Positions 1 through 63,744 are shown, numbered from the whole stretch's first letter. The stretch: 63,744 bases of DNA, filler included, from Hausera hauseri (GCA_046269625.1; 11 parts of 11 records of this genome joined end to end with filler, not necessarily neighbours in it), one strand, 5' to 3'. A program made the numbers and translations. The notes: generated by a model not told the origin, from the sequence alone.

Positions 1-338
1 GACTTTCCGAAATTTAATGTCGCGGTTTCGTTCTTTTCTGATCACCATGTACATTAGTACAATCTGGTTGCCGATGACCGAAACAGCCATAAAGCCGACT
101 TCGTTCAATTGAAGAAAATAGTGATTTTTTAGTTAATATAGAAGTAAATTTTACTATCATCATGATTAACTATCATGAAGCTATCAAATATGGCAATAAT
201 GAACAGAAACATGGAAAATATATAATCAAACTTATTTAAACGTAAAAATTATTGTTCGATAAAAATTCTGTTTATCATAAGTATTATTCGATAAAAAAAT
301 TGAAGTTTACCAATGAATTCCATTAATAATAATTCTAG

Positions 339-2104
339 GATCAAAAAAACCGGTAGTGTACTTGCAACATGGATTGCTTGATTCGTCATTTACATGGGTA
401 AACAATCCACCAACTAAAAGTCTGGCATACATATTAGCTGACAATGGCTTCGATGTTTGGCTTGGTAACAGTCGTGGAAATGGTTATTCAACTGGACATA
501 CAACTTTGTGGAAATATGACGTGCGATATTGGGACTTTTCGTGGGATGATATGGTGAAATATGATTTGGATGCCTCAATCAATTACATTATTCAAAGAAC
601 GGGCGTAACAAAACTCAGCTATGTTGGCCATTCTCAAGTAAGAATGATTAATTGGAATATGTTCTTTTTCATTAATTAGTTTTGACCAATTTATTTATTA
701 GAAATTATTTAATTTTATTTCTCACTTTGATATTCGATCAAATTACATTTTCATAAAAAATTATTTTACACCTTAAAGAACTTTTCGAAACTACTACAGC
801 ATAAAATTTTTCAACATTTGCATAATTATAATTTGAGATAGAATCACAGAAACATTGAAAATTAGTCCATGAAAATCCAACTAGGAGTGATTAATTAAAT
901 GTTTGACATTAACTTATTTATAAAAATGATCTCATTGGCTACTGTCCTCACCCGCTTTACTACTCCTTCAGTATGTAATAAATGACTAATAAGTGATGTT
1001 TGTTTAATTATTTCTAAACCTTGTATTTTTTGTTGGATACTTGCGTTGGTTTTTACTTGGAGTTTCTATTAACAACTAAGGTGGACTAATTAATGAGAGT
1101 GTGTAAACTCTAGTTATACGAAAGGAGTTTAAAAGTAATATTGAGTCTATTACAATTGCGATAGAACGCATGCACGGTAAATAACCACTATCCCATACCG
1201 CAATAAATTGTGGCATTTGAAACACGGATAAAACTCAAAAGATATGGCATACATAATCTCCTAGAAAGTACATTTTTGACATTTTAAGTAGTGAAATTTT
1301 ATGCTTAAGTTTTTGACATTATATTTAGGGTACGGAAATAGCATTTGCAAAACTAGGACAAAATGGCGATTTCAATTCGAAAATATCATCGTTCGTTGCT
1401 TTGGCTCCAGTAATATATCTGGGTCATTTGAAAACACTCATTAAATATCTTTCATATATGGATACCGAATTAGGGGCTTTATTTGGAATTTTAGGGGCAG
1501 GTAGATTCGATCTGCCGAAAGAAATCATGCAAACGGTTGCACAAACATGTGCAAACCAATACAGCTCCATTTTATGTGAGAATGCTTTTTTCCTTATTAT
1601 GGGACCTAATCCTGAAAATCTGAATAAGGTAAGTAACGTTCACGTGATGGGAGAAAAACGCTATATTTCCTTTAGAGTCGTTTGGACGTCTACGTGGCTC
1701 ACGTTCCTGCTGCAACATCGGTGAAGAATGTGGTACATTATTCCCAGGTTTAACGTGCAATTGTTTAATTTTGTAATGAAAATGTCACGATTTAGTCGTA
1801 TAAAAGTAACAAATTTCAATATTTTGACTACGGAATGATGGAAAATATGGTGAAATATGGACAATGGACTCCACCAAAATATAACGTGAATACATATGGT
1901 GTTCCTGTTGCAATGTTTTATGGAGGAAATGATTATTTGGCCACACCTGAGGATGTGAGAGCTGCAATAGTCGAACTTGGTGACAATGTGAAATTTGTCA
2001 AATACATGGCAAATTACAATCATATCGATTTTGTTTGGGGCATGGAGGCAGATAAAGATATATTTTTACCGCTGATTAATTTTATACAAAAGTATCAGAG
2101 TTGA
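339..2104 (+). CDS. Lysosomal acid/gastric lipase family protein, 5'-partial; exons 339-637, 1329-1628, 1676-1747, 1796-2104
   Basis: PVVYLQHGLLDSS, LADNGFDVWLGNSRGN, nucleophile motif GHSQ|G split by a GT-AG intron (638-1328), catalytic Asp (NDYLA) and His (NHIDFVWG). GT-AG introns 1629-1675 and 1748-1795 restore an open frame to the stop at 2104. Confidence 0.93.
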
Positions 2105-2764
2105 AACATTGGTACCATATGGAGAAGGAACTGTAATTGAAATATATTTGTTTCTAACAAATACAGTTTTGTAGTTACTATTTTTCTTTTTTATAAAAAA
2201 AATAATTTTATGTATTTTTAAAGAACTGTGCTCCATATGTAGAATTATGGCATAACTTCCTTGTTCAATCTTTTTTTCTGCAAACGTATTCATGAAATCT
2301 GTTACCGAATTTCTATGCAAATGACGAGCAATTCAAAATTTTATTTTAAATTGTATTTTGATAATTGCAGAATAACCAGATTTTCGAATTCAACTTTTTC
2401 GAGTTAGCGAAAGTTTGTGTGCATATTTAAAATGCGTGTGTGTGTTTTTTTCTAATGTTTGTGTGTAACTTAACGTGTTGGGATGTATGAAGACATTCAA
2501 AAAGCAGATATGCCATTTTATAAGTGTAAGTTTTCACTATTATCAAATGATTCGAACTGCAAACAATACGGAAAAAATGTTGCAAACAGAAGACAACAAC
2601 CTGTTGCAGCCCACCCCGGACATAAAAGGTAACAACATTCCATTTTGTGCATCGTAGGAACCAAAGGGGGATTTATACAAGTACCGGGATTTACCCTCAC
2701 CAAAAAATTCTGAACGATGCCAAAAACGATAAAAACCTGAAAGTTCAACCATCTTTATTTATCA

Positions 2765-3130
2765 TTATATTGACAACTTTTGCTTACTATGAGTGTTTCG
2801 ACTACTGTTTGAAGGTTCTCGATAATTGAATGTTGGTTTATAGTTTATTTTTACGTCATTATCAACACCCAGATTGTAGTTAAATTCTTCTTGGGATGCT
2901 ACGTTGTTTAATAATGTTTTCCTAATAAAATTATTGTCAATCAAAACGTTTTCTGGTCCTGCCAAATTGGCAAAATGAGATCCGTTGTGACAGATTGCTT
3001 CAAAAAACGCGTGTTGTGTTTTTCAAGGCGCAGAGATATATTCAAACGTCGCATGAAAATAGATTATTTCAACAAAACAACGATGGGTAATTCATCACCG
3101 GGAATCGTCATCGGTGGTTGGGGATCAATA
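2765..3130 (-). pseudogene. DUF4139-family protein fragment (C. elegans F37C4.5-like), decayed
   Basis: Minus-strand translation TIPGD...ATFEYISAP*KTQHAFFEAICHNGSHFANLAGPENVLIDNNFIRKTLLNNVASQEEFNYNLGVDNDVKINYKP matches the recalled DUF4139 pattern (LLAGPxNVFxD..F..KT...V...EEF...LGVD..VK..Y); contains internal stops. Confidence 0.7.
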
Positions 3131-3429
3131 AAATTAACTGTTTGAGAATCTTGGCTACTATTTACTGCTTTGATTGAAATGGTTCCGTCAAAATAGGTGA
3201 AATTTGGTAAACTTCTTTTACTGGCGACTTTAAAATTTCATATTCTTTTATTGGAAGTGTCGTCTGAAAAGCATGAATTATTGGCTTCATCCGTCGTGAT
3301 TTTCGATTGGTTTACTCTATCGTCTTTTGCATTAAATGATAAAGCCTTTGTCATTCGTTTTGCTTTATTGATCTTTTGAGGTCTTTGAATATTAGTCTGA
3401 CGATCATATCATTTTCTTTATTTGTTTTT

Positions 3430-3535
3430 AAAAGGTGACCAGTCGACCGCCAACAAAACAGGAATTGGCAGGCAGAGGCAGGGGCGAATGGCACACTGGT
3501 CCAGTGATGGTGGCACCCGTAAACACGGAACCACA
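3430..3535 (-). mobile_element. GC-rich LTR-like fragment truncating the Penelope RT
   Basis: Starts TGTGGTTCC on the minus strand, like the LTR starts at 21606 and 58795 (TGTGGTGCC); abrupt GC jump exactly where the Penelope frame breaks (PPKLY|). Confidence 0.45.
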
Positions 3536-3800
3536 ATATAGTTTAGGTGGTTGACTCATACTGAACCATAAATCTTTTACAACATCCCATATTATTTGAC
3601 CAGACTGAAATAAGGCTTTTAGTAAGGAGTGTAATCTTTTGTCCTCTTTCACTGCTATAGGTTCAGCATTTCGATGTACTTTTATTTCTCGAAATTCTTC
3701 ACTAGTGATGACCTTAGTTAATTTATTTATGTAATCTGACTTATTCATGACGACGAGACCATTACACAAAGAGATGGTTTCATCGGATGTCAAAATGTCA
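3536..3800 (-). mobile_element. Penelope-like element reverse transcriptase, N-terminal fragment
   Basis: NGLVVMNKSDYINKL...LKALFQSGQI....KDL...SQPPKLY corresponds to the PLE DKG-VVMDK.DY and P.LYGLPK region. Confidence 0.75.
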
Positions 3801-4289
3801 ACCTTCGTCTACGTAAGGATGAACCTTGGTATAATTTTGAGTTCAAAACACTTACGAAGAAAGCGCACGTCTGAATTTTCTTAAGATATTTCNNNNNNNN
3901 NNGTATGCTTTCAAACAGATTCTGGAAATTCTAATATTTCCATATTTATAAATTAGTTACTGGAGGAACAATAGCACATTTCTTATAAATAAAGTGGAAC
4001 ACCATGGTGATGGTTCAAAATGAACATGTGCGACTACTAATTTACCCTCAATCTTCCCAGGTATTATTATTTCAGTATGGGATGGTATTATAACATCTCA
4101 TATTAACAAGACGTATCATTTGTGCTGTTCTTTCTTGAACATTTTAAACTGATCCATTTTAAAGTCGATATGAGCATCTTTTTATTGACTTAATATGTCA
4201 CATTCTATTAATATTGCGTTTATTAGATTTTCAGCTACTCTAACACTATGATTTATTACACCGCTATTCATGAAAATTGATGTTTGCAA

Positions 4290-5020
4290 AAGAAGATCCT
4301 TTGCTAGACAATTTTATGTGCTGAAAACGAATATGAAATCAGATTTTAGCTATCACGTCAGAATTAGGAAAAAGTAGTAGTTTTGATACCTAAGTTTATA
4401 AAGGGGCATTTTGTTCATTATTAATGTATTGATTATAAAACTTTACCTCAATCTCAATTTTATCTTAATTTTATCTTAATGTTTCAGTTTTCTGTAACAT
4501 GTCTCTGTAAACCATAAATGTATGATTTTATGTATGATTGTTGTATTTAATGTATGCTGTATATTGTAGATTTTATGACATGGTTGCAATGAGAGATAAT
4601 AGAAGTTTTTCGACAGGAGACTATGTAAAACCAGTCCGGATCCACTTTTATGTATGTAGTACTTTTATTGTAAAGAAACAAAGATAGAACATAACAGGGA
4701 CTGTAGGCAAACTCTATCGTGATTACTTCAACATCAAACTTGGCGACCAAGACAAAGTTTTGGCACCATATGGTGTTTGTCGTATATGTGTCAAAGCGTT
4801 CCATAACTGCAAAAAAGGAAATAAAACCTCATTAACCTTTGGTATTTCAGTGGTATGGAAAGAACACAAGAACAATCTTGATAATTGTTATTTTTGTGCC
4901 GTTGATACATCCGGCTATAACACAAAGAACAAGAAGACCATTTATTACCCGTCACTATCGTCTGCAATAAAGCCAGTTGCTCACAGTGCAAATCTTCATT
5001 TTCCTAATCCTGGAAGGAAA
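4290..5020 (+). mobile_element. Chapaev3-like (CMC) DNA transposon 5' portion: subterminal sequence plus decayed transposase zinc-finger domain
   Basis: SPD..YVC...YRDYFNIKLGDQDKVLAPYGVCRIC...FGISVVWKEHKNNLDNCYFCAV...YPSLSSAIKPVAHS, the Chapa-type Zn finger; contains a frameshift and a stop. Confidence 0.7.
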
Positions 5021-5831
5021 ATGACATTTCAAGAGATTACAGTGATGTTGAGAAGAAAATTCCTGAATCAACCAGAGTAGGTAGAAGTGAGCTCTCCACC
5101 GCACTTCTTTGGCTGGTCGGCCGACCAGTTTTCCCCACCTGATTGCCTATTCTGAACATTTCACTAAAACATTGTAAAGACCCCCCCCAGGAAATGAGGT
5201 CGAGCAAAGAGGTTCGGACCAGATGATATTGATAGCGCATGACGAGGTGAGCAAAAGTTAACGGAAGTGCGGCTTACAGAAATGTAGGGGAGAGGCGCTA
5301 GAAGATGAAGAAGCAAAACAGGAAATGCTCCACATGTAACGCGAAGCATGTAGCACGCACTCAGAAAATGTGTACAAGGGGTAAATCGATATTAGCAATT
5401 GCAATGGACACTTTTGCAATTCGGTCAGTCCATGGGAACATGGAGAAAAATCGGTGGAAAAATTTCAAATTGGTAACGTTTCCCCATGTTCAAGTCTGTT
5501 GGTGATCGAAAGTGGTCAATTACATTGCCCATAAGTTTGGGAAAATTTCATATTATAGCTGCCTCACGATCAGATCAATGGATCGGGCTGAAAAATGCAA
5601 TCGAACGAACGAAAAAAACGCATTGTTAACGAGCCAAAATAATCATCGTTGTAAATGCGTTCGTTTTGTAAAAAGTCGTGAGAATTATATTTTGTACGAC
5701 GACGATGACGAGCTCATAATTGAGTACTACTACTCACAAGGAAAATGCTTGTTATCAAAAGTCACATATCATATTATTTCTCATGACTTGTTTGCAAAAA
5801 ACAACAACAGCAATAAAATAATACATATATT

Positions 5832-6100
5832 TTACAAAAGTGATTGTAATGTAAGCCACAATAAGTAGTAATGTCCACACAGTATAGTCATTGGATGTTG
5901 ATAATGAAGTCTATTATATTCAACACGGTATGATGATAGTGATTGTCTTTCAATGTGAGAAGCTAACAATGACGGATAGTAAAATCCGAGCGGATCCAAT
6001 ACTCTGACGACGGTCGGATGGACATACACAGCAATCCAATGTTCGCCCTGCAACGATCAAGTATGTGTGTTGACAATGGAAAACTGAATCACGATAAATG
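5832..6100 (-). pseudogene. Polinton adenain-like cysteine maturation protease
   Basis: SIVNTHT*SLQGEHWIAVY (His), VLDPLG (Asp), YQHPMTILCGHY (Gln/Cys); internal stop. Confidence 0.85.
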
Positions 6101-6715
6101 ACACATAATGTGATACAGATTGCTAGCACACTAGGTTGCATGCACACAACATTAAAATTAATAGACGAATTGAATGATCCGACAGTGATATGATATTTGA
6201 CAACACACAAACGCAGTGATATATATGTACTTAGTAGATTGATTCTAAGTTATTTGTATTTCGATCAGTGGGCAGTAACAACGTAAGTTTATATATATTA
6301 TATAATAATGATTATTATTGTTGTTTTATATATTTTATAATAATTTTTCTTTCTTGCACATTTATTTTACACTATTATTCATATTTTTCACAATACTATA
6401 ATATTTTATGTAACTGTTTTTTGTATCAGTCATGTGTATAGACACTGATAAATCGACATATACCATTAACGATTGGTAAATTTGGTATTGCGAATATGTA
6501 CCGATTAAATATTCTCTGATAGATCAGAACAATCCACCCTCTCTCGGTGTGTATATGTCGTAGAATTATTGATTATCAGCTGTTTTATATAACTTTACCC
6601 ATGATCACTTTTCTTGTTCTTGATAATTAAAATAGCCAAAACGACTATATCTTTATTCATTTAATGTTTTTTGAAATACAGAAGGACAATCAAGTCCATA
6701 TAAAACTTTTATTTT

Positions 6716-7267
6716 CTATTTATGTGGTACAACTAAATTTGAGTTTAATAAAAAATTAGGATCAACACCACACAAACCACACACATTAACCAATTCCGTA
6801 GGAAAATGAACGAGTCCATCGGAATTAGTTACATTGAAATGTTGCTTAAAGCAAATCTGATCCGCCGATTGCCACATAGGAACGTAATCCACCATCGTCT
6901 GGTCGTTTTGGACAAAATCATCCACAAACTGCATTTGACGTGGAATGTTGGCACACAGTGCATAAGTATCCGCCAATTTCTGCCATGTGCGAAAAATCTG
7001 ACCGAATATCATGTCAATGTCACCAATAACCTGCTTCATATGTCGTTGATAAGGTTCTCGTACCCTCCAATTCTCCTCAGCATGCAGAAATCTCTTCGGG
7101 CGAACAGTATCGCACATCATGTAAAGGTCGATCAAGATTGTAAAGGTGACTCCGGACACAGTCGAAGGAGTGATACAAACGAATGAGATCTGATAAATGA
7201 GACATGTCATAATGTCATGCCGTAACGATGCACAAGTATTTATAATGAAATGTAACAACAAAGACAT
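6716..7267 (-). CDS. Hypothetical 183-aa protein within the Polinton segment
   Basis: Uninterrupted ORF between the protease and pPolB, same strand as the protease; no recognisable motif apart from a C-terminal CxxC. Confidence 0.4.
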   Translation of the reverse strand: MSLLLHFIINTCASLRHDIMTCLIYQISFVCITPSTVSGVTFTILIDLYMMCDTVRPKRFLHAEENWRVREPYQRHMKQVIGDIDMIFGQIFRTWQKLADTYALCANIPRQMQFVDDFVQNDQTMVDYVPMWQSADQICFKQHFNVTNSDGLVHFPTELVNVCGLCGVDPNFLLNSNLVVPHK

Positions 7268-8086
7268 TCAAAATAAATTACATTGATTCACGAAAACAAA
7301 CGCAACAAAATATGTACAAATGTGATTAAATACGGTCAATCACCTTTTCATTACAATACAAAGCGAAGCAGAAAATACAAGTCTAATGATGAAATCCGTC
7401 ATTGTTGTTGCCATTTTCGTCTTATTTCGTCTTCGGTACGTGTTACGAAGAGAGATCTGACTATTAATTCAATATATTCTCGCCTGCTTATTATTCTCGT
7501 TTTTGTGAGTTCACATAAAAACTACATCAAACACATGTCCATTTGAGTATTATTATTATTAGTAGTAGTATGGGGAACAAATGTTTATAATAGAGTAAGA
7601 CAATTTCACAGACCATCGTGGTTGTGTTTAATATTTAATTTTACAAGTATATGTATTTTAATTTATTTTATTTATAGTTTTAATNNNNNNNNNNGTTCAT
7701 AACAGAGTGAGGCAATTTGGGTTGTGTGTAATGTTTAATTTTATGAATATGTATTTTAATTTATTTTATTTATAATTTTAATCTATTTTAAATGTTAATT
7801 TATTTAAATTTAGAAATATAAGCAATATCCCACGTATTTCGTCTCGCACATACATGTGGAGGATCAGTGCCATCAACAGGTGGCGAAGTATTACACAACT
7901 GGCACGGACACGTATGTGTCTAACGCGTGCTATTCCAACCCGCTGTACGTACACTGATTTTTATGAGGTGCCCAAGCATCATTTCGGACCGTTTACTCGG
8001 TGTATGAATATGATGGTTGAGCATTGCTCCACATACCCACACTACTGCAGTAATAAAGTGCACAACGTAGTGGTTATCATAGTACA

Positions 8087-11000
8087 ATGGAGCAGTACTA
8101 TGGCGCCACAACGGTGCACGTTAAACGGGCCTACGTTTGTCCCGGTTGTTCGATAGTTGCTGAAATCAACTATGAACAATTTTATAATCATCACAAAGAC
8201 CACTTGAACCAGTTTCAGCGGTCCAAAAAGGAAATAGTGATGGCGACGAGAAAAACCAGTATCCCCTCAACAAGCAGGAAACGTCAGGCCTCAACAAGTC
8301 TTGACGAATACATCCGAAACAGTACCGAACAACAGCAGCAGATGCAACAGCAGGAATCTTCCATTACTGTGAAGTACGATCTAAACAAATCGTACGTGGA
8401 CATGAAAGTAAACATGTCGGGGACAACAACACTACAGCTGAGACATGTTCCGTCCGGTGTGCGCAGCCGGTTGGAATTAGTGTGGAGAAATTCCAACACC
8501 AACACTGCCAAGTGCAATATTATGCACATGCAGAATTTGAAAACGTTGAAGGTGACAGGAAACAATGCTACCTGTCACATCGAGTTGTACCATATTCGGA
8601 AAACTTTATCGACAATGTAGGCGAAAAGTTGGATGAGAAAATCGCCAACTACACCGAAAAGCGTAATGGCTGGCGAATTATACTAATTGCCACTCTCGGC
8701 TTTATCATAACAAAGTCGCGTGACGTGGTATATTTGTCTGGATGGTCATTCATATCGACACCTGCATCTCTAAAGCAGTCTCTGGCAGTAGTGAATGTAC
8801 AAAATACCGACGACGAATACTGTTTTATATACAGTATTCTAGCTATATAAAATACGACGGTGGTTAGAAATCATGCAAATCGTCCAAAGCAGCATCGGCT
8901 GAATTTTTCCGAATTGGACTTTGATGAATGTTGGATGCCGATGAAACTGAAAACAATTCCGACTTTTGAACGGCGTAACCGGACACTGTCAATTAACGTG
9001 TTCCGGTACACCACAATCGTAGAAATACCAACAGACGGAGAAATACGAAACTCACACGTAGATATAATTTATCGCAGTCGGAACCCGAATGGACGCTCGG
9101 TAAATTTGTTATTGTTTGAGCAAGATAAATTTCACTACGTAGCTGTAACCAAATTGGATATACTGCTGAACATGGGTCATCACCAATTCATCAAAAAGCG
9201 TATAAATTGTAAATGGTGATCTACATGTCTGAATGGTTTCAGGTAAAAAACAAAATGGGAAAAACATGTGGCGCTATGTAGACAAAATTCATCAGGGACA
9301 ACAATGTACATCATGCCAGTCAAAGGAGCTGAGATTCAGTGACTGGTCGAAAACAGACAGTCCGGCATGTGGTATATGCCAATAGTGAGGCAATCCTACT
9401 GCGGCACAACGTATACGACCAAAAGCACATTACAATCGCCGTCGGTATGTTGGTTGTTCCAATAAAAGCCGCCCGACAACCGCAATATTACGTTTCTCAT
9501 GGATGGAACTGTATGCGCGATTTCCTGCAACAGTTGGAAACGATAGTGGAAACGGAAATCGCACCGTGGTACAGATACAATAGCAATAAGCCCTTGATAT
9601 GGACAGACGAATATGAAACGCTGCTTTTCGCTGCCACAAAATATTGCCTTTTGCTGCACAGGAACGGCTCGTACCGGACCATGATCATTTCACCGGTCGA
9701 TACCTGGGAGCAGCATGTAATTTAGCAAGGCGTATGCGGTCATTCCTGCCGGTGATCTTTCATAAATTCCGAGGTTATGATTGCCACCATATACTAAAAT
9801 GAGCCATCAACGGATTTCCGAACCGAGAACTGTCCATAATCCCAACAACAATGGAGAAATACCTGCCCCTGTCAGCACGCATAAACCGGTTACAGGTACG
9901 CTTCCTTGATTCATTCCAATTTCTCAATGAATCATTGACGAAGCTGGTAAATGTCTTGCCGTATATGCCGATAACCTCAACGCAGTTCCCCACACATTGC
10001 ACGCAGCAAAGGCATATTTCCATATGACTTTGCAACATCATATGAGTGACGCCGGACAGCAGAGGAATTACCGCCTCGATGGACAAGCAAATCGGAGAGC
10101 ACAAGAATCTTGAACAGAACTGGCCTGTAGAAACATGTTGGAGTACATGCTCCAGTATGTCAAACTGGACGTGTACTTATTAGCCGGTGTGTTGAAGGCG
10201 TTTCGACCGAAAGCGTTGGCGGAAGATAGGATGGAGCCACTCAACTTTTACTCAATACCCGGAATGAGTTGGGCATCAGCTCTGATGTCACTGGATCGGG
10301 ATATCGAGCTATTGCAATACCCGGAAATGTACCGAATGTTTGATGTTGGTATTCGTGACGGCATGACATTTGTCAACAAGCATCACGAAACCAGTGATGA
10401 TACCACATCACTGTTGTATATCGACAATAATAACCTGTACGGCTAGGCGCTGCCACAACCCTTGCCGTACGATTCATTCGAATGGGTAGTTGGCAAACAG
10501 GACCTGGACACAATACTGGAAAATCTGTCGAGAGCAGACACGGAAACAGCAGAAAACACCTCAATCGGATACCTGATGGAAGTCGATCTCGTGGTACCAG
10601 ATGAGCTGCACGGAAACAGTGGAGAATTTGAAAAAGCAGCTCAATGTACGCCTATGCAACAGCGAAAAGCGGCTAGTTACATATACCAGCAAGGCACAGT
10701 TTCGGCAGTCAATGCACATAGCCGATGGATTGGTTGCCGTGCTGTTAAACAGAGAAGTTGTTCTTGACCGACCAAGTTGCATCGGACAAGTGGTATTGGA
10801 TCTGAGCAAGTTGCGGATGTATGAGCTACAGTATCGCGATTTGGCACGTTACCGGCAAATGTTTGACGGCTGCCACATTAGTATAATTGCCAGTGACACA
10901 GACAGTTTCTTCCTGCGGCTGATAAAGTCAATCGCGAACAGCTACTGCAGCAAATGCAGTCAGATGGATTACTAGACATGTCCAACTACCCATCGGATCA

Positions 11001-11380
11001 TCCGTTGTACGGCAGCGCGATCACCAACCAAATCGCCTGCTTCATGGATGAAAGTGAAGGTAGGGTTGAGTATCGGAAATGGATATTCTTACGCCAAAAG
11101 TGCTACAGTCTTCTGACGGACTGTGGACCGAAAATGCGGGCAATGAGTCCAGCTGAGACTGATGGAAATCGACCACGATGATTATCGTCGTATATATGAA
11201 GAAGCAGCAGCAGAAGGAGGACAATCAGTGGCTGTAGTGTCTCAAACAATCATCCGATCAATTGAACACCAGCTGTACACAATAACTTGTGCGAAAGTTG
11301 CTTTGTCATGTAACAATGATAAGCGAAAGTGGGTGGGGTGAAATAAGAGTTGGGCGTATGGACATTGGCGGCTGAAATAA
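8087..11380 (+). pseudogene. Protein-primed DNA polymerase B (group 2 Polinton type), copy 1, fragmented
   Basis: EKIANYTEKRNGW, NVQNTDDEYCFIYSILA, FHKFRGYD, YVKLDVYLL, LYIDNNNLYG, ASDTDSF, FLRQKCYS and C-terminal IRSIEHQLYT..KVALS.NNDKR..AYGHWR; many stops and frameshifts plus an internal deletion. Confidence 0.92.
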
Positions 11381-11449
11381 ACGCACGTCCAAACAATCGG
11401 TGCTCTGTCGGTTTAGTTCAGTTCAGTTACTGTGTCAATCATTGAAAGA

Positions 11450-11549
11450 NNNNNNNNNNNNNNNNNNNNNNNNNNNNNNNNNNNNNNNNNNNNTTAATTA
11501 ATTAANNNNNNNNNNNNNNNNNNNNNNNNNNNNNNNNNNNNNNNNNNNN
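11450..11549. other. Artificial contig-joining linker (N44-TTAATTAATTAA-N44); also at 15534-15633, 20399-20498, 25295-25394, 30305-30404, 35605-35704, 39739-39838, 44110-44209, 51964-52063, 56239-56338
   Basis: Identical 100-nt spacer with a six-frame-stop core repeated ten times. Confidence 0.98.
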
Positions 11550-11780
11550 TTTTTTAAGTACGGTTCTTGATATGTTAGGATCAGTTATCAAGCAATTTAC
11601 TATGATTTGATTTGACTTGTGATTTCAAGTAACAAAAACAATTTGACATTCGAGAACGGTTTTGTTTTCAATTTGATTTAACAAAAAATCGACTAAGCTT
11701 TACATTGATTGAAGTAAATTTTATATTTTCATCACTTTCACTTCTCCTCGTTTTGTTGAACCCCTGAGTGATGGGTGTCA

Positions 11781-12278
11781 CCTCTTCACTGTTGTCTGTA
11801 TGTAAATGTAATAATGCGGCAATAACAAATTAATTATTAAAATGTCATTTGGCAATAAACAAATTAATGACAAAAGAAACAATTTAGGAAGTTCAAAGTT
11901 CATTATCAAAATATACGATTTAGAGTTTCAAAATACATTATCAAACATGCGAAATTGAATTTGACAAATTAGATTAAAAGATTAGCGTCAAAAATTAGAA
12001 ATTATTAATGTCGGTAGCAAATTGATTTTGAAATATCAAGAATTAGTGTCAAAATATAAGTTGGATTAGTGTCAGAATTTTGACAATCGAATGCATTGTA
12101 TTTTTAAAATTGAACTATGCGATGGATGATTAGTGTTAGAATTTTAACAATCAATTATGAAATTGAACTGCGTAATTGGTATTAACTCACGCTTGAAAAA
12201 CCGATATAAAAGAGAGCTGAAAAGTGAACAACACACACGATATAACAGAAAATTTATCAACATTTATACACTGGTACG
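11781..12278 (+). mobile_element. Possible LTR: TG start, tandem ATTAGTGTCAGAAT repeats, TATA box, CA followed by TGGT
   Basis: Degenerate repeats at 11981, 12042, 12065 and 12129; TATAAAA at 12205; ...ATACAC-TGGTAC at about 12265-12276. No matching second LTR in the contig. Confidence 0.35.
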
Positions 12279-14754
12279 CAACTGATTGCCGAAATATTTG
12301 CAGAGACACTAAACAACTAAGTAAAGTGTCTAAAACGGAATAATTAGTGATAGTTTAGTATAGCTTTGAAACCATATCTGAATAATTCGATTCAATAAGT
12401 GAAGCAATTTGGTCCAGCCCTAATACAGAAATACGACAGAAAGTTGATATTGGAAAAAACCTTTAGTAAATCGAAATCTGAAATATGACGGAACAAAATA
12501 CAAATCTGACTGTAGCGCAAGACAATTTGGGTATAAATTAATTAGTAATTTGAGTTTTAATTAAATAATAATGTCGCCAGCTCATTTTATATATTTCTTT
12601 TGTATGAATAAATGCTTTTGAAGTTAAAAATTTAAATGCGGATCTATCATGCATACCCTGCATTTATGTGGGCTGAGTGATAGAAGAGAATAACCGGAAA
12701 TCCTTAAACTGAGATGTCGAAAGGTTACATTATGGTCGGAATGAGAATAACTTTCGCAATGGAAAATGATGACTTCCTCGATAGACGATCAGCATGCGAC
12801 GGCCACGTGTACTAATTAAGTTTATGACTTAAGGACTTCAGCGAGTGAGTTCATCAATTTAAGAGGGATGTAGTTGATTGGCGAAATAATTTCGCTAAAA
12901 TTGGTTGTTACTGAATCCAACATGTTAAATTTAAGATTATTGAGTAAAAGATTTTTGCTGTTCGTATATTCGATTTTAAGACAATTAGTGGTATTGAATA
13001 ACTCCGATAGATGGTGTTGAATTCCAATAATACGTTGTGAAATAACAATTATTAATGATGGTAATAAGGAAAGGCCGTTTAGATTTTATAAAGTTTTGTG
13101 ATATTGAATTTGTAAAAGCGTCATGATATTAGATTTATAAAAGTATAGTGATATTAACAAATCTTTGAGTAAGAACTAAATACAGGGCTAATTTCACTAA
13201 TGAAGAACTATGAAAATGACGCCCGATTCTACAGCATTGATTGATTTAGACGAATTGACCTATGGAGAGATAAGATAATCGAGTTTGATTCCAAAAACAG
13301 AAAGATGCGTCCAACTGAAGGGAACGATGTGGAAACTGATGAATTAAAAAAGATTGACGAGTCGTCTACTTTGGTTCGGTGCTGTGAACAACTAAATAAA
13401 TTGACCTATTGAAGCCATCGAAACTTTGAAGACCTCTACAAGTGACCACGAGAAACAATGAGATTCTAAAAGTATGGGAACACGAATTCAATAAATAGCT
13501 AATAAGGTCGACAGCATATTATCCGTGACAGGAACAAATGAATTGCGTTGTTTCGTGTGATTGTCTTGCTGCAATATTGATTGTGGATTCTAAATGATTG
13601 TTATATCGTGTGTTAAGGAAGTTTATGGATTGCGAATTATTATGGTAAGGGGTAACGGTAATCTTTAATTATTAAATGTGGATAGTCAGTACGTCATCAC
13701 GATGCAAGGAGATAGTCAAATAATAGATTAGCAAAGTCATAAAGTGAGGCTATTGGGATGAAGACTTAAGATATTTCCACGAGTACCCCATTTAGACCCA
13801 ATGTCATTCAAAGCTATAAATTCACTGAAGGAATTGTATGGGAAAGAATGGATGAATAAAAGTTGGTGATATAGGAATAATTCTAAGATATAGTAGATAC
13901 CTAAGATATTGTACCACGGAAATATAAACTGCAACTTATACATTGTAAGTATTGAATTGTTATTGTACAAAAATACGGAGCCCTACGAATACCTTCAATT
14001 TGGGATCAAATAGATAAATAGTCAAGATAAAGTCGGGAAATTCGACGAAGGAGGGAGATGAGAATCATTTAATGAGTGAAGGAGATAATTGTTATATACA
14101 AATTTTGTTGTCATATAGACTTATATGATAAATTCTATGCATAATTCAACTTTGTAACCATTGAATGACACCGAGGTCGAATTAGTAGGGATGCAATTTA
14201 CTGACACAATGCAAGTGTTACATATGTACATAAAACAAGATATATAATTTACTGTTTTGATATTTACACCGTTTCAGTTTATCGAGATGAACCACGTCAG
14301 GAGAAAATTTTGACCAATGAAATCTATACCCCTATAGATTAAATATTCTTATCGGAAATATATTATTCACAAGAAATTATTATTAAAACAGTGCATTCTT
14401 ATAATCATTATATATTGATGAATTTGAACGAAACGATAGTCAGAAGATTAAAGATTGTAAAGCTTACATATCAATAGATTACACGCTAGTAGGCGCCGGG
14501 TATTTACTTACCATACCGCCGAACGAACTCAACTTCAGATCTATTTCATCAGACTTCAGATTCGTTTCATCAAAATGTTTATGTATTAGTAATTGTAATC
14601 AGATAGTAACGGAGAAAAGGCAGAAAGGACATATATATATGTATTCATATACCAATCATGAACAATAATGACAATGCTACTGAACAATTAACTGATATTA
14701 TTGAAAGTGGTGAACTTAACGAAACTAAATTTGTACCTTAGGCCAAATTACAAA

Positions 14755-15210
14755 CTAACCTACGACAACATATTCAATTATTCTCTCAATGTATGATATA
14801 TGAAATAATAAAGTTGCTGCAATGGAAAGGGAACGAAAATAAAAATCTTTGTTTTTATTAATGTTTAATAAAATTTTGTCTTTTGTGTTCTTACTTAGAT
14901 AGTTATAAAACAACAAGTCATTAAATACAAAATTTATTACATTACAATGTACAAAAACATTGCTTAGATGATTATGGATATTTCGTAATTCTTCCGTCAT
15001 TTTGAGCATTTCGTCTACCATCGGAATAAACTGAATTAGTCTTGTTCGTACAATCTCCAACAGCATCTCTGGTGCAAGATAAGCAATATCATCTGTCGTT
15101 GGAAAAAAATTGGTAACTTCATTCAGTCCTTGATGAATTTCTTCTTTCAAGTGTATCAGAGAAGAAATCAGTAGCATTCTCAATTTCAAGTTTTCATTTG
15201 TTTGAGACAT
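14755..15210 (-). CDS. Hypothetical 151-aa helical protein, intronless
   Basis: Intact ATG-to-stop ORF in very AT-rich DNA, preceded by AAAAATG; no recognisable family. Confidence 0.5.
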   Translation of the reverse strand: MSQTNENLKLRMLLISSLIHLKEEIHQGLNEVTNFFPTTDDIAYLAPEMLLEIVRTRLIQFIPMVDEMLKMTEELRNIHNHLSNVFVHCNVINFVFNDLLFYNYLSKNTKDKILLNINKNKDFYFRSLSIAATLLFHISYIERIIEYVVVG

Positions 15211-15262
15211 TTTTCATAAGTGAAATTTTAACATGGGTATATATACCAGAATTTTGGAAATA

Positions 15263-15359
15263 GGGGTACCCTTGAGGGGGTTAATTATTATCCCGAGGGG
15301 GTCAATTTTCCGGGGATTTAATTTTTATCCCGATGGGGTTAATTTGTCGGGAGGGGTGG
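15263..15359 (+). repeat. G-run-rich tandem repeat (about 37-nt unit TTAATT.TTATCCCGA.GGGG..AATTT)
   Basis: Two imperfect units at about 15281-15309 and 15318-15345; seven runs of 3-5 G. Confidence 0.7.
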
Positions 15360-16989
15360 TCTTTGTACTAAAGTATTGTTCTAATTTCTTTGTTCTAAGG
15401 GGTAGGAATAATGAAACCCAACATAGATCACAAAAGTCTTTGTTCTCGGAGGGAGTCTACCGAATACTGCTCTCTGATTGATCAGTTTTCCTTCCCCCCC
15501 CCCGATGACGTGTCCTCTTCTGATTGGCCAGTTNNNNNNNNNNNNNNNNNNNNNNNNNNNNNNNNNNNNNNNNNNNNTTAATTAATTAANNNNNNNNNNN
15601 NNNNNNNNNNNNNNNNNNNNNNNNNNNNNNNNNTTTTCAGCGTCGACATACCGAATTTTACAACATCCATTCGTCAGATTTTAACTGATATTGCATATTT
15701 GGTGATTAAATCGAATGGTGCATCAGTTTCTTCGATAGATGGTCTGGATGAAAATCAACTCGTGACCAGTCCATCCAGCAATCAATTTGTTGACAAAATT
15801 CTTGATCGACAGAAATTACAATCAAAATACGAGATATCAACGGCATTTTACCAGCATCGTCAAATAATCCCTAACAAAAGCTGCTAATGTCGTCGTCAAG
15901 CATTTCGAAAAGTCCAGTAAGGGATATGGATAGTCAAGTGTTTATCTCTCTCAAGTCCACTAAACTCTCAAGCCCATTTTCGTTTCTTTCACCAATGTAT
16001 TCGTTTGACAACAAATACCAGCAAAATTGGATTTGGACTAGAGGCCTATCTAATAAGTCCGATAATCAAAGGGCAAACAGAAGCAACATTCCCCATCATC
16101 AGAGTATGTATTGTTGACTGTAAGCGAATCATCATCTTCAAATATTGTGAAATTTTCAGTAGACATGCCAATTCACGCACTGCTATCGTGTATTGATATA
16201 GCTGCTGAAATGCTGGCAAAATCTTCCTAACGTCATTCATTGAAAAGTTCTCCACAGGGTTCCTTCACCTCTCTATGGGATTAACTACTTTAATAGTTTA
16301 TGAACACACCTAACAAAAACTAGTCAGAAAGTTCGAAATTCGATTCTTTTAGTGTAGTGTCAAGAACACCAATGAATGTGTATTTATTTGTTTGTTTTTG
16401 GCTATACACACAAATACAACCAGTTGACTTTATGTAGTCATTTCTGACTTGATCGTGGTTTTAATTTGGTAATTTATCAATGTGTATTTTAACACTTATC
16501 TAAAAATGTCTGATTGATACTCTTCTTGGATTAATTAGTTCGTATGTTTTATAGAAATTTGTTTTTTTGTTTGTTTTTTTAAAAATTACAGTTTATTTAC
16601 GGCTTGTTTTGAATTTAAAAAAAATGTTTCGATTCGAAATTTTGAATTCAGCTTGTAATTTCAGTTTGGAATATTTGTGACTGTTGCAGCCATCTTTGTA
16701 TTTTTTTGTTGGTATTGCGTCAAAGATGGAAACTTCAATAATTGCTTTACGTTTTTTTGGAATAAGCGAAGCAAAGTGCTCTAAAAGGATCGATGTTGCA
16801 TTTTGTTCGATTTTACTACCGAAACGCCAACAAACTCCAAACTTCCATGGCAGAGTTCAGAATGTTTCTGTGACTCAGTTTGTGGCAGGAAACGTGCTCA
16901 GCGGTGTTATTTGGTCATTCATAAAAGGCGACATTGAGATTGTTAAGGCTTTTGTCCATAATTTATAAGAGCCACAACATAATAGGATA

Positions 16990-17520
16990 GCCTTAAAGAG
17001 TCCTTGGAGGAAAGGCTCTTAGTAGATCCGTCAGGAGAGGGTCGAATTGGGAAATTTAACAGGCAATGTCAGAGAAAAGTCAAAACCATGCAAGAGTATG
17101 CATGTGCCTTTCAAATATAGACCCAAAGAGCCTATGCAGAATAAGACATAAGACAGTATTCTCTCCTAACTTAGTTTTGTTATGGACTAACAAAAAAAAT
17201 TCAGAATTATTATTGTTTCTTACCCACATACTTATAAACAAGCAGTCGGTAAAGCCATGAAGGTAGATTTTAACTATGAGAGACTTGAAAATGTAAAAAG
17301 GCCTCCTTATATGATGAAAAGAAATAGAAAAAAAAATCAGAAACCGTTTCAAAAGCTTCAGAATCAGACAGAAAAACGTTAGAAGAAGGTTACTTTTCAA
17401 AGTCAACCTCAAAAGCCTTCAACAAGGAAACCAATGGTTAATCAGTACGGACAACCATTATGTATTGCCTGTCAGAAATATGGGCACATGGTCCGCTGGT
17501 GTCCCAATCAAGGACAAGCA
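16990..17520 (+). mobile_element. Decayed LTR-retrotransposon gag with CCHC zinc knuckle
   Basis: QEYA..FQ...RAY......LL..F.YGL...IQ gag pattern with stops, then CIACQKYGHMVRWC (C-x2-C-x4-H-x4-C). Confidence 0.75.
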
Positions 17521-20500
17521 AACACGAAAATGAAAAATATTGATATAGTTGGTAATATATCTGATACAGATAATTGGCATGAAACCACAGATACAGAGCA
17601 CAAGGATAAAATAGAAAAGCTCCATCAAAAGATTAAAACAAATTGAAAGAATGAAAAACAAATGTGATAGATGATGAAGTTAAGTGGCTGAATTAAAAAC
17701 GCTATATTTAGAAATAAAAGAGCAGCAGATCTGCGAAAAACGCTATAAAATGAATAAAAACAATTCAGTAATTTCCCCAGTAGGAAGGCCCAAAAAGAAT
17801 CATGTGCCTGAATCAGACATTGAAGTGAAGTAGATCAAAAGAAGAGATAAACCTGTGATACAAAAAGAGGATTTAAAAACTCCTGGATCACCTTCCGTAA
17901 GTGGAGAAAGTGAGAAAAACGATCAGAGTGAAAAGATAAAGAGAATAAGAAAAAAGGAAGTAAAAGAACCATTAAAACAGATGGAAACCTTACCTTTGGG
18001 CAAAGACCAAAATGGCGCATAAATAGTACGAAAAATATCAAGTTATACCAACCAAGAGTTAATTAACGACATTCAGTTTAGACAGGTCATTTCGATGTTA
18101 CTGCTGTCCACGGTTAGTCACCAACAGATTGTAGTTTATTGGATTTATTGTTAGTATAGCTGCTGTTACTTTTTTGTTTCAAATTCAATGCAAACAGAAT
18201 ATTAAAACATTTTGGGGCTTCACAAGATTTCAAGTAACATAAAAAATAAATCCTTCACTGAACCTGAAGGGAGAGTCCGGCGGCGGTTCGGTATACGAGA
18301 TACCTGCGCCTTTAATTATTGAGGCGTGATAACAAGCTAAGTATTCTCTAGAAATGTATGTCATTACTGACCCTTGGTATATTATTCGATATGCCTTTTC
18401 CCATGTACAAATATAGATCCCAAAGCTAAGTCCAATTTGAATGATTGACATCTGTTATCTCCGTGATCCAACGTACAACTAATGTGGGTAAAGTAAGCGC
18501 AGAACATCAAGTGATCGGGATCCAAACAAGCACAAGCCATAACTTGTCCCTCAAAATTTTACTTTTCTGATTGTAGTCGATTGAATGATCAACCACGATG
18601 GCCCAAAGAACTTCACCAAATGGTTAATTCTTTCAATAATAAATCCCGAATCTTCGAATGTATTTTTTATCTCATTAGTTAAAATACAAATCCAATACCC
18701 ATTTATATCAATTTCGCATTTATTTCCAATGTCCCAAGATATACATCTCATTAACCACTCAATCATTCACTATGCTTGATGGTGATTTCCAATTCGCCAC
18801 TATTTGATTAATTCCATGGATTTATCCTTCGTGATAGTTGGACGGATACATTGTACTTTGACATAATATAAACGACAAACCATGGTAAAATACTGGTCGA
18901 AAAGAAACTAAAAGCTTTAAAATATGAATCGTTTACAACAAGCTCATTTCAGGTTTTCGATAGGGTTCTCATCGTTAACGATAAATACTGTATACTAATT
19001 ACTGAAAGTAAACTAAAATCCAGTCCCTTAGAATACGATTCTCTAAGGAGTGTTTATTCCAAGGCAGCATCGCACTGTTGGTATTCATCCGGAAATATTT
19101 GAATGACTGTTTATTGTCCATTATGGGAATCGAATAAATTCCACTCACTCAAAACTTTAACATTAACAGAGTTCGGTAAATTGTTTTTTGAATAAACGCG
19201 ATCTTCGCCGACGTCCAAAGCGTGTAGAAACATCTTTCAACTCGTATGCAACGATATAACCCGACAGGACAGTACATGCGCCAGGCTAGAGTATATTATT
19301 TTAAATATTACCTTTAAATATGGATTACATAACATACTAAGGTAGTTGAAATACATTGCAATAACGTAATCAAATATTCCAGGCTAGTGTTAAAATCACA
19401 GTGTACACTGCTCAAAAATGGATTACACAATACACCAAGGCAACGAATCATACCGTAAAGTTATCAAAACAATCATCAAATTCTATTTATATTTCAACCA
19501 AAGTTATTGTTCGCTGCAAACCGAATGAACTTTATTTATAGCATAATTCACTGTACATCGAATGTATATAAATATAATCATGCATATCACAACTCTGCTT
19601 CGCATTTGACGACTAAATCGCTTGTTCGTTCCATAGTAAAGTTGCACATTGTATCAGCCATGAAAGCACATCCTGCCATAATTTCACTCCTCCTTGATTC
19701 ATTTATTGGTTTACCCTTGATCCAGCCTCCTAAATGCCGACAATCTCCCGTGATTTTTCTGTGGTAAAACGGCCTGAATCTCATAACTTTCGCACTAAAC
19801 TTCGCAGATGCAATACTGCTATTAATAAATGACAAACCGCAGCATCGTTCTAATTATACGACAATTAATTCGATAATGCATACCCATGACCGCAAATCAT
19901 TTATTCAAGACAAAATCATTCATCATGTCGATAGATCATCAAACGTTGTTCCATCAATCTAAGTCCTTCGGATGATCTGATAGGTCCGAATGTCCTTCGG
20001 GCGATCTGACAAGTTCGACAGACAACATCTTTCGACTTCAATTCTTCCTGACCTGGCTCCAATTTCATCCCAATTTTCAATTCATTTAAATTTATAAAGC
20101 ATTTATTAAAAAAACAAATTTACACAAAATAAAACAATATATAATTGCAAGTAATCCGAAAGGATACGTACCAGTCATATTCTCCGATGATCCGCCATAA
20201 CTGTCATTATTTCTTTCCGCCATGTTCTAATGGTAATATAATAATAATTTCTTTCATTATAGGATCTAACCTAATCGGTAATCCAATAAGATTGAATCGG
20301 TTCAAGTTTCGAAAATTTCTTAAAGTTTTTTCAGTGTTTATTGTAAAGGTATATATACTGGGTCGTTCGACACCATACCGTTTGTTTCCATTTTTAGANN
20401 NNNNNNNNNNNNNNNNNNNNNNNNNNNNNNNNNNNNNNNNNNTTAATTAATTAANNNNNNNNNNNNNNNNNNNNNNNNNNNNNNNNNNNNNNNNNNNNTA

Positions 20501-20699
20501 ATTGCGATTGTTATGAGGAGTCAAGACAATTGCTTGCTGATTTGTTTATCTCCATCATGATATCATAGGCATGTCGTTACGAACAAGTTTGTGCGACACA
20601 TCGCATTGCAATAGCAACCCACCATCGAAATTTTGGATACTTGTTACATATCCTGGCCAAATTTCCATTCTGCGTCTATTGAGAACGATTTTCCTTTCC

Positions 20700-21370
20700 G
20701 GGTAGAAATAATCCTTTCTGATTTTTACCATACTTAAACATTTTCAATTCTTTTGAACAATACGATGTAAACCATCGGACATTCGTTCAAATCTACGTTA
20801 TTTGTGAGGACAATTTTGATGTCAGACAGCATTTTATCGGTTTTATTAGATCTGCTACTAATGATGACAAATTCGAATTCTGAATGCTCCACGACGAAAC
20901 GTGCAAACCAACGAATGTTTTGATGTCTAAATTATCCACGGGTAAACAGTTGAGTTTTAGAAAATTTATGTTCAAATAGGAAAAAGCTAACCCGTCAATG
21001 TCTTTCAATTCGCTATTTTCACTAAGGTCAAGTTGCTGCAATTTTTGTAGTTTGGAAAATGTATATCGCTCTATTCGCATGATGTTGCTCGTTCTGATGG
21101 ATGAGTGAGTTTTTAAGAGTTTCGATTCGGTGAAAGTATGCATACTCAATACTGTGTTCGTGAATTTCTGGGATTGGAGGATGAGTTTTGATATTTTATT
21201 TTAAAGTGGTTGGGTAGTTCTGTGAAACCTTCTCTGTTGCATATGAGATTGTTGTACAAAAAAGTCAAACAAAACTCTGGACATTGACTGAAAACATAGA
21301 GGGGCAGAGCGAGTAAAATAGTTGCCAGAGTATATGTCTGACCATCGGTTTAACAATTATAATTCCATAA
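20700..21370 (-). pseudogene. Extracellular leucine-rich-repeat protein fragment
   Basis: Signal-like LATILLALPLYVFS, LRRNT QCPEFC...LICNREGFTELP, LRRs (TFSKLQKLQQLDLSENSELKDIDGLAF); frameshifted. Confidence 0.75.
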
Positions 21371-21488
21371 TGATTAATTGTATGATCTTATTCGTGTTAG
21401 TTTTCGATCAAATTCATAACTCGATGACATTGCCGGAATGGTAATTTTCATTGACTTTACTTCGGGAAAGTTCGACAGTACCAGTTCA

Positions 21489-21606
21489 TGTCATGACTTC
21501 GAGGAGGAAGATCGGGGCCCGCCTATGGACTCGACGCGGCGGCAACGGACACCCGGCCGTGCCCAACCAAATGGGCCCGAGGGCACCATTCGCTGTGGGC
21601 ACCACA
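21489..21606 (-). repeat. 3' LTR of element 1, preceded by PPT-like GGGGGTGA (21607-21614)
   Basis: TTGCCACG-GGGGTGA|TGTGGTGCC mirrors TTGCCACG-AGAGCTGA|TGTAGTGCC in element 2; both LTRs share internal GATCTTCCTC. The distal end is uncertain. Confidence 0.65.
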
Positions 21607-24600
21607 TCACCCCCGTGGCAAAGTGAAAACTATAAAGGGTTAAAAAAAGAAGGAGAAAAAACCGCAAAACGAAAAGGTGTCTGCGTTAGCTGGCCTTAGT
21701 GTGGAGAAGACGTTGGGTGCCTTCTAATGATTTTTCCCTGCTATATTTGCTGAATGTGACTGCGTGTTTTGTTTTTATGCTGTGTATTTGCTTTCAGAGT
21801 TTGACGTTGGGGGAAAAAATTGTCGGATTTTGTTGTTAGTGTTGTGTCATGAAAAGACGAATTAGAATGAGGCGAAGAAGGGGAAGGAAAAAGACAGATT
21901 GTTGAAGACGGATGGTTAAAGATATTCAAGAAAGTTTTAGAAGATGGGGGATGATAAAAGGTGTAGTGGTGGATAAAGGAAGGGAAAGAGAATTTGGTAT
22001 TGATTCGTGTGAAAGAGTGGAAGTAGAAGATGAAACAGAAGTTGTAGTAAAAAGAGGAAAAAAGATAGGGAAAGAGGTAGAGAGAGAATGAAGTTGTGAA
22101 GCGGAAGTGAAAGAAGTGAAATATGATGTGAGAGGAGAAAGGGGGAAGAAAGCGCCGAAGATGAGGAAGGTGTGGAAAGAGAAGGAGAGAAAGTGAGAAA
22201 AAACGGCGTCGAGGTACTAGGCGAAAGAGAGCGAGAAGATGGAGAAGGCAAAGGAAAATAGTTGGAATGTGGTATGCAAAAGGTTTGGATGATGACAGGT
22301 TTAGATGGAAAGATTGGTGAAGTCGAAATGGTGTTTGATTGAGGTGGTATTGTAAGAGGAGAAAGCAGGTTGTTACCAAGGGATGGAGGAGGTGTTGGAA
22401 TGCTTGAAGGCGCAAGATCGGATGGGGCGAAAGAGGCTGAATTTTAAGAAAAAATTGAAGTGGAAGTTTTGGTAGAAAACGTAGGGAAAAGTGGGTTAAG
22501 AGATCATGCATAGATGGAAGGTGGATTGTTAGATTGATGCGCGTCGTGTAAAGACGTTGATGGAGAAGTGGCTTCAATGGGAGGCGTATCGTAAATGAAG
22601 AAGGCCGGTTTAGCGTGGGTGATGTGAACTGTTACTTCTTTGTCGTCCTTGAGAATAATGATATTGTGGAAGTGTAAGCGAATTACTTTGTAAGAGCCGA
22701 CATACTGAGGCTAACACCACACGGCGTCTGATTCTTTAGCCAAACGAACTTGGCGGTATATAAATCGTCGGGTGTGTAAGGTTTATTTCCGTGTAATGGT
22801 CTACAAAATGAGTCTTTACTGATCTCAATGAAGTGTCTCTGTGCCGCTTGTATGGTTTCGTCTGTAGGAATATTGTCCAGCTCAGTCAGCTCGAATAATG
22901 ATTTGATAGAAGTGCCAAATAAAGCTTCTGCATTTGAATAGCTTGTAGAAGTATATGGTGTGTTCCTCCAGCTAAGCAGAACATACAGAAGGAGTGTGGT
23001 CCAACTGCGATTGGACTTTGCAAGAATTTTGAGAGACGTTTTCATTGTTCGGTGAAAGCATTCGAGAAGGCCGTTCGATTGGGATGATATGGTGATGTGT
23101 GAATGTGGTTAATTCGCAATCGTTTGACAAGAGCTTTAAACAGGTTGGATTCAAACTGTGAACCTTGGTCCAAAATGATGTGGCGTGGTGATCCAAACCT
23201 GCTGATCCAAGTGAGGATGAAAACATCTGCGATGGTTTCTGTGTTGGTGTTCCGAAGTGGGATGGCTTCTGGCCATCTCGAGGAACGGTCCATATTGTGA
23301 GGATGAACTGATGACCATTGTCTAAGGGTAATGGGCCTACAAGGTCAATGTGGACAGATTCGAAACGAGACGTGCAGGGAAAATGAAATAGTGGTGGCTT
23401 CAGGTGCTTAGTAACTTTGTATTTTTGGCATGCTACACACTGTCTAACCCATGCCTGCACGTCAGAACGCATCGACAGCCATACTACTTGGCGTTGTAAG
23501 AGGCGAAAAGTGGCCTTGGCACCAGGATGATGCAACGAATGAGTGCTATTAAATGCTTCTTTTTGAAGCGATTCAGAAAGGATGATCTTAGGATTGTTAG
23601 GTTTGGAGGTGTCAAAGGACACACCGTCGATGGTTTTGCAAGGTTTAAAAGATTTAAGGATGTCATGGGGTGGCTAGTTTTGCTGAAGTTTGGATTGAGG
23701 AAAAATTGGTTTAAAATCAATCGAGCTGACCGATCAGGACACAAAGTCGGCTACTAAATTGTCGACTTCGTTTAAATGCTTAATTTGAAAACTAAATGTT
23801 GACAAATACGATATTTGCCTCTCCTGATGTGGAGAAGGCGATTTCATGGTGAGAATTTAAAGCAAGACCTTGTGGTCAGTTTGGATGGTAAAAGTTCGTG
23901 CAGTTAGATTTTTGAAGTGTTTTACGGCGGGGACCATTGCCAGCAACTCTCTGTCAAAAGTGGAGTATCTCTTTCGAGAGAAGAATTCTAACGGTTCATA
24001 GGATCCGTTTTTCCGTTGATAAAGGACAGCACCTGCCGCTGCTGTGGATGCGTCGGTGGTTAAGAAAAGTTATGCATGGGAGTCTGGATAGGCCAGGATT
24101 TCCACAGTTTTTAAATTGTCTTTGAGGTGATCGAAAGCATTGACTAGATCGGCGGTCCATTTGATGGGATGTTTCTTCTTTCCAGAACTTAGTGATGCAA
24201 ATGGGGCGGTTAGAGTGGAGCAATGTGGAACGTATTTGTGAATGAAATGCAAGGTTCCTAGGAAAGAAGGCATCTCTGTTGACGTGCGTGGTAGTTGTAT
24301 GTTTTTAAGCTGTGTGATGCGGTCTGGCTGAGGTGAATGTCCAGAGGAGCTGATGACATGTCCTAAAAAGTTGACCTTATGTTGAAAGAAGGAGCATTTC
24401 GAGAAATTGATTTGCAAATTGTGTTGGTGTAAGCGTTGAAAAATTAGACGTAGATGTTCGGAGTGTTGCTTCGAGGAAGATGATGCAATGAGAATATCAT
24501 CTATGTATGGATAAGCGAAGTCTAATTCTGATAGGACTGTATCAATATGCCTTTGGAAAGTCTGAGAGGCGCTGTGGAGTCAAAAAGGCCTGAAGAGATA

Positions 24601-25250
24601 CTCGAAAAGGCCGAAGGGTGTAATTACAGCCGTTTTCGGAATGTCTGCCGGAGCCACCGGAATCTGGTGGTATGCTTTATGCAAGTCGATGCAAGAAAAA
24701 ACGGTAGAACTATGGAGCCTGTAAAAGATGTCGCTAATTAATGGCAAAGGGTAGGCATCCATTACTGTTATGGTGTTAAGCTGGCGGTAATCACCGCATG
24801 GGCGAAAGGTGTCATCTTTTTTTGGAACAACATGCAGCGGTGAAGACCAAGGGGATTTGGATCTTCTAATTATGCCTGATTTTTCAAGATCGAGAAACTC
24901 AGCCTCTACTGCCTGTCTGCGACGAGGCGATAGCGGACGGACCTTTTGACGTATTGGTCTTTGATGTGCTGTTACTATGTGATGAAAGGTGGATTGAAAT
25001 GGTACGAATGATTTGTCCTTTTGCAACAGACGCGTGCAAGAAGAAATGTATTGTTGTAGATCAGAAGGCAACGATGACAAATTAGCCGAAGGTGTCGATG
25101 TATTGTGACTGGATGCAGTGGGGTTATGAGTTGTAGACAAGGTGTTGCGACTAGGTGGTATTTAGTGCAGGATATTGGTGTTGAAGATGGTGTTGGCAGC
25201 TGTGCTATTAGTAATGGGTGCCACGCAGTTGGCAATATCGTATTTGTCAC
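21489..25250 (-). mobile_element. Ty3/Gypsy (CsRN1-like) element 1: RT-RNaseH-integrase, PPT and 3' LTR; 5' truncated and decayed
   Basis: SPWSSPLHVVPKKD..RPCGDYRQLN, DLHKAYHQIP, YIDD, DRELL, integrase HHCC (HSLHHPG...CVAC) and D,D,E core; many frameshifts. Confidence 0.95.
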
Positions 25251-25530
25251 CGTAATAAAAATTTCTATATAATAAATGATTATAAAAATAATTCNNNNNN
25301 NNNNNNNNNNNNNNNNNNNNNNNNNNNNNNNNNNNNNNTTAATTAATTAANNNNNNNNNNNNNNNNNNNNNNNNNNNNNNNNNNNNNNNNNNNNTATGTT
25401 ATTGAAAATTGTAATAATTGATTGTTAATGATTAATATTTTTTACAATTTGAAATTTTGAATAATAGTTTCCTATCGTTTGGATACTTTCTCATTAATTT
25501 TGGATTCGTATCGTAATCGTATATTTTTAG

Positions 25531-27611
25531 ATTGCATTATAAAATTGGTGTCAAATCTCTTTTGCTTTTAACGAGTTGCAATAAACCCAAAAAATTGACG
25601 GATATTAATGCTGCCCAAAAGACTGCCAATCAGTTGAAATTAATTTCTGAAAACGACATGATTACCGACCACAAGGGATTCCGATATGATAATAAACACA
25701 AAGACAAATAGGATAATATTACATTGAAAGATCCGAGAAATAAATTATTCATTCTGAATAAAAAAGATGAAATCGATTTAGTTGTTCCGCAATTTTTGTT
25801 TGACAAAAATTCTCTGGAAAGTCCACCGGAAAAGGAAGTTACATTTAGCAATTTGAACGACAATATTAATAACAAGAATTTGGAGGATGTGTAATTTGTG
25901 CGGTACCGTTGACGAAATAAAAATTTTGTATCATCCGATGACAAAACGTCATTTGGGATTAGCTAAAGTCTTATTTCGTAGTTCACGGAGTGTGAGAATG
26001 TGTGTGGAAAAATACAGCAATACATCTAAAATGGGAAATATCATGAAAGTACAAGTTGACGTTTTGGGAAAACTCCGTGATGAACTGCTGATTAACATTC
26101 TTAATCCACCGACCGTATCGAGTTCTGTTGCGGAAAACAAAACCAAACCGGTTACATCGTTTAATTTCTATCCAAACGAACCGTCACATTCAAACAATTT
26201 CGTAATGTCGTCTGATGACGTTGCCAAACCAACCAGACAATTCTCACATGATTCTAAACCGGATGGAAATTCCATTGATTCACAACGAATATCAAATACG
26301 ACTGAAATGGACAATATATCCGAATGCGGCAGCAATAAAAGTTCTCGTAAATATACCCAGTGTAATAATGTTGTTTCGTCGTCTATCGACCCCAGTCGAA
26401 TGGTGGCTAGCTCTCTCACCAACGAACCACTTGAACCATTGGATATTCATATTCAGAAACTGCTGACAGGTACCAGTCTTATCAACGAGTCACAGCAGAA
26501 GCCTGTAATTAATAGCAATGATATTTCGTCTTCTACTGAACTATATAATGATGATGACGTTTTCACTCAGCAAAATACGCTAATTCATCCAACATCAAAT
26601 TCTTTTAATCAAGTTGCAAACAACTGTTTTCCCGATTCGGATGATAAAGTCAGTCGTTCGGATATTCAATCGTCGGATGAAATTAAAGCCAAATTCATGG
26701 GAACCACTCATATGTCTAATGTTATCCGATATCCAATTGTGAAAACCCCACCGAAAAAACTTACCGATAGGGATATAATCGAGATTCTTGAAAAATTAAA
26801 AAAGCATTTCATAGAGGATTTAAAGGAAATTCTTCATCGGGATATTTGTAAAAAAGTCATTGAAACGACCGCGTATGGTTCTTTTAACAATTGGTGGGAT
26901 TTTAAGGAAAATGAATATAAAGTGAGTTGGTATTTTATTACAACAAGCAAACTATAGTTTTATTTTGCTTAAGAAAATTCTTATATAGTTCTATTTTTTT
27001 ACAAGCAATTACTTTTTATATTTTTCAAATGATACCTTTTGGTAATTGTGAGTGTTTATGAAATTATTTGCGGTAACTTTTTGAATTATGTAACTCACTG
27101 ATGAACTAATCTGAATAGTGTTCATCCAATAAAATTTTATGGAAATAAATACAAATTGTTTATTTATCAGAGTACGACCGTTGAAAAACAAGAAATCCCC
27201 GAAGTAGGAAGCAATTTAAAATCCACACACGTCCAGGATTCCCTATCCAAATACGATTCATCGAATTTATTTCAATCACATATCACTAACTATATAAGCC
27301 TGCAGAAAATTAAAAGATTAACGAAGCCGAGATCACCGAAAGACGAACTCTGCAATATTTGCTATACCAGGTTAATGCAGAAGTCTGAAGTTATTTTATT
27401 TGAATGTGACTTAGGGGAAAACGATCAGATTGTGAAAATAAATAATGAAACCGTATCTAATCACTCTGTTGATCAAATTATATCCAAATTGATGGATTTA
27501 TCTTCTGTGATCTCAGATTCGGATTATATTAGTCTGTGCGTCAGAAGAGTAAGTAACGAAGACGATGACTTGCTGGGCAGTGAAATGTCTGAAAACGAGG
27601 AGCAAGACTAA
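25531..27611 (+). pseudogene. SETD1: SETD1/Set1 H3K4 methyltransferase, N-terminal part (RRM and downstream helical block), disrupted; no SET domain in the contig
   Basis: KEVTFSNLNDNI..../MCNLCGTVDEIKILYHPMTKRHLGLAKVLF...MGNIMKVQVD and LKEILHRDICKKVIETTAYGSFNNWWD match SETD1A/B. In-frame TAG at 25709, frameshift near 25885, GT-AG intron 26922-27170. Confidence 0.88.
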
Positions 27612-27706
27612 AAAAAATCAGTGACGAAGAACAGTATGACAATTGTATTCATGGTGGTAAAAATAAAGATGATCAAATTTGTGACACTGCAGATTCTATA
27701 TGCTTT

Positions 27707-30304
27707 TTGTCTCCTGTTGATTCACTTAACGCAGCCGTTGTTTTGGACTCTCAAACGGTGTCCCTTAAATCGGCCATGATACCTCAAACGTTTAATTTGG
27801 TTGACAACGCAACAAATCAAAAAAATATCTTCAAAAATCCATCTCCAATTGTATCTACGAAACCATTTAAGACATTTTCAGAGTGTGAAAGTGAAAAAAC
27901 TGCTAAACTATCAGTACAAGACAAAATTGCAAAACTGGAGTCTCAGAACATTACATCGCCGGGCAGACTTAGTTCTTCATGGAACGTGTCCAAATCATGT
28001 TCTGGCGAATCTGTTCTGAATAAAACAAGTTTATCTGGTGATCGGTGTTCATGGAATTCTGAGAATATTAAACCCAAACCCGTCGGATCGGTGAATTCGA
28101 GTCTGTCAAATTTATATCATTTTTGGGAAACCGAATCCCCAAAAACGATATCCACCTGCAGTCATGAGAATTTTAGTGTTAGTACAAAAGTGGCCCTGTC
28201 TTCTGTTCATACCACCATTAATGAGAAATGTATGTGTAAATATCCAATTAGAAACTACCGAACAACATGAGGATACGATGAATATTAATTTAGCCAATAC
28301 TTGGAATAATACATTTTCATTTAGTAATTCCAACACATCCGATGATGTATCAGGCTTGAATGAGATAATTATGGCTCCTCGGTTTAACTCCGTGAACAAA
28401 CCAACGTATACTTCAATTCCTAACGACATAGACAGCGATAGTTTATATGACGACAGTAATACTACAGAACATCGGAAAAATAATTTCACATTTGCTACAA
28501 ACTACGGTAATATGGCATCGACCTTGATCGTTTCGGACTCTGACATCTGAAATATGCAGGGGTCTTTTTGAGGGTCAGCAGTTTCAAACATCAACGGGCA
28601 TTCAGACAAATCTTGTCTCAAATAATCCTCCGTTCAATTGTACAACAGCTTTTGAAAATAAGTCCACAGAATCATTGACCTTTTCACTAGAATTTGACAG
28701 AACTGCAATGAAAAGTCCTGTAAGCGAATTCACGTCTACTATTCCTGCACCAACTCTTTTCAAAAATCCTTCTCAAGCCGACAGTTCAATTTCCGCCATG
28801 TTTTCTCATCCGAAATCAAAGGGGGATAAGAATCAACCATCTGAACTCAGCTCGGCGTCAAAGCTGTCCAAACGAAGTCAATCAAAAGATTCGACTTCAA
28901 TGGTAAGCAGCAAACGGTCCCAAAGCACCAAGGATTTACGGTTATTCGAAGAAAATCTTTATAATAAAGATCAGAAACCGGTCCAAAGGAAAAGTGTAAC
29001 ATATAGCGATGATTTTGCACACTCTTATTCGAACGACTTAAAATCTTTAGGTTATATTCAGGCTTCAACTCAGTCAAACACTCATACAAAAAATTATACT
29101 ATTGAGAAACATGAAAATTTTTGTATTCATGGTTTAATTGAGCGAGCGAAGAAAATCCACAAATGCCTTTTAAATGGATGCAATGATTGCACATCGTTCA
29201 CCGATGACAATTTGTAGTACGAATGCGCGATTTGCTCGCCCTATAACAGTATTAAACGCGAATTTGCTCATAGATATCAAACTTGTGAAGAATTTCTGGG
29301 GTCAAATGGTACTGACACTGATTATCGCAAAAACGAAATATGCAAAAAGTTCAAATCTCGTCCAAACGAAGTCATTGTCAAACCTCCATTTCAAAACATT
29401 CAGTTTGTCCGCGACTCCTCTTTGAAACAAACAAGATCACTTAACAGTAATCCTATGTACATTTTGCCTATTCCACAACAATTCCCTTCCACTCAAACAG
29501 CAAATTCGTTGTTTAAATATGTGAAACAAAGCAATCCTCAATCTGTCAAAGCTGTTCAGGAGTTAGCGGAATCAGCTCAGTTGATGCAAAAACCTCGAGA
29601 ACGATTGTCAGAGTCTTTATCAATTAAAAGTAATGATTTACATATGGTTACGCCATCATTTGTAATGCGAAACGACGCTACTGATAATCTGGGTGAGGAA
29701 TTGAGGGTGACCGCTCCCGTTGCATCGCATCCCCTTTCTTTTCTTATCTTTTCTAATAATAAACATGTCCACACATTAAGGGTTACGCACAAAAAACAGG
29801 TCATTCTTTATTCTGAATTGTCCTCTTATTTCGGCTCCTTCGATTTTTATTTTATGCACAACGGTCTAACTTTGCAACCTTACGACTCTCTTTCATCCTT
29901 TTCACCCGAGAAATATTCCATCACTCTCACTGTTTATTTTCGCATTTGTGGTGGATCAGACCTTGACTCTTCTCTCCAAAATTTTAACAAAAACCAGGTC
30001 TGGTCGTCGTCCTGTCAACCCCACACCATCAACATCTTCAAACCTTCCCTGTACAGACTTTTTCCTAGATAAAACGAACTCGAACCGAACTTGGTTACAG
30101 TTTCACCTTCAATGGCTCAAAGCCAATCATATTACAGATTCCTTCCTGCGAGCTAACAGTTTGCTGCTATTATTTCCAGCTAACATCAAGCAGCAGATAA
30201 GTAATCTGGCTGACATACTCTCTTCTTCAAGCCCGTATGATATGCTGTATGAATCGGTTCTACATATCACCGACCCTTCCATCGACAGCATAATCCAGAA
30301 GTAT
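27707..30304 (+). mobile_element. Gypsy copy A: long pre-Gag leader (Ser-rich, Cys/His domain), ubiquitin-like domain (29734-29955), start of Gag capsid
   Basis: 28675-30072 is one frame with a single stop. The Gag N-terminus TWLQFHLQWLKANHITDS...PYD.LYESVL...PSIDSIIQKY is homologous to copies B and C. The 5' boundary is uncertain. Confidence 0.75.
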
Positions 30305-30404
30305 NNNNNNNNNNNNNNNNNNNNNNNNNNNNNNNNNNNNNNNNNNNNTTAATTAATTAANNNNNNNNNNNNNNNNNNNNNNNNNNNNNNNNNNNNNNNN
30401 NNNN

Positions 30405-30957
30405 ATTTAGTGCAAAAATCAAAAATAAAAAGTATTTCGAAGCAGTTAACGAAGGAAAACAACTGTCCGATGATCGAATATCGAACTTGAAACATTTTTC
30501 ATCGTCTGTACCACCAGGAGATATATTAAACAATCATCGATTGGTTGATAGTGTTCATTCATGTGAAACAACCGAAGCCGATACGAGTAGCACATTACCA
30601 AGTCATAATTTTACAAGTCCCGAAAGCAATCAATCGTTGCAATCTTATAGACCAAACGGTGTCATGTCTGATCCTCTGTCAAATCAGTCCGATAGATCAT
30701 CATTGGCAAATGGTGATTTCCCAACGTACCCATCTGAATCGTCCCAATTTCCTTGTCAGAAAACCGCTCAAAAGACTAAAGTCGAAACGAGTATAAGTAA
30801 TAAAGCATCGACGTCAAGCTGGGAACTGCCGGATCTTGGCAGTAATTTGGATTTTGACAATGGAAATCACATTCCGGAATTTTCTGATTCAGACGATGAT
30901 TGTAACAATCTTATAAATATTGACAGAATTAAATGTCTCCTTGAAGCTGACACGTAA
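30405..30957 (+). CDS. Ser/Asp-rich low-complexity coding segment, probable exon of an unidentified gene
   Basis: Open frame of over 150 codons with a possible GT donor at its end (GACAC|GTAAATT). Confidence 0.35.
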
Positions 30958-32061
30958 ATTATTAATCAAATATCGGAAATTATTATTCAGAGAATCTAAT
31001 TAGAAAATTTTCTTTTTTACTGATATTCTTGGAAATTCTCACTCCGTTTTTATCTCCCCCCGTGTTCTTCTTTTTTGTTGTTTGCTGTTTCTATTTTTTG
31101 TGAATAATTTCAGCATGGCCTTATTAATCTCATTGTTATGGTCATTAGGTGATTTAGTTTTCCTGACTCGTTTGGCTTTGATTTGCTTTCAGATTGAACT
31201 TATTTCTGACGAAGATAACCTTATTAAAAAGGACAAGGAAGAAAAACATGAGAAATTTGCTACTTGTACAAAATTAATCTATATTGTTCGTGTTGTGCAG
31301 CAGAATTTGTAATTCAACATGTTATCTTTAATAATAATACTACTTATTATATTGAGTACCTTATTTGTTTGAATTTTACGGTTTATTGGACGACGACATT
31401 GTTTCTTTTTTATTGTTCCAGTTGACGATTTCTATCATTGTTTTTGTGTGCGCGTAGCATGAATGTGTATGTGTTAATTTGAAATTTGTTTAAATAATGT
31501 AAAGTTATTTTTTACAAGTGTAAAAATTTTGATTAAATTGATTTTTTTATATCAGCCATTTTCTTTTGTCGATTTTAGAAGCTAATCTTTTGGAATTATT
31601 TTATATACGCGGCGATTTATCAGTTAAATTAACAATAATGACTTCAATTAGTTAATTATTAAAGTTCGATATAAAGTGGGATAAAACAATCCAGGAATAT
31701 TTGGTTGATAAAGAGTTATAGAAAATATTCCAATGGTCAAACACAATATTCAAACGTTTGACCATGTATCACATGACTATTCACCACAAATGAGAAAATT
31801 CAGATAACATCTCGACTCATAAATGCTACGACAAACTACCACCCATCATTACTCATGAATTTCTCGATCTCATCAATGCTCGTATTGGTCTCAAGTTAGA
31901 ATGCCATTCATACGACGTATGAATAACGTAACGATTTTGGTTGAAAAGAGCTGTACGACACATCTTTTCCCTGATTTCGTCGTTTGCGAGGAGTCTGATT
32001 CTCTAACCCGTATAAACTGTTCTATTGAGAATTCTTTGTGAGTGAGTGATAATACTCAGAT

Positions 32062-32205
32062 TGTAGGAGATCAGTGCAGAGAATTTGTTTGTATATTTCA
32101 AAGCCATTCTTTCATTTTCAGCATTGGAACGAAAGCATAGTCACCTGGCGAGGAAGATCTCATCACCGATCCACCAACCAGTGCAACCACATTCAAGGCA
32201 CTACA
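32062..32205 (-). repeat. 144-bp 3' LTR of element 2 with TGTAG...CTACA inverted termini
   Basis: Follows a purine tract; begins TGTAG and ends CTACA on the minus strand (perfect 5-bp inverted termini). Confidence 0.8.
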
Positions 32206-35200
32206 TCAGCTCTCGTGGCAAGATGAAGACTATCAAGACGAAAACAGATGGGGATTATAGTAGGAAAAGAAGAACTTGTACCTATTCGGTTTTGGTCCGT
32301 GTTAGACGTTGGACTTCGTCCATGAACTTCTCCCTGCTGTAAGTGCTAAACGTCACATGGGGTGATCTGTTAGATGTTATTGGTGCTTGTGGAGTTGTTT
32401 GAGGGAGAAATACTGTGGATTTTGTGGTGCTTTCGGAGGATGCTTCATAAAAAGGGGAGAGTGGAGAAGAAAGGCCGAGACTGGAGATGGCAGCGAATCG
32501 TGCGATGAATGTGAAATGAGTAGTGGATTTGCAGGCGATGACGGAGAGGCAGATGGTGAGGGAGCAGTAGATGATGAAGGACGTGAAGAGAGCTGATTGT
32601 GACTCGCGAGTGAATGCTGCGAAGGATTAAACTCATTAAGGAAATTAGATGATGGCTCGAGGGTAGAGAAGTTAGAGTTGGAATTTGAAACAATACTGTT
32701 ATCCTGGTCGTCGTCAACAAAAAAGGCTGGCTTGCGATTAGAAATGTGTACGTTGTGAGGTTTGTCCTTGCGTAAAATAGTAGCAGTGTGCGAAGGAAGA
32801 TTAAGTAGTTTGTACGGTCCCATGTATTGAGGCCGAAAACCAGAAGGTGACAGATCCTTCAGCCATACAAACTTGACTGAGTATAAGTTCTCTGAGATAT
32901 AAAATTTGTCTTTATTTATAAGACGGCAGAAGGCATTTGAGTTGACATCAACAAAGTGGGACTGTGCCGCACGAATAACTTCATCTGACGGACTTTCGTC
33001 GAGATTGGCGAGCTCAAATAGTGCAAGAAATGGTGTTCCAAAGAGAGCCTTAGCTGGAGCACAGCCTGTGGTCGTGGATGGCGTGTTGCGCCAATCGAGT
33101 AGGACAAGAGGAAGAATTGAAGTTCAGTTATGATTATTTGCCAGGATTTTTAAGGAAATCTTCATGGTGCGATGAAATCTCTCGAGAAGACCATTTGCCT
33201 GGGTATGGTACGGCGTCACTTGGGCTATCCACAAGTCCTTCACAATAGACTTGAAAGGATCAGCTTCAAATTGCGGACCCTGGTCCGTTATGATGTGACG
33301 TGGTGAGCCAAAACGGCTGAGCCATATCTTGATAAATGCATCTGCTACTAAGTCAATGTTTGTTGATCGAAGCGGAACGGCTTCCGGCCAGCGAGATGCA
33401 CGATCCATCATAGATAAGATACATTGATAACCATTGTCGGTAAGTATAGGACCCACAAGATCTAAATGCACGGTTTCAAAACGAGAAGTGCAAGGGAAGT
33501 TGTAGACTGGTGGTTTGAAGTGTTTATGAACCCTTGACCCAGATCTGTACATCGGTACGCATAGTTGCCCATACAACGTGGCGTTGCAGTAGACAAAATG
33601 TGGCTTTTGAACGCGGATGATGAAGAGAGTGAAAGTGATTGAAAGCTCTCTTTTGTAGCGATTGAGCAAGAATAATTTTCTTGTTGGACGAGTTGGAGGT
33701 GTCATAGACGATGCCATCGATGATTTCAACAGATTTAAAGGCTTTGAGAATATCAGATAATGGCTGATTACTTCTCAGGACCTCAGAGGAGAAAATTGGC
33801 TGAACTGTAATTGAGTTAACCGACCGCGAAAGAAAATCCGCTACTAGATTTTCGGTGCCTGAAATATATTTCATGGAAAAACTAAATGTCGACAGGTATA
33901 ATATCTATCGTTCTTGTCTGGATGATGGCTGTTTCAAGGTCATTATATGAAGTAAAGGCTTTTGGTCGGTTTGAATGGTAAATCGACGTGAAAGAAGCAA
34001 GTGCTTGAAGTGCTTTACTGCTAAGACTACAGCCAAGAGTTCACGGTCGAATGTGGAGTATCGGCTTTCCGGTTGCGTGAACTTTCGAGAATAGAACTCT
34101 AATGGTTCATCAACGCCATTGTATATTGGGTGTAATATCGCACCAGTTGCTGTGGTAGAGGCATCGGTAGTTAATATTAGTTCGGCGTTTTGTTTTGGAA
34201 AGGCCAAGATTTCCACAGTTTTCAGACCTTCCCGAAGGCTATCAAATTGATTTACCAGATCGGGAGTCCAATGGATCAATTGTCTTTTCTTCCCAGATGA
34301 GAGGTGTGCAAACGGTGCCATTAATTCGGAGCAGTGTGGGACGTATTTGTGTACGAAATGCAAAGTCCCAAGAAAACTCCTCATATCGGTAGTTGTAGTT
34401 AGCAACGCTACATTTTTTAATTGTTGTAAGCGATCAGGCTGGGGCGAATGCCCTTCGGGAGTAATTATGTGGCCTAGGAAGTTTGCGCGTTTTTGAAAGA
34501 AACTGCATTTGTCGAAATTAATTTGAAGGTCACTTAGATGCAATCTGTGGAAAATAATTCTAAGATGCTTATGATGTTGTTTTATGGAGCTGGAAGCGAC
34601 TAATATGTCATCTATGTATGGATGAACAAAATCAAGTCCAGAAAGAACGGTATCAATGTGGCGCTGAAAGGTCTGAGATGCACTACGTAGGCCGAAAGGC
34701 ATGAAGATGTACTCGTAAAGACCAAACGGTGTGATGACAGCAGTTTTTGGAATGTCATCAGGCGCAACAGGGATTTGATGGTAGGCCTTTTGCAGATCAA
34801 TAGTAGAATAGGTATTGGTGTTGTTGAGGCTATGGAGAATATCCTTAATAAGTGGCAGTGGATAGGCATCTGTAACAGTTAGATTGTTTAATTGTCGATA
34901 GCCGCCACATGGCCTATAGGTTCCATCTTTTTTTACCACTACATGAAAAGGAGAGGCCCATGGAGAATTATATTTTCGAACGATGCCAGACTTTTCCAGT
35001 TCATTAAACTCCCGCTCCACAGCTTTACGTCTGCTTGGCGACAAGGGTCTGACCTTCTGTTTGATAAGCCTCTGATGCTCTGTTACAATGTGATGATAAG
35101 TTGAGGACGAGAGCTTGAAGTTGATGTCTCTTTTAACTATTTGAAAGCATGATGTTGTAATATATGTTCTAAGATCGGAGTCTAAAGATAAGAAAGATTG

Positions 35201-35604
35201 AGGCGTATCTTTAGAAAGAACAGCTGCGGTGACTGAAGAGAGGCAACTGGCATCGCTACTGTCGACACCTTATTTGGATTTCTGTTTCAAAATGGATATA
35301 GGATTTTTGTTCATAACTGAAGGTGTGCCAACTCTATCGGAAGTTTTTTTAATAGATGAAGAAACGTTTAACATGTTTCCAGATGAGTGCAATGAATTGC
35401 TTCCTAGATTATCTGTGAGACACATGTTTGAAGTTGAAATCGAATTTCTTCTGAGAAGACAGCTGTATTTGCATTCTACCAATAAATCATGAGCGACAAG
35501 GAAATCTTAGCCGATTATGGGAGATTTAATGTTGGCCACGTGGAACTTCCAGACAAACTTATCTGGCAAGTTGGCAAATGTAAAAGTCAATTCCGTGGTT
35601 CCTG
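32062..35604 (-). mobile_element. Ty3/Gypsy (CsRN1-like) element 2: end of protease, RT-RNaseH (379-aa ORF), integrase, 3' LTR
   Basis: SPWASP, DLQKAYHQIP, MPFGL, PYIDDIL, LTTDAS, DRELLA, HLDLVGP, ITDQGPQF, NGLLERFHR, GPY; same family as element 1. Confidence 0.96.
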
Positions 35605-35704
35605 NNNNNNNNNNNNNNNNNNNNNNNNNNNNNNNNNNNNNNNNNNNNTTAATTAATTAANNNNNNNNNNNNNNNNNNNNNNNNNNNNNNNNNNNNNNNN
35701 NNNN

Positions 35705-38700
35705 TTGAGTAAGTGTTATTGTTCAGTGATTTTACAGAAAATACCAGATTTTTATTGCCAACATTGAGCTGTGATTGGCTGTTGACATTGTCTTTTGGAA
35801 GCTTACTGTGTAAAACGTGATAGTTATTGGAATTAGAACGAGGTGCTGACTGTTTTAAAATAGGTGGCTTACTTAATATTAGGCGGTGTTGCCGTTGTGA
35901 TGTTGTCTATACCTGTGTTATGGTTTACAGATGTATTTGCTTTTAGTCAACGTCGGTTACAGTCAACTAGTAAATTATAGTGCGAAAGGAAGTCGGTGCC
36001 AAGTCTTGCTGTTTGGACGTTAGCGAGTGTAAACGTCCAATGAAATAACGAGGAAAAATGTTGTAGAGTGAAAGATAGTTTGCAGTATCCGGCTATACGG
36101 AGAGCTTGACCAGATGCAGTGTATAAAGGTTTTATTTTAGATGAAGAATGCTGAACCAGAAAAGAAAGTGGGAGAAGTGAGATCGCTGCGCTAGTATAGA
36201 TTAGAAAATCTATGGATTGAATGTTAGGATTAGAAATAGCAGCTTTTAATTTGAAGACTGTAAATGAAGTGTGTCGGTGAAAGGAATTGGATAGGTTGCC
36301 TTCCGAGAATACTGGCGGCAAAATCAGTTCTTTGGATTGGTGAGTTAGAATGGTTACTGTTAGAGATGTTGGGACGTCTATCGATGGAGTAGTTTTGTTA
36401 GTTTTGGAGGTACAGCCGGAAATACAATTCCGAGCATTAGATCCGAACTTTGCATAATAGATGCATATTTTATTACCTGAGTGTAGATTCGGCGAATAAT
36501 TTTAACAACCTAAGCAACATTTATTTGCGTTGTTATTAAATTTGTTGTGGTAGTAACATACGAATGACCTCGTGGGTGACGGTGTTCGATTTCTGGAAGG
36601 AAAACGTGTTCGATGTGACGAAGGAACATTCCGATGATGTAACGAAAGGTCATTCAGTTTATCATTGATGGCGTTGATTTTTTGTTGTAGAGCCGCATTT
36701 TCCTGCTCGTAATTGGTTCAGTTGTTGTTCGATAGATGTTTGTCGTTGACTATCATTGATGGTAATAGCAGCTGATATGATGGGTTGTGATTGGATTTGT
36801 AAGATTTCGTGTGCTTTATCGGCCAATTCCTCTAGCTTACCTAAGGCTGTAGAATCTTCAACGACGGTAAGCAAAGCCCTGATCTGAATTGGTAAAGCGT
36901 TAAGGAAATATCGTCGAAGTAGATCAGGGTTATGTTTCTTGGTGACACCTACAGTACGTAAGTGAGCCAATGACGTGCGTAGGAAATCGCTAGTTTTTGT
37001 GTTCACATTGCGTTTTCATTAACAAAACGCTGCATTATTGAATCAATTGATAGTTCTGTCTGTTTTAACACAGCATGGAACATTGTGTATAAGGGTCGGG
37101 GTGTTGAAAGTTGTCCAGTATGTTATGGATTGAGGTCTTTATAGAGTTTGGTAGAAGATAAAGTAGATTATGGGTTTTGGATCACGAGTCTGTGATACCG
37201 TTGGACTGTATCCAGAGTTGATGGAAGTGGAGCCAGGTTTTACTAGATTTCTCATTGTCTATAAAGTATTCAGAGCAATGTGAGGAAGTATTGATAGTAT
37301 TTTTGTGAGAAGAATTTGCATCGGTTGAAGTAGGTGGATGGTTTGCTTTGGGGTAGTACAGAATGGGTTTGGTTTTAGTGGTCGCTTTATCGATGGCGTC
37401 ACCAGTTAGTAAAGCAATCATACCGCCGCGGACCCTAGGATTGATATGTATACATAGATGGTGATGTGAGGCCATGATTTGTTTGAGGTCGGTTAAAATG
37501 AAACCGCTGAGTCAGGTAAAAATCTATATAGGCGGTGGTATTATAAACGAGAGTGTATAATTGCGATGTTTTCACACGTTGTGTGATATATACGGTTTGT
37601 ATTAAGGTATTATTGACATAAAAGGAGAATAAAAACAGCGATGATAGACGGTAAAATGGGTAGAGTGGTATGTCAACGTGGTCGTACGAAGTTAAGAGGG
37701 TTAACTTGCGATAATGTGCCTCGATTCCATCTTGTCTCATTACAGATCCATTAATTTCCATAGATGGTTCGGTATTGGGTTTGAACGGTTTGGTAGGACG
37801 AGGTACGTGTGGTGAGTATTTAACGATGCCACAAGGTGGCTGAGCCATTATATTAAATTCTATGTAGTCATCGTCGAGTTCATGAATTCCTGAGTGTCAA
37901 ATACTTCAGAACGTGAAAGTGTAGTTTACGAATTTTGCCCAATGAAGCTAATTTAGATTTCAATGTAGAATGAGTAATTTTATCGACAGTAGCAAAATAT
38001 CTCAAGAAGCAATGTCGTGGACAAAGGTTAAAGTGAAGCAACGGTTGAATAGAATAAACGAAATTTATCATCTGAGGACTAAAGAAAAGAAGTGTTTTAC
38101 TGAAATGATTTAGGATTCCAAGGGTGGCAGTATTCCTGTCAGAATAATAGCAATATGTATCACCAAAGGACGCCTTCACTAGATAAAAGTTGTAGGTCAA
38201 AAATTCGATACTACCAAAAACGGGCGGAATCATAAAAGGCAAAGAGAAAAGGTAATGCTGCCAACATGGACCGGTAACCATTTCAATAAAATTGAAGTAG
38301 CGAATAGAAATTACACTACCCGAACTTTGGCCGGCCTATATTCTCTTCACCTCGGCGAAAATATTAATGGTATTCTTACAGAAAACGGCCAATGTCGTTA
38401 AATTATGATTCGAAATTGACATAGATAGGAATATTATCCAATAAAACACTGCGCTGTAAGTCTAGTGCGTCATGTAATTCCTTGTGGAAAAAACGCAGAA
38501 AAGTTTGAATGGTCTTAAATCGCCAATTCGGAAATTCTTGTTTGATATTTAGCAGAGCCACATGGGCTTTTATAATCGAAACAGTTCGATTATTCACGAC
38601 TCCAACAAAATCGCGTTTATATTAGTCATATTTGGATTTACAATCAACAAGAGAAAATATGGTAATTTTCGGTTGATTATTTTCGCCAATATTTTTACCG

Positions 38701-38977
38701 ATGATGAGGATGTAAAATGTTGCCCTTCCAATTGATCGTCATTCAGAAGGGGTTCTATATTTATGGTCATATTGAACAATGAAACGTGATCGGTTATCGG
38801 ATAGAGTAAAGCATTCGGTAATCCAAACGGACTACTCCTGTCAACACCGAAATACTGTTTGATCTCACTAAATTGCTGGTTTATCGACAAAGCAAACGCA
38901 CATGACGTTTGCACATAATACGTCTGATTCTTTGCTAATTTCACATCTACGGAAACATAGAACACATATACCACGTA
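35705..38977 (-). mobile_element. Gypsy copy B: leader, ubiquitin-like domain (about 37422-37640), Gag with two CHCC-type knuckles, aspartic protease; decayed
   Basis: PRVRGG, LRRYFLNALP, CYYHNKF...C..GC and CIYYAKFG...C..GC, FLIYTSAAISLLP (degenerate DTGA), LGTDFL; closely related to copy C. Confidence 0.9.
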
Positions 38978-39738
38978 GCCAATATCTGCACCACAGAATA
39001 TCATTCCAACAACCGATAAATTAAGTAACATTGCTGTTGATGCCTTTAAATGATCCCAAGGAGCTGTATTATCACCCGTACAAACAGCTGCATATTTCTG
39101 AATGCCAGCAAAAAATGCTATGGTTAATACAAACGGACGTTTGACATATCCTGATCGCAACAACTGACCATCCCATGTAGCCCGATGAACTTGAAAGCCA
39201 TAAATGTTGTGAATTTCTCCATGTTCCATATTGTTATAATGAATTGCATCCTTTTCCATTGTAACTTCTGGACCATTGAATATTGATGGCTCACCCATGT
39301 CATTCCATGTGAATGTATTGTTAGGTCTGCTGCCTTTGTACGGAAGAAAAGTTTAGACCACTAATCTCGAACAACCGGATTAATAAAATCAGTCCACATG
39401 CTAGAACCAGGCCAACACCAACCCTTATAAAAAGTAAGACCGCCTGATTTTTTAATGTAAAGATCATTGTTCAGACCATCATATATAGACCAGCCAGGAA
39501 CTCGTTTGATATGTGGATCAACGATTGTTACAAGTTTTCTTGACTTTATATCAAGCTTGTCGATCATTTCATTTGGATTTTCAAATCGTGTTTTGTCCCA
39601 ACTAAAATATTTCTTTTCATCGGCATGTTCAATATCCAGCCAAATAACATCGTATGGAATGCCATGATCATGATCAAACGATTAACATTTTCAATATCTT
39701 TCTGATCATTATAATTCCACCGACACTGATGGTAGCCA
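38978..39738 (-). pseudogene. GANAB: Neutral alpha-glucosidase AB (glucosidase II alpha, GH31) catalytic-region fragment, intronless and disrupted
   Basis: [83 protein letters not shown]; contains frameshifts. Confidence 0.93.
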
Positions 39739-40334
39739 NNNNNNNNNNNNNNNNNNNNNNNNNNNNNNNNNNNNNNNNNNNNTTAATTAATTAANNNNNN
39801 NNNNNNNNNNNNNNNNNNNNNNNNNNNNNNNNNNNNNNTTCCAGGAGAACGGTGAAATGCATGAGGACCTCGGGCGGTTTCCTTCTGTGTTAACAAGAGG
39901 TACTGACGTGCAGCCAAGGTAGTGGTGGCAAGTGATGGTTGGGATAAAGAATATCCAAATATGTTCAGCTTAAAGACCCTTTAAAATGAAAAATGGTGAG
40001 GTACGAAGGATTTGTATAGGCGCAAAAAATGGTCGAACTGGTTGGCGCAAATCAGTGAAAAAATCTCACCCACATGTGTCTGAATATCTGAATCCTGGAT
40101 GTCAAATTCGGCCACCTCTAAAGTGTTTCCCCCCACTGGATTATTCTTATTAATCAAATCGACGCCGGTCTCGTCGACATCTCTCAAATGTTTGTTTTTT
40201 CTTTTGTCAAATAAATTGTTACAGAGACTTGGAGAGAATATTGCGAAGAGTCGTGACGAATTTTGAGCCCTTTGACTGATTCTCGCTACTCCAGAAATGG
40301 AGAACATTGATAGTGATGCAGCCGCCTCTCCAAC

Positions 40335-40900
40335 TTATAATTATGGGGTCGGATACATAGATCGAATCCTTCTCCAAGATTGTGCTTTGATAGATTTGTC
40401 TGTGCCAAAAATTAGTACATAGACAATGGCAATTGCGCTGCGGATGGTACAAATGTGGCCTTTTCGTAATAAGAATCCATATTCGTAAGACGCTGATTAC
40501 TAGTTAACGATGATGAAAAATTTTGAAAGTTTGGAAAGGTGGCTAAAAGTAACGTTCCGGTTATTGATGACGGAACGGAGGCATGGGCACTTTCGACTGC
40601 AGCATGGTTCCACTTATTAATTCCATAGACATAGTTACCGGATATTATCAGTACGGCAGATAATGGCAATTGAGGATGGACGTTGCCTGCAATCCAAACT
40701 ATAGGTGAACTGCTAACAAACTTGAGTATCAACAACAAATCTGATTGGACTGGAGCAAACATCAGAGGGCTAACATGAAGTGCTGAATTTCGTGGAGGAT
40801 GTGGTTCTATAAGCAGTTGACCTGGAGTTTGTCCAAAACTTCTTAATGGATCTTCAAGAGCTTGTTTCAATATGGGATCATTTATTTCGCTCCATTTGAC
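40335..40900 (-). pseudogene. NBEA: Neurobeachin/LRBA fragment (end of the BEACH domain and linker to WD40)
   Basis: DPILKQALED..RSFGQTPGQLLIEPHPPRNSALHVSPLMF...LKF.SSSPI....N.HP.L...AV......INKW...LPLSM. Confidence 0.85.
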
Positions 40901-41430
40901 TGTTTGGAGATGTTGACTACATTTAATACAAACGCATCCACCACAAGCTCGACAATGATGAATGGGATTAAATTCGGGTAAAACTCTGTATTGCATATAA
41001 AACATTCATGGGCAATATCATCCACTTCCCAATACTTTGGTCTGTTACATGTTGTCAACGATTTTTGAAAATATCCGAATGTGTACCAAAATGTTGATGA
41101 TATTCTGTTTTTTACGGTGACAATTGGCGGGTCGTTACCAAGGTTTGTTGTTTGGATTTTATTAGAAGATTCTGAACACAGCTTCTGATTATCCTGATCC
41201 TGGATACAGTAGCTACAAAATACTTGCTTACAACTGCGACAATGGTGCTTATTCATAGACTTCATAAATATTTTTTTACAAGAACTACATAAACTAACTG
41301 AACTAGTCCGTTCCCAGCCGTCCGGATTGACTACGTCCGATAAATATTCACCTGACCGAACAAGTGAATGGTTGACAGGTTCTGAATACTCTTTGACAGA
41401 GTCGATAATCATCTGACTCATTGGATAAAC
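40901..41430 (-). pseudogene. ZFYVE1: ZFYVE1/DFCP1-like tandem FYVE-domain fragment
   Basis: P..W......C..C...F....KHHCRSC...FC..C followed by RPKYW..D....C..C...F....HHCRACG...C..CS; frameshift in the second FYVE. Confidence 0.75.
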
Positions 41431-41436
41431 GTTGTT

Positions 41437-42416
41437 TTAAGAATTTCTGACTAGGCCATTTGTGCTTTCCAATCGACAATTAACACTGACGTTTGATGAA
41501 GAATTGAGTTTGTGTCGTTCTAGCAAATTGACAACTTGCTCACGAGCTGGTATAATAATCGATTGATTATGTCGAAGGTCTTGTTCGTATCTTTTATACT
41601 GGGTTTGAAGAACTCGTATTTCTTTCTGAATGTTTTGATTCTTCAAATTTAAAGAATGAAATTGTTCTTTCATTTCTGATTCAAACTGAGAACAGTTGTG
41701 TTTCAACTGTATAATTTCCGTATTTTTTGACATGCTTGTAACACTTGTCCTTGATACTCCGATCTTAGTTTTTCAAATTCTCTTTCTAAACTGTGAAACT
41801 TTTCTTTCCAATATGCCATGTTATTTTGATCTCGGCTACTTAATTCTCGTATTTCCTCGGTCTTCAACTGAAGTTCCAGCTTCAATTCTTCTAATTTCGT
41901 TTTTGATCTCGTCGAACCAATTTCAATTCCGTTTCCAAATCTCTATTAACTTCAATTTGGTTTTTATTTTTCTGCTTCAAGAATTTTCGGATTTAAGAGT
42001 TTTCGACATAGTTTCTAAACGACTAATTTCGTATGTATTATCACGCGCCATTCGTTGGAAGCATTGATCCAGTTTGCAAACAATGCGATCTAGATAAGCA
42101 TCTCTTGTAGCCGGAGCAATAGATCGAGCATTAATTATTTTTGTTTGCAGATACTCAACTAAGTTACTAACATTATCACGAGAAAATGTTTCTGGTTGTT
42201 GTCGATGTTGGTTATTAAAAATAGGTGTTTGACAAAATTTTGTTTTGTAGATCTCAGCCGGACTTGTGTTGTTTTCTTTTGATGACTTTGTGTTAGAAAC
42301 TGAAAAACTCCTAGCTTTGCCACAGGCAATAACGTTATGCACTTAAAACAAACACTGATGTTCTCTTTAAGTTTTTGCCAGTCCTCCGAATTACCGACAC
42401 ATTTGGAATCAAACAT
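41437..42416 (-). pseudogene. Unidentified coiled-coil protein fragment, frameshifted
   Basis: Overlapping same-strand E/K/Q-rich heptad-like ORFs. Confidence 0.45.
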
Positions 42417-42444
42417 CGGTGTTTTATTTAAATTAGATTCACAG

Positions 42445-42880
42445 GTGCAATAAATTTATTTATCGTCTAATACGTATGGAACTACGATAACGGATTGGAA
42501 TACGTTGAAAAATACCGAACGAACGGAAAGTCTTTCGAGAAACTCCCGATTACGCCAAAACTGTCATTTTTGAAGGCTAAGAATTCACAAACACTGTACC
42601 AAAGACACAACGACAGTCATTCCCAGAAGATAAGGATTCGTATCGAACAATGCTTTCTTTAGAGTATCCTGTTCCTCATCGGATTCCTGAAACATATTCT
42701 CCCCAAATACGCCACAGTACCATTTCGACCGCATTGTTTTAGCAGCATATAATTGCAACTTGAACAGAGAATTTGGTGAGAAAACAAGGTTTAATGGTAA
42801 TTCTGTTGACGTTTATTGAATACGAAACAATCCTGCGCAAGATTCCAATAATCGTTCAGAAATATGATTGGAGTAGTAGG
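42445..42880 (-). pseudogene. CLPTM1: CLPTM1 fragment (absent from the ORF track), intronless and frameshifted
   Basis: Manual translation PIIFLNDYWNL...LPLNLVFSP.SLFKLQLYAA...SDEEQDTLKKALFDTNPYLLGMTVVVS..EFLAFKND/QFWRNRE.LE.LSVRSVFFNVFQS.IV..YVLD. Confidence 0.88.
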
Positions 42881-42883
42881 AAA

Positions 42884-43316
42884 ATGTACCTTCTCCCTCA
42901 CTCCGGGGGGCGGGGTAATCGATAAATCCATTCTGCACATGTGCCAATCGATAATGCACACGGAGCACTATCGATCGGTAGTGTGCTAAGCAACGGTGCC
43001 CCTAGGTACCGTTGCTAAAGGCACTTTTGCACTTTTCACAAATAGATGATGCAGTATTGATCGAATCGATCGGGGCAAAGTGCTAATCGATAGAGCACAT
43101 CTAGATGCATCCATTGGTGCAAGTGCAAGTGTGTAGCACATGTGCAAGTGTGCAAAAATTAATAATATTGGATTTCCGATATTTCTTATATTGATGATTA
43201 GCACTTGGAACCGGTTGCACTCGGTAGCACACACGACATGCTATGTGAATGTGCAATTAGAATTTAAAAATATTGATTGGATTTTGATAATACGTCAACT
43301 GAGGGAGAAAGTACAT
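42884..43316. mobile_element. MITE-like element with 17-bp terminal inverted repeats
   Basis: ATGTACCTTCTCCCTCA (42884-42900) versus TGAGGGAGAAAGTACAT (43300-43316), 16/17 complementary. Confidence 0.55.
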
Positions 43317-43705
43317 AGGCCTATCCGCTATAAATTTTAAATCAATAATATCAATATGACACATATAAAGGAAGGTGCAACACTTGATGTAGTATCGTTC
43401 AGTGCAAAACTCCAGTGTGGTATGCACTTGGATAGAGTTGCCAGGGCACTTTTCACATTTTTGCAGTTGTGCAACGCAGGATTGATGGAATTGATCGGGG
43501 TCAAGTGTAGGTGGATAGAGCACATTGAGGTGCACCTTGGTATGTAGTGTGCAGTGCAAAAACATGTGTACAAGTGTGCAAAAATCAATAATATCGAATT
43601 TCCGATATTTCCAATATCGATGGTCAGTACTCGGCACCGGGTGCATTCGAGCACAAACACGGTGTAGTATATGAACGAGAAATTAGAATTTAAATTTATT
43701 AATTA
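43010..43705 (+). repeat. Diverged direct repeat (about 43010-43285 and 43437-43705); a related piece at about 57405-57500
   Basis: Shared blocks GGCACTTTT, GATAGAGCACAT, CAAGTGTGCAAAAAT.AATAATAT.G.ATTTCCGATATTTC, AATTAGAATTTAAA. Confidence 0.8.
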
Positions 43706-44249
43706 GTTATCGATCAATATCGATCCAAAGTGCAAATTGGCCAAATTTTCCAAAGGACTTTTAGGTCGTAGGAAGCAAAATTCGATTCAACATTGAGTGG
43801 GGACAGATAGGAAATCGACAATGAAAAATTCGAATCTCAAGGCGAAAACTCTAAATTCGAATTTTTGTCGAGTTCGAAAATCGAAGTTCGAATTATTAGA
43901 AAAATCTAACAACGGGAATCAATTCGTCGTATTCGAAAACCCCTCGTACATAAAAATTATTCCATGAAAATGTACTATATGGGCATAAAATCAATATGGT
44001 GAAATATGCAAAATGTGCCTTCGAAGAGTAATGAAGCGGAAGTCTATAAATCTAATATCGGGGCTGGATAGGAAAGCATATATGTCGAATCGGAATATGG
44101 AATCAGGTANNNNNNNNNNNNNNNNNNNNNNNNNNNNNNNNNNNNNNNNNNNNTTAATTAATTAANNNNNNNNNNNNNNNNNNNNNNNNNNNNNNNNNNN
44201 NNNNNNNNNTTGACACGTAAAACCTTTATTAACGAACAAATGTTGATTA

Positions 44250-44490
44250 AAATATTACAAATGCACCAGTAATAATACTATACACAAGTAAAACATTGCT
44301 CTGTCTTCTTCTAAACGCCTCTTTAATGTTTATCATTAGTATCGATCGAACAACAAGTTGTACATAGTCTTCCTTTGGCAGAAAGTATTCATTCACCAGT
44401 TCATTAAGAAATTTGACACAGTCTATTTTGCCACTGCATATTTCATTTGTGAGCCGTTTAATTTCAGCTTCTAAATCTATTCTGTAATTC
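44250..44490 (-). CDS. Probable terminal exon of an unidentified host gene
   Basis: Short GTATGT...ACTTAG intron-like segment (about 44491-44534) followed by an open frame NYRIDLEAEIKRLTNEIC...LLVYSIITGAFVIF*. Confidence 0.35.
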
Positions 44491-44959
44491 TAAGTATACA
44501 GCTAATTTCGAGGAATAAAATTTAAAAAACATACCATTTTATTTGTTGAAACAACGCCATGCTATTAGCACACCTTTATTTATATCTAACAACCAAAATT
44601 TAAACAAAAATTTTTGGCGCAAACCGACCAATCAGATTTCACCAAGTGGGGTGGGAATAGTGAAACTACAAGCAGATCAGCTTTGTTCACAAGCAAAATT
44701 TAAACAAATCATTACACCAAAATTAAAAGAAAAAAAAGTTTGGCGCAAAATTCAAATTTTTCCTTACCGCCCGAAACCATCCCGTACGCCTGCTTGTGTG
44801 TATCCACTTTCTGACTGTGTGTCTCCTCTCTCCCCCATATAAAACGTCTATGTATGTACCATTTTTCTACCCCATGGCTCATCTCCGAACCACTTCTTTC
44901 CTTTCTTCCCTGGGGGTGGTCTGATCCGGTGTTCTCCTTTCTACCTACTGATATCGTCG

Positions 44960-47900
44960 ATATCCCAGTTCTGGAAAAGAAATCAGCATATGTGTTATCT
45001 TTTTCACTTATGTGTTCTATCTAGAATGAGAATTCTGATAGAAATGAAATGTGCTGCTCTTGATGAGGAGATGGGTTTTTTATACTCATTATGTGAATGA
45101 GTGGTTTGTGATCCGTGCGGATTGTGAACACATTTCCTTCGAGGAAATGTCGGAAGTGTTTGACACTGAGGATTATGGATAGTAATTCTCGGTCAAAAGT
45201 TGAATTGCGTTGCTCAGCCGAATTGAATTTGTGGGAAGAGAATTCAATGGGAGCATTTTTGCTATCGACTGATTGGGCAAGAATGGCGCCTGAAGCGATT
45301 GTGGAATCATCTGTTGTTAAGATAAATGGTGCATCTAGTTTAGGATAGTGTAGTGTAGGTAGGTGCAGAAGCGCAATTTTTGCATTGGCAAATGCCTGTT
45401 TAGCCTCATCTGTCCAATGTACCTGTGATTTCTTGTGTTCTAGGCTTAGAGCAGACAGAAGTGACAGGATTTCCGAGCAGTGCGGAATGTAACGATGGAA
45501 GAAATTGATCGTGCCAAGGAAGCTGCGAAGTCCAGTCACTGTGGATGGCTTCGGTATTTTTTTGATGGATTCTAGTCGCTTAGGAAGTGGACTATGACCA
45601 TGTGGTGTTAACCGAAGTCCGAGAAATAAGGCTTCAGTTTTATAGAATGAAAATTTGTTTATGTTCAACTGAAGGTTGTTTTCATTCAACCTATAAAACA
45701 CATGTTCGAGATATGCTTTATGAGTCGTTTCATCGGGTAATGCAATCAATATGTCATCTATATATGGACTGCGTAAGGTATGTCGATGAGAACTTGGTTT
45801 ATGTGGCGTTGGAATGTTTGACTTGCATTCCGTAAGACGAAAGGCATGCGTAGGTACTCGAACAAACCAAAAGGCGTTATTACGGTCATTTTTGGAATGT
45901 CTTTGGTAGCCACTGGGATCTGGTGGTATGCCCTTTCCAGGTCGATTGTGCTGAATATTGCAGCACCATGTAGGCTATGCAATATGTCTGTTACCAACGG
46001 TGTTGGGTATGAATCGTGGATGGTGACGTTATTCAACATTCTATAGTCACCACAAGGCAGGTATGATCCATCCTTTTTGGAACCATGTGCAATGGTGATG
46101 CCCACGGTGATGTGGAGCGGCGTATGATGCCTGTTTCTTTGAGGTGTCGGAATTCGGCTTCCACAATTGCTGTCTTAACAGGGTCAAGCTCCCTCCGGGG
46201 TTGCCGAATCGGTCGGTCACATGATGTGACGACAAAGTGTGATGTTTTCACCTCTTTCTGTGTTGGTTGTGCTGAGCGTTTCAACAGGTTAGGGTATTGC
46301 GCTTGCAGAAATTATGCGATGTCAATGGGATTTGCGATTTTAATGCCCGTGACAGCGTTTATAGTTAATGTGAATGCGAGTGGAGGTAGTGGATTGCTTC
46401 CGCTGGTAATTTGTTAATTTTGGCAATCAACTGTAAGATTGTAGTGATCTAAGAAGTCAGAACCAAGGATTGGTTGAATGACATCGGCCAATTTAAATGA
46501 CCAAGCGTATTGTCGGACTTGTAGGTAAAATTGTTGATACAGTGTACCTGTAGTTGCTATGCACGTGTTATTGGCAGCTTTGAATGATGCATGCGAGACC
46601 AGCGTAGGTGTAGCGTAAGCGCTAGGTATCAGCAATAAAGCTGCACCAGTGTCGATTAAAAAATCGAGTTGTTTCGAGATGTCGGAGTGTAGTAACTCCG
46701 TATCGAGGGTGAAAATAGCATCGACAATGAGTTCTCTATTTGTATACGGCAGTTGTGGTGATTGGGTTTCCAGTCGACGTGCCGTTGGTTGTCTGGGTCC
46801 ATTTAGTTTTTTGATGGCTTGTGAAATTTGCAGCAGGGTTGACAGATTTTTGCATCTGGACCGAAATTATTGTGATAAATGCAAGTGTCTTGCATTTTTA
46901 TATTTGCAGATGGCCTGTCGAATTGACAGCCATGGTAACATTTGTAGACGGATTCGCCAAATCGTGTGTGGAAATTGCAAATTTTGGAAAATTTGCCTTT
47001 CTTTCTCTTGGGGGATTGGCGCCGAAATGACGGTTTGTCCCTGGCTGGTAGATTCTTGTGCGTTACAAGTGGTTGCAGTGCGGCAATAATGGTGTCCAGC
47101 TGATTTTGCTGGGTCGCCGTGAGGGAGTGGATGTTTTCCGTTGGAGCAGATTCCACGGTGCCTTTAGTGCACTTATGTATTTTGTTGGCTTTTGATGCCA
47201 TATCGTCCAAAGCGGTATCGGGCGGTAATAGCACAATTGCAGCTTAGATTTGGTTGGGTAGGCTACTCAGAAAGTATCGCCGTAGTATATTCTGGTTGCT
47301 GTGGAGGTCCAGCTCAGCAATGCCCAAGTCTGAGCGTAACTTTTTAAGCAAGGCAGATGGTTTCATATTCCCTGCCTGTCGTTTGGTGAGGACCAGGTTG
47401 AACTGGTCTTGTTGGGATGGCAGATACGCTTTGCATATGGCTTCTTTGATTTTGCCAAACGGTTTTTCATATGACAGTAACGTGTCCAGATCCGTTATTG
47501 CTGCGAGCGTTGTTGGCTGCAGGTATTGAATTAGTGTTAAGGCCTTGTTTAGTTGGCCGGTGATGCTGCATTGAGTAACCCATGTTTCAAACACATGGAA
47601 CCACTTCAATGGAGTTCCGTCCGAACCTATGAAGAAGGTTGGACAGGCTAGTTTGAAAGGTTTGGCCGGTGTTTATGATGCAGTTTCGGCCTTTTTGTCC
47701 GGCGTGTGGTCGTCAATGCCTCCTTTTAGTTTCGGAGTCGCCAGTATAGTGGTATTTTCTACGAAAATTGTATTGACTGCGCAATTATTCGTGCGTAATA
47801 GTTTCCCATTATGAGAAAATGTATGCTCGGGATATTGTTGGTTTAAAACTTTTAGCATTTCCGACACAGCTAGAGTGGATGGAAAGCGATGAGCTTTTGT

Positions 47901-49400
47901 ATGACGCCAATTTTGTACAATGAGTTGTACTTCGTTTGGCGTACAATCGGTCGATGTTGTTTCACCACAGTAAATTTTGTTGGCGATGTCAATCGACTGA
48001 CGATTGGATGAATGGTTAAGTAGCGAATTTTCGCTTGTTGTGTGTGCTATTTTGGCACGGTTCGTATAATCGGGTTTGTATTCCGATTTAACGGTGTTGA
48101 CGCATGTGTTAATGCTAGAATATTTTGGCACTTGTTCAATGTCACGCGTTGTAATTTTCTGGTTGCAGTTGATTTTGGTGATACAACTGTCAGTGGGTAT
48201 TACGTGATCATGTTTGGTGATGCACGAATGTGTGACCGGATTAGTTTCTACGGCACTTGTGTGAATGGCTATCAACGGCTGTGTGAAGTGTTTGAGCTGA
48301 ATTTATTTTAACGGTTGCGTTTGTGTTATAAGGCTTGAATGCGGTAACCGCTGCCATCATTTTAGTGCTTATTGCTTTATGAGAGTCCCTGATCCTATTT
48401 AGCAACATAGTAACCAAAAAAGAGTAAGTAAAAACGAATGTAAAAAATCGGTAGAATACAACAGCATAAGAGTCATAATGTTTATTAACATTACAATGGT
48501 CGTCTGCCGATGAGTGAGACTCTTCAGTGGAGGATAGAGACGGTGCCGTCCTGAGAAGTCGACGAGGGGGAATTGGTTGGTCGTCCGTGCTGGAGCTGTA
48601 CGCCCTGACCCGCCGTGAGCTGGAGATTCTCTGGTCCGGAATCAACTGGCTCTTAGAGGGAATCAGTAATTCGAACATTCGGTCTGCATCCGCCATCAAG
48701 CTTATAAAGACTGGTAAGAAGACAGAGTAATCGAACAGCCGTCGGTGATCTCCATCGGCGTAGAACCGTCAAAGATATCCGTTTGGGCGGCAGTACGCGT
48801 CGTTCTCGGGCAGCCTATTGAGGTGCCGCACGAATCTGCTCCGCTGCAGCAGCTCTCGCACCGTCTGGTAGTCAGAGTAGGAGAGGTGCGAAGCTCGACC
48901 GTCACGCACGTGGCGTCGTTTCGTGGGAGCGTCGATAACCTCCCATCTCGATCTCGGGTCTCTTCGCTCAGCGTGGTGTGCATTGTCACGCATCAGCGGT
49001 TCCTTGTATGGTCTCTCGCGTGATGGCTGAATGTCGACTCAAATTCTGACTGTGCGGGGTAATTTCGGGATTTGGTACCTTTGAGTTGTGGTTTTAGATC
49101 TCCAGCGACAGGACCATTTCGTTGGGGATTGTCGATGGCCTTATCCAATTCCGTAGAACTTGTTAAGTCGTCCACATGTGCGGGTTTCGCCACTTCCGAA
49201 CCTGTGTGCACTGAGGCTATATCGGTAGCTTCGTCTAAATCGACGAGAATGTGGGATTGTCTGGTTTTTGTGACATGACTCGGTGCGATCTCCTTTCGGA
49301 TTATCGGTTGGTCCGGTTTCGTTGTCTGCGAATTGATTCTTTAATTCCGGGTGGCCGTAGTTTGGCCTTTCGTTTTCGTGGCGTCTGTCATCTTGAACAT
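44960..49400 (-). mobile_element. Gypsy copy D: leader (novel domain plus TM), ubiquitin-like domain (47718-47930), Gag with two CHCC knuckles, -1 frameshift, PR-RT-RNaseH; integrase missing
   Basis: 48275 to 46803 is one frame with two nonsense codons. FLIDTGA, SPWASPLHMVPK, DLERAYHQIP, YIDDIL, DRELL, TDHKPL. Confidence 0.93.
46803..46812 (-). promoter_or_regulatory. gag-pol -1 ribosomal frameshift site A_AAA_AAC immediately before the gag stop
   Basis: Minus strand TCA AAA AAC TAA; the -1 frame stays open through LNGPRQ... to the protease FLIDTGA. Confidence 0.8.
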
Positions 49401-49798
49401 GATTTAAATACTTATGTCTTCTCTTGAACTGTGGATTCAAACAAATGGATTTCAATCTACAGATTTCGATGGTTAATTTTTTATTATTATTACAAGTGCT
49501 GATCACTTCAGCACTCGTAGTCCCAGTTTTTATTATTATATATTTTTTGTTTCGTAGGCGGATTCTTATTTGTTTAGGATGAATCCGTGATTTATTTTGA
49601 TTTTATTTTTGACCAGGTCTGTGTTGAATTTAAATTTTGGATGTGTATTTTGGTATGTTTAAAATTTCACGGGGAATAAAATTTTTAAATTCGTGGTTTT
49701 TGTATTTTAATTTTATTTGATCGATTCCGTGATATTAATTTTTGAGGTTTTAAATTTTAGTATGTTTTCGTAATTTAATTTTTTTGTAAGGTGGAATC

Positions 49799-51963
49799 TT
49801 ACACTAAGCAACATTTATTTGCGTTGTTATTAAATTTGTTGTGGTAATAACATACAAATGACCCTGTTGGTGACGGTGTTCGATTTCTGGAAGCAGAACG
49901 TGTTCGTTGAGGTGCGGAAGTATTCCGTCGATGTAAGGAAAGGTCATTCAGCTTATCATTGATGGTGTTGATTGTGTGTTGTAGTGCCGCATTTTCGGCG
50001 CGTAATTGGTGCAATTGGTGCTCGATATATGTATGTCGTTGATTGTCATCGGTATTAATTGCGGCTGATATGATGGGTTGTGATTGGATTTGTAAGACTT
50101 CGTGTGCTTTATCGGCCAATTCAGCTAGTTTATCTAAAGCTGTAGAATCTTCAAAAACTGTAAGCAAAGCCCTGATTTTAATTGGTAAAGCGTTAAGGAA
50201 ATATCGTCGAAGTAGATCCGGATTATGTTCCTTAGTGACGCCTAGAGTACGTAAGTGAGTCAACGAGGTGCGTAGGAAATTACTAGGTTTTTGTGTCCCC
50301 ATTGCGTTTTTGTTAAAGAAGCGTTGTATTATCGAGTCAATTGGTGGTTCTGACAGTTTTAACACAGCATCGAACAATTGGGTATAAGTGTCAGAGTGGT
50401 GAAAGATGTCCAGTAAGTTATGGATTGAGACTTTTATGGAGTTTGGTAAAATGTAGAATAGATTATGAGCTTTGGTTAACGAGTCTGTAATGCCGTTGAA
50501 TTGAAGCCAGAGTTGATGAAAGTGGAGCCAATTTTTGCTAGAATTTTCATTGTCTGTAAAATATTCAGAGCAATGTGAGGGTGTAATTGTAGGTTTTTTA
50601 TGAGAGGAGTAAGTGTCGGTTGAAGTAAGTGGATGGTTTGATTTTGGGTAGTAAAGAACGGATTTCGTTTTTGTGGTTAGCTTATCTGTGATGTCACTGG
50701 TTGGTGAAGAAATCATACCGCCGCGGATTCTAGGATGGATATGAATACATAGGTAGTAATGTGAAGACATGATGTGTGTGAGGTCAGTTAAAATGAAGCC
50801 ATTGTGAGTCAAGTAGAAATCGCTGAAGGCGGAGATATTATGAATGAGAGCGTATAGTTGTGATGTCTCGATACGTTGTGTGACGTGTACTATCTGTATT
50901 AGATTATTATTAATATAAAAGTAGAGGGGAAAGGATGGTGATATATGGTAAACCGGATAGTGTGGTATATCAATGTAGTCATTCGAAGTTAAGAGGGTTG
51001 CAGTTTTTTTGAAGAATATGTCCGATCTGTGGTCGCCCTATGGTTAATGGATCTATTGCGTTTATAACCGATGTATAATGAAGAAAATCGACAATAACCA
51101 GAAGGGAACTGATTCTGTCCATAGTCAGAAATTCTAGTCAGAAACTCGCTGTGATCAGAAGAATAAATCGGGTCGAATTTGCGAAAACGGGCCTTAATTC
51201 CCCTTTGTCTCATTACAGATTTATCGAATTTTGCAGATGGTTCGGTGTTGAGTTTTGTCGGTTTGTCGAGACAAGATACGGGTGATGTGCGATTAACAAT
51301 GCCACAAAATGACTGGGCTATTTCATTAATTTCTATGTAGTCATCATCGAGCTCACGACTTCCTAAGAGTGTAAAGTACTTCAAAACGTAAAAGCGTAGT
51401 TTTCCAAATTTCCTCAATGAAGTCAGTTTAAATTTCGAAGTAGGCTGATTAACTTTATCAACAGTAGTAGAAATAGAATATACGAAATTTATGATCTGAG
51501 GAATAAAGAAAAGAAGAGGTGTTTTGCTGGTTTGATCTAGAATTCCGAAGTCGGCAGAAGTCATGCCAGAATAATAAAAAGATGTTACCAAAAAACGCTT
51601 TCGTTAGATATTAGTTGCATTTCAAAAATCTAGGGTGATAGAAAACGGACGAAATCATAAAAAATAAAAAGAAAATGAGATAAATAACACTATCCCATAA
51701 TTCTTGCGCTTCGGGCATGTCCTTACGGACAAAACTAAGAGTTTGAATGATCTTAAATCGCCGTTTCGAAAAATTTTGTATGGTACTCATCAGGACCTGA
51801 TAGAGTCTGATTTTCATAACGTTGTCAAGTTGAATACTCAAAATTGTGGTTAAATTAATAACCTCAGATTTATTCATATCTGAAGGGAGTAACCTTAAAA
51901 TGGCGGATATATAGGTTTTAAGAAGGCCTGGTTTATTGAGGTTCGTAAAATTTACCATCGTAT
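49799..51963 (-). mobile_element. Gypsy copy C: leader with hydrophobic segment, ubiquitin-like domain (50717-50930), Gag truncated after the first CHCC knuckle
   Basis: Frame open from about 51000 to 49799: ...DFYLTHNG...IHPRIRGG|MISS...NWLHFHQLWLQFNGITDS...LRRYFLNALP...CYYHNKF. Confidence 0.92.
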
Positions 51964-52063
51964 NNNNNNNNNNNNNNNNNNNNNNNNNNNNNNNNNNNNN
52001 NNNNNNNTTAATTAATTAANNNNNNNNNNNNNNNNNNNNNNNNNNNNNNNNNNNNNNNNNNNN

Positions 52064-55023
52064 CAGCTCTAAAGCACTCTTATGCGGTAGTGAATGTAAA
52101 AAATACTGACGACGAATACTGTTTCATTTACAGTATTCTGACTGTGTTAAAATATGACCAAGTCTCTGGACATAGTGAATATCGTCCAAATCAGTATCAG
52201 CAATATTTTTCCGAATTGGACTTTGATGAATGTTGGATGCCGATGGAACTGAAAACCATTCCGACTTTTGAACGTCGTAACCGGACTCTGTCAATTAACG
52301 GGTTCCGGTACAACACAATCGTAGAAATACCGGCAGACGAAGAGATTTACAAGAACCCCTGTGGACGTAATCTATAGAAGTCGGAACCCGAATGTACGCG
52401 TATAAATTTTTTGCTGTTAGTGAAAAAGGATGGGGAAAAATTCTATTACGTGACCGTGACAAATTTGGGCAGACTGTTGAAAATGGAACATGACCAGTTC
52501 ATCGAAAAGCGTATACGTTGTAAATGGTGTCCTGTATGTCTGCATGGATTCAGGTCGGAAACAACATTGGAGAAACATGTGACACTGCAGACAAAATTCA
52601 TTGGGAACCACAATGTTTGTCATGCCCGTCAAAAAGGAACTGAGGTTCACTGAATGGTCGAAAACAGCCAGTCCGGCATATGTAGTATATTCCGATATCG
52701 AAGCTATCTTCCCATGGCACAACATATATGATCAAAAAGATGTCCAAATCGCCGTCGTTATGTTGTTTGTTTCAATAAAAGCCGCAGGTCAACCACAATA
52801 TTACGTTTTTCATGACTGGAACTGCGAACGTGATTTCCTGTATCAGTTGGAAACAATAGTAGAAACGGAAATCGCACATTGGCACAGTAGAAATAGCAAT
52901 AAACCTTTGATGTGGACAGATGAAGATGAATGCCTGACGTTTACAGTCACAGATGAATGTTATCTGTGCCATAAAATATTACCGTTTGATGCACAGGAAC
53001 GGCTCATACCGGATAATGACCATTTTACCGGTTGATATCTCGGAGCAGCATGCAATTCATGCAATTTGGTAAGTCGTGTGCGGCCATTCCTGTCGGCGAT
53101 TTTTCATAATTTCCGGGGTTATGATTGTTACATATTTTAAAATGGACCATAAACGGATTTCTTCACAGGGAACTATCCATAATTCCGATTACGATGGAGA
53201 AATATCTGTCACTGTCTGCTAGTATTAAACGGTTCCAGGTACGCTTCCTTGATTAATTTCAATTTCTCAATGAATCTCTGACAAAGCTGGTTAGTGTCTT
53301 GCCAGATGTGCCGCTATCATTGACTCAGTTCCCCACACATATTACACAAAGGCATATTCCCGTATGACTTTGCGATATCGTATGAGCGGCTCCAGACAGA
53401 CGAATTACCACCGCAATGTCCCGGTATTAGAGAAGAAGAATATCACAAAGCACAGTCGTTTTGGGCAGAGCTCGGCTACAGAAACCTGTTGGACTACATG
53501 CTTCAGTATCTGAAATTTGACGTGTACCTGTTAGCCGATGTGTTTCAAACATTTCGAGCTATAGAGTTGGCAGAAGATAGACTGGAGCCACTCAACTTTT
53601 ACTCAATACCCGGAATGAGTTGGGCTTCAGCTCTGATGTTATTGGATCGGGATATCGAGCTATTTCAAGACCCGGAAATGTACCGAATGTTTGATGTTGG
53701 TATTGGTGGCGGCATGGCATTTGTCAACAAGCATCACGTAACCAGTGATGATACCACATCACTGTTGTATATCGGCATTAATAACCTGTACGACTGGGCG
53801 CTTTCACAAGCCTTGCCGTACGGTTCATTCGAATGGGTAGTCGACAAACAGGACCTGGACACAATACTGGAAAATCTGCCGAGAGCAGACACGAAAACAG
53901 CAGAAAACAGCTCAATCGTATACCTGATGGAGGTTGATCTTGTGGTACCAGATGAGCGGCATGACTTTCTGGGTGAACTGCCGGTCGCATCACTTAGCCA
54001 ATGTCCGCCGGGTTCGAAGGTGAAGAAGCTGCTTATGACGTATGAGTCCAAGCAAAATTACGTAGTTCATTGGCGTCTGTTGCGATTTTACATTCAGTTA
54101 GGTGTACGCGTCACACGGCTACATCGCGCAATCCGATTTACTCAGGCTCCCATATTCAAGGCGTACATAGATGGAAATTCGGAAAAACGAGCCGCAGCTT
54201 ATACAAAGTTCGAAAAGGACTACTACAAGCTGAAAAACAATTCCCTGTACGGAAAAACAGTAGAGAATCTGAAAAAGTGGCTCAATGTACGACTATGCAA
54301 TAGGGAAAAGCGGTTGGTCACGTACACGAGCAAGGCACATTTCAGGCGGTCAATGCACATTGCCGACGGATTTGTTGCCGTGTTTTTAAACAGAGAAGAA
54401 GTCGTTCTGGACCGGCCAAGTTATATCGGACAAGTGGTATTGGACCTGAGCAAGTTTCGGATGTATGAGCTACAGTATCGCGATTTGGCACGTTACCGGC
54501 AAATGTTCGGCGGCGGCGGCAGGATCAATATAATTGCCGGTGACACGGATAGTTTTTTCTTGTAACTGGAAAACGTCAATCGTGAACAATTACTGCGGCA
54601 AATGATGGCAGACGGATTACTGAACACGTCCAATTACCCACAGAATCATCCATTGTACAATAACGCCATCACAAACAAAATCGGTTGCTTCATGGATGAA
54701 AGTGCAAGTCGGCCTCAGAATCTGGAATGGATATTTCTACGGCCAAAATGTTATAGCCTTTTGACCGACTGTGGACCGAAAATGCGCGCCAAAGGAGTTC
54801 ATTTGGCCCAGACGGAAATAAATTACGGTGATTATTGTCGTGTCTATGAAGAAGAAGGACAAGGACAATGAAAGGCTATTGTGTCTCAAACGATCATCCG
54901 ATCGATTGAGCACCAGCTGTGTGCAATAACTAGTGCGAAAGTTGCTTTATCATGTAACGATGATAAGCGAAAGTGGATGTGCAAAATAAATTTTGGTCGT
55001 ACGGTCATTGGAGATTGAAATAA
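52064..55023 (+). pseudogene. Protein-primed DNA polymerase B (group 2 Polinton type), copy 2, with endonuclease VII-like insert
   Basis: Exo I YSDIE, CYLC...DNDHFTG*YLGAACNSCNL, FHNFRGYD, YLKFDV, motif A (mutated, LYIGINNLY), KLKNNSLYGKT, AGDTDS, FLRPKCYS, DDKR; colinear with copy 1. Confidence 0.95.
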
Positions 55024-56339
55024 ATCACATTTGGTGTTGCTGTTTCTCCGCCATGTGAACTGACAATTTTCGCCATATTTCCTTTGAGAAAAATCGACGA
55101 TGTCTCGGATATTGTTAGTCAACACCAAATCACTGCCCACTTTTCTAATTGTGTCTTCCATTGTATGCAAATCATCGTCGCTTATCTTTTTCACCAATAG
55201 ACCATATTTTACCGGTTTGATTTTGACCGTTTGCGTTAATGGGAATTGAATAGCGTTGCGCAGATAATGCAAGTGGTATCCACTATACAACCGAGAATTT
55301 CTGAGCGAATATTTGCTGTACCTTAGCTTTTTTGAGAGACTAACCTGCTGAATTGTTTTCCAAAGACATTGTTTAAAAAAAGACAAACGTGAAATGAAAT
55401 TGCATCTCTATTTATATCAAATTTGTTCATACCAGTTTGTTTTCGTTGTAAACAATAGATATTTACTTTGTGAGTATTGTCTCATCGCAATGATACAAAT
55501 TACCTCCGTTACTGAAGTCATTCGTATTAAATGTGTGCAATTTCCATTATAGTCTGTTGAAGTTTCCTTTATAATCATCACGCAAAAACAAATGTTCATA
55601 AGATTTTACCCGCTTTTGTTGGTGCACGAAAATCCACTTGTCCATTTTCAAATGCACCAATCGTGTAACATAACAGTTATTAGATACTATTCGGATAGGA
55701 TCAGTTTTGACAAATACCTCGAAATAATACCGCACCATTCACTGAGAATTTTGTAAATTAAAAGTCGGAATTTTCTTTACAAAATGTATATTTTAAACTT
55801 CAAAAATTTTCTTTATTTTCATTTCGCGTTACCGCGCTTTTAAAAAAAAACAAAAAGAAATATATGTATAACTGTACAGTGAAAAGGGGTGAGTCCGGTC
55901 CTCGTTTAAAAAACCCCACACGGTCATAATTTCTTGTTTAATTGTTTTATAATCTCTCGATAGTTGAAAGTTTGGTACCCGAATTTCTTATTTCATCTCC
56001 ATTGTGATAAAGTACTTCAACTTTTGTGTTTCTCATCAATGTTTCTATAAATTGGTTTGATGGTATATCTCCGCAGAATTACAGTTCAAAACTTAGTGAA
56101 GGAAACATTTTTACGACCTTTTACATTTGATAATCGATCAAAGAAGAGAAACAATTTCAGAATAACACCGTACTGTTCATCCAAGAGATTTAAATTATGT
56201 GAAATCAGTGGAAAATCACCAACGATAATTATCAAAGGNNNNNNNNNNNNNNNNNNNNNNNNNNNNNNNNNNNNNNNNNNNNTTAATTAATTAANNNNNN
56301 NNNNNNNNNNNNNNNNNNNNNNNNNNNNNNNNNNNNNNG

Positions 56340-56620
56340 CATTCGTGTTTGGGCTTGTATGTCTGCTCTAAAATCAAAACCCTAATAATAATGCCCACTA
56401 AAATACAACGGCAGCGAGGATACCCTCCACGCCAATACCTGGGGGTCTGTATCTTTTCGTTAACCTAATTGCAGAAAGAAACAACCCACAATATAACTGC
56501 TGCCTGATCTGCTCGATGTCTTCTCATGACCTTTCCGATGACGCCACCTTCCAGACTTGCCCGGTACTCAGTCCGGCCGTGCGGTAAACGGCAAATCCAT
56601 GTCGGCTGCGGGCCGACACA
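56340..56620 (-). mobile_element. GC-rich LTR-like sequence
   Basis: Starts TGT on the minus strand at 56620, with GC-rich composition like the other short LTRs; no partner seen. Confidence 0.3.
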
Positions 56621-58442
56621 ATATAAAATCAATCAAATTCCGGCGCTATATCCCGAGGAGCCGACTTACTGAATACTCCGCGATTTTTGTGTAATAAATA
56701 TTTGTGTAAAATATCGGCCTTATCATCATAGATTGTCGGAGCAGCCAGAGTTCAACCGGCCTGACGTTATCAGACTCTAGCTGCCAGTTACAGGACCAGG
56801 AAGTTCGGCTGTCCATTATTTCGAGGATAGAACGTCGATGAACTGAAACTTTCCCAGTGTTTCAAGTAAGCAATTTCGAACAAATTAAGAATTTCCTTTT
56901 ATAAGACGGATGGACACAATTCTCAACTCGAGAGGAATTATTAAATATTTTTAAATATAATTGTTTTTACTATGCCGAAAATCCACTAACATGCACTATT
57001 CAATGGCTATCCGAAATCGCCAAAATATTTATTGCTGCCGAAAATGGGGATTTTAATTAATTCATAGCCAAATTGAAGTCGTATAATTTTTCTTCAATTT
57101 GCGGTTTGATATGGACAACAAATTATTTTGTTACTAGATGTCGAATTTCTTTTTCATCACATAGAATGATACTGTGTGCGGCATGTTTTAATAATGGGAA
57201 TCACATCGGTCATCAGTAGTGTGAAAATGCCGATTCGTTCTAACCACCACCGGGAGAGGGGGTACCATAACCCTGAATCATCACTATACCGATTTACGAT
57301 AAATCATTAAATCAATCATTTGTTATAGGTGTTGTGATGGAAAGCGTTTCCTTGGAAACGAATAATCGATCAAGCTTGAAAATCGTTAAATAGACTTTTG
57401 TAAAAATCGATAATACACGGTGCACTGATCAATAAATCGATCAAGGGAAGGTGCTAATAGATAATGCTAATTTGTGTGCATCGATTGTGTGCATTGAGCA
57501 GAATGGCTAAAAACGTTGAGTGAATATATTTTGAAAGACATATATATTTTACAAAAACTTCATCGAGAATGGTTATTTAAACATAAAGGAAAATTTGTCT
57601 AATTCATCCCGTAATTTTGGACAAAATGGATAATATTCATGTTATAAATTGCAGGGGTCATGACGTTATTATAGTTAAGATATTAGAAGATTCTGGTGAA
57701 ATTATTTCCAGAAGTAACATTACTGTATCTTCTGATGAACCAATCACCAAATGAGAATCCAAAATTGCAGTATTCAAATGCGAAATCAACAGCCTCCTCA
57801 TGAAAAACGTCAATCAAACTCTTTATCGGGGGAAGCCAGAAAACTCTGTCAATATGTTGCTTAATCAATAAATATTAACTTTTTCTTTTCGTCATTTTTG
57901 TGCAGCATGCTTTCTAGTACTTGTAAAAGCCTTTACATTCGGAATCTCGGAATTCGCCTTTTTTGAAATTCAAAAAATCCGGAATTCAAAAATGCAAATG
58001 CCGGATTTTTCGAATTTGGAAAAACTTTTCCTTGCTGGAGTATCATTTTATTTTGACCATACAAAATGACAGATAATTTTTCATAAAATATATGTCAAAC
58101 TATTCAAGCATGTACATAATCACACTTAAATTGTAAATTCGAATATTAGTAGACGCTGGGATTTTAAACTCCCATTTATTATAACTTACAGATGGTTGAT
58201 AAAAACTTAGTTTCACTAATTATATAACGCAACGTGTATATCAACTGACAAATTTTCAATGGATGTTTCAACGTTCAATAATTTGTAAGGAACAACAATT
58301 TTTTGAATCGCAAGTCCGCAAATGCACAAAAATAATTTCATAATTATTAAAATTAAGAAATTAAATTATGTGGCAATCGATTAAGTCATTATATCAATTT
58401 TATGTTCTAAAAATGTTGTTTATAAAATTATTTTATTAAATC

Positions 58443-58794
58443 CCAAGTGTGACAGATGTATTAGGAGAAAGTTTTATAGACATTTCGAAAGACTGGTCAG
58501 TCATATTAGACTTTAAGTTCTGGATTGGAGAACTCTATGGATTCTAATTACTTATAGACACGACCAAATTCTGGAACTACATACAGAAACTCTAATATCA
58601 ATAGGACTTAACGTTGCCCGTGAAAAAAGGCATCAGTGGAAGGATACATTCTATGTACCTGACATTGTAGTACAAAAAGATAAATACATCTATATTATAG
58701 ATGTCAAATCATCCTTCAACAAATTAGAAAACGTCCTGGCTGTTGCTAAAAACAACTTGATAAAATATACACCCCTAAAATCTATATATAGGAC
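58443..58794 (+). mobile_element. Restriction-like endonuclease domain of an RLE-type non-LTR retrotransposon (R2/NeSL/R4-like); absent from the ORF track
   Basis: CDRC...SHI, then YRHDQIL...YVPDIVVQKDKYIYIIDVK.........A....IKYTPL (RHD, PD..D and KY motifs). Confidence 0.85.
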
Positions 58795-58930
58795 TGTGGT
58801 GCCGCGGTTGCGGGCGCCGCCACTACTGACGACAAGCGTTTGGCGACAAAGTGCCTTTTGGACAGGTGCTCCACTCGTCCTGATTTTAGCCCCATGACTC
58901 TCGTCCGGATGGTAGCCGTCCAAGAATTGA
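58795..58930 (+). mobile_element. LTR fragment interrupting the RLE domain
   Basis: Begins TGTGGTGCC, identical to the start of the element 1 LTR; sharp GC increase. Confidence 0.55.
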
Positions 58931-60360
58931 ACCAAAGTCAGATAGACTTTACAAACTCATTGGCGATCGGTTTCTCAGAGGGATATAAAACGCAAAATAT
59001 TTCTGAGTTAGTGAGAAATACATAACTAATGATTATAAAAGTTATTGCGTCACAATTTTCACGTTCAGAAACTAGAAATAATAAAGTCAATCATAACCGA
59101 AAAGAATCAAGGACATGTCAGTCATGATTCCAATTTCTGAATGATACCAAATCGAACAGTAAAAAGTTTTTTTAGACATTTTAATTCCGAATGTCAATCT
59201 CAGCACATTTGAAACAGCAAACATTTTGCGTTTGACCTTATCTAGCCAGTTTCTCAAATCCAGACAGATGAACATATTTTGTTGAAATTCTTTACGGTTG
59301 ACACATTCCCAGTCAGATTTAGTAACGTTTTTAATTCGATCCTAATACAATTTCTGAATTTGGTTCAATTGTTGGTGATTTAATTGACCTGATCATTTAA
59401 TTCGTGTTGCAACGTTATGTAGTTATTTGCAGTCTGATTGAGTAATTTGAAAGGATTTTCGTTTATCCGTGTCATAACTTTGTATTTTTGCATTAGCTAA
59501 ATTTTTTAATTTCTTATTTATCTATGGTTGTAAACTGTTACGCAATATTCGAAACTAGTTCAGTTTCAGTTTTCAGATCAATTACAAAGAACACTCTAAT
59601 TATCGTATTACATTTGGGAATTAAATCTGGTTTCTTGTCACAGTTCCTTTTTTGGGTTATTATGATGCTCAGTAAATCCCCCACTTATCAAAATGATATG
59701 AAATCCGGAATGTTGCAACCCCGATGTTCTGGGGTAAGTTGCAGTACCCTAGAAAGAAGTAGACATTACAAATTAGAACAAAACGTTGCCAAACGATCGA
59801 AAATATCAGTGCATATTGACCGTATCGAATTTCTACACTTTTCTAACTTACAGAAATCATTTGTGCTCCCATCATTAAGCTTTGTCAAGAAATTTAGGTG
59901 GTGGATATTTTATCTATAACTTTGCGTATTTTTTACTCGTTTGACCTACCCAAAAAATAATCAATTTCACTCAACAAACGAAATATTTTTTTTGAATTAT
60001 TTCTTGAATTGTAAAATTTGTGACAAATTTAACCGTCATATTTTCTAATTGTGCCTGGATGACTCTGTTTCGCAATTTGGCACTTAACAAAAGAAAAAAA
60101 ATATTTTCCGTAATTTCAGGCTCATTGTGTACATAGTAGACGAGTGCAGGAGTGCGTTGTACAGCCGATTTACCCGACAATGGATATTTTGTTTTAATTC
60201 AAAAAAGTTCTTATCGAGATTTTTTTAAACTCCACAATTCACGTGTTTCAAAAAATAAATTTTAGCTATATGGTTTCAATTCTTTTCCTAAAGTTAATTT
60301 TATACAGTGGATTTATTGGAATGATGCAAGCGTTGGATGTCAAATCCCCTTCAATAATTT

Positions 60361-61220
60361 TTGGTGGCAGTGTTTGGAGGAAGGCGGCCTTTTCAGGGGT
60401 GGGTTGGCTCACCCATCTCCCCGGAAGGCGCGAAGGTCACATTAGGCGGCGTCGCCGTCCAAGAAAGGAGTTCGACTTTCGATTCGAATTACCGTATCCC
60501 TAAACGGTCAAAACCGACGGAAACACAGAACCTGGATCACATTTCAGACACTACTATCAAACAAGAACAACCATGCTCTACCCAGCGAGACGCCGCCTCC
60601 CGCGGAAAACGCCGTCGCGACACAGATAAGCGAGTCCCGTACCGGTCCTACTCGGACTTTCTGACGGTACGGGAGCTCCTGCAATGCAGCCGCTTCGTAC
60701 GACACTTGGTCGGGCTGGAGAGAGAGGATCCTTACTCTCTACCTGCAGGAACGCTTCATCGGTTTTACAAGGACGGGGAAAACCGACGTCTCTTTGACTC
60801 GTCGGTTTTCCTGCCGATGTTCCTGAGACTGATGGCGGCAACCGATCGCCTTTACGAATCCGTGGCCCCTTCGGAGAGCCCGTTAATCCCAATGCGTCCA
60901 AGGACTTCGAGACCTGAGATTTCGTCAAAGCCACGTTGCAGATGCCGATTGGATACGACATCCAGAAAACCATCGCTGCCTGGCTCGAGTTCAAACGACA
61001 CTCCAATTTGCGTACATCAAAATCTCCGAACCAGCCAGAAGCTGTCCTCCACGGACGTATCATACGCCTCGGTGGATTCTGCGGGTGATAATGTTGATAG
61101 CAATAAAAATTGTGCCAATTATTCTACCTTCTTCATGCACTATTTCGTGTTCGGTTTGTTTATTCTTTTATCGCCATGACGTTGGGGGTCGGTATGAAGG
61201 TTTCCCATAGGGCAAAGACT
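60361..61220 (+). mobile_element. Gypsy leader fragment (copy E), homologous to the copy D leader; possible tRNA-Leu PBS at 60362
   Basis: SYSDFLTVRELLQCSRFVRHL...RRLFDSSVFLPMFLRLMA versus copy D SYSDYQTVRELLQRSRFVRHL...RRLFDYSVFLPVFISLMA; hydrophobic segment; TGGTGGCAGTG at the start. Confidence 0.75.
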
Positions 61221-61598
61221 CATAAAGTTACTATATACTATAGATATGTCTTCTGGTCACTTCTATACCGAGCAAATCGCCCATATTAAGTCGATTATTT
61301 TGGTTTTCTACGCCCAGTACTTGCGATCTAAATAAAAACCTTTTGAAGTTACCAAGCGTAACCCTTCTGTATTGGGTGGAGGCTACTTCCCTAACCTTCC
61401 GTTACAATACTGCTGGTCACACTACTATCCTATAACTCTTTTGCCGTTACCCACACCTATTGTCCTTCAGCCTCTACCTCAACCGCTGCATTCAAACTGC
61501 AGACGTAGGTCCAAAACAACCAACATGCAATATAAATTTACACAAACGCCCACACCTCGTATGGTAACCACGGCAACACAAACTAATAGTTGAAACGT

Positions 61599-62360
61599 CA
61601 AGCAAGTTACGGACAAAGCTACACGTAAAAATAAAGACCAACAGAAATCACTCTACTCAGTCATTGACTGGACTTCCCACCTGTTATGCGCTTGGATTTC
61701 CTTCCCGCTTACCAAACTTAGACGAAGAAAGGGCATCCCTCAGAAACAATATAACTGAAATAAAATCAAATCTACAAGAACATAGGCATACGCGATTATT
61801 CAAAATAAAAATAATCAACAAAAAACACTGTAAGGTTTCACCTCACAACAAAATTCAAAAATAATAATTTAACCAATTATACTGATTCGTCTGCAACAAT
61901 GTAATTACTTGAAACACAAAATTTTCAAAAAAACGTAAATTTTTAATTTAAAATCTAATTTTACAAAATGCTGAAGTAAAATTTTCTAATACCAACAAAA
62001 TTTAAAAATCTCGAAATTTAAATCTCTAAAACATCTAAATACAAATAAATATCACAATAAAAAATCACGGACTCACTAAAAAAATCGAAAATCAAATAAA
62101 AAACTAAACAAGCAAGTTACGGACAAAGCTACACGTAAAAATAAAGACCAGCAGAAATCACTCCAGTCAGTTTTTGACTGGACTTCCCACCTGTTATGTT
62201 TCCTTAATTATAGCACATGCGCTTGGATTTCCTTCCCGCTTACCAAACTTAGAGGAAGAAAGGGCATCCCTCAGAAACAATATAGCTGAAATAAAATCAA
62301 AGCCACAAGAACATAGGCATACGCGATTATTCAAAATAGGAATAATCAACAAAAAGCACA
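61599..62360 (+). repeat. Direct duplication of about 230-250 bp (61599-61830 and 62109-62360) overlapping an unidentified decayed ORF (62174-62596)
   Basis: Both copies start CAAGCAAGTTACGGACAAAGCTACACG and encode ALGFPSRLPNL.EERASLRNNI.EIKS. Confidence 0.85.
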
Positions 62361-63744
62361 TCCTCGTCAAATATGTTAAAGCAATAACCATTGCCTTGGA
62401 CTATGTTCCAAAGGCTGACCTAGTCACCTTTACTGTCAACTTCTCGACTAAGCCTTCGTACACCACAATCAGAATTTTCATCTTGGAATGTGTTAAACCC
62501 TACAAAGTGTATCATGAGAGCAACAAACTTCAAACAAAACAGGATCAGCCTGTCAAAGACACAGATAACAAAAGGTACATCATAGATGAGGATTAAGAAG
62601 ACTTCATCTACCATACGCAAATATCTTTACCACCGGTGGAATCCATCCTCCTAACAGATTAAGAACGACTACTTATGAAAAAACCAACTCACTAGGTTAA
62701 CATAGATAGGAGGAAACTATCCCCGACTCTCATGAATAAGCTGTTTTCTCGAATCTTTGCAATAAAAGGTAAGATGCCAACCTTCTGTCAGGACACCCCC
62801 AAACTTAACTTTAGCTTTGAAACGGAACTTCAAATCCTCAACCTTCTAAAATCAGTACAGCAACTAAAAATCAGTACATTTACTCCAATTGAGAACAAGA
62901 CTGCATTTACGCAACAGGAGATACCTATATTGATCACCACACTTAACTCACACTTTACTTGACCACTGGATAATGTACTCGTCTCAACCCATTGTGCACT
63001 CTCTCCTTATGTACCCTTGATAAAGTCTTTCAATACTTCTAAGAAATTATTCGTCTAACCCGGAGGTAAAACGAGAAATGTTTATCGAAAGCGGAAAAAA
63101 AAGTTCAACATCCCACTCTGATACATCCAGAAATGGATAAATATCCTGATCCGAGTTCTGCTACTGACGACGGCCTACTGATAAATGATACAGATGACCA
63201 CGAAACCGCTACCAGAGCGGCTCATTTCAAACGATTTGGAAATTTTTCGATGATACAGGAAAATGATCTTCTCATGATAGTTGCATGTGACGTTACGATA
63301 ATTCTTTAAGGTAATTATTTCTTTTTTATTAATATATTTCGTACGTGGGCAATTTTCCTACCTAACTTTCTTAAATACAAATCCAATGACTGTCATATTA
63401 TTAATAACAGTTTTCTACTTTTAGAATACATCGATTTTACCTTCGATCGGCAACACATTTTATTTAATTTATTTAATCATTTCAAATGGCAGCAGAAAAG
63501 AATTTTTGAGAAGTTTATCTTATGGGATGAATTTTTCAGAAGTTTCAAACTATTACTAAACTGCTATTGAAATTTAAATAAATTCTGTTGTTGCCGGCAG
63601 GAAGAAAATCAAAATTTTTATACTGAAATATTTTATTTTTTTAAAAAGTACATTGATTGTGGGTTAGTGAAAATTTTCTGGCGAGTTTGTCGAGCCAAAA
63701 ATCATGAAAATCGGTTCAGCGGTTCTCAAGATATAAGCTCGACA

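Follow-up and report, generated by a model that had tools for sequence, protein, structure and literature searches.

Maturation of Gag in LTR retrotransposons is usually attributed to a protease that the element itself encodes, together with a fixed start codon.

Ubiquitin inserts in BVDV are cut by host UCHs, which yields the authentic NS3 N-terminus (PMC8310069). The Ub-eL40, Ub-eS31 and Fubi-S30 precursors carry an N-terminal ubiquitin-fold unit that is removed by deubiquitinases (DUBs), an arrangement that resembles the scheme proposed below, and Fubi is a divergent ubiquitin-like domain (UBL) that can be processed by USP16 and USP36 (PMC10611586). The giant planarian Gypsy element Burro/GYPSM1, like the elements studied here, encodes a polyprotein with a ubiquitin-fold motif, in its case Ubi2/SUMO-like (PF11976); this motif follows Gag and is flanked by MATH and BCL-2 domains, the knuckles are of the CCHC type, and no cleavage site is described (PMC6431247). 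CsRn1, PwRn1 and AgCR share with the present elements a CX2HX9CX3C knuckle, a DUF7041 capsid and a -1 gag-pol overlap, and the word ubiquitin is absent from the CsRn1 paper (PMC2582038). LTR-mediated retroposition of host mRNA provides a possible capture route for ubiquitin mRNA and for host scraps, often in frame (PMC5131818).

The DNA analysed here (the window; 63,744 nucleotides from Hausera hauseri) was put together from 11 contigs, with N spacers between them. It contains four element copies, A to D, that encode a UBL ending in Gly-Gly (GG) upstream of Gag; because the contigs are separate, A and B are neighbours neither of each other nor of C/D. The original prediction was not aware of any description of this layout, and none was found in the literature available to us, with the caveat of the SUMO-like motif in the Burro polyprotein (PMC6431247). 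We propose, with a probability of roughly 0.7, that a host ubiquitin-type deubiquitinase cuts after the Gly-Gly and frees Gag with one fixed N-terminus.

Position and element class of the four copies

All four UBLs lie where the original prediction had placed them, and their translations agree with those given earlier. The features are:

28528-29727, plus strand: frame 5' of the copy A UBL, 400 codons interrupted by a single stop at 29215
29728-29955, plus strand: copy A UBL, ending FRICGG then S; profile E 8e-7
29956-30304, plus strand: copy A spacer and start of the Gag capsid, with a frameshift shortly past GG, cut by the contig end; 55% to the Gag of relative P0007
35950-37421, minus strand: copy B gag and decayed protease region, with several breaks and two CHCC knuckles
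37422-37641, minus strand: copy B UBL, with a 2-nt deletion near 37509, ending PRVRGG then M
37642-38250, minus strand: copy B leader region, 68% shared with C (blastn)
45024-46866, minus strand: copy D pol (broken), with aspartic protease, RT and RNase H
46806-46812, minus strand: slippery heptamer A AAA AAC at the copy D gag stop, pol being in the -1 frame
46806-47717, minus strand: copy D Gag, with DUF7041 capsid, two CX2HX9CX3C knuckles and two in-frame stops
47718-47933, minus strand: copy D UBL, ending PKLKGG then I; 67% identical to relative P0006
47934-48360, minus strand: copy D leader, about 140 codons of low complexity, with a frameshift near 48260-48300
49802-50716, minus strand: copy C spacer (predicted disordered), two-lobed helical capsid and coiled coil (AF2, Foldseek)
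50717-50938, minus strand: copy C UBL, ending PRIRGG then M; lysine-free; profile E 2.7e-10

An independent UBL profile, built without any row from the window and without the three closest relatives, ranked C, A, D (E 1.4e-4) and the latter half of B (E 0.021) as the top four of 2015 six-frame window segments, the next segment having E 0.58. A Pfam scan of the window UBLs returned only ThiS for D (E 0.016), and single-domain searches of Pfam and PDB with these UBLs reached no significance; in a further search a single domain scored E 0.48 at best, and low E-values against polyubiquitin arose there from summed repeats. All four copies are damaged. The UBL and Gag of copy C share one open frame of 412 codons, and this copy breaks off in its first zinc knuckle, after which pol does not follow.

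The leader of A had been taken for element sequence, which was not borne out: the upstream frame has a base composition like that of a SETD1-type exon and similarity to P0007 starts only at the UBL (45% identical), and the frame is probably host-gene-like sequence. The earlier observation that leaders are unalignable between families stood, since leader matches occur only within families. In D, a Met pair at 48360 corresponds to Met129 of P0006, and the leader recurs with D's family in run X1. Host domains recognised by Pfam lie upstream in 5 of 35 relatives. Hydrophobic peaks in the leaders vary in place and are missing in many, which led us to reject a membrane anchor there.

The order gag, PR, RT and RNase H in copy D is the Ty3/Gypsy arrangement. 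Two other contigs of the window carry RT-RH-integrase in that order, with their gag outside the window, and the RT-RH is nearest to Ty3 in the PDB. Gag contains a DUF7041 capsid, followed by two knuckles of the CX2HX9CX3C type in D and 27 of 35 relatives (one in three others, none in five), and the heptamer at the end of D gag indicates a -1 frameshift arrangement. No LTR pair was found in the window, and no element has both ends on its contig. An 11-mer query for a tRNA-Trp primer site, with 2 mismatches allowed, matched 8 times where 6.5 were expected by chance, never at a 5' position, and primer-site, tRNA and Rfam searches of the window were empty. On their sequence features the elements are CsRn1-like Ty3/Gypsy retrotransposons; the tree used to place them was built from capsids and compared them with unnamed DUF7041 proteins and a single butterfly protein.

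Fold, ancestry and relatives of the domain

The beta-grasp fold expected of these domains is indeed predicted, by AF2 and fold searches, for the two that were modelled, copy C and P0006, a naturally open relative of D. The C model is a beta-grasp with pLDDT 68-88 by block and a target TM of up to 0.73 in Foldseek; P0006 gave 53 matches at E<=0.001 with TM about 0.6, and a second fold comparison gave Z up to 7.5, which is insufficient alone. Fold searches with the predicted UBLs return ubiquitin, SUMO and ISG15. The capsid of C is modelled as a two-lobed helical domain with pLDDT >90 and has a weak Foldseek match to the dArc1 capsid (E 0.02).

Pfam ubiquitin (PF00240) is matched at E<=0.1 by 13 of 35 relatives, three of which exceed the curated cut-off, and the relative P0061 carries a near-canonical ubiquitin (Pfam 81.5 bits; E about 1e-28 over ubiquitin 1-76). 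By sequence criteria, the UBL appears to descend from ubiquitin. Median pairwise identity among the UBLs is 18%. Their core hydrophobic positions are conserved and their surface is poorly so: Ile44 is absent from all 37 divergent UBLs, with Thr, Ser or Cys in its place, Arg at position 42 is mostly replaced by Tyr or Phe, and position 74 is variable. Four of the 33 full-length UBLs, C among them, contain no lysine.

Relatives were found by searching 1.84 billion representatives, which returned 150 matches; 9 lacked a placed capsid Trp, 91 had <68 aa upstream of it, and 2 were false tail matches by eye. A UBL with the tail is present in 35 of the 50 matches having >=68 aa before the capsid Trp, and these 35 clusters share the layout UBL, (R/K)-(L/I)-x-G-G tail, 22-61 aa spacer and Gag. 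The UBL had been placed directly before the capsid; it does lie upstream and in frame, but the spacer separates GG from the capsid. The relatives are known as protein records, and their upstream parts are unverified gene calls, possibly spliced artefacts. Word-indexed protein searches were nearly empty (1, 1 and 2 matches), and a related-locus search gave no confirmed relative among viral or metagenome contigs.

Conservation of the GG, as anticipated, holds in the 35 clusters and in P0006, in which leader and UBL end in KLKGG, followed by T and Gag, with the first later Met 118 residues on, inside the capsid. Since the profile that retrieved the 35 rows contained GG, and the rows were then filtered for GG, this invariance is partly circular, which the clade test reduces and does not remove. 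The test was a capsid-only tree from which copies A and B, as well as 5 short rows, were omitted. In it, one clade (SH-aLRT 97) unites 35 UBL rows, of which 33 come from the database and two are C and D of the window, with another 8 whose N-termini are not long enough for a verdict, one of these starting MRLRGG; none of the 15 long UBL-less rows falls within it. P0096 and P0123 are placed among ordinary CsRn1-like Gags. The tree suggests that the UBL arose twice, although an AU test on 30 rows does not reject a single origin (p 0.318).

The dN/dS comparison called for by the original prediction did not refute it: between B and C the UBL is under purifying selection (0.29; Fisher p 1.4e-4), with 0.23 for the capsid and, over 63 codons, a non-significant 0.87 for the leader. 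For D's family in run X1, 40 of the 49 UBL differences are listed; among these, none falls within the K-L-K-G-G codons, 21 are non-synonymous, and the three third-position differences in residues 61-67 are all silent. The synonymous excess over a transition-only expectation in this run is not significant (p 0.07).

The di-Gly tail and proposed release of Gag

Position 73 is Leu or Ile in 36 of 37 UBLs and position 72 is Arg or Lys in 30 of 37, and with this ubiquitin-type tail a ubiquitin DUB is likelier than a SUMO ULP. USP36 anchors ubiquitin via Leu71/Leu73 and Arg72/Arg74, restricts its channel to di-Gly, and contacts all three hydrophobic patches of ubiquitin (PMC10611586). Given these contacts, the loss of Ile44 and the variability at position 74, it is not certain that folds this divergent would be recognised.

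The sequence behind the tail is also biased. The first residue after GG is S, M, T, G, A or V in 29 of 35 clusters (spacer background 37%), the second is D, E or N in 22 of 35 (background 23%) and Pro never follows directly (0 of 35), although binomial p values on these counts are inflated because the rows are related. Most commonly the start is Ser-Asp or Met-Asp, in likeness to a stable protein N-terminus. A myristoylation signal was rejected, Gly being there in only 3 of 35. An in-frame fusion, an R/K-L-x-G-G tail and no Pro after GG, all features of DUB-processed fusion precursors, thus occur together. As to whether Gag could initiate downstream of GG, 20 of 35 clusters, including D's family, have no Met between GG and the capsid; the other 15 do, directly after GG in 6 and likewise in B and C, and an independent Gag start is therefore possible there.

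The sequence-based checks named with the original prediction, on fold, GG retention, Gag start and selection, all came out without contradicting it, and its inference that a host enzyme would release Gag is supported to that extent. In the proposed mechanism, translation would begin upstream of the UBL and read through it, and a USP- or UCH-type host enzyme would recognise the fold together with the R/K-L-x-G-G tail. The benefit may be insulation, in that the 5' region could change and absorb host-gene scraps while Gag stays unaltered. The UBL would derive from host ubiquitin mRNA and could be refreshed by re-capture (compare P0061). A wider version, which we advance tentatively and with the odds somewhat against it, holds that captured ubiquitin became a permanent, fast-diverging tag for translating ever-changing 5' regions, host scraps included, with an invariant Gag. 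The tag would have been acquired on two or more occasions and renewed from host ubiquitin mRNA, and every such cycle might also release chimeric host-fragment-UBL proteins, making the elements vectors for shuffled host domains.

It is unlikely that the freed leader-UBL-GG is the key product, conjugated to host proteins or blocking E1, E2 or DUBs, with Gag release as a by-product. The tail resembles an activation tail, P0061 carries its near-canonical ubiquitin, and Burro (PMC6431247) and Ginger (PMC2836005) elements contain ubiquitin-pathway domains. The conjugation or decoy role is nonetheless weakly supported: the missing Ile44, altered position 42, variable position 74 and poorly conserved surface speak against it, as do the lysine-free UBLs and leaders that share nothing across families, and the bias in residues after GG is left unexplained. 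We consider it quite unlikely that the UBL stays on, either to aid folding, solubility or assembly or to hold down the Gag level as a degradation tag. Its conserved core, predicted independent fold and flexible spacer before the capsid would suit such a role, but an uncut domain needs neither L-x-G-G nor an N-terminus-like sequence behind it, the UBL of C offers no lysine for chain building, and most CsRn1-like Gags among the matches do without the domain.

Cleavage by the element's own aspartic protease or by an element-encoded DUB is very improbable. D does encode an aspartic protease, and OTU and Ulp1 domains are present in other transposons (PMC2836005). However, none of 88 window ORFs matches OTU, Ulp1 or USP, although the window holds no full pol-integrase of a UBL family. 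Moreover, R/K-L-x-G-G on a whole ubiquitin fold suits DUBs, not retropepsins. That the UBL is a passenger, either a ubiquitin relic or a gene-calling artefact upstream of a self-starting Gag, as the Met straight after GG in B and C and a genome seemingly full of host-gene scraps next to elements might suggest, is largely refuted already and most improbable of all, given the purifying selection on it, its retention across a clade of clusters <50% identical, the 20 clusters without Met before the capsid, and its repetition with D's family in run X1.

Significance and comparison with known systems

If release by a host deubiquitinase is correct, these elements have outsourced the first cut to the host, a new form of transposon dependence on the ubiquitin system, and have fixed the pestivirus trick over long evolutionary time. 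The tag may also explain how a working capsid is kept despite host-gene scraps at element 5' ends. The approximately 35 natural UBLs, with very low mutual identity and only fold and tail kept, would form a panel for what DUBs need for recognition.

In both the elements and the inserts of cytopathogenic pestiviruses (BVDV Osloss, CP1, CP Rit), a ubiquitin unit lies behind unrelated sequence in a polyprotein (PMC8310069, PMC13517609). The inserts serve as a host-protease signal that gives an authentic downstream N-terminus, the cut being predicted for the elements. The pestivirus inserts occur sporadically, were acquired recently and are almost the same as host ubiquitin, whereas the UBL is fixed in a clade, has diverged to about 18% identity with loss of Ile44, and stands before a retrotransposon capsid protein. 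Ub-eL40, Ub-eS31 and Fubi-S30 are products of host genes and begin directly with the UBL (PMC10611586), while the elements are mobile and begin with a variable leader. LTR-mediated retroposition, for its part, yields transient retrocopies (PMC5131818) rather than a fixed processing module of the kind proposed here. Unlike the CsRn1 clade (PMC2582038), the elements have an N-terminal leader and UBL, with two knuckles in the main clade; and unlike Burro (PMC6431247), they carry the UBL upstream of a CHCC-type Gag, with a ubiquitin-type di-Gly tail.

Window copies and their elements

Retranslation of the window bore out, as written, the four translations of a ubiquitin-like domain (UBL) ending in Gly-Gly (GG) upstream of Gag on which the original prediction was built. 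All four copies are damaged.

29728-29955 (+): UBL of copy A; frameshift after GG, and the contig end cuts the element
37422-37641 (-): UBL of copy B; 2-nt deletion within the UBL, and further breaks
50717-50938 (-): UBL of copy C; open from the leader to the first knuckle, without pol
47718-47933 (-): UBL of copy D; two stops in gag

Copy D encodes, in order, gag (DUF7041), protease, RT and RNase H, has an A AAA AAC heptamer at its gag stop, and carries two CX2HX9CX3C knuckles, a motif described as the CsRn1 signature (PMC2582038). LTRs and a primer site were searched for in the window and not found. Two public sequencing runs contain this DNA. In one of them, X1, whose contigs contain D's family, summed contig depth (which is not copy number) is ~44,000–89,000 over D gag-pol, 38,000 and 13,000 in two UBL-spanning bins, and ~250 upstream of the UBL. 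This shows that the UBL is repeated together with D's element.

The window consists of 11 contigs of 4–11 kb each with N spacers between them (N44-TTAATTAATTAA-N44 at the joints); the contigs are unrelated, and adjacency across spacers is meaningless. Host genes in the window point to an animal source: an RRM whose PDB matches are only SETD1A and SETD1B, and lipase, GH31, FYVE and BEACH pieces. Other features of the window are as follows.

21741-25294 (-) and 32377-35604 (-): two more pol regions of Gypsy type with RT-RH-integrase, truncated ahead of gag, 64% similar to each other and 72–75% to D's RT; ORFs 3' of integrase lack a Pfam match
48830-49400 (-): coding-like sequence lying between the truncated end of C and the leader of D, GC-richer and Arg/Ser-rich, with repeat depth below that of both the C and D elements
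40415-41772 (-): intron-free mosaic, a coiled-coil and FYVE piece in one frame with a neurobeachin-like BEACH piece; resembles host mRNA scraps that have been shuffled
20499-21200 (-): LRR fragment adjoining a short piece that by eye may be PIWI-like; downstream of a Gypsy integrase
8765-11381 and 52064-55024: two Polinton/Maverick-like protein-primed DNA polymerase B regions, mutual identity ~80% (PF03175 match, E 4e-15, at 53324-54562)
43051-43719 and 61599-62359: a 250-nt direct-repeat pair in each, with identities of 74% and 87%

Predicted fold and conservation of the domain

Single window domains gave weak sequence matches as queries, and Atlas features placed a ubiquitin cluster at rank 13 (0.90). 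P0006 is a natural relative with the same layout, 72% identical to D overall; for its UBL, AlphaFold2 predicted strands at 6–12 and 17–23, a helix at 28–38, and strands at 42–46, 49–51 and 66–73 (mean pLDDT 75). Foldseek with this UBL model returned 53 matches at E<=0.001; among the 50 listed, 45 have titles naming ubiquitin, SUMO/SMT, ISG15, ubiquilin or UBL, and the remainder are one BAT3 and four others, probably SUMO-tagged chains. A wider structural aligner gave beta-grasp folds with Z up to 7.5, which alone is not decisive, and a viral library yielded ubiquitins from giant viruses and baculoviruses along with BVDV polyproteins. In a model of C built from 33 whole proteins, residues 36–102 share the P0006 UBL topology and a confident helical capsid and coiled coil follow; its fold search returned UBLs and the dArc1 capsid, none at E<=0.001. 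The anticipated beta-grasp fold is thus predicted for the P0006 UBL and for C. The UBL indeed lies upstream of the capsid, but not directly, as a disordered spacer (108–151) intervenes in the C model. A UBL profile built without the window rows and their three nearest relatives placed C, A, D and B at the top ranks among 2015 window segments.

Pairwise identity among UBLs is low (median 18%, 600 pairs), and core hydrophobic positions are conserved. With positions numbered on the relative P0061, Ile44 is absent from 37/37 UBLs, and position 73 is Leu/Ile in 36/37 and position 72 Arg/Lys in 30/37, both partly under the same selection criteria as GG, which belonged to those criteria so that its invariance is not independent. 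The residues after GG were not selected on: the first is S, M, T, G, A or V in 29/35 relatives (37% in the spacer), the next is D, E or N in 22/35 (23% in the spacer), and Pro follows GG in 0/35, with p values for this bias inflated because rows are related. Such residues are stabilising by the N-end rule and typical of sites where N-termini are acetylated. DUBs are blocked by a Pro that follows GG. A separate start of Gag after GG, originally named as counter-evidence, is disfavoured in the 20/35 relatives with no Met between GG and capsid, though not in the rest, which have one; in P0006, 118 residues separate GG from the next Met.

For B versus C, dN/dS is 0.29 in the UBL, 0.32 in the spacer, 0.23 in the capsid and 0.33 in the C-terminus, but 0.87 in the leader over 63 codons. 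Identity between D and P0006 is 56% in the leader, 67% in the UBL and 82% in the capsid. Among the 40 differences listed, of 49 in all, for D's UBL in X1, 19 are silent (p 0.0008 against 23% expected overall; p 0.07 against 35%, transitions only), and replacements cluster in a loop (residues 52–61), with none of those listed in the tail.

Distribution and upstream sequence

A four-row profile of UBL plus capsid, searched against 1.84 billion representatives, had 2303 matches at E<=0.001. Among the best 150 of these, the capsid Trp was placed in 141, with at least 68 residues before it in 50; 37 of the 50 passed the tail rule and 35 have a UBL by eye. Pfam ubiquitin matches 13/35 at E<=0.1 and 3/35 above the curated cut-off. 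A capsid-only tree (148 rows, quick method) has one clade (SH-aLRT 97) of 43 rows, comprising 35 UBL rows, C and D included, and 8 too short to judge; 0/15 long UBL-less rows fall inside it. Relatives P0096 and P0123 pair with each other elsewhere in the tree, surrounded by ordinary Gags that have one knuckle; a single UBL origin is not rejected (p-AU 0.318 on 30 rows). Members of the main clade (P0006–P0061, P0111) have a tandem pair of CHCC knuckles. Most of their Gags have Lys-Asn at or close to the end, which a conserved slippery site would lead one to expect. We conclude that the UBL-Gag layout is a real, clade-wide, selected architecture.

P0061 carries a near-canonical ubiquitin nested among diverged UBLs, whereas the UBL of its sister P0043 is diverged (22% identical to that of P0061). 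The simplest reading is recent re-capture, possibly a refresh from host mRNA; an assembly chimera could also produce this pattern.

Frames upstream of the UBL are open beyond shuffle expectation (A 0/5000, D 11/5000, B 59/5000). Leader matches are confined to within families, in keeping with leaders that had been called unalignable between A, B/C and D. Host Pfam domains lie upstream in the predicted protein of 5/35 relatives (CNOT1 plus Rrp44 pieces; histone H2A; 5'-nucleotidase; SCC3 HEAT; RING), these parts being gene calls that may be spliced. The frame of A's UBL extends upstream for a further 400 codons, interrupted by a single stop, and its composition there is like that of host exons. 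Sequence upstream of the window copies includes:

25857-29727 (+): SETD1-type RRM exon, followed by a PDZ fragment and by extended frames of low complexity that lead in frame to the UBL of A
38594-39681 (-): GH31 (glucosidase II alpha-like) fragment, intron-free, broken by stops, directly upstream of B
38479-38555 and 51720-51793: 77-nt stretch common to B and C, in B lying just inward of the GH31 fragment; may mark an element boundary
50999-51176 (-): C leader ~176 nt longer than B's; C frame shifted

Proposed release of Gag and comparison with known systems

We favour, with a probability of about 0.7, a reading in which translation would start upstream of the UBL and continue through leader and UBL, and a ubiquitin-type host DUB would then cleave after GG, leaving Gag with a constant, stable N-terminus. 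USP36 grips the tail of ubiquitin at Leu71/Leu73 and Arg72/Arg74, with a channel restricted to di-Gly, and also processes the divergent Fubi (PMC10611586). It is unlikely that the freed UBL acts as a modifier or decoy, and slightly less likely still that the UBL remains an uncut domain. A cut by the element's own protease is improbable; no DUB domain was seen among the 88 window ORFs scanned. That the UBL is a mere passenger is the least credible reading.

The original prediction knew of no description of the layout for Ty3/Gypsy Gag, and a search of openly accessible main texts found no paper describing a di-Gly UBL ahead of a retrotransposon Gag; an annotation in subscription journals, supplements, Repbase Reports, Dfam or GyDB, if present, could lower its novelty. 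In the text available, PMC2642776 and PMC11011659 contain nothing on a UBL before Gag, and the matches listed for ubiquitin and Gag are HIV papers. Burro differs in that its SUMO-like motif follows Gag (PMC6431247). OTU or Ulp1 proteases occur in Ginger and further DNA transposons (PMC2836005). In BVDV, ubiquitin-type inserts serve as processing signals (PMC8310069; PMC13517609). A processing signal of this sort is already known; its clade-wide use before Gag would be new.
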